Shown: positions 1 through 30,340 of the stretch, piece after piece | Numbering within the stretch: the first letter of the stretch is position 1 | Layout: the number at the start of each line of letters is the position of its first letter | Sequence record: BK067783.1 | Direction: 5' to 3' (one strand) | Length of the DNA: 30,340 nucleotides | Made by a program: the position numbers and the translations under genes | The notes under the pieces: generated by a model | Told to the model about the DNA's origin: nothing | The model's database searches: none | What the model saw: only the letters and a program-made list of their open reading frames with translations

Positions 1-1471
1 AATGAGTACGGGAAAAGAACTAATGATAAAGAAGATTGATTATTCTAATAATTATATTGAGATAGTTCCAACAAGCTCAACCATAGATTACTTTACCAAT
101 TTAAACATGACAAATCCTATGGATACTTTATTAATTGATAACAACGGTACAACATGGTTTAAGAAAACTCCTATACAATCTAGTATAGCAATCAATTCAT
201 TAAAAAATACAGTTAATAGTTATTATGGTTCATGGAATAATCAAGGTACACCAACTACATTAGCTGTAACAAATAATACACTTTACGCCATTCCGTTCAA
301 ATTAGATCGTACCACTTCTCTAAGTACCATACAATCGGAAGTAACAACAGCTGGATCGGCTTCTAATTGTAGAATGGCATTATATTCTGATTATAATGGA
401 TATCCATACAATAAAATTTCTGGTTCAGATGTTGGTGCATTAACAACACAGACACGGACTACTAGAACAATAATAAATAACTTTACAAGTGATATACATT
501 TACCGGAAGGAAGATATTTTAACGCATTAGATTGTAATGCTGGAACCGTAGTAAATACAATAACAACCGATGTTATTACATCATCTACAACAGCCGGAGC
601 TTCAACAAGTGCGACACAAACATTTACAATAACAATAGGAAGTAATACAAATCGTATATTGGTTGTTCCTATATCTTATGGAAAAGGAGCTAGTACACCA
701 AATACTAACAATGCTGTTATATCTAGTGTAGCAATAGGCGGTACATCTTTTACTAAAGCTGTAAACTTTACTAGAAATAATGCCACAGCTAACTTTGCTT
801 TGGATAGTGAGATATGGTATCTAGTAAATCCACCAACAGGATTACAAACCGTAACTATAACACCAGTAACTACAGCATCATATTATATGATAACTGGTGG
901 TTATTCGTTATACAATGTACATCAAACAACACCAATAGGTATTACATCTAGTAATGGTACAACAACCAGAACAAGTTCAATTTCTGGAACGCCAACACAT
1001 ACTAATGCATGGTTGATTGAAAACATATTTGGTATAGATACAGCGGGCGGACTTAATGAAGCAATACCACAAGCTCCATCAAATACACAGGCTTGGAATA
1101 GTATAACAGGCGCTAATCAAGTAGCTGGTGCTTCACAATATAAAACAAATCCAATAATAAATTCAGCTAATAAAATGACTTGGAATTGGGCTTTACCAGC
1201 TGCCAATAGACAAAATACCGCAGATGTTTTAATTGAATTAAATCCGCCCGCTGTGTCATCTCTACCAGTATTTAGAGCAATACCAGCTTCTTCATTAGCT
1301 CCATATCTAGGAATGATAAATACAATGGGCGCAACAAACGGTAATACAATGTACACAACTTCACATACAATGGGTACAAGTTCACCAACTGCTTTACCTA
1401 GTCCATTTTATACAAATGCCACACTAAGCACTTCAAGCGTGCCTGAAATTCTATTAAAGAATAAAGGATAG
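1..1471 (+). CDS. C-terminal part of large adhesin/tail-fibre-like surface protein (continues from 28773..30340)
   Basis: Thr/Ser/Asn-rich, beta-rich. Base 1 completes codon ACA begun at 30339, so the ATG at 2 is internal (YTITIPTIA-T-MSTGKELMIKKID). Confidence 0.85.
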   Translation, partial: MSTGKELMIKKIDYSNNYIEIVPTSSTIDYFTNLNMTNPMDTLLIDNNGTTWFKKTPIQSSIAINSLKNTVNSYYGSWNNQGTPTTLAVTNNTLYAIPFKLDRTTSLSTIQSEVTTAGSASNCRMALYSDYNGYPYNKISGSDVGALTTQTRTTRTIINNFTSDIHLPEGRYFNALDCNAGTVVNTITTDVITSSTTAGASTSATQTFTITIGSNTNRILVVPISYGKGASTPNTNNAVISSVAIGGTSFTKAVNFTRNNATANFALDSEIWYLVNPPTGLQTVTITPVTTASYYMITGGYSLYNVHQTTPIGITSSNGTTTRTSSISGTPTHTNAWLIENIFGIDTAGGLNEAIPQAPSNTQAWNSITGANQVAGASQYKTNPIINSANKMTWNWALPAANRQNTADVLIELNPPAVSSLPVFRAIPASSLAPYLGMINTMGATNGNTMYTTSHTMGTSSPTALPSPFYTNATLSTSSVPEILLKNKG

Positions 1472-1529
1472 TTGTAATTTCTAAAAATAACATGATAATG
1501 CTTATTAAGATATGATACCTTAAAATAAC

Positions 1530-1844
1530 ATGAATAAATTGGTAGCTGTTTTAATTATAGCCTCTATTTCAAGCATAGTTTTCTTTAGTGCAACATCCCA
1601 ACAAGCCTATGCAGGAGGTCGTGTTGGGTGGAATCCATGTAGTTATTTTGGTGGTTTAACTTTTTGCCACAAAAAAGTAGTACCACACGGTGTAACATCT
1701 CCACCACCAGTAGTTTGTAATATAGATAAATATCATCATTGCTCTGCACCAATAGTAGTTTGTTTTAGTGAAAGGTCGATTCTAAACAATGCAGGGATAA
1801 CACCTAGTATAATAACACAAATATTACATTTGCTTAATTGTTAG
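1530..1844 (+). CDS. Secreted Cys-rich protein
   Basis: Signal peptide ending QQAYA; 6 Cys; TATA-like TTATTAAG at 1502. Confidence 0.75.
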   Translation: MNKLVAVLIIASISSIVFFSATSQQAYAGGRVGWNPCSYFGGLTFCHKKVVPHGVTSPPPVVCNIDKYHHCSAPIVVCFSERSILNNAGITPSIITQILHLLNC

Positions 1845-1898
1845 TTACCAGAACCTTACACAATAATATTTAATAAGTACCAAATCAATTATTAAACA

Positions 1899-1985
1899 AC
1901 TGAATGGTTGACAAGCCTTCCAGGAAAATGTAGTGTTGGCGATCTAGTTATACCAACCCCATATCTAGATCGTCAATTCTTTTTA
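1899..1985 (+). ncRNA. Candidate small RNA A
   Basis: TATA TTTAATAA at 1869 (+30 = 1899); no + strand ORF; 12-bp stem 1936-1947/1965-1976 with one G-U pair; followed by a T tract. Confidence 0.5.
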
Positions 1986-2084
1986 TTTTATAATTGAAAA
2001 GCTAGCAGTTACTTCTTTCATACAATTACATTCTGGTTTACAGGATTGATGAAACATATGGATCTTACACATACAAAGCTTCAC
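1965..2084 (-). CDS. Cys/His micro-protein, 39 aa (not in track)
   Basis: GTG start; MKLCMCKIHMFHQSCKPECNCMKE; last gene of the leftward chain. Confidence 0.5.
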
Positions 2085-2085
2085 G

Positions 2086-2310
2086 TCACGCCCTCTCTTT
2101 AGTAATCGAGACTTTAGGTTTTTTCTTTGCTTGAGTGATTGAAGAAATCTCTACTGTTTTTACTTGATGATTTTTGGCTATATGCTTATCATAAAAATCT
2201 CCTTGTATCTTGATTTTGGTCTCATTCTTTTTCATTGTGGTAAAGACTATAGGAACAGCACCAGTTTTTACATTAGTACATGTATAACAAGCAGTAGCAA
2301 ATTCTCTCAA
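2086..2310 (-). CDS. Hypothetical protein with CxxC
   Basis: ORF track; member of a tightly packed leftward operon. Confidence 0.65.
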   Translation of the reverse strand: MREFATACYTCTNVKTGAVPIVFTTMKKNETKIKIQGDFYDKHIAKNHQVKTVEISSITQAKKKPKVSITKERA

Positions 2311-2520
2311 TTACCTTTTTACTCCATGTTTGTAATGAAGATGTCCACCTATTCCAGCGAGTTTAAAGATACCACCACATAATTGACATTCACCCTCTCT
2401 GAAATTCTCATCATTGAAACCTTTTTCAAATGTAGTTAGGATCTTAACGTACTTACTTTTCTGATAACGTTTTAGTATACTTTTATTCGTTTCATATTTC
2501 CTTCCACCGTATAAGATCAT
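2311..2520 (-). CDS. C2H2 zinc-finger protein
   Basis: CQLC...HLHYKH. Confidence 0.7.
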   Translation of the reverse strand: MILYGGRKYETNKSILKRYQKSKYVKILTTFEKGFNDENFREGECQLCGGIFKLAGIGGHLHYKHGVKR

Positions 2521-2654
2521 CTAATTTTTCTCCCCGAATCATAAAAATGCTCACCTGCTTTACAATCTGGATTCGTACAATCTCCACTATGTGAACCACC
2601 ATCTCTTTGATACTCATGCCATTCTCGATTACATCCACAATGAATACAAGGCAT
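2517..2654 (-). CDS. Cys/His micro-protein, 45 aa (not in track)
   Basis: MPCIHCGCNREWH...CTNPDC; its TGA overlaps the ATG of 2311..2520. Confidence 0.65.
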   Translation of the reverse strand: MPCIHCGCNREWHEYQRDGGSHSGDCTNPDCKAGEHFYDSGRKIR

Positions 2655-2660
2655 TTCTAA

Positions 2661-2825
2661 TTACCTTTGTCTCCTAGTGTATTCCTTTAATGAAGTCATA
2701 TTAGTCATATTCAGGATTTTATCACATCTTTGGCAGATTATCTGATATGTACGTTTTGCATTTTCATTATAGTCTAAATATTGAATACGATAATCATGTG
2801 TTCCAAAAAGACATTTTAGATTCAT
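2661..2825 (-). CDS. Small zinc-binding protein, 54 aa, DUF1660-like (not in track)
   Basis: MNLKCLFGTHDY...ICQRCD (C-x4-H...CxxC); ATGA overlap with the upstream gene. Confidence 0.65.
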   Translation of the reverse strand: MNLKCLFGTHDYRIQYLDYNENAKRTYQIICQRCDKILNMTNMTSLKEYTRRQR

Positions 2826-3055
2826 TTTGACAAATTCACCGAACCGTCTTTGAGAAGGTTACTTAAAACTTCTTTAACCCAATGATTAGGAATAGAGCCT
2901 TCTACATCCATTGAATCAACCAGTGTATTTAATTTAGATACAATTTTTTGATTTCTTAGAATATCATTCATCTCTGTTTCTGTAACATCTAATTGATAAA
3001 ACCAAGTGCCTACACTCGCACCTGTTTTTTCAAATCTTTCTCTATCTAAAGTCAT
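2822..3055 (-). CDS. Hypothetical protein
   Basis: ORF track; preceded by AAGGAG SD-like motif. Confidence 0.7.
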   Translation of the reverse strand: MTLDRERFEKTGASVGTWFYQLDVTETEMNDILRNQKIVSKLNTLVDSMDVEGSIPNHWVKEVLSNLLKDGSVNLSK

Positions 3056-3082
3056 TCTCTCGGACTCTCCTTTTGAAATGTA

Positions 3083-3149
3083 ATGAGGGCTTGGGGTTTC
3101 GAACCCCTTTGTCCCATCAGGGAAATGTCGCCAACACTACCGCCCTCAT
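3083..3149 (-). ncRNA. tRNA-like cloverleaf element (not a canonical tRNA)
   Basis: 8-bp closing stem AUGAGGGC/GCCCUCAU; D-like arm AGUGU-UGGCG-ACAUU; short UCCC-UGAU-GGGA arm; T-arm GGGG-UUCGAAA-CCCC. Lies in the largest gap of the operon. Confidence 0.55.
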
Positions 3150-3181
3150 CTAAACCGTTGTTATCTTTTGTTGACGAGGAT

Positions 3182-3556
3182 TTAGCACTCATGGTAATAA
3201 CTCCTTAGACTTCTAACACCTTTTGAGTTTTTATGCAGAAAGTGAATGTTTCTTATATCAGTCCAAATGAACTGCATATCTAACCACCATTCTTCGGGAT
3301 GTTCATCTATAAATTTGAGATAACTTTCTTCTGTCATTATCTCCTTTGTCTTTGGATGAGGCTTCTTTTGGTCTATATCTTCCTGAGCCATTTCTGGAAC
3401 TTTTCTCCAACCATGATTATTTATCATGTGTTCCATTATTGATTTAGGAGTGTTTATCATTTCTCCACCACATTCTATTAATGCTAAATTGCATACTAGT
3501 ATTGATCTTGGATTCAATCTATCAGGCACTTCCAGACCGTTTGTTGTAGATGTCAT
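3182..3556 (-). CDS. Hypothetical protein
   Basis: ORF track; ATGA-coupled. Confidence 0.7.
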   Translation of the reverse strand: MTSTTNGLEVPDRLNPRSILVCNLALIECGGEMINTPKSIMEHMINNHGWRKVPEMAQEDIDQKKPHPKTKEIMTEESYLKFIDEHPEEWWLDMQFIWTDIRNIHFLHKNSKGVRSLRSYYHEC

Positions 3557-3696
3557 TGGATTAATCTCCTGCTAGGGATACATTCTTTTCTTTTTCTAAA
3601 TCCATATTTTGAAGCACCACACCACTTACAAATAACATGAAATCCTACTACTTCAAATTCATGTTGTTTGTAATTACTCTTTGGTTTGCTTGTCAT
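3553..3696 (-). CDS. Small zinc-finger protein, 47 aa (not in track)
   Basis: MTSKPKSNYKQHEF...ICKWCG...KEC; ATGA overlaps at both ends. Confidence 0.7.
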   Translation of the reverse strand: MTSKPKSNYKQHEFEVVGFHVICKWCGASKYGFRKRKECIPSRRLIQ

Positions 3697-4133
3697 CGGG
3701 AGAAAGTCACCATTAATTGTGCGGATTTACCTAACTCTAAAACCTTATTCATTGTCCAACATCCAGCAGTTTTCTCATGGTTTCTTTCTTCTGGATCTTC
3801 GTGATGATAACACTTTGTTTTATGAACAGGTACGGATATACAATGTAATTCGTCACAATCATTTGCTATCTGTAGGTTTCTTTTCTTATAAGATTGCCAT
3901 GTTTCATAATCAGGTTTGTAAACGAGAGTCTCAAATCCTAATGACTTGGCAACATCTAAAGCGATGGTATCAACGCCTTTAGCACCACCAGAAATTATTA
4001 TCTCATTTCCAGTGTAACGACTGTTCAAAATTAAGCCTATGAACTGTCTAACATCCCTTTCTTCATTATCTGTCATATTGACACTTGTACCAACAAAAGC
4101 AATCTTCCTATTACTTGATGACGGCTGTGTCAT
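3693..4133 (-). CDS. SLOG superfamily (YspA/DUF2493-like) protein
   Basis: IAFVGTS; IISGGAKGVD; YKPD; RNLQIANDCD. Confidence 0.8.
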   Translation of the reverse strand: MTQPSSSNRKIAFVGTSVNMTDNEERDVRQFIGLILNSRYTGNEIIISGGAKGVDTIALDVAKSLGFETLVYKPDYETWQSYKKRNLQIANDCDELHCISVPVHKTKCYHHEDPEERNHEKTAGCWTMNKVLELGKSAQLMVTFSR

Positions 4134-4435
4134 TGGAGTAAGATACCTCGTTCATAAATAGCATCGTTTAAGTTTAATTTCCTTGAATGGAATACTTGTG
4201 GTTTACCTCTACCATCTGTTAGATTTAATTGAAGTCTAAAGTAACTTCCATCCTCGATTACATTTACATCTTCTAATTCATATTGACCATCAAAATCGCC
4301 CATTATCCAAATTGCTTCATCTAAAGGTGAAGGTTCATTATGAAGATGGTTTCTTGATCCATCAGGCATAGCAATACAAACTTCATAGCCTTTCTGATTC
4401 TTTTGTAAGTAGAGATTACTTGAATCTAGTTTCAT
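4130..4435 (-). CDS. Hypothetical protein
   Basis: ORF track; overlap-coupled. Confidence 0.7.
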   Translation of the reverse strand: MKLDSSNLYLQKNQKGYEVCIAMPDGSRNHLHNEPSPLDEAIWIMGDFDGQYELEDVNVIEDGSYFRLQLNLTDGRGKPQVFHSRKLNLNDAIYERGILLQ

Positions 4436-4797
4436 TACTTGCTCTCCATCTGGTTATCGAAGTCTTTGATATGTAATCGAAACATAGCGAAAGCACATAT
4501 TACAAGAATAGAAGGTAAGACGGTCATAACAAATTGTATTTGTTGAGGCATTACGTCATTTAATTGATGATTATATTTTAAACAAAGTTGTTTAAACTCA
4601 TCTAAAGATTTAGCTTCATCATGTATTGGAGATTTCTGCCAATCTTCAATAGTAATACTATTACATGATAAGTCTGTATTTGGATTCATAAATTTAATAA
4701 TAGACGGGCTTACTTCATACATTCCAAAAGCAGTTCCTATGCAAACTAGAATACCGACTACAATAGCTTTAAAGTTTAATTTATGAACTAAACTCAA
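4435..4797 (-). CDS. Two-TM membrane protein with Cys-bounded loop
   Basis: Hydrophobic segments flank a C-x26-C loop. Confidence 0.7.
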   Translation of the reverse strand: MSLVHKLNFKAIVVGILVCIGTAFGMYEVSPSIIKFMNPNTDLSCNSITIEDWQKSPIHDEAKSLDEFKQLCLKYNHQLNDVMPQQIQFVMTVLPSILVICAFAMFRLHIKDFDNQMESK

Positions 4798-4816
4798 TTA
4801 CTTGCACCTCGGGATG

Positions 4817-5305
4817 TCATTGGGTCTCAATCTTCCTTAACTCAAGCTTGGGTTTCTCTTTACTACCCACAACTTCAAAATCATTTAGCATTGGTGTATT
4901 ACCTGATTCAATCTGTTTGACAAGCTGATCTCCTAATGTAACTGACTCGCCACTTGGAAGCTTCATAACTATGTGAGCCATGAATATCTCTTCAATGGAA
5001 TACATCTCTGCTTCTTTTGCAGACAGTAAAGCTTTGAGATAATGGTAAAAATATCTGTAAGACCTAGCTTCGTCATATTCTTTTGAATACCTTGAACCTT
5101 TCTCTATGAATGGTATTTTGATTTTAATCATCAATGATACATCATTGTCTTTTCTTATTATAAATTCAAAATAGGATTTGTCACCACCTTGTTGAGTTAG
5201 TCGTTTCTCTTGTATGCCAAATTTAGCAAGAAGCTTGTTTACATCTATCATGGTCTTAACCGAATCAACTACAGTTCCTTTGTAAAGAGATGTCTTTGGT
5301 ATCAA
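4817..5305 (-). CDS. Conserved phage-type hypothetical protein
   Basis: Resembles a widespread phage family pattern (T..EI..LL..FG ... LKA.L.A.E ... EE.F.AHI.LP.G.T.G). Function unknown; recognised by eye only. Confidence 0.7.
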   Translation of the reverse strand: MIPKTSLYKGTVVDSVKTMIDVNKLLAKFGIQEKRLTQQGGDKSYFEFIIRKDNDVSLMIKIKIPFIEKGSRYSKEYDEARSYRYFYHYLKALLSAKEAEMYSIEEIFMAHIVMKLPSGESVTLGDQLVKQIESGNTPMLNDFEVVGSKEKPKLELRKIETQ

Positions 5306-5499
5306 TTTATTACTCCGTACCTTCTCAATATTCTAGAACATTCGAAATAGACATCATAAAAGACCTTGCAATACTCAGAACCCTTTAGGAAATTGACTAT
5401 TGTCATATAATCACAAAACTCTTTCATAATGATTAATTTTGCCAAGAGTTCTTGATTACAAGATAACTTGCTAGTCATCGGACTTCTGTTCCTCTGCAA
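5302..5499 (-). CDS. Hypothetical protein
   Basis: ORF track; real start may be the internal MTSK. Confidence 0.55.
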   Translation of the reverse strand: MQRNRSPMTSKLSCNQELLAKLIIMKEFCDYMTIVNFLKGSEYCKVFYDVYFECSRILRRYGVIN

Positions 5500-5653
5500 T
5501 CAAGGCAAGTATTCTAGTATGGGTTTTCATTATGTGATCTTCAACCACATCACAGTCTTTATCCATAAATTTTAAACAAATCATGCAAGTGTGATATTGA
5601 CCATCATTAACTACTTGTTGCATTGCTACGCCCTTCATTGATATTTCCATCAT
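5471..5653 (-). CDS. C2H2-type zinc-finger protein
   Basis: CMIC...HIMKTH. Confidence 0.65.
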   Translation of the reverse strand: MMEISMKGVAMQQVVNDGQYHTCMICLKFMDKDCDVVEDHIMKTHTRILALIAEEQKSDD

Positions 5654-5874
5654 GGCATAGGAACTCCAATCTGTTTAGCAAACCTATTGTTCTTGAACGA
5701 AATTCTCCATCCATTTCGTAATGTAATAGAGAAACCACAAAGTTTCTTTTCTATGAGTTTATCAGATATATCCATAAGTTCTGCAACCAAAGGAGGCTCT
5801 TTTTTTCTATCCTCATCAGTGAGATTAATTGGTTCTACGACCTTCTGATTCCGCTTAGATGGGGATGTCGTCAA
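5650..5874 (-). CDS. Hypothetical protein
   Basis: ORF track; ATGA overlaps. Confidence 0.65.
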   Translation of the reverse strand: MTTSPSKRNQKVVEPINLTDEDRKKEPPLVAELMDISDKLIEKKLCGFSITLRNGWRISFKNNRFAKQIGVPMP

Positions 5875-6149
5875 AGCTTTCTCTCCGTTATTTCATTATC
5901 TGGATAACCATCATTTTTATATTCTTTATATGTACTACCAAAATATTCTTCGTCTACTTTAACGCCTAACCTCTGTCTAAGTAATTGAATAGGGAAATAA
6001 AATTCATTATCACCTGAGAGGTCTGACCAATAACTTTGTATAATATCTAAAAGTTCTTGATTGGTTTTAAGTTTAGTTTCATCCCATAGTTTCTGATCTC
6101 TTGTAGCCCAAAACTTCTTTCCTTCTAGACGTAATTCCTCGGAAGTCAT
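5871..6149 (-). CDS. Hypothetical protein
   Basis: ORF track; ATGA overlaps. Confidence 0.65.
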   Translation of the reverse strand: MTSEELRLEGKKFWATRDQKLWDETKLKTNQELLDIIQSYWSDLSGDNEFYFPIQLLRQRLGVKVDEEYFGSTYKEYKNDGYPDNEITERKL

Positions 6150-6301
6150 TTGGAGATCATTTCCCTTGGAGTATGAAAGACTTTATCACATAAGCAACAA
6201 TAGATAATTCCTACAACTGGAACAAATGATTTTCCGTATGCTTGACCTAACTGTGTCGCTGGTCTTTTGCATTGCGGACATTTGATTAATGACTCTGCCA
6301 T
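6146..6301 (-). CDS. Zinc-ribbon protein, first gene of the leftward operon (start revised to ATG 6301)
   Basis: CPQC...CCLC; minus-strand TATA begins at 6331, 30 nt before the ATG. Confidence 0.7.
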   Translation of the reverse strand: MAESLIKCPQCKRPATQLGQAYGKSFVPVVGIIYCCLCDKVFHTPREMISK

Positions 6302-6309
6302 AGAGAAGT

Positions 6310-6402
6310 GTACGGGAACGTACGTTATATAGTTATTGCCTTCATGCCTATTACGAATGACACCAAGCAAGTTATATAGTACGCTAACGTACGGATTAGT
6401 AC
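6310..6402. promoter_or_regulatory. Divergent promoters with palindromic operators GTACG-N4-CGTAC
   Basis: Perfect operators at 6310-6323 and 6379-6392, and a one-mismatch copy at 6389-6402. Identical GTTATATAGT TATA elements at 6324-6333 and 6371-6380. Confidence 0.8.
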
Positions 6403-6403
6403 A

Positions 6404-6544
6404 ATGAAAGAAGAATCAATAGTTAGACCAGAGATCAAGTGCAATACAATAGAACGATTAAAAACTCATGGCGAGTTTGCACCAAACACTTCTATCGATT
6501 GGATGATTAATTTTGTATTAGACAAGTTGGAGAAAAAGAGATAA
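6404..6544 (+). CDS. Ribbon-helix-helix repressor-like protein, 46 aa (not in track)
   Basis: MKEESIVRPEIKCNTIERLKTHGEFAPNTSIDWMINFVLDKLEKKR fits the beta-strand/helix/G-turn/helix RHH pattern. Confidence 0.7.
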   Translation: MKEESIVRPEIKCNTIERLKTHGEFAPNTSIDWMINFVLDKLEKKR

Positions 6545-6697
6545 TGCAAACTGCACAAGACCGAATTACCGAGCTAACAACCCGTCAGGTTTTCTATGGC
6601 TCATCTCTAGTAATCAAACTAAACGCTGTAAATGGGAAGTTCAATTATAAAGTTTACACATGGATTGACCAAGGAAATATTGATAACAAAAGTCTGA

Positions 6698-6985
6698 TTG
6701 CAATTACAAAGAGAGGTTAACGGGTTGAATAGATTTATACCAGTATTATTCTTAGGAATATTCTGTATTGGTCTAGGCTTATGGATGACTTTATCAAATC
6801 ATTCCTATGATTGTAAAACACTACCTCAAGGATATTGGAATAGTAAATGTAATGAATTTAATATAGAAAGTTCTGGTTTAAACTTACTTTCAATAGGTTT
6901 AGGAATCTTTACAATAGTGATATATTTCAAACTTCTAAAGACAGAAGGACTCGATAACGCTTACTCTAAGAGGTCTATAAGTTGA
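6698..6985 (+). CDS. Two-TM membrane protein with Cys-bounded loop
   Basis: TM-C-x11-C-TM. Confidence 0.7.
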   Translation: MQLQREVNGLNRFIPVLFLGIFCIGLGLWMTLSNHSYDCKTLPQGYWNSKCNEFNIESSGLNLLSIGLGIFTIVIYFKLLKTEGLDNAYSKRSIS

Positions 6986-7245
6986 ATACAAATATTTCTA
7001 TGAGAAGAAAACTAAACCCAATAGCATTATTATTTATCACTTTTGTTTCTTTTTGTACTTGGGCTTTATGTTATTTCATCATAACACCAAATCAAAAAGA
7101 TAATCAATTCTTCAATGTATATCCAAATGAAGGTTCTATAGTTCCTATTATTACTGCGATCATAATATGGGGAGTTTTATTTTATAAATGGTTATTACAT
7201 CTTAAAGAATCCAATGACACTACAGATAAGGAGTATAGAAAATAA
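6982..7245 (+). CDS. Two-TM membrane protein
   Basis: Two hydrophobic segments. Confidence 0.7.
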   Translation: MNTNISMRRKLNPIALLFITFVSFCTWALCYFIITPNQKDNQFFNVYPNEGSIVPIITAIIIWGVLFYKWLLHLKESNDTTDKEYRK

Positions 7246-7388
7246 TGAATGGTTTATTTGGCTTTTTTATATTTGTCTTTCTTCCATGTCTAGGAATATT
7301 TATCTTTACACAAAGAGAAACAATTTGGGAGTTAATTAAACCAATAAAACATTCAGAAGATATGACAGATAAGGAGTCGACAAGCTAA
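7245..7388 (+). CDS. Single-TM micro-protein, 47 aa (not in track)
   Basis: MNGLFGFFIFVFLPCLGIFIF...; TAATG overlaps at both ends. Confidence 0.65.
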   Translation: MNGLFGFFIFVFLPCLGIFIFTQRETIWELIKPIKHSEDMTDKESTS

Positions 7389-7822
7389 TGGATGCATTAG
7401 GGAAAAGACGAGAGCCAATAGAAGCAAGTCCACCAGATTATCGTTTATGGGCTTTTGTAATCATTTCATTTGCTATTATGTCAGGTGCAGTAGTATACAT
7501 ATCATGGGCTTCTGGTGAAGATGCAAAAGAAAATTCAGTAGAAACAAATTACATTAAAAATATGAACTGTGACCAGTTGTATAGTGAAGAGATGAAACAA
7601 ATTAATAATTATGTTGTAAACAACACATCATTTCATATAGTTAGAGATAAGTTTCATAGTCAATGTGTATCTTTAACATTCAAAGATTCAGAACCAACAG
7701 AAGCACAACAAGATAGTTATTTTCTATCTTTATCATGCCCATCATTACAAAGTTATATTGCTGATCAGAAAATTTACTATGAACAAGCTATAGTTGATTA
7801 TAAGGTGATTTGTAAACAATGA
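7388..7822 (+). CDS. Membrane-anchored protein with repeated CxxL motifs
   Basis: One TM; NCDQL and SCPSL motifs. Confidence 0.7.
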   Translation: MDALGKRREPIEASPPDYRLWAFVIISFAIMSGAVVYISWASGEDAKENSVETNYIKNMNCDQLYSEEMKQINNYVVNNTSFHIVRDKFHSQCVSLTFKDSEPTEAQQDSYFLSLSCPSLQSYIADQKIYYEQAIVDYKVICKQ

Positions 7823-7980
7823 CTTCCGATTACCTTCAATTTAACATGTTTACAAGTCATTCAATGACCTATGGGCGAAAGCCGAATATTATCATATTTC
7901 ATGAACGTAGCGAGAATGACAAGCTTCTAGTCACGTCTAAGAGACAAAACCTTTTCTAGAACCTTTATATAATTATAACC

Positions 7981-9945
7981 ATGCCTGATGATTTTAGTAA
8001 GCCTCCACCTAATAGAACCGCAGAGCAAAACGCAGCTAAACAAGGTGCGCAATTATCAGCACAACAACAAGCACAAAGGCAACAACAGATAAAGTCACAA
8101 GATGTAACTAAAACAAGAGAGCAAGCACCCGGTGCTATTCAATCAGGATCAGAACAAGAAACTTTTGTTAGACAAGAAGCAGCTAAAGCAGAACAACAAA
8201 AAATGGTAGAAGGTGGATATGGAAAAGGTGCTACCAAAGATCAATATGCAGGAGCTAGGGAAGCAGCTCTTAAAGCTGGTTCGTTTAGTTATTCAACGCA
8301 GACACCAGCAAGCTTACCAAGTACAATAAACAAGGAAGGAAAAACAACAGTTAGAAACCAAGACCTTTACAAAGGCGCACCAATACAAATTCAAAAACCA
8401 AAAGAAGAAACCGTAACCATATCAACGCCAAAAGGATCAAGAACAGTAACAGGTGAACAAGCTCTCATATCAAGATTGAAAACAAATTATGCAAGTGCAA
8501 CACCACCGCAACAAAAACAATCATCATCAACACAAAAGACACAAGGCACACCACAATCAAATCAAATCAATTCCATTCTAAGACAGAATTTATCCAACAA
8601 AGAAGGACAAGCAGCTAGTGATATTTCAGGCAAGACAGAACCAGAAGCAGTTCCATTTTTATCTTTAAAATCTCCAATTAAAGTATCTGTTGTTCCTGTA
8701 AAAGCTGGTGAAACATTCAAGACAAGAGGAAGAGGTGCTTCTGGTGCAAAAACAGGTCAAAAGGTACAAATTATTATTCCAGAACAACAAGGAACAAAAG
8801 AAATTCCTGCTACATCAATAATAGATGTTTTACAATTTGCACCAATAGGAGGAATAGGTTTAGGTGGAGCTAGAGCAGCTTTGAGAGGAACAGGATCAAT
8901 AGTTGGTACAATAAAATCTACACCAGAAGTTTTCAAAACTGGTCAAGGATTGGAAAGAGTTTCAAGTCAAGCTATCACAGTACCAAAAGGAGTAAAGCCA
9001 CCAGAAGAAACCCTATTAGGTAAAGTTCAAGCTGCCTTTTCTAAACCACAACCTAAAGCAGAAACAAAACCACCTCAACAATTTACTAGTACCGAGATAT
9101 CATTAGGAAGAGGAACAGGTAAAGAACCAGAAGGTAAAGGTGGCGTATTATCTGGAAAGGGAACAGGTGGAGGAACTAAACCAAGTGGAGGAACACCAAA
9201 AGAAACCACGTCAAGATCAGGTCAAGTATTACAACAGATAGAAAAGGAAAAAGAACCAAAGACTACAACCAAGACTACAACCAAAACAGAACAAATCAAT
9301 AAAGCTATAACAAGAGAAAAAGAACCTACAACCACAAAAGCTAGATCCAAAGTAAAACCAGAAACAACAGAAGAACAAATCCCTATATTACTAACAAGAC
9401 CACCTAGCACTAGAACAACACCAAAAGAAACAAGACGTAATCCACTTGTTCCAGTTATACCAATATCAGTTCCAGCACCACCACAACCAAAGACAAAACC
9501 AAAGGAAGAGGAAAGATTAGGAATTGTAGATCTATTACAAACACAAAAAAATATACAAACACCAAAGCAAGGAACAGAACAAACAACAATCTTTGATACA
9601 TTACAAACTCAAGTAACAAGACAAACACCAAAGCAGACACAAGAACCAATAACATTTTCTGATCTAGTTTATACAGAAAAAGGAGGTGGAGAAACACCAA
9701 AGGCAGGCGCAGAGTTTGGAGGGCTTGGTGGAAATCCTGGATTGATAGGTAAAGTATCTAGTGGAGGATCAAAGAAAAATTATCTAGGCAATGTTCCAAT
9801 AGATGATATCATAGGAATAGGAAAACAGGAAGAATTAACTTACAAAGAATCAACAATCAAAACAAGATCACAGGCAGAAGAAAGGAGAGCTTCATCAGGT
9901 AGTTTTGTAGGATCTCCACAAAAAGGGAAGGTTAAATTCTTTTGA
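7981..9945 (+). CDS. Large low-complexity Q/T/K/P/G-rich protein, likely disordered
   Basis: 654 aa, no Cys or Trp, strongly biased composition. Confidence 0.8.
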   Translation: MPDDFSKPPPNRTAEQNAAKQGAQLSAQQQAQRQQQIKSQDVTKTREQAPGAIQSGSEQETFVRQEAAKAEQQKMVEGGYGKGATKDQYAGAREAALKAGSFSYSTQTPASLPSTINKEGKTTVRNQDLYKGAPIQIQKPKEETVTISTPKGSRTVTGEQALISRLKTNYASATPPQQKQSSSTQKTQGTPQSNQINSILRQNLSNKEGQAASDISGKTEPEAVPFLSLKSPIKVSVVPVKAGETFKTRGRGASGAKTGQKVQIIIPEQQGTKEIPATSIIDVLQFAPIGGIGLGGARAALRGTGSIVGTIKSTPEVFKTGQGLERVSSQAITVPKGVKPPEETLLGKVQAAFSKPQPKAETKPPQQFTSTEISLGRGTGKEPEGKGGVLSGKGTGGGTKPSGGTPKETTSRSGQVLQQIEKEKEPKTTTKTTTKTEQINKAITREKEPTTTKARSKVKPETTEEQIPILLTRPPSTRTTPKETRRNPLVPVIPISVPAPPQPKTKPKEEERLGIVDLLQTQKNIQTPKQGTEQTTIFDTLQTQVTRQTPKQTQEPITFSDLVYTEKGGGETPKAGAEFGGLGGNPGLIGKVSSGGSKKNYLGNVPIDDIIGIGKQEELTYKESTIKTRSQAEERRASSGSFVGSPQKGKVKFF

Positions 9946-10004
9946 AATTCCAAGAAAACAAGATAAATCTAGGCAAAGGAAAGCTTACTATAATAAAAGA
10001 TAAA

Positions 10005-10100
10005 TCAATGGTAGATAGAATAGCTGTAAGCAAACATTCCTAACATAACCAAAGAACCTACAACTGCAATACCAATTCTAATCTTTAAATCACGATTCAT
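10005..10100 (-). CDS. Single-TM micro-protein, 31 aa (not in track)
   Basis: MNRDLKIRIGIAVVGSLVMLGMFAYSYSIYH; starts 2 nt after the upstream stop. Confidence 0.5.
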   Translation of the reverse strand: MNRDLKIRIGIAVVGSLVMLGMFAYSYSIYH

Positions 10101-10102
10101 TT

Positions 10103-10561
10103 CTAACCAGTAAGATCCGAGTAATCCCTTTTATCTTTTTTACCTACTGCACTATCCATAACCGAACTAGCTCTATCATACGAATGCCTAGAATCTTTTT
10201 TCTTACGTGGTCTTTCTTGATGCATTGGAGATCCCTCAGAACCAACAACAGATCTTAAAATCTTCCAACCATCAAGACCTTTCTTCTTGGTTACTTCTTT
10301 TGCTTCTGCAATATCTTTCATCAATAAAGCTCTGTCTCTTTCTAGTTTTAATTGTTCAATCTCTTCCTTTGTAGCTGGAGCTAAAGTATTCTTGTTACGT
10401 TTCTCATCACGCCACTTTTCAATTCTGCCTGATATAATACCGCGATAAACCTTAACAGGAGTATCTAGTTTCTTCAAACATAACATGCATCTTTCAAATC
10501 CCGGTTCTTTTGGAAGCTCTTTACATTGTTTACACAAATCTTCTTTTGGTATATTATTCAT
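10103..10561 (-). CDS. Zinc-finger/coiled-coil protein (start revised to 10561)
   Basis: CKQC...CMLC; ATGA overlap with the upstream micro-ORF. Confidence 0.7.
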   Translation of the reverse strand: MNNIPKEDLCKQCKELPKEPGFERCMLCLKKLDTPVKVYRGIISGRIEKWRDEKRNKNTLAPATKEEIEQLKLERDRALLMKDIAEAKEVTKKKGLDGWKILRSVVGSEGSPMHQERPRKKKDSRHSYDRASSVMDSAVGKKDKRDYSDLTG

Positions 10562-10656
10562 TGTGATAACAAACCCGTGTGCGTTATTCTTTCTTTTTGT
10601 GTACATTCTTCACACCAAAATTTTAAACTTTCTATACCACAATTCCAACATTTCAT
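10558..10656 (-). CDS. Zinc-ribbon micro-protein, 32 aa (not in track)
   Basis: MKCWNCG...WCEEC; minus-strand TATA about 30 nt upstream. Confidence 0.65.
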   Translation of the reverse strand: MKCWNCGIESLKFWCEECTQKERITHTGLLSQ

Positions 10657-10751
10657 TATCTCTAATAAAAGACTAGAACTTAATAAAGTATGTATGTATC
10701 ATATATCACACAACAATTCTTAAATAGTACAATCTTATAGAACAGTATATC

Positions 10752-11135
10752 ATGGAGTATGGAACGATAATAGTTTTATTCTTAGGTATTTCAATAATGA
10801 TCCTTCCTTCAATTTATACTGAATTACTTCCATGTTCAAACATACTAAACATGAATCAGGAACAGGCAAATTATTATCTCAAAACAAATCCACAATACAA
10901 AACAACAGTAGAAGCTTATTTAGATTGTAGCGGTTCATATACATATATTCCCATAAGTGGATTCGTAGGAGGAATTTTATTTATAGTGTTTGCTATGTTT
11001 ACTCCATATCTAAAATCAAATCAAAACATCAAATGCTTCCAATGTAAAGTAATTCACGATAAGGAAGAAGGAACAGATTATAACGGTAACTGGTTATGCA
11101 AAGATTGCTTGAAGGAATTAACATATGACAAATAA
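10752..11135 (+). CDS. Two-TM protein with C-terminal zinc finger
   Basis: TM-C-x30-C-TM, then CFQC...CKDC; TATA at 10720. Confidence 0.75.
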   Translation: MEYGTIIVLFLGISIMILPSIYTELLPCSNILNMNQEQANYYLKTNPQYKTTVEAYLDCSGSYTYIPISGFVGGILFIVFAMFTPYLKSNQNIKCFQCKVIHDKEEGTDYNGNWLCKDCLKELTYDK

Positions 11136-11589
11136 GAAACCTAGATATTGCAAGTGTGGACATCTATCACATCCAACACATGACACACCTAAATCATTTT
11201 TAGGATTTAAATATCAAGCTAGAAGGGGATGCAACGGAATAAGAAAGATAAATGAAACTACATCTATACCATGCGAATGTAAAAGATTCTTACTTGAAAG
11301 TTATCCTACAAAATATGATAGAATAAGTACATATGTGCTACTTGGATTTGGTATATTTGCCATAGGAATATTTCTATTTACAGCTTACGGAACATCTACA
11401 ATATTAGAGTGTAAAGATCCAACATGTATAAAAATATTAGAAGAAAAAACTTTTACAGAAGGGCAAGCTTTATCGTTTGCCTTTCTGGCTTTTCTATTGA
11501 TTAGTGTCTGGCTTTTTAATTTGTTCTCAGGAGTTATCTTTGATCATAGATACATGTGTAAGAGAGAGAAACGAGATCATCAGGAATAA
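11125..11589 (+). CDS. Zinc-finger plus two-TM protein
   Basis: CKCGH..H...C...CEC N-terminus; two TMs. Confidence 0.75.
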   Translation: MTNKKPRYCKCGHLSHPTHDTPKSFLGFKYQARRGCNGIRKINETTSIPCECKRFLLESYPTKYDRISTYVLLGFGIFAIGIFLFTAYGTSTILECKDPTCIKILEEKTFTEGQALSFAFLAFLLISVWLFNLFSGVIFDHRYMCKREKRDHQE

Positions 11590-11633
11590 ACACTAGACAA
11601 ATATTTAATTATTAGGTATTCTAACGTAGAATT

Positions 11634-11769
11634 AACCAACCATTGAAATTACTGGTAAGAGTGATCCCCCTCACTTTTACCAGTAGTTGTTTGTAACATT
11701 TCATAACACAATAATTCTTTTATAGCTCAATGTTTTAACAGTCTTTACAAATGAAGGGGGAAAATAACT
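11634..11769 (+). promoter_or_regulatory. Structured 5' leader (D) with 18-bp hairpin and loop-to-SD pseudoknot
   Basis: TATA at 11604 (+30 = 11634); stem 11647-11664/11671-11688 with two G-U pairs; loop TCCCCC complementary to GGGGGA at 11756-11761 before the TTG start. Confidence 0.6.
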
Positions 11770-12225
11770 TTGATTAAAAACAGAAACTATGATCCAAAAT
11801 TATTCATAGTAAGCAGACACACAGTTGATGTGGCTTTGCTTCCCGGTGTGGGAAGATTTTGTAAATGTGGTTGTGGAAATAAAATCGATTCAAGACGAGT
11901 AACAAGAATAAGAAACGGTAAAGCTATATCATACATATTAAAACCAGATCCAGATCAAGTATTTTTTAGAAAGAATTGCAAATTTAAATATTATAATATG
12001 ATTAATTCACACAAATCTAAATCTAGTCTTAGTTGTCTGATCAGTCTAAAAGTAATTAATGACATAATACCTTACAGAGTTTTAACATTATACATATCAA
12101 AGAATTCTAAAGAGAATTACAAGATAACACCAGAACATAAGGAACTATGGAATACATTAGAAAAGCTTTCCAGATATTCCTATCAACAAACACCATTAAG
12201 AACACATGTGATGATCAACCAATGA
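11770..12225 (+). CDS. Protein with CxCGCG zinc motif, first gene of the MTase/HNH operon
   Basis: CKCGCG...FRKNC. Confidence 0.7.
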   Translation: MIKNRNYDPKLFIVSRHTVDVALLPGVGRFCKCGCGNKIDSRRVTRIRNGKAISYILKPDPDQVFFRKNCKFKYYNMINSHKSKSSLSCLISLKVINDIIPYRVLTLYISKNSKENYKITPEHKELWNTLEKLSRYSYQQTPLRTHVMINQ

Positions 12226-12238
12226 GAAAGGAAAGATT

Positions 12239-12541
12239 ATGTTAGTTCAGCAAAGACCATCATGGACATGCAAGAATCCAAGATGTACAGAACAAATAGA
12301 ATTTGGGAGTTATTGTCCAGCTTGTATCAAGTTAGTTATTGGTAAAAAACTACCTGATAGTATAATATGTAAAAAGTGTAGTAAAGAAGTCAAAGTAAGA
12401 AACCTTACTAATGATTTAAAAAGGAAGAAACAATATTGTGATGATTGTTATAAAATACTAAATAGAGCAAGAGCTTTAATACATTACTATGATATAAAAA
12501 GAAAAACGAATCTTAACAGTTTCTTAAAGGGGAATGTATGA
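12239..12541 (+). CDS. Double zinc-finger protein
   Basis: CKNPRC...CPAC and CKKC...CDDC. Confidence 0.75.
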   Translation: MLVQQRPSWTCKNPRCTEQIEFGSYCPACIKLVIGKKLPDSIICKKCSKEVKVRNLTNDLKRKKQYCDDCYKILNRARALIHYYDIKRKTNLNSFLKGNV

Positions 12542-12738
12542 AAATTACAAAACATAGCTCAACATTCGTAATAACTGCTTTGACATATGCTAAAATGAAA
12601 CGCAATAGTGCTACATTCCCTAACTGTTATTATTGTATTATAAAACTAGAAATTGGTGATTTAATACATAGCAAGCCAGGAGAAAGTAAACGTCATTATT
12701 ACCATAAAAAATGTGCGGAAATGGTTCATCTGATATGA
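12538..12738 (+). CDS. LIM/PARP-like small zinc-finger protein
   Basis: CYYC...YHKKC. Confidence 0.65.
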   Translation: MKITKHSSTFVITALTYAKMKRNSATFPNCYYCIIKLEIGDLIHSKPGESKRHYYHKKCAEMVHLI

Positions 12739-13454
12739 ATAAACAAGTTCTCAAATGTGGTCATACAGAAAAGGATCATGAAAAAATAAAGTGTAGAGGT
12801 ATAAGAACAAAGCTAGATAGAATAAACGAAGAGAAACCATTAACAGTAAAAAACAGATGGAATCAATTAACCATATCTTTACCAAGAATAGATGATAAGA
12901 AAAGATGGGCAGGCTACGCAGGGATAACAGGCATTTCTAAAAAGATAGCTGCCATAATTCCAAAATCAAAAATATATGTTGAACCGTTTGCAGGCACGGT
13001 CAAAGTAATGCAAGAATTAAGAAAGATAGATAAGAGCTTTGCATTTGCTATATTAAATGATACGTCGGATTTTGTTTGTAATTGGTTATCAACTAACTTT
13101 GATGATGCTAGAATATCAGTCACCAATGAAGACTTTGCAGACTGTATTAAAAATAATGATTCTAAAGACACCTTCTTTCTAATAGATCAACCTTGGAATC
13201 GTTCTCTTTATGATCAAATGTACAGCTCTTTTAATAGAGTATCAGTGGCAGCTTATGATAATGAAGTAATAGAGATATGCCAAAAGATAAAAGGCAAGTT
13301 CATTATAACAACCAGAAAAGAAAACGAGAGGATGTTTAAATCAGGTTTCAATAATTATTTAATAAAAAGTGATTATGTTTTATCTGGTCATTATCCTAAA
13401 GTATTACTAACGACAAATATGAAACTGAGGGGATTAGATATTGCCAAGAGGTAA
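12735..13454 (+). CDS. D12-class N6-adenine DNA methyltransferase-like protein (start revised to 12735)
   Basis: YAGITGISKKI, YVEPFAG (motif I), ILND, FFLIDQPW (motif IV variant of DPPY). Confidence 0.75.
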   Translation: MNKQVLKCGHTEKDHEKIKCRGIRTKLDRINEEKPLTVKNRWNQLTISLPRIDDKKRWAGYAGITGISKKIAAIIPKSKIYVEPFAGTVKVMQELRKIDKSFAFAILNDTSDFVCNWLSTNFDDARISVTNEDFADCIKNNDSKDTFFLIDQPWNRSLYDQMYSSFNRVSVAAYDNEVIEICQKIKGKFIITTRKENERMFKSGFNNYLIKSDYVLSGHYPKVLLTTNMKLRGLDIAKR

Positions 13455-13602
13455 TACGGTTTCAGAGGTTATTACACAAATCTGTAAGGAGTGCGGAAAA
13501 CAATTTTTTAACAATGGAAGAAACGCACAAAAGATCAAATGGTTTTGTTCTAGCTATTGCTGTTCTAAATATTGGAATCGTATTTGGAGGTTGAAGAAAT
13601 GA
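13441..13602 (+). CDS. Zinc-finger micro-protein, 53 aa (not in track)
   Basis: CKECGKQF...FCSSYC. Confidence 0.7.
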   Translation: MPRGNTVSEVITQICKECGKQFFNNGRNAQKIKWFCSSYCCSKYWNRIWRLKK

Positions 13603-13742
13603 GTGGTGCAAGATTAACATATTATGATCCTGATCTGAAATACACTACTAATTGTTTTCAAGGCAGACATAAAAAATGTCATGGGAATTTTGGAAGGTGT
13701 GAATGTGAATGCCATAAGAGGTATAATAATGATAATCAATAA
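13599..13742 (+). CDS. CxCxCH-family micro-protein, 47 aa (not in track)
   Basis: NCFQGRHKKCHGNFGRCECECH. Confidence 0.65.
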   Translation: MSGARLTYYDPDLKYTTNCFQGRHKKCHGNFGRCECECHKRYNNDNQ

Positions 13743-14208
13743 CAAGAAAAAACATTATGCAGACAAGCTAGTTACTCCATCATATCTGTTTAATCTATCT
13801 CAAAAGAAATACAATATTAAATGTAATATTGATGTAGCTGCCGATGCAAAAAATACAAAATGTAAAAGATTTATTGATAGAAAAAAGGACTATCTTAAGC
13901 AATTTGATTTTAAACGAACTGATATTCTATGGGGAAATTTCCCACATTCAAAGCAAAAAGAATTTGTAATACATACAGTCAAAGTATGCAAGAAAAACAA
14001 ATGCAGAGCATTATTATTATTACCTATTAATGTTCTAACTTCAGCTTATGCTATAAAATATTTATTACCTGTTATCAAATTTACAAAGAAGATGATAATT
14101 CCTGGAAGGCATAAATTTCTATCTCCAAGATCACTAAAAATATCTAAACAACCTTCTGTAAATGGATATGTATCTTGTTACATTCCAAATAGGAGATCAA
14201 AACAATGA
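13729..14208 (+). CDS. Phage Dam-family N6-adenine methyltransferase-like protein (start revised to 13729)
   Basis: TP..LF; IDVAADAKNTKC; WGNFPHS (NPPY variant); LLLP. Confidence 0.75.
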   Translation: MIINNKKKHYADKLVTPSYLFNLSQKKYNIKCNIDVAADAKNTKCKRFIDRKKDYLKQFDFKRTDILWGNFPHSKQKEFVIHTVKVCKKNKCRALLLLPINVLTSAYAIKYLLPVIKFTKKMIIPGRHKFLSPRSLKISKQPSVNGYVSCYIPNRRSKQ

Positions 14209-14336
14209 TAAGTAATTTTATAATCGGAATAGGATTATGTATCATAGGATTCTCAGGTGTCATATTTGGATATTATGAACATCTAAAGGAAATTCTTAAA
14301 ACAATGAAAGAGGAAAGGGATAGATTTGAAAAGTAA
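14205..14336 (+). CDS. Single-TM micro-protein, 43 aa (not in track)
   Basis: MISNFIIGIGLCIIGFSGVIFGYY...; ATGA overlap. Confidence 0.6.
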   Translation: MISNFIIGIGLCIIGFSGVIFGYYEHLKEILKTMKEERDRFEK

Positions 14337-14436
14337 AGCTTGCAAGAATCATATTCACACAGAATGTATGGATAAGAATTGTGATTGTGACTGTCATGGT
14401 TACAAATCAAATCATCATATGGAGATAGCAGCTTGA
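14326..14436 (+). CDS. CxCxCH-family micro-protein, 36 aa (not in track)
   Basis: ACKNHIHTECMDKNCDCDCH; TTG start. Confidence 0.6.
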   Translation: MKSKACKNHIHTECMDKNCDCDCHGYKSNHHMEIAA

Positions 14437-14582
14437 ACAGATTTGTAAACGAAGCAAGAAAGAAAACAGAAAGAAATTTTGATGCGCCAAAGCTAGATTA
14501 TATACAAATTAATTCTGGTATTAAATGGTATAAGACATTAAATTCCTATGACGGTTTAGAAGCCTGGTTGGAGTGGTATTAA
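14433..14582 (+). CDS. Micro-protein, 49 aa (not in track)
   Basis: TTGA overlap at start and TAATG overlap with the HNH gene. Confidence 0.55.
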   Translation: MNRFVNEARKKTERNFDAPKLDYIQINSGIKWYKTLNSYDGLEAWLEWY

Positions 14583-15085
14583 TGACATCACACCTTAATG
14601 GAGATGAAATAAAAAGAATTAGAACAGAGCTTAGAGAAAAGCATGGCGAAGTATGTACTAGATGTAGTAAGACTCCAAGAGATCTAAATGTACCTAATCT
14701 AGAATGTCATGAAGTAAAATATGAAAGACCTTTGAGAATAGAAAACTTTGCTTTTCTATGTCATGGATGTAATAGACTAAAAGAACTAAGAAAAAATGAA
14801 ATAATGAATAGAGAGCTATCTGCTTCACACAAGAAAAATATTGAATCAAAACCATTATTTGAAAGATGGTTAAGAACCACTTTACAAGAAAATAATCATC
14901 ATTATCTAATGAGTGAAGTAATAGCTAGCGGATCATATGTATCTGATTGTAACGTAATGACGGTTAAAAGATGGTTAGAATCTCTCACTTCACGAGCTGC
15001 ACCTTATTGCATAGCACCTAATGAGTATGGTCGTATGCATGTATGGGAAAGAGAATTTGTACCATCAAAAGAAGATCTAATTTAA
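14582..15085 (+). CDS. HNH endonuclease domain fused to a C-terminal winged-helix-like domain
   Basis: CTRC...ECHE...IEN...LCHGCN. C-terminal helical region (MTVKRWLESLTS) is wHTH-like by inference. Confidence 0.7.
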   Translation: MTSHLNGDEIKRIRTELREKHGEVCTRCSKTPRDLNVPNLECHEVKYERPLRIENFAFLCHGCNRLKELRKNEIMNRELSASHKKNIESKPLFERWLRTTLQENNHHYLMSEVIASGSYVSDCNVMTVKRWLESLTSRAAPYCIAPNEYGRMHVWEREFVPSKEDLI

Positions 15086-15248
15086 AAAGTCGAGTAGAAT
15101 CTACTCGATTGTGTGTGTACACCTACACCTTTTGTTCCATTCCTAGACAAGAAACTAAATATTTCCACTAGGTAGAGTAGAATTTAAAAAATCGAGTAGA
15201 TTACATTCGATTGTGTGTGTATGTGTGTGTTTAAAAAAAGCACACACA
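15079..15248. repeat. Two 41-bp direct repeats with dyad, TG tracts and hairpin (candidate origin or tandem promoters)
   Basis: 15079-15119 vs 15181-15221 are 36/41 identical; perfect dyad TCGAGTAGA-A-TCTACTCGA at 15090-15108; hairpin 15222-15230/15240-15248. Confidence 0.85.
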
Positions 15249-15350
15249 GACAAAAGAGTACGGTAACAATTACAGTACAATATAAAGATACACAAATGTT
15301 TCCAGTCTAGGCATGAAAACTTTAAAGCATATCAGATACAAAATTATATC

Positions 15351-15491
15351 ATGGATAATTGTTACATATGTAATGACCAGGCACATCTAAAATGTAATGT
15401 ATGTAATAGTAAAGTATGCAAAGAACATTACTTGTTTCATGGAACAAAGTGTATCGTTTATACGACTACAAAATTTGAACGCACCAGGTAA
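15351..15491 (+). CDS. Zinc-finger micro-protein, 46 aa (not in track)
   Basis: CYIC...CNVC...CKEH; TATA at 15321, 30 nt upstream. Confidence 0.7.
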   Translation: MDNCYICNDQAHLKCNVCNSKVCKEHYLFHGTKCIVYTTTKFERTR

Positions 15492-15548
15492 TCTGTATCA
15501 TTCCATGACATACAAGTATCTATTAGCTGGTGGATATTATAGAATACC

Positions 15549-15749
15549 ATGAGTAATAAAAAGCTCTCTTATTATCAAAGGCACAGAGATTGGGTATTGA
15601 TAGGATTGATGTGTTTAGCCTTACCATCGATATTTGATATTTCAACTAATTACATTCCACTTTATATTAAAATTCCCATGTCAATAATTGGTATTTTTAG
15701 CATGGTATATTTCTTCAAAGATGATAACAAAGAGGGTTCTAAACAATGA
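15549..15749 (+). CDS. Two-TM membrane protein
   Basis: Two hydrophobic segments. Confidence 0.65.
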   Translation: MSNKKLSYYQRHRDWVLIGLMCLALPSIFDISTNYIPLYIKIPMSIIGIFSMVYFFKDDNKEGSKQ

Positions 15750-15955
15750 ATGTATTTATACTAGAAGCATTTGCAATAATGATTCTAACTGCATTTGGAT
15801 TTTATTTCTTTACTGGTAGACTATCATTTGGTAGAGATACAAAGAATTGTTTTAATTGTGACAAACCATTAGAAAATAAGAAAGCTAGACTGTGTAATGC
15901 CTGTTATAATAGGAATCTTGATCTGTTACCTAAGGGATGGAGTAACACAAAATGA
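15746..15955 (+). CDS. TM plus zinc-finger protein
   Basis: N-terminal TM; CFNC...CNAC. Confidence 0.7.
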   Translation: MNVFILEAFAIMILTAFGFYFFTGRLSFGRDTKNCFNCDKPLENKKARLCNACYNRNLDLLPKGWSNTK

Positions 15956-16113
15956 AAATAAAGCTACGCAACTCTACAGAGATAGAAATGTGGTTTGATG
16001 GTAAGAAAAGGAACATGCAAGAAAAGGATATAATAACTTCTATCTTGGTACTTCGTGCCTTAGTTGAAATAGAAGATGATACAAAAACAAAGGTGAGGAT
16101 TGTAAAGATATGA
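15952..16113 (+). CDS. Micro-protein, 53 aa (not in track)
   Basis: ATGA overlaps at both ends. Confidence 0.65.
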   Translation: MKIKLRNSTEIEMWFDGKKRNMQEKDIITSILVLRALVEIEDDTKTKVRIVKI

Positions 16114-16304
16114 ATATTATTCTAAAATTAATCAATTACATTGATTCAAAGAAAGAATCTAATCCAAAGCTATTCAAATTTCTTTTAATATGTTTATGGT
16201 TAGTTGCACCAGCTGAGATGTTATGTATAAGATTGGGATGGTTTGGATTTAAGAAATTGCAAAAGAAATTCTATTTTAACTCAACATTAGAGAAATTGAA
16301 ATGA
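16110..16304 (+). CDS. Small membrane-associated protein
   Basis: ORF track; hydrophobic core. Confidence 0.6.
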   Translation: MNIILKLINYIDSKKESNPKLFKFLLICLWLVAPAEMLCIRLGWFGFKKLQKKFYFNSTLEKLK

Positions 16305-16591
16305 AAAAAGATACTAAAGTTAGAATACAATTAACTTGTTTGATGTTTGGAATTTCTATTTTATGTATATTATTAATCAACTTATTTTTAATACCAACCT
16401 TAGAAACAGGATGTAATATAACAGAAAAAGATTTCAAAGGTTCACAATTAGATAAATCTGGTTGGACATTAGAAAAAACTATTAAAGTATGCAAAGATAA
16501 CACTAATGGTTTTAGATATTTTTCATTATGCTTTTTATTACCAGCAATAATTGCTTCAATCGATAATATAACTAGGATCTATAAACAATAA
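16301..16591 (+). CDS. Two-TM protein with Cys-bounded loop
   Basis: TM-C-x25-C-TM. Confidence 0.7.
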   Translation: MKKDTKVRIQLTCLMFGISILCILLINLFLIPTLETGCNITEKDFKGSQLDKSGWTLEKTIKVCKDNTNGFRYFSLCFLLPAIIASIDNITRIYKQ

Positions 16592-16638
16592 CCATATCAT
16601 TAAACCCTTAAATAGTTCTAGTAGATTTATATCATATA

Positions 16639-16878
16639 ATGAGATACCGTTCCCAAAGTCAGATCATTCAATCAATCCTAGAAACAGCTCTTACACCAGT
16701 TTCTAAAACTAGAATCATGTACAAGGCTTATCTATCATATACACAGGTAACAAATTATCTTACTCTATTGGTAAAATCTGGTCTGTTAAAAGAAAACAAG
16801 ACTAATCATTTTGAAGCAACAGACAAGGCAAAAGAATTTATCAAATACGCCAAAGCAATCCAAGAATTAACAGAATAA
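16639..16878 (+). CDS. Winged helix-turn-helix regulator (HTH_45-like, abundant in Nitrososphaerota)
   Basis: MRYRS..II..ILE...KTRIMYKAYLSYTQ...YL..L...GLL...T.K..EF; own TATA at 16608. Confidence 0.85.
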   Translation: MRYRSQSQIIQSILETALTPVSKTRIMYKAYLSYTQVTNYLTLLVKSGLLKENKTNHFEATDKAKEFIKYAKAIQELTE

Positions 16879-16879
16879 A

Positions 16880-17656
16880 TTATTTCTTATTCCAGTTACT
16901 TTTAATATACGGATCTGTTGGTTGTACACAATGATGTCTTAAACAATCACCAAAACCACTACCACCTAATGAATGTGTTCTGGTATAATTACTATAGTGC
17001 CATGACGCAAAAGGATTATTCATAGAGAAGGGTTTCAGATGTGTAACAATTTTAAATATATCATTATAGTTTGTAGATTTACATCCATTCTCTAAGTAAT
17101 TAACAGTATCATTTATCAATGCAACATCAGGAGCTACCAAAGCATAACTACAATTAGATACAAACCTATTATGATGTTCTATTCTTATTCCATTACTGGA
17201 AATTTCATCAGGATTTATCCAGGTAAAGTTTTGTGATTGAATTATAATCATCTTGGAACGTATCTCAAAATCAGGATTTGGATCTACCATAACAACAAAT
17301 GGATGCATATTAAACTTGTAATGATTTGAAACCCTAGCGTCTGCACGATGCAAATAAGGTTTTTCGATCCACAAACCAGCAAACAAGGGATTTGTATTAT
17401 CTAGAAATGTAATCTGATCATAAGTAATACATTTATTTGGAATATGATTCTTTAGCATTATCATACATGCTTGAGAATTTTGAATCCCTATCAATGGACT
17501 AGAACTTGCAAAGCTGGAACTGTTAGAATTGCCTGCTTGATTTTGATTAAATCCACCAGAAGCAGATACATCATTAAAAGCAAATGCGCCTATCAAAAGA
17601 AGAGACAATACAAAAAGTAATGGTCTGGATTTGTGCGCTTTCTCTTGATAGGTCAC
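16880..17656 (-). CDS. Secreted Cys-containing protein (likely GTG start at 17656)
   Basis: Signal peptide LLFVLSLLLIGAFAFNDVSA; several Cys pairs. Confidence 0.7.
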   Translation of the reverse strand: MTYQEKAHKSRPLLFVLSLLLIGAFAFNDVSASGGFNQNQAGNSNSSSFASSSPLIGIQNSQACMIMLKNHIPNKCITYDQITFLDNTNPLFAGLWIEKPYLHRADARVSNHYKFNMHPFVVMVDPNPDFEIRSKMIIIQSQNFTWINPDEISSNGIRIEHHNRFVSNCSYALVAPDVALINDTVNYLENGCKSTNYNDIFKIVTHLKPFSMNNPFASWHYSNYTRTHSLGGSGFGDCLRHHCVQPTDPYIKSNWNKK

Positions 17657-17698
17657 AATCAACCTTTTATAGTATATGGTTATAAACAATACTATCCA

Positions 17699-17956
17699 AT
17701 GCCTTACAAGTTCAAAGACACTGAGAACGCAAAGATACCAATGAAAAGGCTTTGGTTATTCCTGTGTGGGTTAAGCTTGTTCCTGTCAGGATTTGATATT
17801 ATTTATGGAAAATATACTATGTATGATCTAGGAGCTATACCCATGTCTGTATTTGGAATTTGGGCTTTACAATTTCATGGATGGTACAAGATAGAAAGAT
17901 ACTTGATGGAATGGAAAATGAAACGTAGATCAAAGTTTGATTACTATCATACCTAA
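17699..17956 (+). CDS. Small two-TM membrane protein
   Basis: Hydrophobic segments; start uncertain (17699 or a later ATG). Confidence 0.6.
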   Translation: MPYKFKDTENAKIPMKRLWLFLCGLSLFLSGFDIIYGKYTMYDLGAIPMSVFGIWALQFHGWYKIERYLMEWKMKRRSKFDYYHT

Positions 17957-18594
17957 TCAACTTCTTTAGATAGTGCTTCTGCTTCTGCTTCATCATAATT
18001 ACGTGTACCTTCTTTACCAAGATCTAGATAATCTATTGTTTGTGCAAATCTGTTATTTCCTTTGTGTCCTAGCCTTGCAGATACAGAACCAATATCCGCT
18101 TTGATACCTGATAAAGTACCATAGTACATATCCTTCCCTCTAGACTTTCTCATAGCATGAGTAACAGTTTTTTGTTTAGTAACAGAAGTAGGAGTATTGA
18201 AAGCTAAGATATTTAATTTCTTGCCTAACCTCTTACACCAATCATAGACTATTGCATAATTCATACCGGGAAATAACGCACCTGACTTATCTTTCAAATA
18301 CTCTTTGAGTTCTGGAATAAAGATTTTAGGCACAAGTCTTTGATCATTATCTTCTGTTTTGGTCTTACCTAAATAACAAATACCTAATACCAAATCAAAG
18401 CTATCCATAGTAAGTTTCAATGTTTCATTTATTCGTAAAGCCAACCAGTAAGTTATCTTGAACATCATAATAACATCAGAGTCTTTCCACTTTCGTATCT
18501 TTAAGCTAGGTATTACATCCAACATTTGTATGAACTTTGTATAAGGAATCCAAGAAGATGTCTCTTTATTCTGCCAAGTCTCATCATGCTTCAT
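17953..18594 (-). CDS. int: Tyrosine recombinase/integrase, catalytic domain only
   Basis: ALRINE (R), KTK (K), HAMR (HxxR), LGH (H), TIDY (Y). Confidence 0.9.
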   Translation of the reverse strand: MKHDETWQNKETSSWIPYTKFIQMLDVIPSLKIRKWKDSDVIMMFKITYWLALRINETLKLTMDSFDLVLGICYLGKTKTEDNDQRLVPKIFIPELKEYLKDKSGALFPGMNYAIVYDWCKRLGKKLNILAFNTPTSVTKQKTVTHAMRKSRGKDMYYGTLSGIKADIGSVSARLGHKGNNRFAQTIDYLDLGKEGTRNYDEAEAEALSKEVD

Positions 18595-18770
18595 TTAATT
18601 TTAACTTGTGATATGTTCTACTTAAGGTTTTAGGTTTTAGTTTGATTAGAAGCTATTCTATGCCTATTCCTTAGCTACTATTGTTACAAGATAACATACA
18701 TGAAAAGCTACATTCTCTTACCTACATCGGCAACCTTATAATATATAACGTTATACAGGAATTGATTGAA

Positions 18771-19370
18771 ATGGTCACACCAGCATTAATTGATCTAAAC
18801 ATCCTTGCATTGAAACATCTTGATAGAGCTTACTTTGCATTATATCATCAAGACTATGACGCATGTACAGCTTCATTACATTCTGTTAATGCAGCTCTCA
18901 AGGATGGTTATAGAGTAGAGTTCAATACAGACAAGTATAGAGCTGCTACAGAACATCCTACACTAATATACTGTAAGCCTTGCGGTACTAAATTCAATAA
19001 GGATGATATCAAGATGTGGAATATGTTATTACCATTAGCACAACAGATAGGTTCAGGTAGTACACATACTAAGGTATGGACATGCCATGAATGTAAAGCT
19101 ACTAACATTTTATCAGAATCAAAGATAGAGAAACAAATTCTAGAAGAACCATTCTTCCTAAAGATTGTTCCATATCCACCTTCTAGAAAACAGAACTTAT
19201 CAGACCGTACAACTTATCATATTAAATACAAAGCTTGGTTTGGCATGGCAGTATCAGAACTAACAAGACAGATATCACAGTTAAGATGGGATAATCATAG
19301 ACCGGGTGATGAACAAGGAATGGATCAAATTCAAGAACAGATACTAGCTACACTGGATAGCAAATATTAG
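18771..19370 (+). CDS. Zinc-ribbon-containing protein (start revised to 18771)
   Basis: CKPC...CHEC; TATA ATATATAA at 18741, 30 nt upstream. Confidence 0.75.
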   Translation: MVTPALIDLNILALKHLDRAYFALYHQDYDACTASLHSVNAALKDGYRVEFNTDKYRAATEHPTLIYCKPCGTKFNKDDIKMWNMLLPLAQQIGSGSTHTKVWTCHECKATNILSESKIEKQILEEPFFLKIVPYPPSRKQNLSDRTTYHIKYKAWFGMAVSELTRQISQLRWDNHRPGDEQGMDQIQEQILATLDSKY

Positions 19371-19372
19371 AA

Positions 19373-19474
19373 ATGGTATTTAGTTACGAATGTTCTACAA
19401 GTGAGCATGAATTTTGTAGGATGCCAAATTGTATTTGTTCATGTCATAAGAGGTTTAGAGGTCAATGCCAATAG
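19373..19474 (+). CDS. CxCxCH-family micro-protein, 33 aa (not in track)
   Basis: ECSTSEHEFCRMPNCICSCH; overlaps the ATPase start. Confidence 0.65.
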   Translation: MVFSYECSTSEHEFCRMPNCICSCHKRFRGQCQ

Positions 19475-20643
19475 AGCAAAAAGTTATTACAATAGGTGGT
19501 CAGAAGGAAGAGTTCTTCAAACCCATTACTACCAAATGGAAGGGCATAGAGATGATACGCAATCAAACACCAAAGACAGCTATACATTCTATAGCTCAAT
19601 ATGCAAAAAGATTAGACTATGTTAAGATAGGTATAGTAGGAGATCCGCACACAGGAAAAACAACACTAGCTAAATTTCTTGCTCATTTCTTACATTTGAT
19701 GTGCTTGGATCTTTTAGGTATCACATATGTAGTAAAGATATTTACAAGAGATGAATTACTTAGTTTTAAGAAAACAATAGAAGCACTACCAGCAGCTAAC
19801 TATATCTTCATATTTGATGATGTATCATGGATTGAGAAGGAAGGAACACCACAACAGATTAACGAATTGAAAGCTGGTGAATCAATGATACGTCACTTCA
19901 AAGATAAGAAGGATGTTAAAATCATACAGATAGATAACTACCATTACACAAAGGCGGAAAACAAATATTTGAGACAATCTCATTTTAAGATATTTACTGC
20001 TATTGGATCAGAAGAGGAAGATAACATTAATTCAATTACAAAAAACTCTAATCCATTTATTATATCACAATTCGCAAAACTACAAACAGAGATGTATTCA
20101 CAAGGAACATTTACTTTTCTAATTGGAAAGAACAGACGAAACTTTACTATGAGATACAGAGATCCATTTATCCCTGTTTTATTTTGGGATGGAAGATCAT
20201 TAAGATTTATTGTAACACCTGAACGTGAATGGATGGATAGAGGGTGCGCGATCTGTTCTATGGCAGAAGGAGCTAAAGACGAGAATTTTAGCTTGGACAA
20301 GTTCAAACAAGATCTGGATGCAAGATATGGTGAAATCATAGCAAAGAACGCAATTAAGATAAAAATGAAGGAACTTGGATTAAACACCTATAGACCAGAA
20401 CTTACAAGAGCTGTAAACAAGATATCTAAAACCATGACAGAACAAAATTTTGATTTATTAGCATTAGGTCAAATTTACGGATTAAAGCTTACTCCACCAC
20501 CTAAAAGAATCAAGCTAGATAAATTAATAGAGCAAGAGAAAGATAAAAATAAAAACCTAGATTCATTTTCAGATAAAAACATAGTACAAGTTATTCCTTG
20601 GGAAGATGAGGAAAGAGAAAAACCAGAGGTAATACAACAATGA
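19465..20643 (+). CDS. P-loop ATPase (spindle-virus AAA-type, putative assembly/packaging)
   Basis: Walker A GDPHTGKT; Walker B IFIFDD; downstream strand ending HY. Confidence 0.85.
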   Translation: MPIEQKVITIGGQKEEFFKPITTKWKGIEMIRNQTPKTAIHSIAQYAKRLDYVKIGIVGDPHTGKTTLAKFLAHFLHLMCLDLLGITYVVKIFTRDELLSFKKTIEALPAANYIFIFDDVSWIEKEGTPQQINELKAGESMIRHFKDKKDVKIIQIDNYHYTKAENKYLRQSHFKIFTAIGSEEEDNINSITKNSNPFIISQFAKLQTEMYSQGTFTFLIGKNRRNFTMRYRDPFIPVLFWDGRSLRFIVTPEREWMDRGCAICSMAEGAKDENFSLDKFKQDLDARYGEIIAKNAIKIKMKELGLNTYRPELTRAVNKISKTMTEQNFDLLALGQIYGLKLTPPPKRIKLDKLIEQEKDKNKNLDSFSDKNIVQVIPWEDEEREKPEVIQQ

Positions 20644-21158
20644 TCGGAACTTGTAACTTTATAGATGATAATGATAACAGATGCAACAAGACATATAATT
20701 TACAAGGAATTATCTTTTTGAATCCAGAAACACCAAGCATCATAGAAAGAATAGATTTATGCAAATTACATTATGGAATGATTACAGATGATCACACACA
20801 AAGAGTAAGAGCTTTCCAAATGGCATTAAAAAACACAATATCAGAAAATCAAAAGAGAAAGCAAATAGCTAGAGCAAATGATACATTTTATGAGGAAAGT
20901 TTAATGTTAAGAAAGATAGCTGATCTAAGAGAACTATTATCTTCAATCAATGTTTCAGAATGTAAAAATTATCTTTGTATGGCTAACATATCCAAGATAG
21001 ATCAATACAAAAAGATTTATACAGTCATAACACTAAAACCAAGTAACAAGGTACAATACAAGTTTTATTTTTGTTCTTTGAGATGTTTTAATATTTTCAA
21101 AGCTAGATGTGGCATATTACAACCTATACAACATGGACAAATGATCTTAAATGGTTAA
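20640..21158 (+). CDS. Zinc-binding protein with C-terminal FCSxxC motif
   Basis: Multiple Cys clusters; FCSLRC. Confidence 0.7.
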   Translation: MIGTCNFIDDNDNRCNKTYNLQGIIFLNPETPSIIERIDLCKLHYGMITDDHTQRVRAFQMALKNTISENQKRKQIARANDTFYEESLMLRKIADLRELLSSINVSECKNYLCMANISKIDQYKKIYTVITLKPSNKVQYKFYFCSLRCFNIFKARCGILQPIQHGQMILNG

Positions 21159-21348
21159 CAAGAATTTAATGAGACGTCGTATCATCTGCCCCGACGGACA
21201 TGAAATTATAACACGTAAGACTACGGATATCCAGTGTAGAAAGTGCGCATTAAAAGGTCATGGTAAAAGATTTACAATCAAGGCAAAGACAGACAAAATC
21301 CTAGCAGACGTACACAAAAGCATGTTTAACAACAAGATACAGACATAG
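21151..21348 (+). CDS. Zinc-ribbon protein
   Basis: CPDGH...CRKC. Confidence 0.7.
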   Translation: MVNKNLMRRRIICPDGHEIITRKTTDIQCRKCALKGHGKRFTIKAKTDKILADVHKSMFNNKIQT

Positions 21349-21382
21349 CCTAATATACTAGTACAATCCTCTATATGTTGTT

Positions 21383-21598
21383 ATGTGGATGCCTGATTGG
21401 GTAACTTGGCTTCAAGTTAGTGTAGCAATGGGTGGCTTGTTCATTGCTGGCTATTTCGCAAAAAAGAAACAAGCTGCAAAAAGATACAAAGAGCTTCAAA
21501 AACTCAAAGCGGATGCAGAAGAGCAAGGCAGACGTAAAGCAGAAGAGGAATTGAGAAAAAAAGGTCAGACACCAAGCCCTGACACTACGAAGCTCTAG
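21383..21598 (+). CDS. Single-TM protein with basic coiled tail
   Basis: N-terminal TM, K/E-rich helix; followed by T8. Confidence 0.7.
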   Translation: MWMPDWVTWLQVSVAMGGLFIAGYFAKKKQAAKRYKELQKLKADAEEQGRRKAEEELRKKGQTPSPDTTKL

Positions 21599-21650
21599 TA
21601 TCAAATCTTTTTTTTAAAAGTTTAAATTTAAGGAATTAATTATAGTTATC

Positions 21651-21715
21651 ACTGGTTGGTTGATACGTCAACCTTCTGAGCAAAGGAACTAAACCAACCG
21701 AGCTATTTCTTCTTT
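21651..21715 (+). ncRNA. Candidate small RNA C
   Basis: AAAAG + TTTAAATT at 21616-21628 (+30 = 21651); alternative stems; T-rich end; downstream ORF has its own TATA at 21745. Confidence 0.5.
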
Positions 21716-21773
21716 ATGATGAAATTTAATGAAAAGACACAACCTTAAATAATACAGAATGTAAAATTGAAAC

Positions 21774-21932
21774 ATGCACGAATTCGGCAAAAAAGTTCTA
21801 GACCATATAGGAACATCTCATCACACAGAACATGAGCTCAATGAAACTGAGGGCTTTCATCACGAAGGCTTAGGTGAATTTGAAAAAAGAGCATTAGACA
21901 CAAAGAAACATCACAACGAAGAAAGCTTCTAG
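21774..21932 (+). CDS. His/Glu-rich micro-protein, 52 aa (not in track)
   Basis: 9 His including three HH pairs; TATA 29 nt upstream. Confidence 0.6.
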   Translation: MHEFGKKVLDHIGTSHHTEHELNETEGFHHEGLGEFEKRALDTKKHHNEESF

Positions 21933-21938
21933 AACAAA

Positions 21939-22055
21939 ATGCATAAACGAGCAAACAAACTAAAAGATGAAATTGGTTCTAATCAATGGACTGAGAACGC
22001 AGAACATTCTATAGAAGAAAAAGTTTACAAAGAAAGATATCCTGACAGAGATTGA
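21939..22055 (+). CDS. Micro-protein, 38 aa, in frame with the previous ORF (not in track)
   Basis: Separated from 21774..21932 by TAG plus 2 codons. Confidence 0.45.
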   Translation: MHKRANKLKDEIGSNQWTENAEHSIEEKVYKERYPDRD

Positions 22056-22130
22056 TTAGACCAACCAAAATTATTTTATTTGAATACTTTACTTCTGATA
22101 ATTTAAAATTTAGAAGATTAATTATATTTT

Positions 22131-22607
22131 CTAAGAATTAGCTTGTTGATCTGCTTTCTTGCCGATAATTCCGTCTAAGATACCTTTAGATAATTCTTGT
22201 TTGACATTGAACTGTCTTTCTGTCTTTGCTTTAGCTAACAATGTTAACAAAGTCATATGGTTATTATTTACATCCTTTACACTTTCAGAACTTTTCGCAT
22301 CCATAGAATAATCAACAGATTCACAGAACATCATTCCCAATTTCACCAAAGGAGCTGCTCTATGAGCTGTCATATGATAACTTGCTGATTTGAAAAGATT
22401 ACCAAGCTCTTCTCGATATTTTGCCAAAGATCCAAATTGATTAGATGCTATATGATGAGTTTGCCACCAACCACGCCTAGAATCAATAACTCTTTCTATT
22501 CTTGTCTTACCATCTTCTGTTTCAACTAGTCTTTCTGTTTTCCAAGATTCTAAAACTACATCTACTAAATCAGCTACAGATTTTTCCGATTCTTGCATGG
22601 TAGGCAT
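22131..22607 (-). CDS. Hypothetical protein (start revised to 22607)
   Basis: The longer track start runs through an AT-rich promoter region. Confidence 0.7.
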   Translation of the reverse strand: MPTMQESEKSVADLVDVVLESWKTERLVETEDGKTRIERVIDSRRGWWQTHHIASNQFGSLAKYREELGNLFKSASYHMTAHRAAPLVKLGMMFCESVDYSMDAKSSESVKDVNNNHMTLLTLLAKAKTERQFNVKQELSKGILDGIIGKKADQQANS

Positions 22608-22672
22608 TATTATATAGTAGAAATACACTAGAACATAAACCTTTATTATATATCTCATATAAAATAGAACAC

Positions 22673-22993
22673 GTGGAAACAGTTCTATCCAAGAAAGAAC
22701 ACAATACATTAATCAAACAAAAAAACAGACAGTTAGATAGTATTCTAGGTGAACAATATAGAAGGGAAGCTCCACCGGGTATTTCATTTTCAGATTGGAA
22801 AAGACTTTGGAAGGAAGCTCAAAAAGAAAAACAAATGAAGATCCATTACACAGCATTTGAACCAATGCCAAAAGAATCATTGGAAGATTTTAAGAAACGT
22901 ATTGCTGGATGTACTATTCTAATCCCTGTTGAGACTATAGAAGATTATAAGAAAAGAGTTAGTGCTACATTCAACCAACACCTTTTTAAATAA
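22673..22993 (+). CDS. Hypothetical protein with short internal repeat
   Basis: ESLEDFKKRI / ETIEDYKKRV. Confidence 0.65.
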   Translation: METVLSKKEHNTLIKQKNRQLDSILGEQYRREAPPGISFSDWKRLWKEAQKEKQMKIHYTAFEPMPKESLEDFKKRIAGCTILIPVETIEDYKKRVSATFNQHLFK

Positions 22994-23014
22994 CAATGTT
23001 CTGGTTTAATTCAT

Positions 23015-24013
23015 ATGGGTATTATAACACATAAGGATCTATTCACCCACAAATACATTACAGCTGAAATTAGAGATTCATCAGGAAGAATCCATTTCAG
23101 ACATATCAAACATATGTTAGGTGATTACTGGTTGACATTCATCGATAAGGATCTTTATTGCTTCAAGGTACATGATGCAAGAATAGGAACATACAAAGAA
23201 ACAGCTGCTAAATCAATTCGTATATTACATTATTCCACAAAACATTATCTACCAATTTCACCAGAATACAATAAAGAACTAGAAGAAGTTCTAAGATTAA
23301 ATTCATTACCAAGAATGAATACAACAATGTTCGGAGCTTTCAAGATTCTATCTCAAAGAGAAAAGAAAGCTAGTGCTGGTATAGTACAAAACAATGACGG
23401 TACAACAACCATACAAGAGTTCAAAGGTTTTGAAACACATCTATTAAAAAACTTAGTTGAAGATGTAGCAGACAAACCAGAACAGTATAACCAACAAATG
23501 ACAAACTTAAAAACATATTTTGACAACATGGCAGTATATCAAATCATTACACCAGTAAAAGACATTACAGAATTTATAGAAGATGATCTTATTGCAACAG
23601 ATCCAAAGTTCTTAGGAGATGTAGTTAGATCTTGTATGTTACTTGACAAGGAACAAAAGAAAGTATTAAACACCAAGATAGATGCGAAAAAGAATTATCT
23701 TGTTATAGCTGCATTAATCTTAATTATTGGTGCAGTAGCTTTCATGGGTGTCTATCTAATATCTAACGGATCAGGAGCTAACCCATTTGCTTCTATCTTC
23801 CCACAGTTCAACACATCACCAAGCGCAACAGGTGGGGGTGGAACAACTGGTACTAATTATGCATGTGTACACATAGACGATGCTACCATATTCAGTAAAT
23901 ATCCATTACCAGAAGATCTAAACAAAGCTGTATCTGATGGAGATATCAAGCTATGCCAACTATCACCAAATGTGCAAAAGTTAGTAAAGAACTATACACC
24001 AACACATCATTAA
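23015..24013 (+). CDS. Membrane-anchored protein of the morphogenesis module
   Basis: Large soluble domain, one TM near the C-terminus, Cys pair in the tail. Confidence 0.8.
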   Translation: MGIITHKDLFTHKYITAEIRDSSGRIHFRHIKHMLGDYWLTFIDKDLYCFKVHDARIGTYKETAAKSIRILHYSTKHYLPISPEYNKELEEVLRLNSLPRMNTTMFGAFKILSQREKKASAGIVQNNDGTTTIQEFKGFETHLLKNLVEDVADKPEQYNQQMTNLKTYFDNMAVYQIITPVKDITEFIEDDLIATDPKFLGDVVRSCMLLDKEQKKVLNTKIDAKKNYLVIAALILIIGAVAFMGVYLISNGSGANPFASIFPQFNTSPSATGGGGTTGTNYACVHIDDATIFSKYPLPEDLNKAVSDGDIKLCQLSPNVQKLVKNYTPTHH

Positions 24014-24016
24014 GAT

Positions 24017-24304
24017 ATGTTCAACAAGAAACCAAAAGAACCATTAACAGAACAGGAAGAAAAGATAAAACAATGGAAAGCAAACAACTTAAAGATACAT
24101 CGCAGAACTTTGTATTTTGTTATACTGGTTTCTTTTATAGGAATAGGTTTGTATCTAAAAGGAACAATAACAGCTGGTGATTATGTTGTAATGATCATCC
24201 CAATGTGGTTTTTATCAATCGTAATACTAATGGCAGGCATATCAAGACTAGGAAGATACACAACACAAATTTACATTGAATCTCTAAAATCAAAGGATGC
24301 TTAA
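24017..24304 (+). CDS. Two-TM membrane protein
   Basis: Two hydrophobic segments. Confidence 0.7.
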   Translation: MFNKKPKEPLTEQEEKIKQWKANNLKIHRRTLYFVILVSFIGIGLYLKGTITAGDYVVMIIPMWFLSIVILMAGISRLGRYTTQIYIESLKSKDA

Positions 24305-24468
24305 TGTTTGGTCTTAATGATGCACAAGAAGTTTATATAGGAATAGTAGTAGGCTTAGGAGTTCTTTATTTCTACTGGACTGTACGTAACATCAAGCGCA
24401 AAAAGAAGGCTAAGACTAATCATTGGAAAGAGAAAAAACTAGCAAAAAGACAAAAAGATAAAGTCTAG
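24304..24468 (+). CDS. TM plus Lys-rich micro-protein, 54 aa (not in track)
   Basis: TAATG overlap; TM followed by RNIKRKKKAK. Confidence 0.65.
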   Translation: MFGLNDAQEVYIGIVVGLGVLYFYWTVRNIKRKKKAKTNHWKEKKLAKRQKDKV

Positions 24469-24486
24469 TGGAGTAGTATAAAAACA

Positions 24487-24867
24487 ATGCTAGAACTTTT
24501 ACACATGCAGCTAGTATTCTTACAAACCATTATAGTCAATCAAACAAATCCCTGTTTTCTTAATTATACATCAAACAACATTTGGCAAGATTGCGGTATG
24601 GGTAAAGATTATCTAGCTGCAATTACAATCGGCTTCCAATATGTAACAGGTGGATATTTCTCTCTAGTAATTGCATTTGTAATTATTCTATTCACGTACA
24701 TAAAATATCACAAGCTCACATATACTTTATTTGTAGGCACGTTATTCATTCCTATTTCATACTTCGTATTCCCTACACAATTTCTTAATTTCGCTTTGAT
24801 AATGGCTAGCTTTGGAATTGCAACACTAATTTATTATGTAATAGTATCACAGACAAATGAACAGTGA
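24487..24867 (+). CDS. Multi-TM putative structural protein
   Basis: 3-4 hydrophobic segments; sequons NQT and NYT. Confidence 0.75.
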   Translation: MLELLHMQLVFLQTIIVNQTNPCFLNYTSNNIWQDCGMGKDYLAAITIGFQYVTGGYFSLVIAFVIILFTYIKYHKLTYTLFVGTLFIPISYFVFPTQFLNFALIMASFGIATLIYYVIVSQTNEQ

Positions 24868-24947
24868 TAAACGAAATACTAGGTTATAAGCTTTGGTCAT
24901 ATGACGGACATCGGCTTATATCTAAAATTGTTTTGATATAGTTTAAG

Positions 24948-25229
24948 ATGCCAGAATCCAGCACAATCATGGGACTTGTGGGCGCATTTATCGCTATTGC
25001 GATCATGCTTAACATAGGTGTCCAGATCTTAGGTAACGTACAAACTGCGACAAACTGTTCTAACCTGCCGGGTAACGCAGGTACACACCAGACAACTTCT
25101 AACGCCACAGGATGGGCGCTACAATGTCTTAACCAGAACACCAACGCACAATCAGCATACACGCTATTAGGAGTAATTCTTATAGTTGTGGCAGCTGTAG
25201 CAATACTATTCGTGGTCAGACTTCTTTAA
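24948..25229 (+). CDS. Major capsid protein, spindle-shaped virus type (SSV1 VP1/His1-like)
   Basis: 93 aa; two long hydrophobic helices flank a Cys-bounded loop with NCS/NAT sequons; C-terminal VVRLL; visibly GC-richer codons; own promoter and T-tract terminator. Confidence 0.8.
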   Translation: MPESSTIMGLVGAFIAIAIMLNIGVQILGNVQTATNCSNLPGNAGTHQTTSNATGWALQCLNQNTNAQSAYTLLGVILIVVAAVAILFVVRLL

Positions 25230-25250
25230 ATTACATCCACCACACCACAC

Positions 25251-25257
25251 CTTTTTT
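25251..25257 (+). terminator. Oligo-T archaeal terminator after MCP
   Basis: T tract about 20 nt after the stop codon. Confidence 0.55.
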
Positions 25258-25476
25258 ATATTATGATTGCTAGGAGTAGTGCTATAAACAATACGTGATC
25301 CAATTTGTCCATATTATACAATAGAGACAGGTACAGATAAGAACGAGTATGTAACATAACAAGACAAAACTTTATGTAATTCTATATCTAATTCAATCTA
25401 TGACCTATGGAGAACCTTTAGAGTTCTTTAGAAAACTAGCCAAGACAAATCCAAAGAAAGGAGAACCATTTTACAA

Positions 25477-25605
25477 ATGAGTATCTTTGATTTGTTGGTG
25501 GATGTAGCGGTAGCTAGTGCCATTATAAAAACTACAAAGAAGCTATCAGATGATACTAAAGAATCAGATAATTCCAAGTATGAAGCCTTAGGGGTGAAAG
25601 ATTGA
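25477..25605 (+). CDS. Micro-protein, 42 aa (not in track)
   Basis: AAGGAG upstream; TTGA overlap with the next gene. Confidence 0.55.
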   Translation: MSIFDLLVDVAVASAIIKTTKKLSDDTKESDNSKYEALGVKD

Positions 25606-25871
25606 GTAGTCTTGTATTTCTTGGACTTTCTACAATCGTATTCATAATAACATACGGAATTGTATTTCTACTTGTTCCGCAAATACTAGGACACTTCTTT
25701 ACTGTACTTGATTCATACAATCTTACCAGTACCATGTCATCTAGTTGGCAAGCAATTTATACACAAAATGAAAACACTACTAAATTTCTAGTACCGTTAA
25801 TTCCTAGTATTGGAGTTTTTCTACTAGTCTTGAAAGTGCTTATGGCAGCTTCGGTTAAAGGAAGTGACTAG
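25602..25871 (+). CDS. Two-helix hydrophobic protein, possible minor capsid protein
   Basis: Same size and topology as the MCP; NLT/NTT sequons in the loop. Confidence 0.65.
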   Translation: MSSLVFLGLSTIVFIITYGIVFLLVPQILGHFFTVLDSYNLTSTMSSSWQAIYTQNENTTKFLVPLIPSIGVFLLVLKVLMAASVKGSD

Positions 25872-25911
25872 GCATAAACTTTATTAATTATTGTTATAGA
25901 GAAATGATACC

Positions 25912-26523
25912 ATGAAAAGACTTTCTTTTATATCATCACATCCTAAAACCTCAATCATATTAATTATTCTTGCTGGTGCTATTTCCAGTTCAGCTTATGC
26001 AGCTAGTACCATAATAACTGATACTGGAATTACAACAACTAATCTTACAGTAACAGGAACTTGTTCAGGTTGTGGTGGTGCTGGTAGTTTTAATTCTTAT
26101 GCTTTAGTTTTTAATAATACAATAGCAACAACTAATATTCATTTTATAAATAAGTTTCAAATTGGTAATGACAAATCAGTCTTAGTTTCAGATACTTTTG
26201 TACAGGGTTATATGATAAACAGTACACAACAAGTAATTAATTCATTTTCTAATTCTGGTGCAGTAGTCGAGAATACTCCACAAAATGATCAATCATTCGG
26301 GGGGAAATATAAAATAGCTTACAATGATTCTACAAAGAAAATAACAGTATCAAAGAATGATGCGGTATTACAAACTCTATTCATTAACACATCACAGTTT
26401 AATGATGGTACAAACTTATCCAATGAAGGTGTATCTATATCAAGTGATGGAAAATATATAGGAATATTTGGTTTAGATACTACTGGAATAATTGACAGAC
26501 TAATAATCTATCAGGGATCATAA
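25912..26523 (+). CDS. Secreted beta-rich putative virion protein
   Basis: Signal peptide ending AYA; sequons. Confidence 0.75.
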   Translation: MKRLSFISSHPKTSIILIILAGAISSSAYAASTIITDTGITTTNLTVTGTCSGCGGAGSFNSYALVFNNTIATTNIHFINKFQIGNDKSVLVSDTFVQGYMINSTQQVINSFSNSGAVVENTPQNDQSFGGKYKIAYNDSTKKITVSKNDAVLQTLFINTSQFNDGTNLSNEGVSISSDGKYIGIFGLDTTGIIDRLIIYQGS

Positions 26524-27931
26524 TGGAACGGAATAAAAAAAAAACGAGTTCTATTTACTCGTCCTGTTAGGAATTTCTGTACTATCCATATTTTATATCC
26601 ATGATGCTTATGCAGTAGATGTTTATCCCGGTACTCAAATACAAAACAGCGCACCTCATCCTTATTCAAATTATACAGCTGATGTACATCCATTCTTTAC
26701 TGTTAGTTCCATAACAACAAACACTAATCATATATTTCTTGGTTCACCATCATATGATATTGTATGGATTGGAAATACAGTAAACGCTAACATTACATCT
26801 TTCCATGAAGGTGTAAACGCTACATTCAAAATAACAAACAATCCAGTTAATCCAACATTTACTATTCTAGGATTAATCCAACAGGTTAAGCTAGATGGAG
26901 TTATACAACCATATGGATCTACATGGTCATATACTGGTGGTAATACCATGACTCAAATCAGTCCGGGTACACATCATACCATATTCATATCATGGGTAGC
27001 TGGTTCTATTACATCATCTAGCTTTACAATAAAAGGAATTATTCTAAGTGGAGCTGGTGTATTTTCTAATTCAAACATAACTTTATCCAGTCCTGTTAAT
27101 TCTAATCTTACTGCATTACTTTTATTTAATCAAAATGGTTTACAAGACTCTATAATATTTAATCCACCTTTCCCTTTGGTAGCTGGTACACAACTTACTA
27201 TTCCAATTACTTTACGTGACATATCAAATCCAGTTGGAACTATTACCTATACAGAAGAAGCTATTGTATCAACACCAACGCAAGTAAGTGTAATAACATC
27301 TACACCGTTTAATTTAATATTTAATTCATTTAGACCGGGTTCGTTAAACTTTAATCAAACCAATACAAACGTGCTTCCTATCTATTTCATAACAACACAG
27401 ATAAACGCAAGTGATAAAAGATTGTCAGTGATATATCCTAATACAATGAATCTGCAATGTAACCTAGCTTATACATATGCCTTCACAAACAAAACCTATG
27501 GAGCTCCATTACCTAATGTTCCTTATACACCAGATCCAAATCATGTAAACTCTAGCTTCATATTCCATAAAGTAAACAATGAAATAATAACTGTATCTTG
27601 TCTTGATACTATATCATCTTCAACAGGCAAATACATTTTAACTCAAACTGGTTTTCCTTTACAAACTCAGGTATCAGGTTTTAGAAACGGAACATTTGGA
27701 ACACATGGACAATTTGGAGTATTTGATTTAATTTCACTAGTGGGAATAATAATAGCCATGATAGGATTCAATAGAAAGAATGAATCAGTGGGTGCTTTCT
27801 TTGCACTAGCAATATTAGGCATAGAAGGACTGATACAAATCATAACAATAAATACAGCAATCATAGGAGCTTTGATCGTGATAACAATGCTCATATATCT
27901 CTCGACACGCAAATCACAGGATTTTGGTTAG
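26523..27931 (+). CDS. VP4-like surface protein with C-terminal TMs, interrupted by a frameshift in A10 (26535-26544)
   Basis: The frame of 26948..27931 is open back to 26537 and encodes a signal peptide but has no start codon; the ATG at 26523 joins it only via a -1 shift. Confidence 0.75.
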
Positions 27932-27945
27932 GGTGATAAATTAGC

Positions 27946-28362
27946 TTGGTCTTTGTAATTGAGAAAAGTTTATTAGCAGTAATTTTCGTGTACTGTGTAA
28001 ATATTTCAATGTTAGGTGGACAATTTATCTTTGGTGATGTGATGCACATTCAACTAACTAATTTCTCTGGTGTACCAATTAAGACAGATATATTTTCTAA
28101 TATACAGACAGCAACACTAAACCAAGAACAACAAGCATTTACTAACCAGACTTCTTCTTGGATTAGTCAGATACAAAACCCTGCGACATATTTAGGATCA
28201 GCTGCTATAATAGCTTGGGATATGATTTTATTAATATCTGGATTTTACATATTTGGTATAATGAATGATATGCAAGTACCAATAATTTTCATAATGGGAT
28301 TCATGGCATTATACACTTTCTTTTTAGGTCGTTCCATAATGGGATTGGTGCGTGGCATTTAG
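27946..28362 (+). CDS. Multi-TM putative structural protein
   Basis: Hydrophobic termini and a sequon-bearing loop. Confidence 0.75.
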   Translation: MVFVIEKSLLAVIFVYCVNISMLGGQFIFGDVMHIQLTNFSGVPIKTDIFSNIQTATLNQEQQAFTNQTSSWISQIQNPATYLGSAAIIAWDMILLISGFYIFGIMNDMQVPIIFIMGFMALYTFFLGRSIMGLVRGI

Positions 28363-28365
28363 TTT

Positions 28366-28776
28366 ATGGAAATTTCTATTCTTGAATATATTGTGTACGC
28401 TTTAATTGGATATTCTTCTTTCGCTGTTCTAATTGTTTCAGCTGTTAAAGAAATTCCAGATAGTAGAGTCTTATCTTTAGTTAGAGTAATTTATTTATTT
28501 CCCGGTATCATAGCATTAATGATTCTTGCAAGCTCTGGAATAAACATAGATGTAAATACAGTAACAACAAACAACTTAATCAAATCCATAAACACTACAC
28601 AAACATGGACAGAAGCTACGACACAATCAAATACTATCATACTTCAAAATCCAGTATGGTCAATGTTCCATTGGTTGTTAGCTATTACTCTAATATTCTA
28701 TATGATAAAACAAATCTTGAACCTGTTAACAAAAGCACCAGCTCAGGGCGTAAGGGAAGATAATGAAGTCGAATGA
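28366..28776 (+). CDS. Three-TM putative structural protein
   Basis: Three hydrophobic segments. Confidence 0.75.
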   Translation: MEISILEYIVYALIGYSSFAVLIVSAVKEIPDSRVLSLVRVIYLFPGIIALMILASSGINIDVNTVTTNNLIKSINTTQTWTEATTQSNTIILQNPVWSMFHWLLAITLIFYMIKQILNLLTKAPAQGVREDNEVE

Positions 28777-30340
28777 TAAGAAGAACTTACCTTCTAATCC
28801 TAATAGTTTTTATATCATCTATCTACATTTCATCAGCTAACGCACAATTCGCAATTCAACCACCAACCGTTAACATACCACCAACAAATGCGTACAATCA
28901 ATTTAATGTAAGCAATGCTACCATTTCAGCAAAGAACTTTATTGCTTCTGTTAATATAGTAGGAAAGAATGGTTTAGGTGTAACAGGTTCTAACAGTTCT
29001 CAAACAATATATCTAACAGCTCCTAATCCATCATCAGGATTACCAACTACTTATTGTCCTGCTAACTTTGGATTTGTTTCTTATAACGCAACGACAAATA
29101 TTCTAGCTTGTGCATTGTTAAATCAAACTGGATCTGGTTCTGGTGTAACATCATTAAATAGTTTGACAGGTGCTTTAACAATAGCCAAAGGAACAAACAT
29201 CAATTCCATAACCGCAGCTGGTAATACTATAACCATAAACGCAGCTGGTTGGCAAAACAATACGGGTTCTAATTTAGGTACAAGTGGTTCTGGTGTCTTT
29301 GCTTCAATGAGTGGATCAATATTGCAATTCTTAAAACTAATATCATCAAATTCCTTTCTAAGTATAACAACAAACTCCACCAATGTTATATTTAATATTC
29401 CAAGTATTGTAACAAAATTAATTGCTGGTACTGGAATATCGGTAAATCAAACATCAGGAAATATTTTAGTAACTAATACGGGTGTGACAAAATTAGCTGC
29501 AACATCACCAGTTGTAGTTAACGCATCAACTGGTCAAGTAAATGTTTCTTGCCCTACTTGTTCAACTACAACAGGAACTATAACAGGAAGTGCAAACGCT
29601 GGTAAAGCTACTGGTTCAGTTGGTGTATTATCAACACCTACAACTACGTTAATCAAAGGCAGAAACATGACAGGTACTAGTCCTATTGTAGTTACAAAAA
29701 CAAATGATACAGATATAGCTATATCATGTCCAACATGTTCTAGTACAACTGGAACAATCACTGGTGGATCTAATATCGGTACTTCTGGTTTTGGTTTCTT
29801 CAAGAACAGTACAAATAATAATATTAATCTAAGAAACTTAACTACTTCAAGATCTGATCTATTTACAATAACTCAATCTTCTAATAATGTTAATCTAGCT
29901 TCTAGTTTCAAATCTAATACTATTGCATGTACGAATCAATTCATTTCTGCATTTACAAATTCAACTGGAATTTATACATGTGCAACACCCACTAATACAG
30001 CTCAAGTAGTAAGCGCAGACAATGGAGTAAGTTTAATTAGTTCACAATTTAATGCAACAGAAACAAAATTAAAATCATTACGTAATTCAACAGCTTATGT
30101 ATTATGGAATCATAATACAACATCAATTACACCTAGCTTCCAGTTTAAAATTAATACAAAGGCTTGTACAAACAATCAATTTATATCAGCAATATCAAAC
30201 AGTTCAGATTCTACATGTAATAAAATGTTACTTAATGCAGTAAGTAAAACTAATTCTTATACTGTTGCATCTACAGATGATATTATATTAGTAAATGCAA
30301 CAGGAGGTAACTATACTATTACTATTCCTACTATAGCAAC
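28773..30340 (+). CDS. N-terminal part of the ~1012-aa adhesin (not in track; continues at 1..1471)
   Basis: Translated by hand with no stop. ATGA overlap; signal peptide ending SANA; about 20 N-x-S/T sequons; internal repeats. Confidence 0.85.
   Translation, partial: MIRRTYLLILIVFISSIYISSANAQFAIQPPTVNIPPTNAYNQFNVSNATISAKNFIASVNIVGKNGLGVTGSNSSQTIYLTAPNPSSGLPTTYCPANFGFVSYNATTNILACALLNQTGSGSGVTSLNSLTGALTIAKGTNINSITAAGNTITINAAGWQNNTGSNLGTSGSGVFASMSGSILQFLKLISSNSFLSITTNSTNVIFNIPSIVTKLIAGTGISVNQTSGNILVTNTGVTKLAATSPVVVNASTGQVNVSCPTCSTTTGTITGSANAGKATGSVGVLSTPTTTLIKGRNMTGTSPIVVTKTNDTDIAISCPTCSSTTGTITGGSNIGTSGFGFFKNSTNNNINLRNLTTSRSDLFTITQSSNNVNLASSFKSNTIACTNQFISAFTNSTGIYTCATPTNTAQVVSADNGVSLISSQFNATETKLKSLRNSTAYVLWNHNTTSITPSFQFKINTKACTNNQFISAISNSSDSTCNKMLLNAVSKTNSYTVASTDDIILVNATGGNYTITIPTIA

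Follow-up and report, generated by a model that had tools for sequence, protein, structure and literature searches.

The Nitrosopumilaceae spindle-shaped virus NTT2: a circular nipumfusivirus genome with an Xer-like recombinase

Genome and gene content

The window, that is the whole stretch of 30,340 nt that was analysed, is base for base the sequence of GenBank BK067783.1 (100% identity). It holds the genome of the Nitrosopumilaceae spindle-shaped virus NTT2 (1..30340), a circular dsDNA of about 67 genes and 32.9% G+C. A second deposit, NTT1 (BK067791.1), equals NTT2 at every base after reverse-complementation and rotation by 4814 nt. Both come from Populus rhizosphere soil in Tennessee, and the virus is uncultivated.

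Two adenine methyltransferases are encoded on the plus strand, a D12-class N6-adenine DNA methyltransferase (12711..13454; PF02086, E 9.3e-7; TIGR00571 dam) and a phage-type Dam N6-adenine methyltransferase (13681..14208; PF05869, E 7e-14; phrog_111; TIGR01712), which probably shield the viral DNA from host restriction. On the same strand lie the genes for an HNH endonuclease-like protein (14582..15085), which matched PHROG HNH families (E 2e-4 to 3e-3) and had no Pfam match, and for a winged-helix DNA-binding protein of the archaeal Sso10a/HTH_45 type (16639..16878; PF14947, E 9e-17; NF053610 Sso10a_fam, E 8e-20). The best BLAST match of the latter is from Ca. Nitrosotalea (Ni et al. 2024 supplement, PMC10866085). 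The archaeal and thaumarchaeal signatures named in the initial annotation were borne out by this protein, by the G+C content, and by the binning of relatives with Nitrosopumilaceae. A SLOG/DprA-like protein is encoded on the minus strand (3693..4133); PF10686 and PF02481 both scored below cutoff and TIGR00732 gave E 0.001. A low-complexity protein of 654 aa, rich in Lys, Gln, Thr, and Pro (7981..9945, plus strand), contains internal repeats of 66-69 nt. No Pfam or PHROG family matched it, and a homologue is present in L011.

Putative capsid protein and structural module

The putative major capsid protein (ORF60 of BK067783; 24948..25229, plus strand) is a two-helix hydrophobic hairpin of 93 aa, in which a loop of some 20 aa joins two long hydrophobic helices and C37, W56, and C60 are conserved. 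By tblastn, each of the 11 deposited genomes has a match to it (52-100% identity). Three other conserved ORFs lie upstream. ORF54 (22131..22658, minus strand) and ORF56 (23015..24013, plus strand) both have homologues in L004, L006, L009, and L011. ORF56, a putative assembly or structural protein of 332 aa, has a predicted TM helix about two-thirds along and no family match in Pfam or PHROG. ORF59 (24487..24867, plus strand) is a conserved multi-pass membrane protein. These three and the zinc-ribbon protein ORF47 (see below) form a core set of the Nipumfusiviridae, of which all homologues are found in NTM1, L009, and L011 and all except that of ORF59 in L006.

Downstream of the capsid gene, a structural/membrane module of ORF62-ORF66 (25602..28776, plus strand) leads into the fibre gene. 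It comprises a hairpin-like membrane protein (ORF62), a secreted protein of 203 aa (ORF63), a protein of 327 aa with a C-terminal TM segment (ORF64), and two further membrane proteins (ORF65 and ORF66). Homologues of the module are present in NTM1, and ORF62 has homologues in L009 and L011 as well.

The spindle shape was put forward as a hypothesis, and the group has neither an isolate nor an observed virion (Ni et al. 2024, PMC10866085). It is improbable that the element is an integrative plasmid or a vesicle-borne element of non-viral nature, or a virus whose particles are not spindles, with the "capsid protein" as no more than a membrane protein. In favour of such a reading are that no particle was observed, that a hairpin of two hydrophobic helices makes for a very simple fold, and that Foldseek and hhalign gave no link between the 93-aa protein and known spindle-virus capsid proteins. 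Read as a capsid protein, as is preferred here, the hydrophobic two-helix protein would build the particle together with the membrane proteins.

A junction-spanning gene and the circularity of the genome

One ORF of 1012 codons is open from position 28773 (MIRRTYLL...) through 30340/1 to a stop at 1471. Its N-terminal 522 codons (28773..30340) and C-terminal 490 codons (1..1471), both on the plus strand, appear in BK067783 as a partial ORF67 and as a separate ORF1 that starts from an internal ATG at position 2. The segment 28773..30340 has 1568 nt, or 522 codons plus AC; AC and base 1 (A) give ACA (Thr), which is followed by ATG AGT ACG, and the translation joined over the junction reads ...SYTVASTDDIILVNATGGNYTITIPTIATMSTGKELMIKKIDYSNNYIEIVP... 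An open frame of 1012 codons is far beyond chance in DNA of 33% G+C. The 41-mer at the junction is internal in BK067791.1 (25507-25547), where the whole 1012-aa CDS is annotated (its ORF60; 24056..27094, minus strand). The source contig in IMG/VR, IMGVR_UViG_3300006903_000010 of 30420 bp, consists of the NTT2 genome plus an 80-bp terminal direct repeat, its last 80 bases repeating NTT2 1-80, and shows 0 mismatches to circularised NTT2 over the 14.3 kb compared. The internal position of the junction in BK067791 and the repeat on the IMG/VR contig thus establish NTT2 as a circle. The circle and the junction-spanning ORF of the initial annotation, including its frame arithmetic, are in this way independently confirmed. 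Neither a direct nor an inverted repeat (for the latter, of at least 8 nt) is present at the termini of the NTT2 record itself, the repeat having been trimmed off prior to deposit. Terrafusivirus michiganense NTM1 (BK067788) likewise has an ORF that is open across the record ends.

A physically linear genome, terminally redundant or circularly permuted and circular only in assembly, would fit the GenBank labels of BK067783 and BK067791, which are both linear, the 80-bp direct terminal repeat on the IMG/VR contig, and the linearity of other thaumarchaeal spindle viruses (NSV1). It is nevertheless very improbable. The identical sequence was cut at points 4.8 kb apart in two assemblies, and the ends are therefore arbitrary and not fixed termini. 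Inverted terminal repeats and a protein-primed PolB are absent, and both the conserved tyrosine integrase and the integrated relative described below need a circular substrate. Virions of the spindle type are not known to be packaged by a headful mechanism.

The protein encoded across the junction has a signal peptide, MIRRTYLLILIVFISSIYISSANA, and contains repeats of CPTCS(T/S)TTGTITG and C-T-N-(N)-Q-F-I-S-A motifs. Thr, Ser, and Asn make up 40% of its residues, and it has 29 N-x-S/T sequons and paired cysteines. Secreted and heavily glycosylatable, it may be a terminal fibre or adhesin; no match was obtained in Pfam, PHROG, or the PDB. As for the continuous "tail-fibre-type motif" announced earlier, the frame is indeed continuous, but no Pfam or PHROG model matches the pieces or the whole protein.

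The tyrosine recombinase and integration in a relative

An Xer-like tyrosine recombinase of 213 aa, which consists of the catalytic domain only, is encoded on the minus strand (17953..18594). The catalytic residues R54, K79, H146, R149, H177, and Y189 do not vary across an alignment of 23 sequences and line up with those of XerA and XerD. Its profile matches only the catalytic domains of XerA of P. abyssi (4a8e, E 2.4e-9), XerD, and XerH, covering residues 125-273 of the 292-aa XerA; the N-terminal core-binding (SAM-like) domain is absent, with about 35 residues preceding the catalytic domain. The enzyme matches the integrase family phrog_216 (E 1.7e-10) and scores 21.3 bits against Pfam PF00589, below the cutoff of 27.1 bits. 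With its full R-K-H-R-H-Y set, Xer profile matches, and PHROG integrase assignment, it is a genuine tyrosine recombinase, as the recombinase of the initial annotation, and homologues occur in 10 of the 11 deposited genomes. The 3' end of its gene overlaps by 4 bases (17953-17956) with ORF45 (17699..17956, plus strand), a small conserved protein of 85 aa whose homologues adjoin the integrase in NTM1 and contig L011 as well.

A more distant relative (ATPase 37% identical) was found integrated at the 3' end of a tRNA-Arg(GCG) gene in an archaeal chromosome. The provirus carries homologues of ORF46, 47, 48, 54, 56, 59, 60, and 62, and a shikimate operon of archaeal type, with DHQS-II and a GHMP-type kinase among its products, lies in its host flank. 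A matching empty tRNA-Arg(GCG) site is present in a sister sample. The occupied and empty contigs are identical until the tRNA-Arg 3' end and divergent thereafter, with one A/G difference in the acceptor strand; a second contig begins at tRNA position 15 and has the virus-type base. The integrated state was thus seen for a relative of NTT2 and not for NTT2 itself.

Judging from the integrated relative, the recombinase would integrate the NTT2 circle into the host chromosome. That nipumfusiviruses are temperate, and that a minimal, catalytic-domain-only Xer-like recombinase integrates them at the 3' end of host tRNA genes, is a proposition for which we see the chances as evenly balanced. If true, it would tie the family directly and physically to the chromosome of an archaeal host for the first time; Ni et al. 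reported no such host link, with neither tRNA nor spacers giving a match (Ni et al. 2024, PMC10866085).

Alternatively, the NTT2 enzyme could be an Xer-like resolvase of replicated circle dimers and not an integrase, which we consider unlikely, though less so than the other alternatives weighed here. The nearest structures are those of XerA, XerD, and XerH, the core-binding domain is lacking, and no close relative was found in integrated form. In addition, no tRNA-like att fragment was detected in NTT2, NTM1, or L011 by a search that recovers a 61-nt fragment in L010. Against a resolvase, a homologous enzyme of 44% identity lies 1.4 kb from the tRNA-Arg junction in the integrated relative, and both PHROG and the source annotations label the family as integrases. 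A role as resolvase in NTT2 leaves room for integration by other family members.

The ATPase, its zinc-ribbon partner, and the proposed mode of replication

The core AAA+ ATPase (ORF48; 19465..20643, plus strand) has 392 aa, with the Walker A sequence GDPHTGKTT, the Walker B sequence IFIFDD, and a beta-rich and helical C-terminal part with the conserved cysteines C261 and C264. It was matched by tblastn in all 11 deposited genomes (32-100% identity, E down to 1e-56) and is represented by at least 90 protein clusters in metagenomes. Using an AF2 model (pLDDT 80), Foldseek retrieved RuvB, Vps4, Cdc48, a clamp loader, Orc, and STIV2 B204 at E of about 1e-5, which places the protein among generic AAA+ proteins. 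Alignment with B251 of SSV1 by hhalign (probability 80.7%, E 1.3e-5) spans 82 columns around Walker A and B. TM-scores are 0.25-0.3. The ATPase thus resembles B251 weakly, and it is this weak similarity that underlies its proposed role in replication. Always directly upstream of the ATPase gene is that of the conserved zinc-ribbon protein ORF47 (18771..19370, plus strand), the "zinc-binding domain" core gene of Ni et al. (2024, PMC10866085). It has no family match in Pfam or PHROG. Homologues are found in L004, L006, L007, L009, and L011, and in L008 a protein of similar kind stands before the ATPase.

None of the 98 six-frame ORFs of at least 50 aa matched a polymerase, primase, helicase, or Rep family in Pfam and NCBIfam, alongside which 20 proteins were searched with PHROG profiles; the earlier statement that there is no recognisable replicase therefore holds for this survey. 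Only two ORFs exceed 500 aa, both low-complexity and fibre-like. The host replisome would copy the circle, and the AAA+ ATPase, weakly like the DnaA/Orc-like B251, probably recruits it together with its zinc-ribbon partner. Two direct repeats of 41 nt, 88% identical (15079..15221), are located in the longest non-coding stretch (15086-15548). Each holds a palindrome, TCGAGTAGA..TCTACTCGA, and after it a (TG)n tract, and the pair might serve as an origin, an att site, or a regulatory site. For the origin, this repeat-bearing non-coding region at 15.1-15.5 kb is a possible location.

A contig of 69% G+C that was binned with the Alphaproteobacteria also carries the trio of integrase, zinc-ribbon protein, and ATPase, so this replication-integration module may extend far outside the ammonia-oxidising archaea.

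Relation to known virus families

The sequence has been in print since January 2024 (Ni et al. 2024, PMC10866085), in a paper that described the lineage as having a core ATPase and a capsid protein of hairpin form and as lacking PolB. In March 2025, the lineage was classified as Nipumfusiviridae (2024.003A), with NTT1 (BK067791.1) as the exemplar of Terrafusivirus tennesseense in the genus Terrafusivirus (ICTV 2025, PMC12451623). NTT2 belongs to this species at 100% nucleotide identity to the exemplar, with which it shares the capsid protein, ATPase, zinc-ribbon protein, conserved unknown proteins, and source. The genome is thus a complete circle of an already known virus with ammonia-oxidising archaea as putative hosts, and we are highly confident in its description as a complete circular Nipumfusiviridae genome with the core genes and an Xer-like recombinase and without an HMM-visible replicase. 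The main text of the first description is silent on topology and integrase (Ni et al. 2024, PMC10866085). Newly added here are the catalytic set, Xer-like class, and distribution of the recombinase, the integration site of the relative, the replicase-negative ORF survey, and the class of the ATPase.

The initial annotation had suggested a separate lineage, and NTT2 is indeed distinct from Thaspiviridae and Fuselloviridae, but that lineage has already been described and ratified. An undescribed lineage of thaumarchaeal spindle viruses would agree with the dissimilarity to both families at the sequence level and with tblastn matches of the ATPase and capsid protein to only 11 Nitrosopumilaceae spindle-shaped virus records. 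The chance of this is negligible, since the exact sequence is found in two deposits that were published and classified as above. Novelty is ruled out by BK067783.1, BK067791.1, and the ICTV classification; the implied claim to it falls, its closest classified relative, the exemplar, being identical in sequence.

Like NTT2, the fusellovirus SSV1 (X07234) is a circular dsDNA without its own polymerase that encodes a tyrosine recombinase, as well as a capsid protein that is small and hydrophobic and a large terminal fibre, both putative in NTT2; the AAA+ ATPase of NTT2 weakly resembles SSV1 B251. However, the NTT2 recombinase is Xer-like and not of the SSV type (hhalign probability against SSV1 D335, 1.3%), and hhalign detected no sequence similarity between the capsid protein and SSV1 VP3. 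The att site of SSV1 lies inside the integrase gene, which is split on integration, whereas the integrated nipumfusivirus relative keeps this gene intact. The NTT2 genome is also twice the size, and its putative host is mesophilic.

With NSV1 (Nitrosopumilus spindle-shaped virus 1) of the Thaspiviridae, NTT2 shares a putative ammonia-oxidising archaeal host, a comparable genome length, and the presumption of a spindle shape, and in the view of the ICTV there is a distant relationship between the two families (PMC12451623). NSV1 is linear and has a family B polymerase, whereas NTT2 is circular and has an integrase; the hallmarks of Thaspiviridae and Halspiviridae, linear inverted-repeat ends and a protein-primed family B DNA polymerase, are absent from it.

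Within the family, the late module of NTM1 is syntenic with that of NTT2, and the shared proteins of the two are 29-83% identical (capsid protein 72%, ORF54 61%, ORF56 50%, integrase 46%, and ATPase 36%). The early or accessory genes of NTM1 are largely unrelated to those of NTT2, and its fibre protein shares just a short N-terminal stretch.

The genome and its records

The window and BK067783.1 (isolate NTT2, rhizosphere) are one and the same sequence. When the ATPase and a small hydrophobic protein were used as tblastn queries against an annotated collection of phages and archaeal viruses, 11 records and no others were matched, each of which bears the name "Nitrosopumilaceae spindle-shaped virus"; two match at 100%. 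NTT1 and NTT2 correspond to two genomes in IMG/VR, obtained in Tennessee from communities of Populus roots and rhizosphere (PMC10866085 supplement). A scan of IMG/VR with the window ATPase as single protein returned the source contig only.

The family Nipumfusiviridae received ICTV ratification in March 2025, and Terrafusivirus tennesseense (NTT1, BK067791) is one of its species (PMC12451623), of which there are ten versus eleven genomes deposited (PMC12451623). The novelty implied by the initial annotation, in which the genome may represent a separate lineage, was thus not upheld: a close relative had been classified, and the genome, the lineage, and the absence of PolB had all been published, for which reason they carry no weight as a discovery here. 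Its reading of the genome as thaumarchaeal in character and distinct from the Thaspiviridae was a good one; the comparison with the latter (NSV1) was made through published descriptions. What is added is modest, namely an explicit proof of the circle, a characterization of the recombinase, an integrated relative together with the empty site, and notes for curation.

Circularity and the junction-spanning gene

The window comprises 30,340 bp with a G+C content of 32.9%, and no terminal repeats, direct or inverted, were found at its ends. The ORF at 28773..30340 ends on two bases of an incomplete codon, which base 1 completes to ACA, and the frame then enters the ORF at 2..1471. The joined frame across 30340/1 is open for 1012 codons, from the signal-peptide-like MIRRTYLLILIVFISSIYISSANA to the stop at 1471, and the translation at the junction (...NYTITIPTIATMSTGKELMIKKID...) is the same as that reported initially. 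An open frame of 1012 codons in A+T-rich DNA excludes chance, which confirms the observation at the junction. The record BK067791.1 (NTT1) has the same length as the window and, when reverse-complemented and rotated by 4814 nt, equals it in all bases. It carries the 41-mer of the junction internally, at 25507-25547, and annotates the long gene as one CDS of 1012 aa. NTT2 goes back to an IMG/VR contig (IMGVR_UViG_3300006903_000010) of 30,420 bp, whose final 80 bases are the first 80 of the window. One sequence has therefore been recovered in two assemblies that were cut 4.8 kb apart and that each close on themselves, so that the molecule is a circle with arbitrary ends and not a linear one whose termini are fixed. 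The long frame, the internal position of the junction in BK067791.1, and the 80-base repeat together bear out the circularity that had been claimed from the window alone. The sister genome NTM1 (BK067788.1; Terrafusivirus michiganense) is likewise a circle, cut within a gene: a minus-strand segment of 128 codons is open across the ends of its record.

One and the same circle underlies BK067783.1 and BK067791.1, both of which were deposited as "linear". In the former, the gene for the 1012-aa protein is divided between ORF67, which is partial, and ORF1, with an internal ATG as its start (window 28773-30340 and 1-1471). The words circular, integrase, recombinase, and terminal repeat do not occur in the main text of the describing paper (PMC10866085), where an integrase figures solely as the name of a BLAST hit in a supplementary table (PMC10866085). 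The value for curation lies in one circle standing as two linear records, with its largest gene split in one of them and with topology and integrase undiscussed in that paper.

The 1012-aa protein is secreted, judging by its signal-peptide-like N-terminus, and its gene closes the structural gene block. Thr, Ser, and Asn make up 40% of its residues, and it contains 29 N-glycosylation sequons, paired cysteines, and internal repeats. Searches of Pfam, PHROG, and the PDB with both pieces of the gene and with the contiguous ORF of NTT1 gave no match. The protein can reasonably be regarded as a putative terminal fibre or adhesin.

The recombinase

The ORF at 17953..18594 (-) encodes a protein of 213 aa that scores below the Pfam cutoff for Phage_integrase and matches integrase families of PHROG with an E value of 1.7e-10. 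In a large protein collection, 25 homologues were found at E <= 0.001, most of them with PF00589, and of the 11 genomes deposited, 10 have a homologue. The full catalytic set (R54, K79, H146, R149, H177, and Y189) is invariant in an alignment of 23 sequences. Profile matches were obtained to the archaeal XerA (4a8e, E 2.4e-9), XerD, XerH, and IntI4, in each case to the catalytic domain only; approximately 35 residues take the place of the core-binding domain of these four proteins. The invariant catalytic set, the Xer matches, and the PHROG match substantiate the recombinase of the initial annotation, which is unrelated to the SSV1-type integrase.

Integration of a relative at a tRNA-Arg gene

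A distant homologue of the ATPase (37% identical) was found on a 45-kb ENA contig (LUOR22-1 scaffold_501). The left part of this contig is cellular DNA, with genes for peroxiredoxin, aquaporin, UbiD, and CofH and an archaeal-type shikimate operon with an AroA'-type DeoC, dehydroquinate synthase II, and a GHMP-type kinase. This flank is adjoined by a tRNA-Arg(GCG) gene (15272-15347), after which follow homologues of window ORF46 (the integrase, intact), 47, 48, 54, 56, 59, 60 (capsid), and 62. In a sister sample, a contig of 117 kb (LUOR22-1_SAMEA13322678 scaffold_138) has the same flank and tRNA gene (15272-15348), followed by different, cellular-looking genes. Up to the tRNA 3' end, a single A/G difference, located in the acceptor strand, is all that separates the occupied from the empty contig; directly beyond this end they diverge. 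A third contig (L010) begins at position 15 of the tRNA and has the virus-type base; such a start would be expected if the assembly had broken at an att repeat of about 60 nt. These contigs show integration at a tRNA gene of an archaeal chromosome for members of the wider group, as seen for the relative and not for the window virus.

No tRNA fragment was detected in the window by ARAGORN, by Rfam (E up to 10), or by a scan for the T-loop motif, and a tRNA-like fragment is likewise absent from NTM1 and from the close relative L011; the same Rfam search picks up a 61-nt tRNA fragment in L010. Searching IMG/VR for the virus-side junction sequence of the provirus in its free form gave no match, and blastn of the tRNA-Arg against the phage collection found tRNAs of bacterial phages only. 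Contigs with close homologues of the integrase or ATPase, when checked for integration, were all purely viral.

The integrated relative and its matching empty site are a useful by-product. Until now, host links of the Nipumfusiviridae consisted of composition and binning, and the authors of the describing paper matched no host via tRNA or spacer (PMC10866085). The provirus junction supplies such a link directly and in testable form, and it is suggestive of a temperate lifestyle; viruses of ammonia-oxidising archaea are of relevance to the nitrogen cycle.

Replication genes and the ATPase

All 98 six-frame ORFs of at least 50 aa were compared with Pfam and NCBIfam. At E <= 0.001, Pfam returned the winged-helix protein (HTH_45, DUF4364), two adenine methyltransferases, a SLOG/DprA-like protein (two families), the integrase, the AAA ATPase, and one spurious zinc-ribbon match. 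NCBIfam matched Sso10a, the same two methyltransferases, DprA, a small-GTPase P-loop, and, weakly, FlaK, while the sole addition from PHROGs was an HNH endonuclease. No replicase was recognised among these ORFs by Pfam and NCBIfam, or among the 20 proteins compared with PHROGs, in agreement with the initial annotation. Just two ORFs are longer than 500 aa, each either of low complexity or fibre-like.

The model of the ATPase (19465..20643, +; pLDDT 80) is similar to AAA+ proteins such as RuvB, Vps4, clamp loaders, and Orc, and its profile aligns with B251 of SSV1 from the Walker A to the Walker B region with a probability of 80.7%. The zinc-ribbon ORF47 (18771..19370, +) lies upstream of the ATPase gene in every case. 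By analogy with fuselloviruses, the likeliest role of this pair would be to recruit the host replisome. In the longest non-coding region (15086-15548) lie two 41-nt direct repeats (15079-15221), 88% identical and each with a 19-nt palindrome; (TG)n tracts and an inverted CACACAC sequence come after them. The region is a candidate origin or regulatory site.

The putative capsid protein

For the putative capsid protein (24948-25229, +; 93 aa), a search of 1.84 billion cluster representatives yielded 105 relatives; in the alignment, two helices are hydrophobic and a loop carries a conserved Cys...Trp...Cys. In this loop, Cys37...Trp56...Cys60 are kept across 49 relatives, a pattern that suggests a disulphide-stapled outer loop. 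The AF2 model is a two-helix hairpin, for which Foldseek gave 0 matches in the PDB and none of significance in BFVD, such short hairpins probably being beyond the method. A profile search of PDB sequences yielded no match, and hhalign against VP3 of SSV1 was negative, short helical hairpins probably lying beyond such tools as well, so that the fold match is not regarded as refuted. The modelled architecture agrees with the published assignment, although these searches did not reproduce its connection to the capsids of known spindle viruses; particles of the Nipumfusiviridae have never been seen.

Other genes and relatives on other contigs

Two distinct N6-adenine methyltransferases (D12 class, phage Dam type) adjoin an HNH endonuclease-like gene at 12711-15085, and this group may be an anti-restriction or selfish-gene cluster. 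The SLOG/DprA-like protein at 3693-4133 (-), within the leftward early-gene block, has sub-threshold matches to YspA-related SLOG and to DprA. A 654-aa protein (7981-9945) is of low complexity and rich in Lys, Gln, Thr, and Pro, with internal repeats of 66-69 nt and a very high skew of A over T (0.39-0.46) in its gene; it is conserved in L011 and, in NTM1, at the C-terminus alone.

On a 66.5-kb contig with a G+C content of 69%, binned as Alphaproteobacteria (CBDAUR010000001.1, 24725-45660), an integrase homologue (38% identical) and an ATPase homologue (33% identical) occur together with a homologue of the zinc-ribbon ORF47 and an N6/N4 methyltransferase; the 21 kb examined showed no ORF resembling the hairpin capsid protein. 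Purely viral contigs of Nipumfusiviridae were found in a "Flavobacteriales" MAG (NYTT01000055.1, G+C 32%), where mis-binning was probably driven by composition, and in a Nitrosopumilaceae MAG (DUJB01000067.1). Both illustrate the mis-binning of which the describing paper warned (PMC10866085).

Follow-up and report, generated by a model that had tools for sequence, protein, structure and literature searches.

Trans-encoded sRNAs from archaeal intergenic regions have been catalogued for Methanosarcina, Haloferax and Sulfolobus (review PMC3432209). The two elements analyzed here, RNA A and RNA C, resemble these sRNAs in that they are predicted to be 50-100 nt long, intergenic, non-coding and stably structured, to lie behind a TATA-type promoter and to end in an oligo-U stretch; they differ from them in being virus-encoded, in having been predicted from sequence alone and in being unrelated, both by sequence and by Rfam, to all described sRNAs. 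An Rfam search, which the first-pass annotation of this DNA had suggested as a check, gave 0 matches at gathering scores for RNA A, RNA C and their orthologues, and permissive scans of both loci and the orthologues returned only chance-level matches, inconsistent among orthologues and far below gathering. An ARAGORN search for tRNA and tmRNA yielded 0 genes. C/D box sRNAs are similar to RNA C in size and in their paired 5′ and 3′ ends; this identity was rejected, as the C box (RUGAUGA) and the D box (CUGA) are absent from the aligned orthologues, and the C/D matches in Rfam were sub-threshold and located outside the element.

A second comparison concerns convergent cis-antisense RNAs: The OOP RNA of phage lambda opposes the 3′ end of cII, and SR4/bsrG and RatA/txpA represent antitoxin RNAs of this type. 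RNA A is likewise short, has its own predicted promoter, ends in a hairpin followed by a U-tract, and would overlap with the 3′ terminus of a conserved small ORF on the opposite, convergent strand (1983-2084). Unlike in these systems, the overlap comprises only the last codons and the stop of the ORF, and the small protein is Cys-rich and not the hydrophobic peptide typical of type I toxins; the likeness is an analogy of layout only. A third comparison is with terminators and attenuators. Archaeal termination depends on oligo-T and does not require a hairpin. RNA A shares with such elements a strong hairpin directly followed by T5/T4, and RNA C shares with them two mutually exclusive helices, the longer of which reaches a U-rich tract. 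Both differ from them in that each is preceded by its own TATA-like box, and RNA A also in a 14-nt stretch of its loop region that is invariant.

Viruses of ammonia-oxidising archaea are known almost solely through metagenomes, and functions are unassigned for most of their genes. The window, that is the whole stretch of DNA analyzed here (30,340 bp), represents the complete genome of NTT2, a rhizosphere isolate of Nitrosopumilaceae spindle-shaped virus (GenBank BK067783; IMG/VR contig 3300006903_000010); BK067791 is the same sequence, rotated and reverse-complemented. The record is a permuted circle, since ORF67 crosses the record end into ORF1. NTT2 is classified in the genus Terrafusivirus of the family Nipumfusiviridae (PMC12451623), and its host group is the soil ammonia-oxidising archaea. 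Neither promoters and terminators nor intergenic regions and non-coding RNAs are mentioned in the paper that describes the genome (PMC10866085).

With an ATPase identity of 32-37%, the relatives published so far stand at some distance from NTT2, and only NTM1 (L003) is collinear with it; its syntenic gaps of 66 nt and 26 nt are too short for either RNA, so that RNA A and RNA C are both absent from NTM1. In IMG/VR the NTT2 clade consists of NTT2 and NTM1 only, and DNA-pattern searches there with the small-ORF block, RNA C and RNA A matched solely NTT2 itself. No provirus was found in GTDB genomes, and a scan of JGI metagenomes gave short contigs only, which end just before RNA C. Usable orthologues were obtained solely via protein look-ups: Homologues of ORF54 (58-98% identity) led to contigs L020-L026 and L030-L033, and a homologue of ORF2 (72% identity) led to contig L027.

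The gene promoters of NTT2 follow the consensus aACCTTAAATAgt, with a TATA element that begins 29-34 nt upstream of leaderless ATGs; the unannotated leaderless ORFs that the first-pass annotation had listed at 15351 (plus strand) and 6301 (minus strand) are indeed present. It had further drawn attention to two TATA-like elements without an ORF, TTTAATAA from 1869 and TTTAAATT from 21621, each followed by a similar 13-mer, and this observation holds in every detail: ACTGAATGGTTGA at 1899-1911 and ACTGGTTGGTTGA at 21651-21663 are identical in 11/13 positions, and each begins exactly 30 nt past the first T of its box. The absence of a conserved ORF downstream of both boxes was likewise borne out. 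Micro-ORFs that start within the motif are not kept in L027 (ATG at 1904, 9 aa) or in the RNA C orthologues (TTG at 21656, 7 aa), a TTG ORF at 1908-1997 (29 aa) is not kept in orthologues either, and three-frame translations of all orthologues of RNA A and RNA C have no ORF in common; the idea that the motif encodes short peptides with an M-V-D beginning was rejected for lack of conservation. With the gene-promoter matrix both boxes score <8, and the RNA A box is without the ACC and AGT flanks typical of gene promoters. In terms of this matrix, the two boxes may constitute a variant promoter type or weaker promoters.

The shared 13-mer is the basis of one possible reading, put forward in the first-pass annotation: RNA A and RNA C would be a paralogous family of virus-encoded sRNAs, in which the single-stranded, conserved 5′ motif ACUGnnUGGUUGA acts as a target-pairing seed. 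Within the NTT2 window the exact motif pattern occurs at no site other than 1899 and 21651; with ≤1 mismatch there are 3 matches, compared with 0.66 expected, and 3/100 shuffles attain 3. Among the 55 TTTAAWWW sites on both strands, which form 1,485 pairs, A and C are the sole pair with more than 9/13 identities between the 13-mers at +30. According to our own binomial estimate, the chance of the A/C match is ~0.05 genome-wide and lower among orphan boxes. Pure chance is an improbable source of the match, with the reservation that the pattern was set post hoc. The seed reading also gains from a downstream CCAACC that is able to pair with GGUUG in both RNAs and from the retention of GGTTG in the orthologue of A and the majority of those of C. 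Comparison with the orthologues nevertheless makes it quite unlikely, as set out below. We consider it probable instead that the Terrafusivirus genome harbors, in RNA A and RNA C, two structured non-coding RNA elements that are distinct from each other and not homologous: As judged from the aligned sequences, they are conserved in place, pair with compensatory changes and do not code for protein.

The RNA C locus contains the following features:
21608-21615, plus strand: T8 tract that terminates the ORF47-51 operon, immediately ahead of the RNA C cassette
21621-21628, plus strand: putative TATA box TTTAAATT of RNA C, kept as TTTAAATT or CTTTATTT in L021, L024 and L025/L030
21651-21715, plus strand: RNA C, ~60 nt, matched by covariance model R1
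21651-21663, plus strand: 13-mer ACTGGTTGGTTGA, which supplies the 5′ strand of P1 and the 5′ arm of P2
21654-21657(59) with 21696(94)-21699, plus outer pairs, plus strand: helix P1, 7 pairs, 85% paired
21658-21663 with 21668-21673, plus strand: helix P2, 6 pairs, 100% paired
21674-21693, plus strand: A-rich joining region, an unpaired stretch
21703-21715, plus strand: U-rich end CTATTTCTTCTTT, with no run of 5 T
21742-21753, plus strand: consensus promoter ACCTTAAATAAT of ORF52 itself, directly after RNA C; score 11.8, among the top gene promoters

Four contigs of related soil viruses, and one further contig that is cut, contain a cassette of TATA box, ~60-nt RNA and U-rich end, flanked by the terminator of ORF51 and the promoter of ORF52; it lies between ORF51-like and ORF52-like genes in L021, L024 and L025/L030, and L022 holds a part of it at the contig end. 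The order is always the T-tract of the upstream operon, TATA, a CA(C/G)T start, a body of ~60 nt, a (G/C)CAACC..CTATTT end and the ORF52 promoter, and the spacing from TATA to start equals that in NTT2 save for one extra base in the three orthologues. In the NTM1-type relatives (L003, L013, L026, L031), the T-tract is directly followed by the ORF52 promoter. Since these genomes are without the whole cassette, TATA, RNA and U-tract must have been gained or lost as a block. The T8 tract is kept in the RNA C orthologues as well as in relatives without RNA C, and the ORF52 promoter also persists where RNA C is missing.

Hairpin P2, which directly follows the 5′ end, differs in sequence in each orthologue (GGUUGA/UCAACC, GCAUUG/CAAUGC, GCCUCA/UGAGGC, GGUCUA/UAGACC). 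RNAalifold recovers this helix exactly, with double-sided changes in 5/6 pairs, and its covariation score is attained by 0/500 shuffles of the model-based alignment of four sequences; in a control with slid partners, pairing in RNA C falls from 92% to 26-53%. P1 joins a 5′ GGUUG(G/C) to a 3′ (C/G)CAACC, appears in the minimum-energy folds of all four orthologues and switches one pair from G-C to C-G between NTT2 and L021/L024. The folds of the four orthologues, with their ends paired, have z-scores of -1.4 to -2.9; taken alone, NTT2 RNA C folds no more stably than its shuffled versions (z = -0.85 to -1.4). The pairing of TTGA with a downstream TCAA, which had been postulated for both RNAs, is thus genuine in RNA C, where it is part of hairpin P2 (GGUUGA/UCAACC). 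The end of RNA C, for which a T tract had been postulated, is U-rich (CTATTTCTTCTTT): CTATTT is conserved, the T runs measure 3-5 depending on the orthologue, and a run of 5 T is absent in NTT2, so that read-through into ORF52 is possible.

The covariance model that had been proposed as a check was built on RNA C (R1) and recovers four orthologues and the partial L022, with bit scores of 64.6 in the NTT2 window, 76.4 in L021, 84.6 in L024 and 82.3 in L030. Across ~435 kb of related loci R1 detected nothing beyond these; a marginal match in L017 (E = 0.55) was rejected, as it lies at an ORF 3′ end and reflects T-tract similarity only. RNA C is the better small-RNA candidate of the two and a promising one for a new family of small-RNA genes limited to a Terrafusivirus subclade. 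RNA C can also form an alternative long helix, in which the P2 5′ arm pairs with the stretch just before the P1 3′ strand and which excludes P1 and P2; four of its pairs show double-sided, compensated changes among the four sequences. This hints at a two-state RNA, a lead and not a result at the present number of four sequences.

These properties of RNA C bear on the main rival reading, that both elements act solely in cis, as parts of mRNAs, and are not free-standing sRNAs: RNA A would terminate the late operon ORF64-ORF2 or stabilise its 3′ end and act as a barrier against the minus-strand operon that converges on it, and RNA C would be a leader or attenuator of ORF52-53. Mutually exclusive helices with compensated changes, the longer of which abuts the U-tract, are indeed reminiscent of an attenuator, the U-rich end of RNA C is weak in NTT2, and both TATA boxes deviate from the gene-promoter consensus. 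A role as leader is hard to reconcile, however, with the gene that it would control, as ORF52 is leaderless and has its own strong consensus promoter between RNA C and the ATG, which is kept in genomes without RNA C; nor does it fit the finding that RNA C and its own TATA box are gained or lost jointly, as one block. We regard this reading as possible yet clearly the less probable one, and its other half is to be weighed at the RNA A locus, which contains the following features:
1865-1877, plus strand: promoter-like box AATATTTAATAAG of RNA A, with TATA TTTAATAA at 1869-1876; the identical 13-mer is found in L027
1899-1911, plus strand: 13-mer ACTGAATGGTTGA, the predicted start of RNA A; it reads ACCCAAAGGTTGC in L027
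1936-1976, plus strand: RNA A hairpin of 12 bp (1936-1947/1965-1976) and 3 inner pairs (1949-1951/1961-1963)
1951-1964, plus strand: invariant 14-nt stretch TACCAACCCCATAT of apical loop and inner pairs, identical in L027
1977-1989, plus strand: T-tract TTCTTTTTATTTT, at which RNA A and the ORF64-ORF2 operon are predicted to end
1983-2084, minus strand: unannotated conserved small ORF, 33 aa, Cys-rich, with its stop codon within the RNA A T-tract

The evidence on RNA A derives from one orthologue, L027. The spacing from box to start is identical there and the flanks differ: L027 lacks the 20-22 nt that separate the box from the ORF2 stop in NTT2. It also lacks ~20 nt following the 13-mer (about 1912-1931), and the 5′ part of RNA A is poorly conserved. 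The 12-bp stem described in the first-pass annotation is real (MFE -24.4 to -27.5 kcal/mol, z = -3.9 to -4.2), and z-scores of the hairpin range from -3.9 to -4.9 across NTT2 and L027. Between these two sequences the stem shows two double-sided pair changes (C-G to U-A and A-U to G-C) and an additional change from G-U to G-C, and it is 100% paired in both; because only a single orthologue is available, the covariation is not statistically significant (143/500 shuffles attain the observed values, n = 2 sequences). The fold is stronger on the plus strand than on the minus strand (-17.7 vs -13.7 kcal/mol), and the G-U pairs favor the plus strand. The T tract noted at the end of RNA A is present, as T5 followed by T4 (1980-1989), and it differs in one base between NTT2 and L027. 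The TTGA/TCAA pairing is not favored in RNA A, where TCAA instead forms the base of the long hairpin: A U-to-C change in TCAA strengthens the pairing with the hairpin 5′ arm and would break the pairing with the motif. Contig L030 (24.5 kb) represents a more distant relative; inspection by eye of the two junctions read in it revealed nothing that resembles RNA A. A 13-mer that RNA A has in common with a tRNA-T-arm-like piece at 3128-3140 (minus strand) was rejected and is treated as a chance match, because it is not kept in L027 and matches no tRNA model.

From the loop of RNA A onward, ~130 nt of DNA show only a handful of differences between NTT2 and L027. The conservation past the loop is due to the unannotated 33-aa Cys-rich ORF on the minus strand, which uses GTG as its start codon, carries an SD-like GAGAGGG, forms the final gene of the ORF18-ORF3 operon and retains 94% amino acid identity between NTT2 and L027, compared with 71% for the neighboring ORF2 and 34% for ORF1. 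The ORF and the RNA A hairpin are conserved together as a single block. Its product is Cys-rich and polar; a type I toxin identity was rejected for want of a hydrophobic helix. Since this ORF closes the minus-strand operon, the RNA A hairpin stands where two operons converge, the late operon on the plus strand and a long operon on the minus strand, and the T-tract (1977-1989) overlaps the last codons and the stop of the ORF, with transcript ends that are predicted only.

A cis-acting role of RNA A gains weight from the lack of any run of ≥5 T from the ORF2 stop (1844) to 1980: The ORF2 mRNA must traverse the hairpin and also terminate at the RNA A hairpin and T-tract. Conversely, a mere terminator does not explain why the TATA-like 13-mer is conserved while its flanks vary, and only four intergenic runs of ≥5 T exist on the plus strand, one of which is the RNA A T-tract. 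The other terminator T-tracts of NTT2 are without a hairpin; the RNA A hairpin is therefore not a generic terminator feature. RNA A may be a separate RNA of ~85 nt, the 3′ end of the late mRNA, or both; it is a conserved structured element with uncertain status as a transcript.

With both loci described, the seed reading can be judged. The motif is lost in the orthologues of A and of C, an outcome that the first-pass annotation itself had named as speaking against its proposal: The A orthologue reads ACCCAAAGGTTGC, the C orthologues contain AGTGGTTGCC and other non-kept forms, with AGTAGTTGCATTG, AGTGGTTGCCTCA and AGTGGGTGGTCTA at the motif position, and in six distant genomes (L003-L008) the 13-mer was not found at a promoter. 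With this loss among related viruses, the reading as a seed family fails. All that the A and C orthologues have in common are GGTTG-like letters, at an offset of +4 in the C orthologues and +8 in A. Moreover, the motif of RNA C is not single-stranded, as a seed had been supposed to be: Its first half is the 5′ strand of the closing helix P1, and the remaining half (GGTTGA) supplies the 5′ arm of P2, a freely changing stem with a wholly different sequence in the orthologues. A common origin of the two RNAs finds no support in the covariance model either, since R1 retrieves the C orthologues with E = 1e-12 to 1e-17 and does not match 1899-1990 (plus strand) at E ≤10. The promoter boxes differ (AATATTTAATAAG vs AAAGTTTAAATTT), and so do the architectures, with a 5′ tail and a long hairpin in A vs paired ends and a small inner hairpin in C. 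A search for trans targets by complementarity gave none that was convincing, the longest exact matches being same-sense repeats or at chance level, and a target complementary to the motif was found solely at an intergenic site ‘B’. Of the original sRNA proposal, it stands that both loci behave like structured non-coding units with a putative promoter and terminator; paralogy and seed do not stand.

As far as the aligned sequences tell, the shared 13-mer is a trait of the NTT2 genome alone and not a conserved seed. GGTTGGTTG is duplicated in NTT2 RNA C, and A aligns with the copy that forms the P2 5′ arm, the most variable part of RNA C. The preferred explanation by two separate elements leaves the 11/13 match at an equal offset unaccounted for. 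Such a match could also originate at the level of DNA, with the motif as an operator for a viral or host DNA-binding protein over the start of a few special promoters (A, C and an inverted B at 11634-11646), or with the hairpins as replication DNA structures. The motif or its complement is found at +30 of three orphan TATA-like boxes, and ACCAACC is enriched in intergenic DNA, which holds 4/7 copies and makes up 11.6% of the genome. In the orthologues, however, the motif is lost and pairing persists via compensatory changes, which is the signature of a nucleic-acid structure and not of a sequence recognized by a protein; the loops of the RNA C hairpins are not conserved, so that a nick site or origin loop is unlikely; and the G-U pairs favor an RNA of the plus strand. 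We therefore consider a DNA-level role highly improbable.

Under the preferred reading of two separate RNA elements, transcription, RNA ends and a regulatory role would take the following form. The TATA-like boxes 30 nt upstream are conserved in silico in L021, L024 and L025 for RNA C and in L027 for RNA A. RNA C would be a cassette with its own TATA, a start near 21651, ends that pair (GGUUGG with CCAACC), P2, an A-rich stretch and a U-rich end. In one virus subclade this cassette was presumably inserted past the terminator of ORF51 and ahead of the ORF52 promoter. RNA C would be made as a discrete, end-protected RNA of ~60 nt, might regulate via its A-rich internal region or by binding a protein, and may alternate between two folds. 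The box 30 nt upstream of 1899 suggests an own RNA of ~85-90 nt for RNA A, whose hairpin and T-tract would also end the ORF2 mRNA. If made from the 1869 box, an RNA would lie antisense to the 3′ terminus of the minus-strand operon and to its last gene, the 33-aa ORF, and RNA A might thereby control the 3′ end or the stability of the converging transcripts. A more ambitious proposal, which we deem unlikely, would make RNA C a bistable riboregulator (P1 and P2 vs the long rod) and the first described ncRNA family of viruses of ammonia-oxidising archaea; the identity of the A and C 5′ ends would then reflect recognition of a common partner, e.g., a viral protein or the complementary AACCAACCAUU with which the ‘B’ leader begins (11634-11646), joining three transcription units into a small regulatory circuit.

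A striking motif match within one genome can mislead: Here, comparison with orthologues reveals strands of helices and not a seed. The practical impact of the two elements is modest pending a demonstrated expression and target. For the biology of these viruses, the analysis contributes several small genes absent from the annotation and a promoter consensus (aACCTTAAATAgt, located about 30 nt ahead of leaderless ATGs), and the covarying ~60-nt RNA cassette as well as the unit of hairpin and small ORF represent concrete, testable candidate regulatory elements for the Nipumfusiviridae.

The ORF18-ORF3 operon ends in a gene encoded next to RNA A, the structured element at ~1899-1989 on the + strand in which a hairpin is followed by a T-tract:

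1983-2084, - strand: unannotated, Cys-rich small ORF of 33 aa (MKLCMCKIHMFHQSCKPECNCMKEVTASFSIIK)

The stop codon of this ORF is contained in the T-tract 3′ of the RNA A hairpin. Its counterpart in L027, the one contig with an RNA A orthologue, is 94% identical, and no homologues were found in the remaining related loci examined. At the DNA level, the block carrying the small ORF shows only a handful of differences between the window and L027; the neighbouring genes are 34-71% identical. The leaderless ORFs with TATA elements that the first-pass annotation had placed at 15351 and 6301 are likewise both present and unannotated:

15351-15491, + strand: CxxC-rich small ORF of 46 aa, start at 15351, TATA ~30 nt upstream
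6146-6370, - strand: small ORF containing CxxC, in-frame ATG near 6301, TATA ~30 nt upstream

The window also holds a further TATA-like box and, scattered over its + strand, seven copies of ACCAACC, four of which are intergenic (intergenic DNA makes up 11.6% of the genome):

11604-11725, + strand: third orphan TATA-like box with hairpin unit
1952, 11635, 21693 and 22060, + strand: intergenic copies of ACCAACC

The third box, AATATTTAATTA, resembles that of RNA A, and the sequence at its +30, AACCAACCATTGA, is complementary to the GGTTGG-type motif, i.e., the 13-mer found at +30 of the boxes of RNA A and RNA C. Between AACCAACCATTGA on its 5′ side and TTCTTTTAT on its 3′ side lies the strongest hairpin of the genome (18 bp, 11647-11688, z = -6.5). 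Because ORF29, downstream of this hairpin, has a Shine–Dalgarno sequence and a TTG start and is without a TATA of its own, the unit is probably the 5′ leader of ORF29 and not an sRNA. In the related soil-virus contigs carrying RNA C (21651-21715, + strand), the counterpart of its ACCAACC reads GCAACC, GCAAAC or ACAACC. The RNA C 14-mer AGGAACTAAACCAA (21684-21697) is repeated in the same sense within ORF25 (9171-9184), whose AT skew is very strong (0.39-0.46): The match is probably due to chance in a compositionally biased gene.

The record itself, BK067783 (NTT2), is the same 30,340-bp sequence as BK067791 (NTT1, the ICTV exemplar), rotated and reverse-complemented. ORF67 (28773-30340>) runs on into ORF1 (2-1471) over the record ends, and linearisation therefore splits this large gene. 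Among GTDB genomes, the major capsid protein has a single match (44% identity) on CBDBJL010000012.1. This contig of 5 kb forms part of an ‘Alphaproteobacteria’ MAG and is likely a viral contig placed in the wrong bin.

Another strongly folding element lies within genes:

3086-3145, - strand: strongly folding stretch within ORF7/ORF8

Here, GGGGTTCGAAACCCC resembles a tRNA T-arm and the ends are acceptor-like; neither ARAGORN nor Rfam returned a tRNA match. The stretch could be the remnant of a tRNA-derived attachment site. One 13-mer within it also occurs in RNA A, a match not kept in L027. Finally, the widest gap separating annotated genes harbours a direct repeat whose two 41-nt copies (15079-15119 and 15181-15221) are 88% identical. 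In each of them, a palindrome (TCGAGTAGA..TCGA) precedes a (TG)n run, and each adjoins a hairpin (15218-15252). The region at 15079-15252 is a candidate replication-origin or regulator-binding region.

What the first reader, a model, noticed from the sequence alone, without database searches (positions are those of the whole stretch)
3083..3149. tRNA mimic embedded in a polycistronic early operon
Seen: the leftward operon 6301 to 1965 is a near-continuous chain of overlapping or abutting ORFs, except a 126-nt gap. That gap folds (minus strand) into a cloverleaf with an 8-bp acceptor-like stem, a D-like arm with GG, and a GGGG-UUCGAAA-CCCC T-arm. The anticodon arm has only a 4-nt loop and there is no CCA. 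Known: RNase P and RNase Z recognise the acceptor/T-arm. Inference: an mRNA processing signal, a decoy for tRNA-targeting defence or modification enzymes, or a relic attP.
Basis: partly seen in the sequence, partly recalled or inferred. Interest (0 to 1): 0.65.

Follow-up and report, generated by a model that had tools for sequence, protein, structure and literature searches.

The report
Mobile tRNA-shaped module inside small ORF
A 67-letter stretch in this virus of soil ammonia-oxidising archaea folds like a tRNA without a proper anticodon arm. It is a discrete piece of DNA that also occurs, 95% identical, in unrelated mobile elements, so it looks like a transferable tRNA mimic rather than a tRNA gene, a host-tRNA docking site or a chance fold.

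Summary
The cloverleaf is real, at window 3082-3148 on the minus strand. It has a 7-bp acceptor-like stem, a D-like arm with GG, a 4-bp/4-nt mini arm and a GGGG-UUCGAAA-CCCC T arm. It is the most GC-rich and most stable 67-nt stretch of the genome.

The "126-nt gap" is not a gap. GenBank BK067783.1 annotates it as ORF8 (3052..3192, 46 aa), an orphan that bridges ORF9 and ORF7.

ARAGORN and Rfam do not call the element a tRNA. No host tRNA matches it in 185,579 species genomes or 401 Nitrososphaeria genomes, so the attP reading is not supported.

New here: the same 67 nt occur 64/67 identical in an unrelated contig (L024), and with 3 differences in a third context (run X2). Both have unrelated flanks. 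Close relatives of both known contexts have empty sites.
- In L024 the element follows a tyrosine-recombinase gene, and a 15-nt junction duplication flanks the insert.
- Two of the three WIN/L024 differences form a compensatory pair in the mini stem (chance about 0.006-0.009).

Best reading (about 0.4): a horizontally mobile, tRNA-derived module acting in the operon transcript as a tRNA-like "t-element" for RNase P/RNase Z. Processing is untested. The main rivals are a selfish mini DNA element, a recombination site and a bridging micro-ORF.

The parts
3082..3148 (-). Conserved 67-nt tRNA-shaped module (element position i = window 3149-i)
   Evidence: Cloverleaf MFE -28.4 kcal/mol. 64/67 identical copy in L024 1934-2000(-) with unrelated flanks. 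A 151-nt contig of run X2 matches exactly 3082-3148 with 3 differences and unlike flanks. Top GC and top stability in the genome.
3142..3148 (-). 5' strand of the 7-bp acceptor-like stem (UGAGGGC)
   Evidence: Pairs with 3084-3090. Invariant in both copies.
3084..3090 (-). 3' strand of the acceptor-like stem (GCCCUCA). 3082-3083 (UU) is a conserved tail in the discriminator position.
   Evidence: The UU is shared by all three contexts, while the base 5' of the stem differs (A/U/G).
3124..3138 (-). Arm 1: D-like arm (AGUGU-UGGCG-ACAUU). It can also be read as a 4-bp stem with the 7-nt loop UUGGCGA.
   Evidence: In WIN this arm forms only on the minus (sense) strand. The covariance model aligns it to the anticodon arm of host tRNA-Ser.
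3112..3123 (-). Arm 2: mini stem-loop UCCC-UGAU-GGGA. The pair 3121/3114 changes C:G to U:A in L024.
   Evidence: Compensatory change. Chance 0.006-0.009 given 3 substitutions.
3093..3107 (-). T-arm-like hairpin GGGG-UUCGAAA-CCCC
   Evidence: The pattern GGGGTTCGAANCCCCNNGCCCTC hits the 3' ends of true bacterial tRNAs.
3052..3192 (-). ORF8 (46 aa), annotated CDS that contains the element. It is a 'bridging' ORF coupled to ORF9 (11-nt overlap, AGGAG) and to ORF7 (ATGA).
   Evidence: No homologue in 5.8e9 clusters or 1.84e9 representatives.
3155..3192 (-). Start of ORF8, homologous to the start of a 52-aa Cys-rich small ORF in relative L012 (MSKSSPTK against MSAKSSSTK)
3056..3084 (-). Conserved junction ATTACATTTCAAAAGGAGAGTCCG... 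before ORF7. It is shared with the empty site of relative L007 and with a variant contig in the source sample.
1930..1942 (+). 13-nt perfect complement of arm 1 (3128-3140), lying in the small-RNA region at the operon end

Best explanation
Window 3082-3148 (minus strand) is a discrete, horizontally transferred module of 67 nt derived from, or shaped like, a tRNA.

Anatomy:
- a 7-bp acceptor stem
- a D-like arm with GG
- a T arm with a canonical T loop
- a stunted middle arm that cannot carry an anticodon

How it got there: it was inserted in frame into a small bridging ORF (ORF8) of the leftward operon and is co-transcribed with it.

Most likely mechanism (inferred, not shown): the tRNA-like fold forms in the polycistronic RNA, and the host's tRNA-end enzymes recognise it. 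RNase P would cut just 5' of the acceptor stem, 5' of 3148 or of 3147 depending on the register. RNase Z would cut just 3' of the discriminator position (3084/3083). This would work like the t-elements of Haloferax and of plant mitochondria.

Expected result: ORF9-side and ORF7-side mRNAs are separated, and/or a small stable anticodon-less tRNA-like RNA of about 65 nt is released.

Shown: the fold, its outlier status, its conservation with one compensatory pair, its insertion/mobility, the lack of tRNA-gene status, and the lack of a host tRNA match.
Inferred: transcription through the element, cleavage, and any benefit.
For: - Fold and outlier status.
- T-arm/acceptor pattern equals the 3' end of real tRNAs.
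- A second copy (64/67 identical) and a third context, both with unrelated flanks.
- Empty sites in close relatives of both known contexts: L007 for the window; L029 and L026 for L024.
- Compensatory C:G to U:A in arm 2, with all 20 pairs kept. P = 0.006-0.009 by simulation, against 0.17-0.22 for the coding-neutral pattern.
- In WIN the full four-way fold forms only on the sense strand. In L024 the antisense strand forms a different, extended hairpin in place of arms 1 and 2.
- Sense orientation between co-directional genes in both contexts with known genes.
- No consistent own promoter or terminator, read from the sequences.
- RNase P RNA and RNase Z are present in Nitrososphaeria genomes.
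- Archaeal RNase Z cuts pre-tRNAs lacking the D, T or anticodon arm but needs the acceptor stem (PMC7479834).
- t-elements are cut by RNase P and tRNase Z in an archaeon (PMC4326828).
Against: - There is no RNA evidence at all. No RNA run holds the stretch, and only contigs could be laid.
- Only 2-3 copies are known, so there is one informative covariation.
- The element's single open frame is embedded in a short ORF in all three contexts, with stops overlapping the next start. This fits selection for translation through it, which would compete with cleavage.
- Two unpaired A's lie between the T stem and the acceptor stem, and the T stem has only 4 bp. This departs from the 12-bp coaxial helix the enzymes measure.
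- The 15-nt junction duplication in L024 is a DNA-level signature. It needs no RNA function.
Confidence: 0.4

Rival explanations
1. Selfish miniature mobile DNA element (MITE/REP-like, tRNA-derived) with 7-bp terminal inverted repeats TGAGGGC/GCCCTCA. It is moved in trans by a transposase, casposase or recombinase. The fold is a by-product, and only insertions that keep operon translation intact survive.
For: - Sharp shared boundaries in three contexts.
- Filled and empty sites.
- A 15-nt imperfect direct repeat (13/15) flanks the 80-nt insert in L024. This size resembles thaumarchaeal target duplications and att sites (median 17 bp; PMC6563490).
- In-frame embedding in bridging ORFs.
Against: - No flanking duplication in the window.
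- One copy per contig, and no copy in 401 Nitrososphaeria genomes, in IMG/VR or in phage records.
- The TIRs are only 7 bp.
- The conserved ends are asymmetric: 0 nt on the 5' side and UU on the 3' side.
- The compensatory change lies in an internal arm, which a TIR-based element does not need.
Confidence: 0.22
2. Recombination (att-type) site, or a decayed captured tRNA next to an integrase. In L024 it would be the attP-side relic of a tyrosine recombinase. The window's copy would be a scar of recombination with such an element.
For: - In L024 the element starts 7 nt after the stop of P0017.
- P0017's model (pLDDT 86) matches XerA, Tn1549 Int, XerH, Cre and lambda Int. R242, R400 and Y433 are invariant and H423 is nearly invariant.
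- The P0017 family sits in Nitrosopumilus and Nitrosarchaeum chromosomes.
- Thaumarchaeal elements mostly target the 3' parts of tRNA genes (PMC6563490).
- The window virus has an integrase with no known att site.
Against: - No archaeal tRNA matches. The genome scan gave only bacterial hits.
- 401 Nitrososphaeria genomes gave only short chance matches. None of those checked lie in a tRNA gene apart from one 11-nt flank match beside a tRNA-Leu.
- The source paper also found no tRNA match (PMC10866085).
- Relatives L026 and L029 of the recombinase operon lack the element, so it is a recent insertion there.
- In the window it lies 15 kb from the integrase.
- The AA bulge and the mismatches would not fit a working tRNA target.
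Confidence: 0.1
3. ORF8 is the functional product: a micro-protein, or simply a translated bridge that couples ORF9 to ORF7. The conserved 22-residue core EGGSVGDISLMGQRGSKPQALI is what is selected, and the fold is incidental.
For: - Good RBS, ATGA coupling and a GenBank CDS.
- The same frame is open, with a start 4-15 codons upstream, in all three contexts, and ends on the next gene's start in WIN and L024.
- 2 of the 3 differences are synonymous.
- L007 keeps a 15-codon bridge with the same C-terminus.
Against: - No homologue among 5.8e9 clusters or 1.84e9 representatives. The only hit is a tandem-repeat artefact.
- The N- and C-termini differ completely between contexts.
- The substitution pattern is weak evidence for coding (P about 0.2) against P < 0.01 for structure.
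- A chance peptide would not explain a canonical T arm in a 4-way junction, or the GC and stability outlier.
- The antisense frame is open too.
Confidence: 0.12
4. Neutral decaying tRNA pseudogene, or an unusual decoding tRNA (D-armless, class-II-like, anticodon GGC).
For: - In the register G(3147)...A(3084) the element reads as a tRNA with mismatches at 7:66 and 49:65 and a shortened anticodon arm.
- The covariance model aligns it to host tRNA-Ser(GCU) minus the D arm at 20-25 bits.
- ARAGORN at 80% threshold proposes Ala-GGC.
Against: - The low-threshold ARAGORN calls differ between the two copies and use non-conserved flanks.
- No G3:U70. No tRNA model score.
- 95% identity across unrelated elements, with sharp edges, argues against passive decay.
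Confidence: 0.08

Closest known systems
t-elements: tRNA-like structures used as processing signals (upstream of 5S rRNA in Haloferax volcanii; plant mitochondrial mRNAs)
   Same: Both are tRNA-shaped folds with an acceptor stem and a T arm, embedded in a longer transcript, non-decoding and without CCA. In Haloferax such elements are cut by RNase P and tRNase Z (PMC4326828).
   Different: Processing is not shown here. This element lies inside an ORF of a viral operon, is mobile between unrelated elements, and has a 2-nt AA bulge between the T and acceptor stems. No sequence homology was tested.
mascRNA/menRNA tRNA-like small RNAs (Rfam RF01684)
   Same: Same architecture: acceptor stem, D-like arm, reduced anticodon arm and T arm, cut out of a long transcript by RNase P/Z. 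It was the best structured Rfam hit.
   Different: Score is 11 bits against a gathering score of 42.5 (E 6), so it is not a member. That family is eukaryotic and nuclear, with no relation implied.
tRNA-derived attP sites of archaeal integrative elements
   Same: tRNA-like sequence. In L024 it lies directly after a tyrosine-recombinase gene.
   Different: No match to any sampled host tRNA. It keeps both acceptor strands. It is far from the integrase in the window. It is absent from relatives of the L024 operon.
MITE/REP-type miniature mobile elements
   Same: Short, with discrete ends, terminal inverted repeats and filled against empty sites. One copy has a flanking 15-nt duplication.
   Different: Only 67 nt with 7-bp repeats. 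It is single-copy. No host-genome copies were found. Internal covariation and tRNA motifs are present.
Canonical tRNA genes, including class II tRNA-Ser(GCU) of Nitrososphaeria
   Same: 7-bp acceptor, T loop UUCGAAA, GG loop. Arm 2 resembles the long variable arm UCUC-UUAC-GAGA.
   Different: It fails ARAGORN and RF00005. One arm is missing or stunted. There are mismatches at 7:66 and 49:65 in the tRNA register.

Membership tests
tRNA gene (Rfam RF00005 / ARAGORN) | Scores at or above the tRNA covariance-model threshold (29 bits), or is called by ARAGORN at default settings | tested here: not met
   ARAGORN found 0 genes. There was no RF00005 match at E<=10 in the 451-nt or 81-nt searches or in the whole virus genome. 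Low-threshold ARAGORN calls are inconsistent between the copies.
tRNA gene (Rfam RF00005 / ARAGORN) | 5-bp anticodon stem with a 7-nt loop, together with a D arm | tested here: not met
   The middle arm is 4 bp with a 4-nt loop. If arm 1 is read as the anticodon arm instead, the D arm is missing.
tRNA gene (Rfam RF00005 / ARAGORN) | 7-bp acceptor stem and a T arm with the loop UUCRANN closed by G:C | tested here: met
   UGAGGGC/GCCCUCA and GGGG-UUCGAAA-CCCC. The T stem has 4 bp rather than 5.
t-element / tRNA-like processing signal | tRNA-like fold embedded in a longer transcript, in sense orientation | tested here: inconclusive
   The element lies in sense orientation between co-directional, abutting genes in the window and in L024, and no consistent promoter or terminator is seen. 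Transcription itself was not observed.
t-element / tRNA-like processing signal | Cleavage by RNase P and RNase Z at the ends of the fold | not testable with these tools
   No RNA runs are available, and contigs cannot show RNA ends.
t-element / tRNA-like processing signal | Host encodes RNase P and RNase Z | tested here: met
   RF00373 scored above its cut-off in 3 of 3 Nitrososphaeria genomes, and TIGR02651 in 2 of 3.
mascRNA-menRNA (RF01684) | Reaches the family gathering score | tested here: not met
   11 bits against 42.5, E 6.1.
tRNA-derived attP | Identity to a segment of a host tRNA gene | tested here: not met
   The 185,579-species scan gave 5 bacterial hits only. 401 Nitrososphaeria genomes gave only matches of 41 nt or less at chance level. 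One 11-nt match to the 3' flank (not the element) lies beside a tRNA-Leu gene. None of the other 34 loci checked is in a tRNA gene. Unsampled hosts remain possible.
tRNA-derived attP | Lies next to the integrase gene | tested here: inconclusive
   In the window the integrase is 15 kb away, at 17953-18594. In L024 the element starts 7 nt after a tyrosine-recombinase gene, but relatives of that operon lack it.
MITE/miniature insertion element | Discrete ends with filled and empty sites | tested here: met
MITE/miniature insertion element | Target-site duplication at each insertion | tested here: inconclusive
   L024 has a 15-nt direct repeat, 13/15 identical. The window has none.
MITE/miniature insertion element | Multiple copies in a genome | tested here: not met
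   Each contig has a single copy. No copy was found in 401 host-class genomes.
Protein-coding gene (ORF8) | Homologous proteins exist | tested here: not met
   (with 100: the only hit is a repeat artefact).
Self-cleaving ribozymes / C/D box sRNA | Match to an Rfam model | tested here: not met
   No ribozyme family matched at E<=10. sR48 scored 15 bits on the other strand, E 4. The CUGAUGAG...CGAAAC motif in the L024 copy lacks a stem II (read).

The most novel reading that the evidence does not exclude
A tRNA-mimic RNA cassette that moves horizontally between unrelated mobile elements of ammonia-oxidising archaea (a spindle-shaped virus, an integrase-bearing element and a third context). It inserts at gene junctions of operons. 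The host's RNase P and RNase Z cut it out of the mRNA to give a stable, anticodon-less tRNA-like small RNA. That RNA would serve the carrier, either by punctuating the operon or by acting as a decoy for tRNA-directed host enzymes or defences. It may be controlled by the 13-nt complementary small RNA at 1930-1942.
Probability: 0.18. Interest if true: 0.8.

Novelty: new variant of a known kind. Interest (0 to 1): 0.55.

Why it matters
tRNA-like processing signals are known from organelles, eukaryotic long non-coding RNAs and one haloarchaeal rRNA operon. To my knowledge, and from the searches made here, none has been reported in an archaeal virus operon, and none as a unit shared nearly unchanged between unrelated mobile elements.

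If the element is processed, it would show how compact archaeal virus operons are punctuated. It would also provide a natural, portable 67-nt RNA-processing tag for ammonia-oxidising archaea, which have no genetic tools.

If instead it is a selfish mini-element, it would be among the smallest mobile DNAs seen in archaea. It would also show that insertions into translationally coupled operons survive by keeping a bridging reading frame.

Either way, ORF8 of BK067783.1 should not be taken as an ordinary protein gene.

Tried and rejected
1. True tRNA: rejected. ARAGORN at 80% threshold gives 'Ala-GGC' in the window and 'Ile|His' in L024, using non-conserved flanks.
2. attP copy of a host tRNA:
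   - The genome scan gave only bacterial hits.
   - BLAST of 401 Nitrososphaeria genomes gave only chance-level short matches. One 11-nt flank match lies beside a tRNA-Leu gene, and none of the other 34 loci checked are in tRNA genes.
   - An apparent third-codon pattern in some of these hits proved to be unrelated proteins.
3. Conservation at the same place in relatives: 14 homologues of ORF9 were fetched, and none has the element downstream.
4. Other copies:
   - IMG/VR was scanned with both halves, 0 hits.
   - Phage GenBank holds only the virus's own two records.
   - The covariance model R1 found nothing on 18 held loci.
   - On 151 + 41 host-class genomes R1 found only tRNA-Ser(GCU), at 20-25 bits.
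5. ORF8 homologues: none. P0086 is a 13-fold tandem-repeat artefact.
6. Neighbour searches with ORF9 or ORF7 alone in IMG/VR found nothing.
7. RNA evidence: no RNA run holds the stretch, and read laying used contigs only.
8. Hammerhead or C/D-box reading of CUGAUGAG/CGAAAC in the L024 copy: no stem II and no Rfam match.
9. Integron attC reading: the ends lack the RYYYAAC/GTTRRRY cores (read from the sequence).
10. BLASTP of P0017 against the window's integrase: no similarity.
11. PHROGs and NCBIfam gave nothing for P0017, until the fold search identified it.

Full report
**What the window is.** The window is GenBank BK067783.1, 'Nitrosopumilaceae spindle-shaped virus isolate NTT2'. It is a 30.3-kb complete genome from a rhizosphere metagenome, described in PMC10866085. 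The leftward operon ORF18 to ORF3 is a chain of abutting small genes.

**The observation.**
- The minus strand of 3083-3149 folds as a four-way junction (-28.9 kcal/mol, z -3.4).
- Scanning the whole genome, this is the most GC-rich 67-nt window (0.55 against a mean of 0.33, sd 0.055). It is also the most stable 67-nt fold on either strand.
- The "126-nt gap", however, is an annotated CDS. ORF8 (3192..3052, 46 codons) has AGGAG 8 nt before its ATG. It overlaps the end of ORF9 by 11 nt and ends in ATGA on the start of ORF7.

**Not a tRNA gene.**
- ARAGORN finds nothing.
- Rfam finds nothing at gathering scores. It finds no tRNA match at E<=10 in 451 nt, in 81 nt or in the whole virus.
- The best structured hit is mascRNA-menRNA at 11 bits (E 6), which is not significant.
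- Low-threshold ARAGORN calls differ between copies and lean on flanks.
- The tRNA likeness is still specific. The pattern GGGGTTCGAANCCCCNNGCCCTC occurs in 185,579 species genomes only five times. Three of these are the 3' ends of true bacterial tRNAs.
- In the register G3147...A3084 the element reads as a tRNA with these departures:
  - G at position 8
  - a 4-bp D stem with a 7-nt GG loop
  - a shortened anticodon arm
  - mismatches at 7:66 and 49:65
- Alternatively, my covariance model aligns it to host tRNA-Ser(GCU) without its D arm (20-25 bits). In that alignment arm 2 matches the long variable arm. I cannot decide between the two registers.

**Not a copy of a sampled host tRNA.**
- None of the five genome hits is archaeal.
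- BLAST of the element against 401 genomes of the host class gave only short matches at chance level. One 11-nt match to the 3' flank lies beside a tRNA-Leu gene. None of the other 34 loci checked is in a tRNA gene.
- The source paper also reports no tRNA match.

**A discrete, shared module.**
- Fourteen homologues of ORF9 were found, at 56-78% identity. Their contigs were read, and none has the element.
- The closest one, L007, goes from the stop codon through TCTG straight to ATTACATTTCAAAAGGA..GTCCG. This is window 3084-3061. The window therefore carries about 93 extra nt.
- The first 12 codons of ORF8 match the start of a 52-aa Cys-rich small ORF in L012. L007 keeps a 15-codon bridge, MNISLITFQKDCPHE*, that equals the ORF8 C-terminus. 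So ORF8 is a chimera: an old start, then the insert, then the old bridge end.
- Laying contigs showed a soil run from another study (X2) with a 151-nt contig that matches only 3082-3148, with 3 differences and unlike flanks. A variant in the source sample joins ORF10-like sequence directly to 3081-3052.
- A scan of JGI metagenomes found L024. There the same 67 nt (64/67 identical) lie between a 450-aa gene and a 130-aa gene on the same strand.
- In relatives L029 and L026 these two genes overlap (TGATG/TAATG) with no element. In L024 the junction GAGGTTGTnTTTnTGA is duplicated on both sides of an 80-nt insert.
- The 450-aa protein (P0017) is a tyrosine recombinase:
  - Its model (pLDDT 86) matches XerA, Tn1549 Int, XerH, Cre and lambda Int.
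  - R242, R400 and Y433 are invariant and H423 is nearly invariant.
  - Its family sits in Nitrosopumilus and Nitrosarchaeum chromosomes.
- No other part of L024 resembles the window.

**RNA structure or peptide?**
- The three differences between the copies are C28U plus G35A, and A41C. The first two turn a C:G pair of arm 2 into U:A. A41C is unpaired. All 20 pairs are kept.
- With three random substitutions this pattern has P = 0.006-0.009.
- In the ORF8 frame the same changes are synonymous, Gly>Arg and synonymous. One or fewer amino-acid changes has P = 0.17-0.22.
- Both copies give the same cloverleaf on the sense strand. In the window, arm 1 does not form on the other strand.
- ORF8 has no homologue in 5.8e9 clusters or 1.84e9 representatives.
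- Against a pure RNA reading: the element's one open frame sits in a short ORF in all three contexts. Starts lie 4-15 codons upstream. In the window and in L024 the stop overlaps the next gene's start. So translation through the element seems to be kept, or at least only such insertions survive.

**Mechanism.**
- Host-class genomes have RNase P RNA and RNase Z.
- In Haloferax, tRNA-like t-elements are cut by RNase P and tRNase Z (PMC4326828).
- I therefore favour a transferable t-element-like module, at about 0.4. The rivals are:
  - a selfish mini DNA element (0.22)
  - a translated bridge or micro-protein (0.12)
  - an att-type site or relic (0.1)
  - a decaying or odd tRNA (0.08)
- Nothing here shows cleavage. 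No RNA data exist for this stretch.

**Side observation.** Arm 1 (3128-3140) has a perfect 13-nt complement at 1930-1942, in the small-RNA region at the operon end. It is preceded by a similar flank. L024 has no such partner.

Noticed in passing
window 1930-1942 and 3128-3140: There is a perfect 13-nt inverted repeat between arm 1 of the element and the structured small-RNA region at the end of the operon. On one transcript strand the two would pair. Both are preceded on the + strand by a similar ~15-nt flank (CCTTCCAGGAAAATG / CCCATCAGGGAAATG). I estimate the chance expectation at about 0.05 or less. L024 has no such partner.
   Followed up: partly
L024 2008-3360 (-), protein P0017: A 450-aa family without any Pfam, PHROG or NCBIfam hit is a tyrosine recombinase by predicted fold (XerA, Tn1549 Int, Cre), with invariant R242, R400 and Y433 and nearly invariant H423. 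It has 68 relatives, including in Nitrosopumilus and Nitrosarchaeum chromosomes next to housekeeping genes. It is probably the integrase of an undescribed class of thaumarchaeal integrated elements.
   Followed up: partly
window 3056-3084; L007 837-870; X1 variant contig: The junction ATTACATTTCAAAAGGA..GTCCG before ORF7 is identical over 17 nt in a relative whose flanking genes differ. It also marks the breakpoint of a variant lacking ORF9 plus the element. The operon looks like a mosaic of cassettes exchanged at conserved junctions.
   Followed up: partly
window 3182-3556 (-), ORF9 (P0002): ORF9 belongs to a conserved family of 113-134 aa with invariant C22, C29, H43, H48 and a WW..D..W..RN.HFLH motif. 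It has no annotation in PHROGs. In relatives it is always followed by a variable small ORF starting at an overlapping ATG, often Cys-rich.
   Followed up: partly
L024 1913-1927 and 2008-2022: A 15-nt direct repeat (13/15) covers the last codons and the stop of the recombinase gene and flanks the 80-nt insert. A nested ATTACAT/ATTATAT repeat abuts the element on each side. ATTACAT is also the native sequence at the empty site of L007.
   Followed up: partly
protein P0086 (from the representative search): This 1175-aa 'protein' is made of 13 identical 90-residue repeats. It scored E 5e-13 against ORF8 only by summing weak repeats. It looks like a translated tandem DNA repeat, not a relative.
   Followed up: yes
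L024 1966-1973 (-) within the element copy: The G35A change creates CUGAUGAG followed 12 nt later by CGAAAC, which are the letters of a hammerhead core. However, no stem II can form and no Rfam ribozyme model matches.
   Followed up: yes

Follow-up and report, generated by a model that had tools for sequence, protein, structure and literature searches.

A conserved stem-loop and a predicted internal promoter between two gene units of a Nitrosopumilaceae spindle-shaped virus

To our knowledge, gene regulation in the viruses that infect ammonia-oxidising archaea is almost unexplored, and a literature search for thaumarchaeal transcript-start data yielded nothing usable. Short leaderless upstream ORFs have been described in mycobacteria and haloarchaea. 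Archaeal terminators are U-tracts, in which a run of four already counts and for which a hairpin is not strictly required (PMC8716108); at haloarchaeal 3' ends stem-loops often precede the U-motif (PMC2151090). The genes of Sulfolobus split into leaderless first genes and distal genes led by a Shine-Dalgarno (SD) sequence (PMC2151090), the same split as in the viral genome analysed here. A different type of arrangement is known from the T4 genes e, soc, 49 and I-TevI, where the ribosome-binding site (RBS) is sequestered on long early transcripts and a late promoter is located between the two halves of the sequestering structure (PMC3014915).

The window (the whole stretch of DNA analysed, 30,340 bp) is the complete genome of the Nitrosopumilaceae spindle-shaped virus isolate NTT2, identical to BK067783.1 (source given in the record: rhizosphere soil) and belonging to the uncultivated genomes described in PMC10866085. 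The record represents a circularly permuted genome, because ORF67 runs past its end and continues in frame into ORF1; tRNA genes were not found anywhere in it. We focused on the 180-nt gap that separates the stop of ORF28 from the TTG start of ORF29 (Table 1). An earlier note on this DNA, made from the letters alone, had described positions 11634-11772 as a riboswitch-like leader gating a methyltransferase/HNH operon. The operon content was given correctly, as ORF32 and ORF34, both downstream of ORF29, are adenine methyltransferases (D12-class and Dam, respectively) and ORF37 has an HNH match, albeit a weak one. The leader itself is a different matter (see below).

Table 1. Features at and around the ORF28-ORF29 gap of NTT2, with DNA identity to the relatives where calculated.
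Feature	Position	Strand	Basis or remark	DNA identity to relatives
Promoter motif of the ORF27-ORF28 unit, ATTCTTAAATAG	10716..10727	+	9.7 bits; motif start at -36 from leaderless ATG 10752	
ORF28, last gene of the upstream ORF27-ORF28 unit	11125..11589	+	annotation	0.54-0.80 (L004 0.80, L017 0.54)
AT-rich conserved block GACAAATATTTAATTATTAG, directly after the ORF28 stop	11596..11615	+	presumed promoter of the earlier note; single copy in genome	
Variable spacer; AACCAACCATTGA in the window, CCCATAC(AC)CCCC in relatives	11616..11646	+	also a 2-nt indel	0.55-0.58
Stem 5' arm, 18 bp	11647..11664	+		0.83-0.94 (both arms)
Loop UCCCCC	11665..11670	+	contains the only CCCCC of the genome	0.67-0.83
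Stem 3' arm	11671..11688	+	contains U4 tract 11675-11678	0.83-0.94 (both arms)
Near-invariant block TTTGTAACATTTCATAACACAATA between hairpin and promoter	11689..11713	+	conservation; single copy in genome	
Block containing the promoter	11689..11739			0.90-0.94
Predicted BRE/TATA-type promoter motif of the ORF29 operon, ATTCTTTTATAG	11714..11725	+	matrix, 9.7 bits	
Stretch before ORF29	11740..11769			0.67-0.77
Mini-ORF MKGENNFD*, 8 codons, ATG 11751	11751..11777	+	at +37 from the start of ATTCTTTTATAG, leaderless spacing	
AGGGGGA, SD-like element of ORF29, complement of the hairpin loop	11755..11761	+		
ORF29, TTG start; small conserved Cys-rich protein; first long gene of the methyltransferase/HNH operon	11770..12225	+		0.85-0.89

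No local fold in the genome is more stable than the hairpin at 11647-11688, which begins 58 nt downstream of the ORF28 stop. In a scan that took ~20,000 overlapping 50-nt windows from the two strands, it reached -24.5 kcal/mol against a mean of -4.75 (sd 2.9; z ~ -6.8). The 18-bp stem to which the earlier note had drawn attention is present as described, and both of its imperfections (T11649·G11686 and G11659·T11676) read as G·U on the + strand and as C·A on the - strand, where the fold is interrupted and weaker. A second strong hairpin, located inside ORF28 (11456-11487), is not conserved and was dropped; the same holds, as we read the alignment, for a small ORF (TTG 11643) spanning the hairpin. 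When gene-end hairpins of a comparable kind were scanned for in the related genome NTM1 and in the related virus L008, none as strong was found in NTM1.

ORF29 belongs to a family of small Cys-rich proteins that comprises at least 55 members (at 50% clustering). To collect variants of the intergenic region, we turned to IMG/VR, to JGI metagenomes and GTDB genomes and to protein-level searches, two of them by sequence set and one with a profile over 1.8 billion proteins; only three variants proved alignable, namely the window itself, the L004 group (ORF29 protein 89% identical) and L017 (with another protein from the same 90% cluster), and two of these three are sisters in the region compared. 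A further group, L008, has an ORF29 homologue that is 57% identical and an upstream region that cannot be aligned, and the more distant ORF29 homologues lie directly against the gene before them, leaderless. A search of IMG/VR and GTDB with the DNA pattern of the hairpin gave chance matches only. Across the three alignable variants, pairing in the stem is kept in 96% of the cells, one G·U pair is common to all three, and the changes include one compensatory G-C to A-U replacement and one switch between G·U and A-U. The hairpin is thus real and conserved. Judged from the pattern of substitutions, it is an RNA-type structure selected on the + strand, with the stem and not the loop sequence under selection. 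In this respect the covariation that the earlier note had proposed to look for in related viruses bears out its suggestion of a function at the RNA level.

A bacterial-type terminator scan (a stem followed by at least 5 U in 8) did not call the hairpin, the tail of which is GUUGUUUGU. In fact, runs of five or more U do not occur in or after the stem; tracts of four are found at 11675-11678, 11718-11721 and 11733-11736. With neither a U5+ tract nor a terminator call, read-through from the upstream unit is likely.

The promoter architecture of the virus was derived from a 12-nt matrix trained on the upstream regions of 19 gap-following genes of this genome, ORF29 being left out. The matrix converged on AACCTTTAATAG. 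Since the motif mostly starts 33-38 nt upstream of the ATG, leaderless transcripts are predicted for these genes. An SD is present in just 2 of the 15 genes with the motif at -45 to -24, while an SD-like 4-mer precedes 44 of the 51 other, promoter-less genes (background rate 0.15). The statement of the earlier note that most promoters here are leaderless is therefore upheld, and the analysis provides a clean promoter consensus of this virus (AACCTTWWATAG, ~35 nt before leaderless starts) and shows that first genes, which are leaderless, are clearly set apart from internal genes, which are led by an SD.

Within the ORF28-ORF29 gap, ATTCTTTTATAG is the only match above 7 bits. Its score equals that of the ORF27 promoter, it is located between the hairpin and ORF29 (26 nt beyond the former), and all 12 of its positions are identical in the three variants. 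By its score, its spacing to an ATG and its conservation, this element fits the BRE/TATA leaderless promoter predicted for the virus. The ATG in question (11751) stands unchanged at offset 37 in each of the three variants, and the mini-ORF that it opens keeps the frame +1 relative to the ORF29 start in every one of them despite indels of 6 and 12 nt, with a length of 8-10 codons and a peptide that is not conserved. Its stop overlaps the start of ORF29 by 8 nt. ORF29 itself looks like an internal cistron, being preceded by an SD (-15 to -9) and beginning with TTG. The conservation of the leaderless ATG suggests that the mini-cistron may load ribosomes, which would re-initiate at the overlap. 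Because the motif is followed by an ATG at leaderless distance, the main ORF29 mRNA probably starts near 11749 (predicted range ~11748-11751), downstream of the hairpin. A start ~20 nt before the TTG would place the hairpin in the ORF27-28 transcript or in read-through RNA. The near-invariant block between the hairpin and the promoter (11689-11713) is a possible regulator site. The invariant block of the locus reads AATAATTCTTTTATAGCTCA.

The feature that had given rise to the idea of a switch is the complementarity between the loop and the SD of ORF29. TCCCCCT (11665-11671) and AGGGGGA (11755-11761) are exact complements, and the G-run is placed where SD-like 4-mers usually are in this genome. 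The genome contains a single CCCCC and three loci with GGGGG; the chance of finding one within 150 nt of the other is ~0.03. None of 3000 random genome 8-mers formed as good a duplex as the loop of the window, and for the loop of L004 the corresponding p value was 0.0017. The complementarity exists and is rare by composition. As to its extent, exactness and position relative to TTG 11770 are as the earlier note had them, but T11671 is paired within the stem, which leaves a free complement of 6 nt, not 7. The loop is also the fastest-changing part of the element (UCCCCC in the window, UCCCCG in L004 and UCCACA in L017), the G-run is GGGG in L004 and deleted in L017, and the energies of the loop/SD duplex are -13.7, -9.9 and -4.6 kcal/mol, respectively. 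L004 keeps 5 bp of the duplex, and the changes at its sixth position (loop C to G, SD G to A) are not compensatory. Across the three variants the loop/SD pairing is neither kept nor covarying, so that the covariation sought in related viruses, present in the stem, fails for this part. The outer pairing noted earlier fares similarly: 11638-11646 matches 11727-11735 at 8 of 9 positions in the window, but the helix is mostly unpaired in both relatives (48% of the cells pair). A second strong intergenic hairpin (1936-1976), located between convergent genes, also has a C-rich loop, followed by a T-run and with no G-run nearby; C-rich loops thus occur in this genome without an SD partner. C-rich 12-mers are not enriched in its intergenic regions (3/15).

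We favour, with about as much confidence as doubt, an explanation of the gap as an operon junction, in which a + strand stem-loop, a canonical promoter, a leaderless mini-ORF and an SD-led TTG gene follow one another, and not as a riboswitch leader. The stem-loop would be made within the ORF27-28 transcript, as a part of its 3' untranslated region or of read-through RNA, and its stem would act as a 3'-end or stability element or as an intercistronic barrier, the loop having no role by base pairing. Upstream transcripts would either end at the weak U4 tracts in and after the stem (11675, 11718, 11733) or continue past them. The main ORF29 mRNA would begin at ~11749-11751, without the hairpin; ribosomes would load on the 8-codon leaderless mini-ORF and, assisted by the SD, re-initiate at the TTG where the two reading frames overlap by 8 nt. 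The loop/SD complementarity would be incidental, or would at most damp ORF29 translation on read-through RNA. Against this reading stand the lack of a U5+ tract after the hairpin, with the negative result of the bacterial-type terminator scan, and the joint conservation of hairpin and promoter block, which exceeds that of the fast-evolving ORF28 and would fit regulation of ORF29 no less well than a role for ORF28. The rarity of the loop complement, the complementary 5' flanks of L004 and L017 and the structured leader of L008 (all described below or above) also weigh against it, and the comparison covers three variants only.

The alternative that we take most seriously, although we consider it unlikely, is a gate operated by transcript isoforms and requiring no ligand. 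C-rich elements upstream of the promoter (the loop in NTT2, the 5' flank in L017, both in L004) would pair with the G-rich RBS and start of ORF29; the pairing would occur only on read-through transcripts from the ORF27 promoter, which would remain untranslated, while transcripts from the promoter at 11714 would lack the anti-RBS and be translated. The geometry is right, because the promoter lies between the two partners and any loop/SD pairing could act on read-through RNA only, and such RNA is plausible in a gap without a strong U-tract terminator. A precedent is available in the T4 genes e, soc, 49 and I-TevI (PMC3014915). In addition to the loop duplexes of the window and L004, rare among random segments as given above, the 5' flank CCCAUAC(AC)CCCC is complementary to the respective RBS and start (-15.5, p = 0.036, in L004; -15.1, p = 0.019, in L017), and in L017 it forms a perfect 7-bp helix, CAUACCC/GGGUAUG, over the start codon. 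C-runs and G-runs are matched in number (1:1 in the window, 3:3 in L004, 2:2 in L017), the C-run of the loop and the G-run of the SD were both lost on the L017 branch, and the unrelated leader of L008 is a highly structured one (z = -6.05) in which the SD is covered. However, these correlations come from three related taxa only, in which correlated losses would arise by chance with a probability of roughly 0.2-0.3. G-runs in AU-rich RNA always find partners, and shuffling of the 5' flank left the predicted occlusion of the RBS just as strong (p = 0.65, 0.84 and 0.23). The flank/RBS helices were found post hoc, by inspecting minimum-energy folds. The non-compensatory changes at position 6 between the window and L004, and the C-rich loop of hairpin 1936-1976 that has no G-run partner, also argue against the gate. 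The full version of this alternative, in which transcript isoforms decide on the translation of a conserved early-operon gene in a thaumarchaeal virus, with movable C-run anti-RBS elements in or beside a very stable stem-loop silencing ORF29 on read-through RNA and the RNA from the internal promoter feeding the SD-led TTG through its leaderless mini-ORF, is in our opinion equally doubtful. A pseudoknot switch as originally proposed, with a promoter near 11600-11612, a ~136-nt leader from ~11634 and ORF29 translation turned by the loop/SD pairing, possibly on a signal, is less probable by far. It can draw on the TATA-like block at 11596-11615 (positions 11590-11615, which enclose it, match at 22-23 of 26 in the relatives) and on the exact loop/SD complement in NTT2. 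But this block scores below 3 bits on the promoter matrix, as does the presumed TATA stretch 11600-11616, and lacks the CTT...TAG core, and the canonical, fully conserved promoter is located within the presumed leader, downstream of the hairpin, so that a dedicated leader of 136 nt is not supported. Loop and SD do not covary, the loop being the most variable part and both runs being gone in L017; the outer helix is not conserved either. With a single helix conserved across the three variants, the locus appears to lack the conserved multi-helix ligand-binding aptamer by which a riboswitch is recognised, and Rfam gave no match in 11590-11800 at E values up to 1 (over the whole genome, with permissive filters, two chance-level matches only, both elsewhere). 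The remark of the earlier note that no recognised riboswitch class is matched agrees with this. A leader common to the whole ORF29 family is not supported either, since the distant homologues do without one.

Explanations that dispense with pairing between the loop and the SD of ORF29 in the same transcript are improbable as well. The 42-bp palindrome might be a DNA-level element without RNA function, a binding site or cruciform for a viral or host regulator of the promoter ~50 bp downstream. Such a role, which we rate as improbable, though a little less so than the pseudoknot switch, would account for the conservation of the palindrome in one stretch with the promoter block, above the level of the flanking genes; symmetric changes in the two arms are likewise expected of a dimer site, and the arm core TTACTGGTAA is also the core of a 12-bp site found three times around a promoter in the related virus L008. 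On the other hand, operators rarely have arms as long as 18 bp, and the tolerated imperfections are all G·T on the + strand, with one G·T changed to A-T, as expected for RNA (chance ~0.1 for a DNA palindrome). In L004 and L017 the long palindrome persists although the core shared with L008 is broken (TTACTGATAA), and a shared 10-mer has itself a chance of ~0.1 given the search space. The operator-like core TTACYRGTAA, common to the window hairpin and L008, is probably a chance likeness, broken as it is in L004 and L017, and was dropped. Alternatively, the hairpin might belong to a small non-coding RNA of ~55-65 nt transcribed from the AT-rich block, the C-rich loop of which would act in trans on G-rich SDs, in the manner of staphylococcal small RNAs, whose UCCC loops act on G-rich SD sequences. 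The conserved TATA-like block is at a suitable place (~35 nt upstream of the hairpin base), and the loop is complementary to GGGG-type SDs at ORF31 and ORF62 as well. We regard this as the least probable of the explanations considered, since the small RNA would have no canonical promoter, no U-tract terminator after the stem and no conserved loop.

Overall, a tempting riboswitch call gives way to the more ordinary architecture of an operon junction, with a conserved RNA stem-loop that is a candidate 3'-end or stability element. Should the read-through gate or the mini-ORF coupling nevertheless be true, the locus would represent a rare case of post-transcriptional control in an archaeal virus, and a gate coupled to the leaderless mini-cistron would be the first of the T4 gene e type in such a virus.

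Set beside the known systems, the locus resembles riboswitches and SD-sequestering RNA thermometers in having a structured RNA near a ribosome-binding site and a complement of the SD. A helix of five G-C pairs is too stable for an RNA thermometer, and unlike riboswitches the NTT2 locus has neither a conserved multi-helix aptamer nor an Rfam match and has a promoter inside the presumed leader. With the T4 gene e type it shares an anti-RBS upstream of an internal promoter, an RBS downstream of it and independence from any ligand; in contrast to T4, the putative anti-RBS is a hairpin loop (forming a pseudoknot) or a distant flank and not the 5' arm of a simple hairpin, and the system is archaeal, weakly conserved and known from sequence alone. 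The likeness to operon-boundary stem-loops, both those of archaeal U-tract terminators and the intercistronic stabiliser hairpins of bacteria, is in the position after the last gene and before the next promoter, in the conserved stem with a loop that is free to vary and in the U4 tracts nearby, whereas the NTT2 hairpin differs in having no U5+ run directly after the stem and in the unusual length of its 18-bp stem. Finally, compared with operons that begin with a leaderless cistron, the first cistron predicted here is only 8-10 codons long, its peptide is not conserved and its translation is a prediction; as in operons of the Sulfolobus pattern, the spacing from promoter to ATG is that of leaderless genes and the SD of ORF29 is that of a distal cistron, and the 8-nt overlap of stop and start at ORF29 matches other gene pairs in the NTT2 genome.

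The two ends of the record (BK067783.1) are joined by a single gene: ORF67 (28773-30340) lacks a stop codon, and its reading frame stays open across nt 1 into ORF1 (1-1471), therefore the record is a permuted circular genome whose ends are spanned by one gene of about 1013 codons. A second record, BK067791.1, holds the identical genome in a permuted and reverse-complemented form.

The hairpin between the convergent ORF2 and ORF3 looks like a terminator, since TTCTTTTTATTTTAT comes after it. The + strand of this genome carries CCCC at five loci only; the loop of this hairpin accounts for one of them, and that of the 18-bp-stem hairpin in the ORF28-ORF29 gap (11647-11688) for another. The heptamer ACCAACC occurs in seven copies on the + strand (vs about one expected) and in one copy on the - strand, four copies being located shortly 3' of gene ends. 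The hairpin ranking second in stability in the genome (-21 kcal/mol, 11456-11487) lies within ORF28, the gene preceding the ORF28-ORF29 gap, and is followed by TTTT; it is not kept in L004 or L017, the two close relatives with alignable variants of this gap, and is probably incidental. On the - strand, 10804-10855 weakly resembles the glutamine riboswitch model, scoring 22.8 bits against a gathering score of 35 (E = 0.87); this similarity is regarded as due to chance.

Coordinates of hairpins, repeats and putative control elements
Feature	Position	Setting
16-bp hairpin, loop ACCAACCCC, then TTCTTTTTATTTTAT	window 1936-1976	between convergent ORF2/ORF3
ACCAACC, + strand copies	window 1952, 11635, 21693, 22060; also 16393, 22466, 28862	
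AACGTACG-type palindromes adjoining two TTATATAG boxes	window 6150-6403	divergent promoter gap
Three GTTACYRGTAAC sites flanking promoter motif	L008 11580-11660	gap syntenic with window 6150-6403
Short hairpin, two copies, each then TTGTGTGTGT	window 15086-15260	inside 463-nt gap 15086-15548

The 463-nt gap, which further contains GTGTGTGTTTAAAAAAAGCACACAC as a palindrome along with (GT)n tracts, is a putative origin or control region. In L008 (a related virus), CGATTGTGTGTGTGAGC occurs at about 7340, 3' of the homologue of ORF37, a weak HNH match downstream of ORF29 in its operon. The palindromes of the divergent promoter gap and the GTTACYRGTAAC sites of L008 are probably operators of a diverged regulator.

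The L008 homologue of ORF29 (a Cys-rich small protein gene), 57% identical, is preceded by a 186-nt spacer (5815-6000) predicted to form three hairpins (z = -6.05). The last of these, an 11-bp stem followed by U7, lies 3 nt upstream of a canonical AAGGAG SD; since no promoter motif intervenes, it looks like an attenuator.

Follow-up and report, generated by a model that had tools for sequence, protein, structure and literature searches.

A DNA element that starts at the stop codon of ORF37 in the Nitrosopumilaceae spindle-shaped virus isolate NTT2 (BK067783.1), a soil archaeal virus of the proposed family Nipumfusiviridae, recurs in its bipartite layout after diverged relatives of that gene. 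As the best explanation we tentatively propose that ORF37 and the 200 bp past its stop codon form a cassette of a nickase and its nick site, the element being the cognate DNA site of the enzyme. As modeled, ORF37 is an HNH/HNN nuclease fused to a C-terminal winged helix, and, as judged by sequence comparison, its relatives keep the bipartite layout, whereas the perfect dyad and the TTTAAAAA heads, on which the original prediction for this DNA laid stress, are not retained. The window analyzed was the whole stretch of 30,340 nt, a circular record in which one ORF spans the junction. Its relevant features are as follows.

14582 to 15085, plus strand: ORF37, 167 aa, with its TAA stop codon at 15083 to 15085, inside repeat R1; predicted domains (residues) are an HNH/HNN zinc-finger nuclease (~22 to 67), a long helix (81 to 103), and a C-terminal winged helix (107 to 156).
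15079 to 15119, plus strand: repeat R1, with an A-rich head TTTAAAAA, a AGTCGAGT box, and a short alternating TG tract.
15090 to 15108: perfect 19-bp dyad, TCGAGTAGA-A-TCTACTCGA, specific to NTT2.
15110 to 15127, plus strand: proximal alternating tract TGTGTGTGTACAC, with a mini-hairpin (GTGTA-CACC-TACAC), then CTTTTGTT.
15135 to 15155: left arm of a long-range inverted repeat, TTCCATTCCTAGACAAGAAAC, with the minus-strand motif GTTTC-N3-TCTAGG.
15181 to 15221, plus strand: repeat R2, with an A-rich head, a ATCGAGTAGA box, a degenerate dyad, and TTCGAT immediately 5′ of the long tract.
15212 to 15230, plus strand: distal alternating pyrimidine-purine tract, 19 nt, TGTGTGTGTATGTGTGTGT, the most widely conserved feature.
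15218 to 15252: TG/CA hairpin, with 15-nt arms (15218 to 15232 and 15238 to 15252) that are 87% complementary and a 5-nt A loop.
15256 to 15278, plus strand: GAGTACGG box, inside a GTAC...GTAC hairpin.
15298 to 15318: right arm of the long-range inverted repeat, GTTTCCAGTCTAGGCATGAAA, which pairs with 15135 to 15155 in folds of both strands.
15320 to 15327, plus strand: ordinary TATA-like box, CTTTAAAG, ~31 nt 5′ of the ATG of the next gene, marking the end of the element.
15351 to 15491, plus strand: unannotated 46-aa ORF with a B-box-like zinc finger, the first downstream gene.
19465 to 20643: ORF48, an AAA+-type ATPase that matches generic AAA profiles only.

The start codon of ORF37 overlaps the stop codon of ORF36 by one base, and ORF37 is therefore the last gene of a plus-strand operon; the HNH gene was the last of its operon at every locus looked at, and its start codon overlapped the upstream gene in NTT2, NTM1, L004, and L127. 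ORF37 matched phage HNH endonucleases in PHROG (E = 1.7e-4) and scored 13.8 bits against Pfam PF01844, under the gathering threshold of 21.4, while other members of the HNH family passed (P0019 with 27.2 bits and P0036 with 27.9 bits). The best NCBIfam match was the IscB HNH region, at 18.2 bits against a cutoff of 175 and over the HNH part only. The motif CxxC...H43...N55...CxxC-N64 is kept in close relatives, with H43, N55, and N64 all in place in NTT2, L005, L004, and NTM1. In the wider family the catalytic His/Asn are not invariant, a Tyr or Arg standing for the His in P0006, P0017, and P0021; among the zinc-finger cysteines, C25, C60, and C63 were invariant across 23 family members and C28 nearly so (90% or more).

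An AlphaFold model of ORF37, built with the 23-sequence family alignment, reached a pLDDT of 88. Its HNH part (E41-44, E56-59, H61-64; pLDDT ~84 to 93) gave weak Foldseek matches to T4 endonuclease VII, Cas5-HNH, and Cap5 (E values of 0.26 to 0.9). The C-terminal part was modeled as E107-109, H110-121, H125-135, E142-146, and E152-156, with a pLDDT of 94 to 97 over residues 100 to 160, and shows the three-helix core, recognition helix, and two-strand beta wing of a winged helix. The top Foldseek matches were likewise winged helices (in the PDB, cullin WHB, MarR, Fur, ScpB, and MecI), and these were weak, with a best E value of 0.047; the best BFVD match had an E value of 1.4e-3, and no match in either database fell below 1e-3. 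No PLMP or RuvC domain was found in ORF37. In the proposed cassette, ORF37, with its modeled architecture and intact catalytic motif, would be a small site-directed nuclease, most likely a nickase.

The element itself bore out the earlier description, all of whose sequence features lie at the coordinates given. The HNH stop codon lies inside the first of two 41-bp repeats spaced 102 bp apart; R1 has the perfect dyad and R2 a degenerate one (AATCGAGT/ATTCGATT, which pairs on the plus strand via G.T); and the AT-rich heads, the (TG)n tails, and the TG/CA hairpin after them are all present. As had been described, the two repeats share their start and their +30 position, TTTAAAAA opening both (15081 and 15183) and GTGTGTGTA lying at +30 in both (15111 and 15213). 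R1 and R2 match at 36 of 41 positions (88%), far beyond chance, as the maximum for any pair of 41-nt windows in 200 shuffles of the region was 28 of 41, and they form the sole non-coding direct-repeat array in the 30-kb genome. Perfect hairpins with 9-bp arms, on the other hand, are not unusual alone (3 in the window versus 2.0 expected by shuffling). TCGAGTA is absent from the rest of the genome, as are plus-strand (TG)n runs with n of at least 4, and the element is unique within the NTT2 genome and within that of NTM1.

The layout shared by the relatives has two parts. At the stop codon stands an NTCGAN box (AGTCGAGT) accompanied by a short TG tract, and 60 to 129 nt farther along comes another NTCGAN box abutting a 14- to 20-nt alternating pyrimidine-purine tract. 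Two TG-type tracts at this spacing were found in seven loci, representing six diverged lineages of the ORF37-type HNH family. In six loci the element opens with NTCGAN, 2 to 7 nt past the first nucleotide of the stop codon, and AGTCGAGT stands at the stop codon in NTT2, L005, NTM1, and L155, whose proteins are only 27 to 40% identical. The distal tract lies within 6 nt of a TCGA box in the seven loci, the exception being L153, which has no TCGA box at either tract. It measures 19 nt in NTT2, 20 in NTM1, 20 in L124, 19 in L155, 16 in L125, and 14 in L153, and departures from (TG)n in the tracts are TA, CG, and CA steps only, which indicated that alternation is kept and not the exact sequence. 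Since alternating runs of at least 14 nt occur ~3 times in 119 kb (four family genomes, element excluded), such a tract within 260 nt in six of nine lineages is far beyond chance (~1e-11 by our estimate).

The features stressed originally fared differently. L005, the 83%-identical relative, lacks the 3′ arm of the dyad and has CTTAAAG as its second head instead of TTTAAAAA, and L125 has no dyad; both carry equivalent proximal TG/CAC hairpins followed by CTTT. After the TG tract, relatives have a CRCAC-type tract (GCACACACA, CCACACGA, ACGCACGA); AGAGTACGGTA(A/C)CAATT is common to NTT2 and L155 (~27% protein identity), and CAGTACGG is present in L152.

The element was not found in eight HNH-less family members (two complete genomes and six partial loci) or after 19 HNH-only control genes on low-GC viral contigs. 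Present in six lineages and missing from these members and controls, it is linked to the gene in a conserved manner, and the loss of gene-repeat linkage that the original prediction had named as its refutation was not what we observed; the result supports a functional connection of the element with the HNH-winged-helix protein. Neither flank's genes are conserved between loci, so the element is tied to the HNH gene itself; no conserved upstream partner gene was found at the HNH loci, and the 46-aa ORF falls outside the conserved module because the downstream genes vary by locus. At three loci of the HNH family (L004, with 68% protein identity, L126, and L156) the gene is present without the element, so the downstream site is either dispensable or located elsewhere on those partial contigs.

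Similarity searches delimited what is conserved. A leave-out nhmmer profile of four elements, scored against a background biased by pattern-selected decoys, did not recover the held-out loci (L153 at E = 5.2, L155 not found), which indicated that conservation resides in short motifs, position, and composition and not in alignable homology. In IMG/VR, the pattern GTCGAGTA..TGTGTGTG was too unspecific, with at least 116 chance matches, and the stricter ATTCG..TGTGTGTATGTGTGT returned NTT2 and NTM1 only, besides chance matches. A protein scan of metagenome contigs recovered only the contig of NTT2 itself, and blastn against phage records in a distant setting returned only the NTT2 window, the low-complexity filter masking the tract. 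L130, a candidate relative, proved to be unrelated GC-rich low-complexity sequence.

Because the element recurs after diverged relatives of the gene, it is probably the enzyme's own target. Enzyme/cis-site pairs such as Rep-ori, relaxase-oriT, and Int-attP typically have gene and site close together. In the zinc-finger HNH/HNN head, His43, Asn55, and Asn64 are in place, and the winged helix would provide sequence recognition. The candidate target would be bipartite, a TCGAGTA-type box with a short TG tract and then a box abutting the 14- to 20-nt alternating tract, which under negative supercoiling can become unwound, flip, or form an extruded hairpin. The winged helix would dock on the boxes, the HNH head would cut one strand in or beside the tract, and the resulting 3′-OH could prime DNA synthesis or recombination. 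The cassette would thus operate like Rep/ori or relaxase/oriT, with an HNH enzyme instead.

A bolder form of this proposal, which we regard as a long shot, would have the winged helix recognize a DNA form driven by supercoiling (Z-form or an extruded TG/CA hairpin) by the TCGA box and the HNH part nick there, making the protein a structure-sensing HNH initiator of replication or recombination in thaumarchaeal mobile elements, one that does without an HUH-type Rep. It was suggested by the conservation of pyrimidine-purine alternation in the tract and not of exact sequence. A Z-alpha identity of the wing was considered and dropped for want of specific support: Pfam gave no z-alpha match, and the PKZ Z-alpha domain 4kmf ranked 33rd in Foldseek (E = 0.76), without an advantage over other winged helices. 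The Asn, Tyr, and Trp residues that we take to be the Z-alpha contacts did not line up with ORF37. In another variant, on an equal footing, ORF37 may be a minimal HNH enzyme with its own 3′-UTR RNA as partner.

Whether the cassette initiates replication of the virus, as was originally proposed for a nicking HNH protein, is a separate matter, and an origin or initiator role of the element found no direct support. The HNH gene is present in two of ten distinct family genomes (NTT2 and NTM1), whereas the AAA+ ATPase is a core gene found in all 11 family records (ten distinct genomes), and L004 carries the HNH gene without the element. The cassette is accessory within the family and is therefore not a universal family origin. 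With respect to homologues of ORF29 and ORF44/integrase, the HNH gene is similarly placed in NTT2, NTM1, and L004, which suggests vertical descent within the soil clade. The statement that no other initiator could be recognized was fair only in part, given that ORF48 is of the ATPase type tied to replication by the source paper (PMC10866085); an Orc1/Cdc6 profile had no match in the window. According to the same paper, the family is without the protein-primed polymerase found in other known thaumarchaeal spindle viruses (PMC10866085). R1 and R2 are direct repeats and not inverted around an AT-rich core; Orc1/Cdc6-ORB origins have inverted ORB boxes on either side of an AT-rich unwinding element, beside an orc1/cdc6 gene. 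The cumulative GC skew, proposed as a check, had its turning points at ~10.5 kb and ~16.5 kb, both of them sites of a coding-strand switch, and none at 15.1 kb; since skew in a virus of 30 kb tracks the direction of its genes, the evidence is weak. Indirect support for an origin role came from L153 and L124, where the element adjoins a repeat-rich (iteron-like), ~1-kb non-coding stretch, which in L153 lies 5′ of the core ATPase.

A transcription boundary is a less probable explanation than the cassette but one to be taken seriously. Here R1 and R2 would be terminator, promoter, or operator units, with the HNH-winged-helix protein or another viral factor binding the dyads between TATA and start and controlling TG-tract transcripts or the downstream operon; a regulator gene beside its operator is a common arrangement. 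The spacing from TTTAAAAA over 22 nt to a T/G start, with the dyads in between, is that of archaeal promoters, the heads have a generic A/T-rich likeness to TATA boxes, and to this extent the alternative of tandem operator-controlled promoters, raised originally, stood. Yet the heads scored under 5.5 bits on a weight matrix built from 14 promoters of the virus itself (consensus (A)ACCTTAAATAG ~32 nt 5′ of the start), whose training sites ranged from 4.6 to 11.9 bits, and L005 keeps neither heads nor perfect dyad. On the minus strand both repeats resemble terminators, with a hairpin and T5/T6, the gene is always the operon's last, and downstream of the element L155, L152, L153, and L127 have a standard viral promoter; however, the T-runs change strand (plus in NTM1 and L155, minus in NTT2), the downstream genes differ between loci, no nearby minus-strand gene needs termination, and an element unique in its genome is not a generic terminator.

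It is rather unlikely that the element acts as RNA, whether it belongs to the HNH mRNA as its 3′ UTR or forms a small RNA of its own, serving as a partner or guide of the nuclease (OMEGA/HEARO-like) or as a stability or processing signal. Precedent for an HNH-associated RNA exists in HEARO, the omega RNA of IscB (PMC11610941). Beginning at the stop codon, the element would be co-transcribed with the gene, and on both strands the folding of the NTT2 region is far better than that of shuffles (z scores of -4.8 and -5.0), but the relatives gave -0.1 to -2.2, like element-less control loci (mononucleotide shuffles). The TG tract pairs with the downstream CRCAC tract with U-A to U.G changes, and the R2 stem is retained via G.U in NTT2 and L005; even so, the RNAalifold consensus reached only -1.97 kcal/mol with one compensatory pair, Rfam gave no match at E values up to 1 for the window and eight related loci, and no variable guide-like segment was seen. 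That IscB is the best NCBIfam match of ORF37 speaks for an RNA partner, against which stand the distance of that match from its cutoff (18 bits versus 175) and a protein with a DNA-binding winged helix and neither RuvC nor PLMP domain.

A homing cassette seems about as improbable as an RNA element. In that case ORF37 would home as a free-standing HNH enzyme, and one half of its homing site would survive as the conserved flank, a conserved locus beside which the gene inserts. HNH is a classic homing-endonuclease fold, the PHROG matches are phage HNH endonucleases, the gene is patchy in the virus family (two of ten genomes) and occurs in differing replicon backgrounds, and the conserved motif lies exactly at the gene boundary. 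Against insertion, the start overlaps at four loci place the gene within an operon, its similar position in NTT2, NTM1, and L004 argues for vertical descent, and no "empty" site, an element without the gene, turned up in any genome or scan made.

Very improbable is that the element marks a genome end or serves packaging (as a cos-like site), the HNH protein assisting in its processing, as in tailed phages with an HNH gene by cos and terminase: the contig end of L124 is a 67-nt TG/TA tract, and the layout of a dyad plus repeats resembles cos regions, but scans of the large ORFs gave neither a terminase nor a portal, the neighbors of ORF37 are small ORFs with no terS or terL adjoining, the record closes as a circle with an ORF across the junction, and the family is predicted to be spindle-shaped (PMC10866085). 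A CRISPR mini-array was rejected, with two copies only at 88% identity and a layout that varies in relatives while always starting at the HNH stop codon, as were a partnership in restriction-modification with ORF32 and ORF34, the adenine methyltransferases encoded upstream, neither of which was found in NTM1, and membership in a defense system, for which there was only a weak PtuB HNH similarity (E = 1e-4). A DNA pattern scan of 185k species genomes gave seven bacterial chance matches and no archaeon; with no host attB-like copy of the distal tract, an attP reading is without support.

Among known systems, IscB/IshB OMEGA resembles the proposed nickase cassette in joining an HNH protein to a conserved adjacent non-coding element, whereas the ORF37 element lies 3′ of the gene and not 5′, with no PLMP/RuvC, Rfam HEARO match, or covariation support. 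Free-standing phage HNH homing endonucleases are alike in fold, size, and patchy distribution, and ORF37 differs from them in its operon with overlapping start and stop codons, its conserved 3′ element, and the lack of empty sites. The small HNH proteins beside cos and terminase, such as HK97 gp74 and Skunavirus HrdP (PMC12967558), likewise sit beside a non-coding processing site, and in cos-type phages HNH genes adjoining DNA-packaging genes are conserved and needed for virion production (PMC12967558), which would favor the cos-like reading; NTT2, in contrast, is a predicted spindle virus without terminase genes, and ORF37 has its own winged helix while HrdP-type proteins depend on terminase and cut non-specifically. 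The same two-domain plan, HNH and a winged helix, occurs in a small HNH-type endonuclease/MarR-family regulator of another archaeal virus, Halobacterium phage ChaoS9 (BFVD A0A481VAV0, 145 aa); it was the third-best BFVD match, a weak one (E = 6e-3, TM ~0.3), and the host lineage is unrelated. We know of no linked DNA element for that protein.

The HUH nickases of Rep/ori and relaxase/oriT offer a parallel to the proposed cassette. As here, the enzyme gene adjoins a short cis site of inverted repeats and binding boxes, gene and site move together between replicons, and a DNA-binding domain is fused to a metal-dependent nuclease. ORF37 differs in being HNH/HNN and not HUH (no HUH Rep or relaxase profile in Pfam, PHROG, or NCBIfam matched it or any large ORF scanned), in that a catalytic tyrosine that could form a covalent intermediate was not identified in it, in that nicking is here inferred, and in that the cassette is accessory in its family. 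The system is compact, one 167-aa protein and one 200-bp DNA, and bears on the replication of viruses of ammonia-oxidizing archaea. If ORF37 does not nick, the element would be a family-specific regulatory or RNA motif, still worth annotating; if it does nick the site, the pair would be an HNH counterpart of the Rep/ori or relaxase/oriT cassettes and would open a way to study cis-acting sites in the mobile elements of soil archaea.

The sequence observation behind the original prediction, an HNH gene directly followed by a repeat array, is real. NTT2 has all its features: the ORF37 stop codon falls inside the first of two 41-nt repeats (R1 and R2), the first dyad is a perfect 19-bp one and the second is degenerate, each repeat has its TTTAAAAA head and carries GTGTGTGTA at +30, and a TG/CA hairpin is present.

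Features in and around the element (the non-coding DNA from the ORF37 stop codon onward) in NTT2
12711-13454 and 13729-14208, genes for one D12-class and one Dam-like adenine N6-methyltransferase, which precede the HNH gene in its operon
14582-15085, ORF37, TAA stop inside R1
15079-15119, R1, 41 nt
15181-15221, R2, 41 nt
15142-15155 (minus strand) and 15298-15311 (plus strand), two inverted copies of the motif GTTTC-N3-TCTAGG around R2
15351-15491, unannotated B-box-like zinc-finger ORF, 46 aa, preceded at about 31 nt by a TATA-like box of its own

R1 and R2 are 88% identical, lie 102 nt apart, and represent the sole non-coding direct repeat of the genome; they share 36 matches, while the best 41-nt window pair in 200 shuffles of the region reached at most 28. 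The perfect 19-bp dyad was statistically unremarkable (three such hairpins in the window versus 2.0 expected). GTTTC-N3-TCTAGG, present as a single copy in NTM1, the second HNH-bearing genome (L002, about 6838), could be a second type of binding site in the element, and a shorter motif, TTTCCACT(C)TAG, recurs in NTT2 and the related loci L005 and L125.

DNA 3′ of the gene was compared for 12 members of the ORF37 protein family (GenBank, IMG/VR, ENA, JGI, and Logan contigs), 11 of which were informative, L154 being left out as too short to judge. The gene-repeat linkage, which the original prediction had named as its own test, was conserved as a bipartite layout after the HNH gene, but the dyad and heads it had stressed were not kept: in L005 (83% protein identity) the dyad's 3′ arm is gone and the second head is CTTAAAG, and L125 lacks the dyad entirely. 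In this layout, a first NTCGAN box begins 2 to 7 nt past the first base of the stop codon (a position occupied by AGTCGAGT in NTT2, L005, NTM1, and L155) and is followed by a short TG tract (+10 to +62); the second NTCGAN box comes 60 to 129 nt later, no more than 6 nt from a long tract in which pyrimidines and purines alternate strictly (14 nt in L153, 16 in L125, 19 in NTT2 and L155, and 20 in NTM1 and L124), after which a CRCAC-type tract and a GTACG box usually come. L153 is the exception, having no TCGA-type box near either tract. Since only TA, CG, or CA steps depart from (TG)n, the alternation is kept. NTT2 and L155, with a protein identity of about 27%, have AGAGTACGGTA(A/C)CAATT in common. 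A reduced version of the element is found in L152, and a single TGTGTGTGTA tract in L127, at +171.

The tract occurs near the stop codon at a frequency far beyond chance: alternating runs of at least 14 nt number about 3 in 119 kb of four family genomes (element excluded), and 6 of 9 lineages have a run no more than 260 nt from the stop codon (chance about 1e-11 by our own estimate). The element was absent downstream of the gene in L004, L126, and the GC-rich L156, an absence that applies to the locus, most related contigs being 1 to 2 kb long. No such tract followed 19 HNH-only control genes from low-GC marine viral contigs, and eight HNH-less family members (two complete genomes and six partial loci) carried neither gene nor element. 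As the flanking genes on both sides are unconserved as well, the linkage is with the HNH gene itself. The elements could not be aligned as wholes, and a leave-out nhmmer profile missed the held-out loci against a background that included pattern-selected decoys. When IMG/VR and one genome from each prokaryotic species were scanned for the pattern, neither additional true copies nor a copy in an archaeal chromosome turned up, and a metagenome protein scan returned the window's own contig only. L124 opens with a 67-nt TG/TA alternating tract (1-67) upstream of a small-ORF operon ending in the HNH gene, so TG tracts flank the whole operon there.

The label HNH-wHTH stands for ORF37 on the basis of a predicted model and motifs. 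Its HNH domain was weakly called by sequence profiles (Pfam, 13.8 bits versus a cut-off of 21.4; PHROG, E=1.7e-4; weak matches to the HNH regions of IscB and PtuB), and CxxC...His43...Asn55...CxxC-Asn64 is intact in NTT2 and close relatives. Searched with a profile, 1.84 billion representative proteins yielded 106 clusters at E up to 1e-3, the majority being 160 to 220 aa long with the two-part layout of ORF37. The AlphaFold model (pLDDT 88; 23-sequence alignment of cluster relatives) predicts a head of beta-beta-alpha type, then a long helix, with residues 107-156 forming a winged helix, and its Foldseek matches were winged helices and HNH enzymes, none below E=1e-3.

The best-supported reading, which we hold tentatively, is that ORF37 and the element form an enzyme-plus-site cassette, in which the winged helix would guide the HNH nuclease to a cognate DNA site that starts at the stop codon of its own gene; as its use we infer nicking that would serve priming or recombination. 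ORF43 (16639-16878), a winged-helix DNA binder matching the Sso10a chromatin-protein family (NCBIfam, 7.9e-20), could equally bind the element.

A replication origin with an HNH initiator, as originally predicted, is one possible use of this cassette, against which gene distribution and skew speak. BK067791.1 is the same 30,340-bp sequence as BK067783.1, reversed and permuted, so the virus family's "11 genomes" are 10 distinct ones; only NTT2 and NTM1 among these ten have the HNH gene, whereas the ORF48 ATPase, a proposed core gene linked to replication by the source paper (PMC10866085), is in all 11 records. Cumulative GC skew is lowest near 10.5 kb and peaks locally near 16.5 kb, each a coding-strand switch, and does not turn at 15.1 kb; L004 has the gene without the element. 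On the other hand, the genome has no repeated non-coding feature apart from the element, and those of L124 and L153 border a non-coding stretch of about 1 kb that is rich in iteron-like repeats, with TTTGGAATAAA repeats in both orientations in L124 (1380-2040) and four ATGTTATAAACAT palindromes plus AATAAAGCTTTA in L153 (1700-2540), the latter region leading to an ORF48-like core ATPase homologue (25% identity, E=2e-19). These regions are better origin candidates than the TG element, and origin use of the cassette is a possibility, not a finding.

Less probably, R1 and R2 would serve as a dedicated regulatory boundary. Their spacing fits archaeal promoters, in line with the promoter alternative originally raised, but their heads scored below 5.5 bits on a weight matrix trained on 14 of the virus's own promoter-like sites, which approximate AACCTTAAATAG, lie some 32 nt ahead of start codons, and themselves scored 4.6 to 11.9 bits. 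The matrix detects ordinary promoters 3′ of the element in L155, L152, L153, and L127. The minus strand of both repeats has the hairpin-plus-T5/T6 look of terminators, yet no minus-strand gene is nearby, and the T-runs are on the opposite strand in NTM1 and L155.

It is unlikely that the element acts as a 3′-UTR RNA. While both strands of the NTT2 region fold well (z of about -4.8 and -5.0), with a long-range stem (15135-15155 with 15298-15318) enclosing R2, the TG/CA hairpin, and a GTAC hairpin, and some stems are kept via G·U pairs on the plus strand, the relatives folded no better than controls, and the consensus fold reached -1.97 kcal/mol with one compensatory pair. No Rfam family, the HNH-associated HEARO RNA included, matched the window or 8 related loci. 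A homing cassette is similarly doubtful, and a cos-like site highly improbable.

Homologues of the 46-aa ORF adjoin the ORF44 homologue in NTM1 (L123, 3913-3788) and L004 (7077-7214), indicating that NTT2 is rearranged here, and NTM1 has no homologue of either methyltransferase gene. The virus-like contig L004, which encodes an HNH protein at 68% identity to ORF37, also carries a TFIIB/TFB homologue (4069-5004; PF00382, 1.4e-19), the stop of which overlaps the HNH start; this points to a virus-encoded archaeal basal transcription factor.

The window is identical in sequence to BK067783.1 (Nitrosopumilaceae spindle-shaped virus isolate NTT2, source rhizosphere). NTT2 falls in a family derived from metagenomes, for which Ni et al. 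2024 (PMC10866085) proposed the name Nipumfusiviridae; they discuss neither an HNH gene nor an origin or promoters. A single frame of about 1011 aa, ORF67 plus ORF1 (28773-30340 and 2-1471; zinc-ribbon-type matches only), spans the record ends, which makes the record a linearised circle or permuted genome and means that the annotation cuts one gene into two. ORF25 (7981-9945), of 654 aa, has a strong excess of A (AT skew up to 0.46), carries 66- to 69-nt coding repeats at 9238-9713, and had no family match.

The cassette is without earlier description and would constitute a new form of a known kind of system, not a demonstrated replication module. Among matches to ORF37 in the viral structure library, third place went to a haloarchaeal virus protein annotated as "HNH-type endonuclease / MarR regulator" (E=6e-3).

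Follow-up and report, generated by a model that had tools for sequence, protein, structure and literature searches.

How is a protein made when its conserved reading frame opens with a signal peptide, holds no start codon, and lies one base out of register with the start codon ahead of it, the two frames meeting in a run of ten adenines? The question is posed by the window, by which we mean the complete 30,340-bp record BK067783.1, the 'Nitrosopumilaceae spindle-shaped virus' isolate NTT2 from a rhizosphere metagenome. Permuting and reverse-complementing NTT2 gives isolate NTT1 (BK067791.1), with 100% identity across the parts compared. Both genomes are described in Ni et al. 2024 (PMC10866085), where frameshifts are not mentioned, and the gene concerned, ORF64, was deposited as 26948–27931 only (327 aa, from ATG 26948). 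The JGI contig has 30,420 bases, 80 more than the deposited record. ORF67 (window 28773–30340 plus 2–1471) is split by linearisation of the circular genome; its counterpart in NTT1 is a single 3,039-nt ORF. The elements of the break are as follows.

25912–26523, plus strand: ORF63, the upstream secreted-protein gene, whose stop codon shares a base with the start of the recoded gene
26523–26570, plus strand: frame-0 start (ATG 26523–26525) and 15-codon dead-end open reading frame, with stop TAG at 26568–26570
26535–26544, plus strand: A10 tract, the proposed slippage site, at which the frame must change by −1 (equal to one extra mRNA base)
26523–26614, plus strand: signal-peptide coding region of the restored protein, with the A10 tract inside it; alignable with the P0004 signal peptide, which is intact
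26546–27931, plus strand: −1 frame open reading frame P0001, the real gene body (461 aa plus stop)
26544–26562, plus strand: 6-bp hairpin adjoining the run (weak, MFE z = −1.4)

The stop codon of ORF63 (TAA, 26521–26523) and the ATG at 26523–26525 overlap as TAATG. The −1 frame is open from 26537 to 27931; 137 codons precede ATG 26948, with ATG, GTG and TTG all absent from them, and the 5′ side of this frame is closed by a TAA formed by T26534 and the first two adenines of the run. Adding one A to the run, or removing two, yields a 469-aa product. A sequence-only reading of this DNA had singled out the coupled ATG with its stop after 15 codons, the start-less −1 frame of 137 codons with its signal peptide, the restoration of a protein of about 469 aa by A8 or A11, and the 6-bp hairpin next to the run. 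Each of these was recovered on reanalysis, the computed product being 469 aa and the hairpin pairing the last A of the run plus CGAGU with ACUCGU. The tract is the sole A/T homopolymer of at least nine bases in the 30,340-bp genome, in which A runs of four, five, six, seven, eight, nine and ten bases number 205, 61, 23, 4, 0, 0 and 1, respectively. An independently assembled Logan contig spanning the run likewise has A10, with no differences at the contig level.

The unannotated part of the −1 frame was compared between the window and its closest relative, locus L003. Across the 134 codons at 26546–26947, the two differ at 48 positions, distributed 4/5/39 over the three codon positions of the −1 frame, with a dN of 0.035, a dS of 0.57 and a dN/dS of 0.062; the annotated part has a dN/dS of 0.10. 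Because 39 of the 48 differences fall at third positions, the upstream part appears to be translated in the −1 frame. Judged by these substitutions, the unannotated N-terminal part is under strong purifying selection, and the A10 tract itself is identical in the two genomes despite the dS of 0.57.

To see the break in other genomes, contigs of reachable homologues were gathered from JGI, ENA and Logan assemblies, and the 5′ ends of the gene were read. Counting the window, 13 lineages are out of frame; they are terrestrial, and the relatives share 41–90% protein identity with the window. Scans of IMG/VR and GTDB genomes for further relatives or proviruses found none. The terrestrial loci sort as follows.

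Out of frame (−1) at A10: the window, L003, L008, L009 and L011
Out of frame (−1) at A9: L010 and L079
Out of frame (−1) at T10: L005 (= L006 = L007), L012, L015, L016 and L017
Out of frame (−1) at T11: L014 (= BK067788)
Intact, terrestrial, without a run: L004 and L080
Intact, terrestrial type, with an in-frame T10: L081

One architecture is common to all 13 out-of-frame lineages: an ATG or TTG start, usually 0–4 nt from the preceding stop, is followed by 2–6 codons, an uninterrupted run and a frame-0 stop after 6–27 codons, with the conserved signal peptide and the rest of the protein in the −1 frame. The dead-end open reading frames are unrelated in sequence among lineages, and in the A9 and T11 cases flanking differences preserve the −1 relation. 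Among A-run lineages, a TAA or TGA overlapping the run closes the −1 frame immediately 5′, so that reading into it from upstream is impossible. L005, L006 and L007 represent one virus assembled from three samples, with T10 each time (the T10 virus is present in JGI samples 3300050221, 3300050226 and 3300050231), and L081 is essentially one base apart from L005, the change lying just ahead of the run. Three of the attributes by which slippage sites are recognized are found together here, namely a pure A or T run of at least 8–9 bases, a conserved product that needs an insertion or deletion within it, and conservation of both the run and its frame relation. That diverged relatives keep the same break at an A or a T run points to a built-in expression device and not to an error.

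Two features of individual relatives were observed in passing. In NTM1 (BK067788.1), the deposited ORF59 begins at an internal TTG (L068:1463–1636; L014:2505), and the real gene start lies about 170 nt upstream, reading TTG AAC AAG, CAAAGA and T11, with a −1 change needed. In L003, an in-frame TAA (L003:1390–1392) replaces a Ser codon of the window ('...FNRKNE-S-VGAFF...') just ahead of the C-terminal helices; the frame is conserved past this TAA, and readthrough, a nonsense polymorphism or an error could account for it.

A tree of the C-terminal domain was rooted on marine genomes with giant, run-less versions of the gene (NMH1, NMC1, NMM1, NMP1, NMJ1 and NBC1), and all run-bearing genes fall into a single group. 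A clade of 13 rows (support 91/94) comprises 11 of the out-of-frame lineages and two run-less intact genes; the latter sit among A-run lineages, which suggests that the run was lost secondarily in them. L005, with T10, and L008, with A10, are sisters (97/87 to 100/98), and the residues encoded by the run vary between Lys-Lys-Lys and Phe-Phe-Phe. From this pattern, selection would have preserved a slippery run with its one-base frame offset, even as the base itself, the place of the run in the signal peptide and the encoded residues were altered.

The run is also found where no frame is broken. An in-frame T10 stands at the signal-peptide start of 11 loci (L018, L023, L029, L038–L040, L042, L045, L049, NYM1 and L081), 10–45 nt past the preceding stop codon. 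The codons flanking it differ among the 11 loci, and the chance of a T10 given the amino acids and codon usage is 0.04–0.21 per lineage, which speaks for conservation at the nucleotide level. Among 91 family representatives with a signal-peptide-like N-terminus, Phe-Phe occurs within the first 12 residues in 55 and Lys-Lys-Lys within the first ten in 5. The non-redundant family DNA, 378 kb in all, contains 22 A/T runs of ten bases, and the focal site accounts for 21 of them, as the run-length counts illustrate.

Non-focal A/T runs, 378 kb: five bases, 1020; six, 303; seven, 65; eight, 29; nine, 7; ten, 1; eleven, 0
Focal A/T runs, 378 kb: five to eight bases, 0; nine, 2; ten, 21; eleven, 1 (21 of 24 exactly ten)

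This excess of focal runs at ten bases argues that the tract is constrained at the nucleotide level, whether the frame is broken or not. The lone non-focal ten-base run, at L029:5073, heads another signal-peptide gene in which −1 is needed too. Three things, then, are established by sequence comparison: conservation of the out-of-frame architecture, purifying selection acting on the −1 frame, and conservation of the run at the nucleotide level. What the in-frame T10 does is not accounted for by frame restoration, and this counts against a slippage reading.

The marine contig that carries the lone non-focal run, L029, holds two more homopolymer-headed genes (5052–5090 and 4575–4600) downstream of its in-frame-T10 gene. 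At L029:5073, an ATG and four codons lead into T10 and then a stop, while the signal-peptide protein continues in the −1 frame. At L029:4590, an A9 heads a start-less signal-peptide open reading frame (4592–5068); upstream there is a single ATG, in frame with it but separated from it by a TAA that overlaps the run. Among the collected family loci, no homologues of these extra genes were found.

The nature of the product bears on why its expression might be limited. The restored protein begins with a Lys-rich n-region, a hydrophobic core and an AYA cleavage motif; beyond the signal peptide, it continues as a beta-rich ectodomain, an invariant MIGFNR motif and three hydrophobic helices.

27704–27913, plus strand: C-terminal membrane anchor, three predicted helices after the invariant MIGFNR; a module common to the whole family

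Pfam and PHROGs searches with P0001 and its neighbours returned no significant family. The AlphaFold2 model of P0001 is of low confidence (mean pLDDT 61), and the Foldseek matches of this low-confidence model were confined to generic beta-sandwiches of the tandem Ig/FN3-like type, at TM-scores of at most 0.23; on these generic, low-scoring matches, we describe the region simply as a putative beta-sandwich ectodomain. N-glycosylation sequons are not enriched (11, against 8.2 ± 2.5 in shuffles). An exhaustive, profile-free homologue search (E ≤ 0.001) identified 274 cluster representatives, most of which match residues 250–456 only. The part shared by most representatives is the C-terminal ~200 residues, and the ectodomains ahead of it span 200–1,600 residues, many with FN3 domains. 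A conserved C-terminal module of ~200 aa, made up of MIGFNR and the membrane helices, behind a variable ectodomain is likewise what the NTT2 gene encodes, and its sequence places it in an unnamed family of C-terminal-anchor structural proteins of thaumarchaeal spindle-shaped viruses.

The genes upstream support this placement in a structural context.

24948–25229, plus strand: ORF60, homologue of the putative major capsid protein (MCP) of Ni et al. 2024 (63% identity, E = 2e-32 to NYM1 ORF10)
25602–25871, plus strand: ORF62, an 89-aa two-helix hydrophobic protein that directly precedes the recoded gene in many relatives

The block runs ORF60, ORF62, ORF63, the recoded gene, two small membrane proteins and the gene of a ~1,000-aa repeat-rich secreted protein, which wraps around the ends of the record. 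As ORF60 is homologous to the putative MCP, the recoded gene lies in the structural module. ORF62 is a second small hydrophobic protein with the two-helix topology of ORF60; it was considered as the major capsid protein and rejected, the homologue of the published MCP being ORF60. Tail and adsorption proteins are unknown in this virus group (Ni et al. 2024, PMC10866085). An ectodomain that varies, joined to a conserved anchor for the membrane or capsid, suggests a surface protein of the virion or one that acts in adsorption, and a 'receptor-related' role is plausible from the architecture and the position of the gene.

Could the break be an artefact, a relic or a genetic switch? An assembly or sequencing error, with a true run of A11 (or A8) in an ordinary gene, had been allowed for in the sequence-only reading, homopolymers being error-prone; we give it next to no credence, for the break recurs in 13 lineages from different assemblers and different studies, the A9 and T11 variants remain −1, the independent Logan assembly also has A10, and the in-frame T10 of 11 other loci indicates that ten-base runs are not systematically miscounted. 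It is very improbable that the upstream part is a decayed remnant and that only ORF64 is made, without a signal peptide. The deposited annotation and similar gene-caller output in relatives would agree with a remnant, but the 134 codons upstream of 26948 have the low dN/dS given above and align with the N-terminal half of the intact P0004, L080 and L081, and the internal 'starts' called in relatives are at differing, non-homologous positions. DNA phase variation, in which replication slippage would maintain a mixture of ON and OFF genomes with assemblies showing the OFF majority, draws on the mutability of ten-base homopolymers and on the occurrence of both in-frame and out-of-frame states in the family. 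It is nonetheless improbable: the length of the run is near-invariant, T10 occurs in in-frame and out-of-frame lineages alike with the flanks setting the frame (as in L081 and L005), and the 13-row clade contains no run-bearing ON allele. At the contig level, A10 is found in NTT1, NTT2 and the Logan contigs alike, and T10 in each of L005, L006 and L007; moreover, a structural gene that was OFF in 13 consensus lineages would be expected to decay, yet its dN/dS is 0.06. Of the earlier proposal that phase variation or recoding doses a surface-type protein, recoding is upheld by the conserved out-of-frame run and by purifying selection on the −1 frame; phase variation falls away, the length being fixed at about ten and no in-frame allele with an altered run length having been found.

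Programmed recoding, by either the polymerase or the ribosome, is very probably what the locus encodes, and we lean towards slippage of the host RNA polymerase as the main mechanism. In such a model, translation would begin at ATG 26523, coupled to ORF63, and the 469-aa protein would arise only from decoding events that shift by −1 inside the A10, every other event yielding a 15-residue throw-away peptide. The host polymerase would slip on a run about as long as its RNA:DNA hybrid, so that a fraction of transcripts would gain one A (in T-run lineages, one U). The tract would then serve as a fixed attenuator, and a signal-peptide-bearing, C-terminally anchored beta-sandwich protein would be made in small amounts compared with its neighbours. 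We infer the occurrence and level of slippage, the polymerase as its agent and the dosing role from the sequence patterns described here.

All 13 tracts are pure homopolymers of 9–11 bases, and mixed heptamers such as A_AAA_AAC number zero. Nine bases correspond to the hybrid length and to the usual threshold of transcriptional slippage, and bacterial genomes select against runs of such length (PMC1088944; PMC5574713); in homopolymer transcriptional slippage, insertions dominate (PMC5574713). The correction needed is identical in every break, one added base. Polymerase slippage is favoured by the purity and length of the runs, as seven bases or a mixed heptamer would serve a ribosome, by a codon phase that varies among lineages while the length is constant, by the lack of a conserved stimulatory structure, and by the constant need for a single added base, the predominant outcome of slippage on homopolymers. 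Frameshifting by −1 on A_AAA_AAA or U_UUU_UUU during translation of faithful transcripts is a serious, though less likely, rival, and would give the same product and the same dosing role. It fits the same data because runs of at least nine bases always contain an in-phase slippery heptamer: an X_XXY_YYZ heptamer is in phase in every lineage, exactly −1 is needed, and in archaea a −1 shift has been shown on A_AAA_AAT (fucA1) and proposed on A_AAA_AAC in haloarchaeal tailed viruses (PMC8211752, PMC5009743). L012, L014 and L016 also have a common 7–8-bp hairpin 3 nt past the T run, a further point on the side of the ribosome. The purity, length and varying phase of the runs, however, speak against the ribosome, as does a site merely 3–8 codons from the start, and no stimulatory structure is common to the lineages. 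Neither upstream nor downstream of the run was a shared RNA fold detected (z −1.9 to +0.9), and no conserved structure lies 5–9 nt downstream. The hairpin of the window is destroyed in the 90%-identical L003 and in L008, and the loss in so close a relative argues against a stimulatory role for it. As to the hairpin past the T run (L012:1761–1781, L014:2518–2539, L016:1413–1433), it shows one-sided base changes only, the encoded peptides differ, and it is absent from L015, L017 and L005.

A further proposal, complementary to recoding and confined to the T runs, is that the U tract acts as an archaeal terminator or attenuator, with slippage a side effect that later became obligatory. Archaeal U tracts set termination efficiency (PMC8716108), the in-frame T10 is conserved at the nucleotide level shortly past the preceding stop codon, and in L023 an intergenic T9 (L023:422–430) directly follows the stop of an ORF60-like (MCP-homologue) gene and resembles an archaeal U-tract terminator. 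We consider this doubtful; the lineages with A runs have an identical frame break although such runs cannot act as terminators of sense transcription, and the run is absent at the junction in six marine genomes.

Were the host polymerase to slip at this site, the device itself would be of a known kind. Thermus dnaX (A9), Shigella mxiE (T9) and IS elements (A9/T9) likewise rely on pure A or T runs of about nine or more bases (Baranov et al. 2005, PMC1088944); as here, the longer conserved product of mxiE and the IS elements needs a non-templated base, and in the bacterial sites the run and its frame relation are conserved in relatives (PMC1088944). Slippage spectra, in which homopolymer insertions predominate, are given by Traverse & Ochman 2017 (PMC5574713). 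In contrast to the bacterial sites, the present one belongs to an archaeal host with a Pol II-like polymerase, its slippage is predicted from sequence, it lies 3–8 codons from the start within a signal peptide with a throw-away frame-0 product, and A and T runs interchange between close relatives. Bacterial surface-gene contingency loci also have a homopolymer near the 5′ end that governs the open frame, but their tract length varies between and within strains, whereas here it is fixed and the flanks set the frame. In insect endosymbionts, Tamas et al. in 2008 reportedly found that genes broken at A runs of at least ten bases stay under selection, polymerase infidelity restoring the frame in a share of the transcripts. 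There the break is tolerated decay in reduced genomes; here it is kept clade-wide, in one gene and at one position. In Ebolavirus, the full-length surface glycoprotein GP comes only from transcripts in which a poly-A site has gained one A, so that its dose is held down. Unlike the present case, the virus there has an RNA genome and its own polymerase, the site is mid-gene and the unedited product is a functional secreted protein. Ebolavirus GP editing is counted among the cases of polymerase slippage (PMC5009743).

The archaeal −1 shifts at A-rich sites, those of Saccharolobus solfataricus fucA1 and of the haloarchaeal G-T tail chaperones (PMC8211752, PMC5009743), resemble the present case in host domain, direction and base composition. 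They occur, however, on seven-base heptamers, partly with flanking stimulators, and fuse two substantial open reading frames or give two products, whereas here the site is an A or T homopolymer of 9–11 bases without a second product. Reviews of archaeal recoding cover the fucA1 frameshift, predicted haloarchaeal tail-chaperone frameshifts and Mg-chelatase (PMC8211752, PMC5009743); by their account, the field rests on one proven frameshift (fucA1) and a few predictions. These reviews and a full-text literature search yielded no report of programmed slippage by an archaeal polymerase or of transcriptional slippage in archaeal viruses, of recoding in spindle-shaped or thaumarchaeal viruses, or of such a site in non-tailed archaeal viruses. 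What would be new is the domain of life, a location inside the signal peptide, the exchange of A for T runs, and the coexistence of in-frame and out-of-frame states within one gene family.

At the level of the records, the annotation is corrected for at least three genomes (BK067783, BK067791 and BK067788), and a frame break at the run explains many truncated metagenome gene calls. Tentatively, the locus may represent the first conserved programmed slippage by an archaeal RNA polymerase, and the run a rheostat used throughout this family of thaumarchaeal spindle-shaped viruses, set in the signal-peptide codons of capsid-anchored, adhesin-like genes, in which an in-frame run would give mild and an out-of-frame run strong attenuation, the T version perhaps acting also as a U-tract terminator. 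The family provides one site in over 13 natural replicates, with A and T versions and in-frame controls, so that stuttering of archaeal Pol II-like polymerases on runs of hybrid length could be tested directly, in vitro or with reporter strains. For the biology of these viruses, the locus points to a dose-controlled, probably host-facing structural protein.
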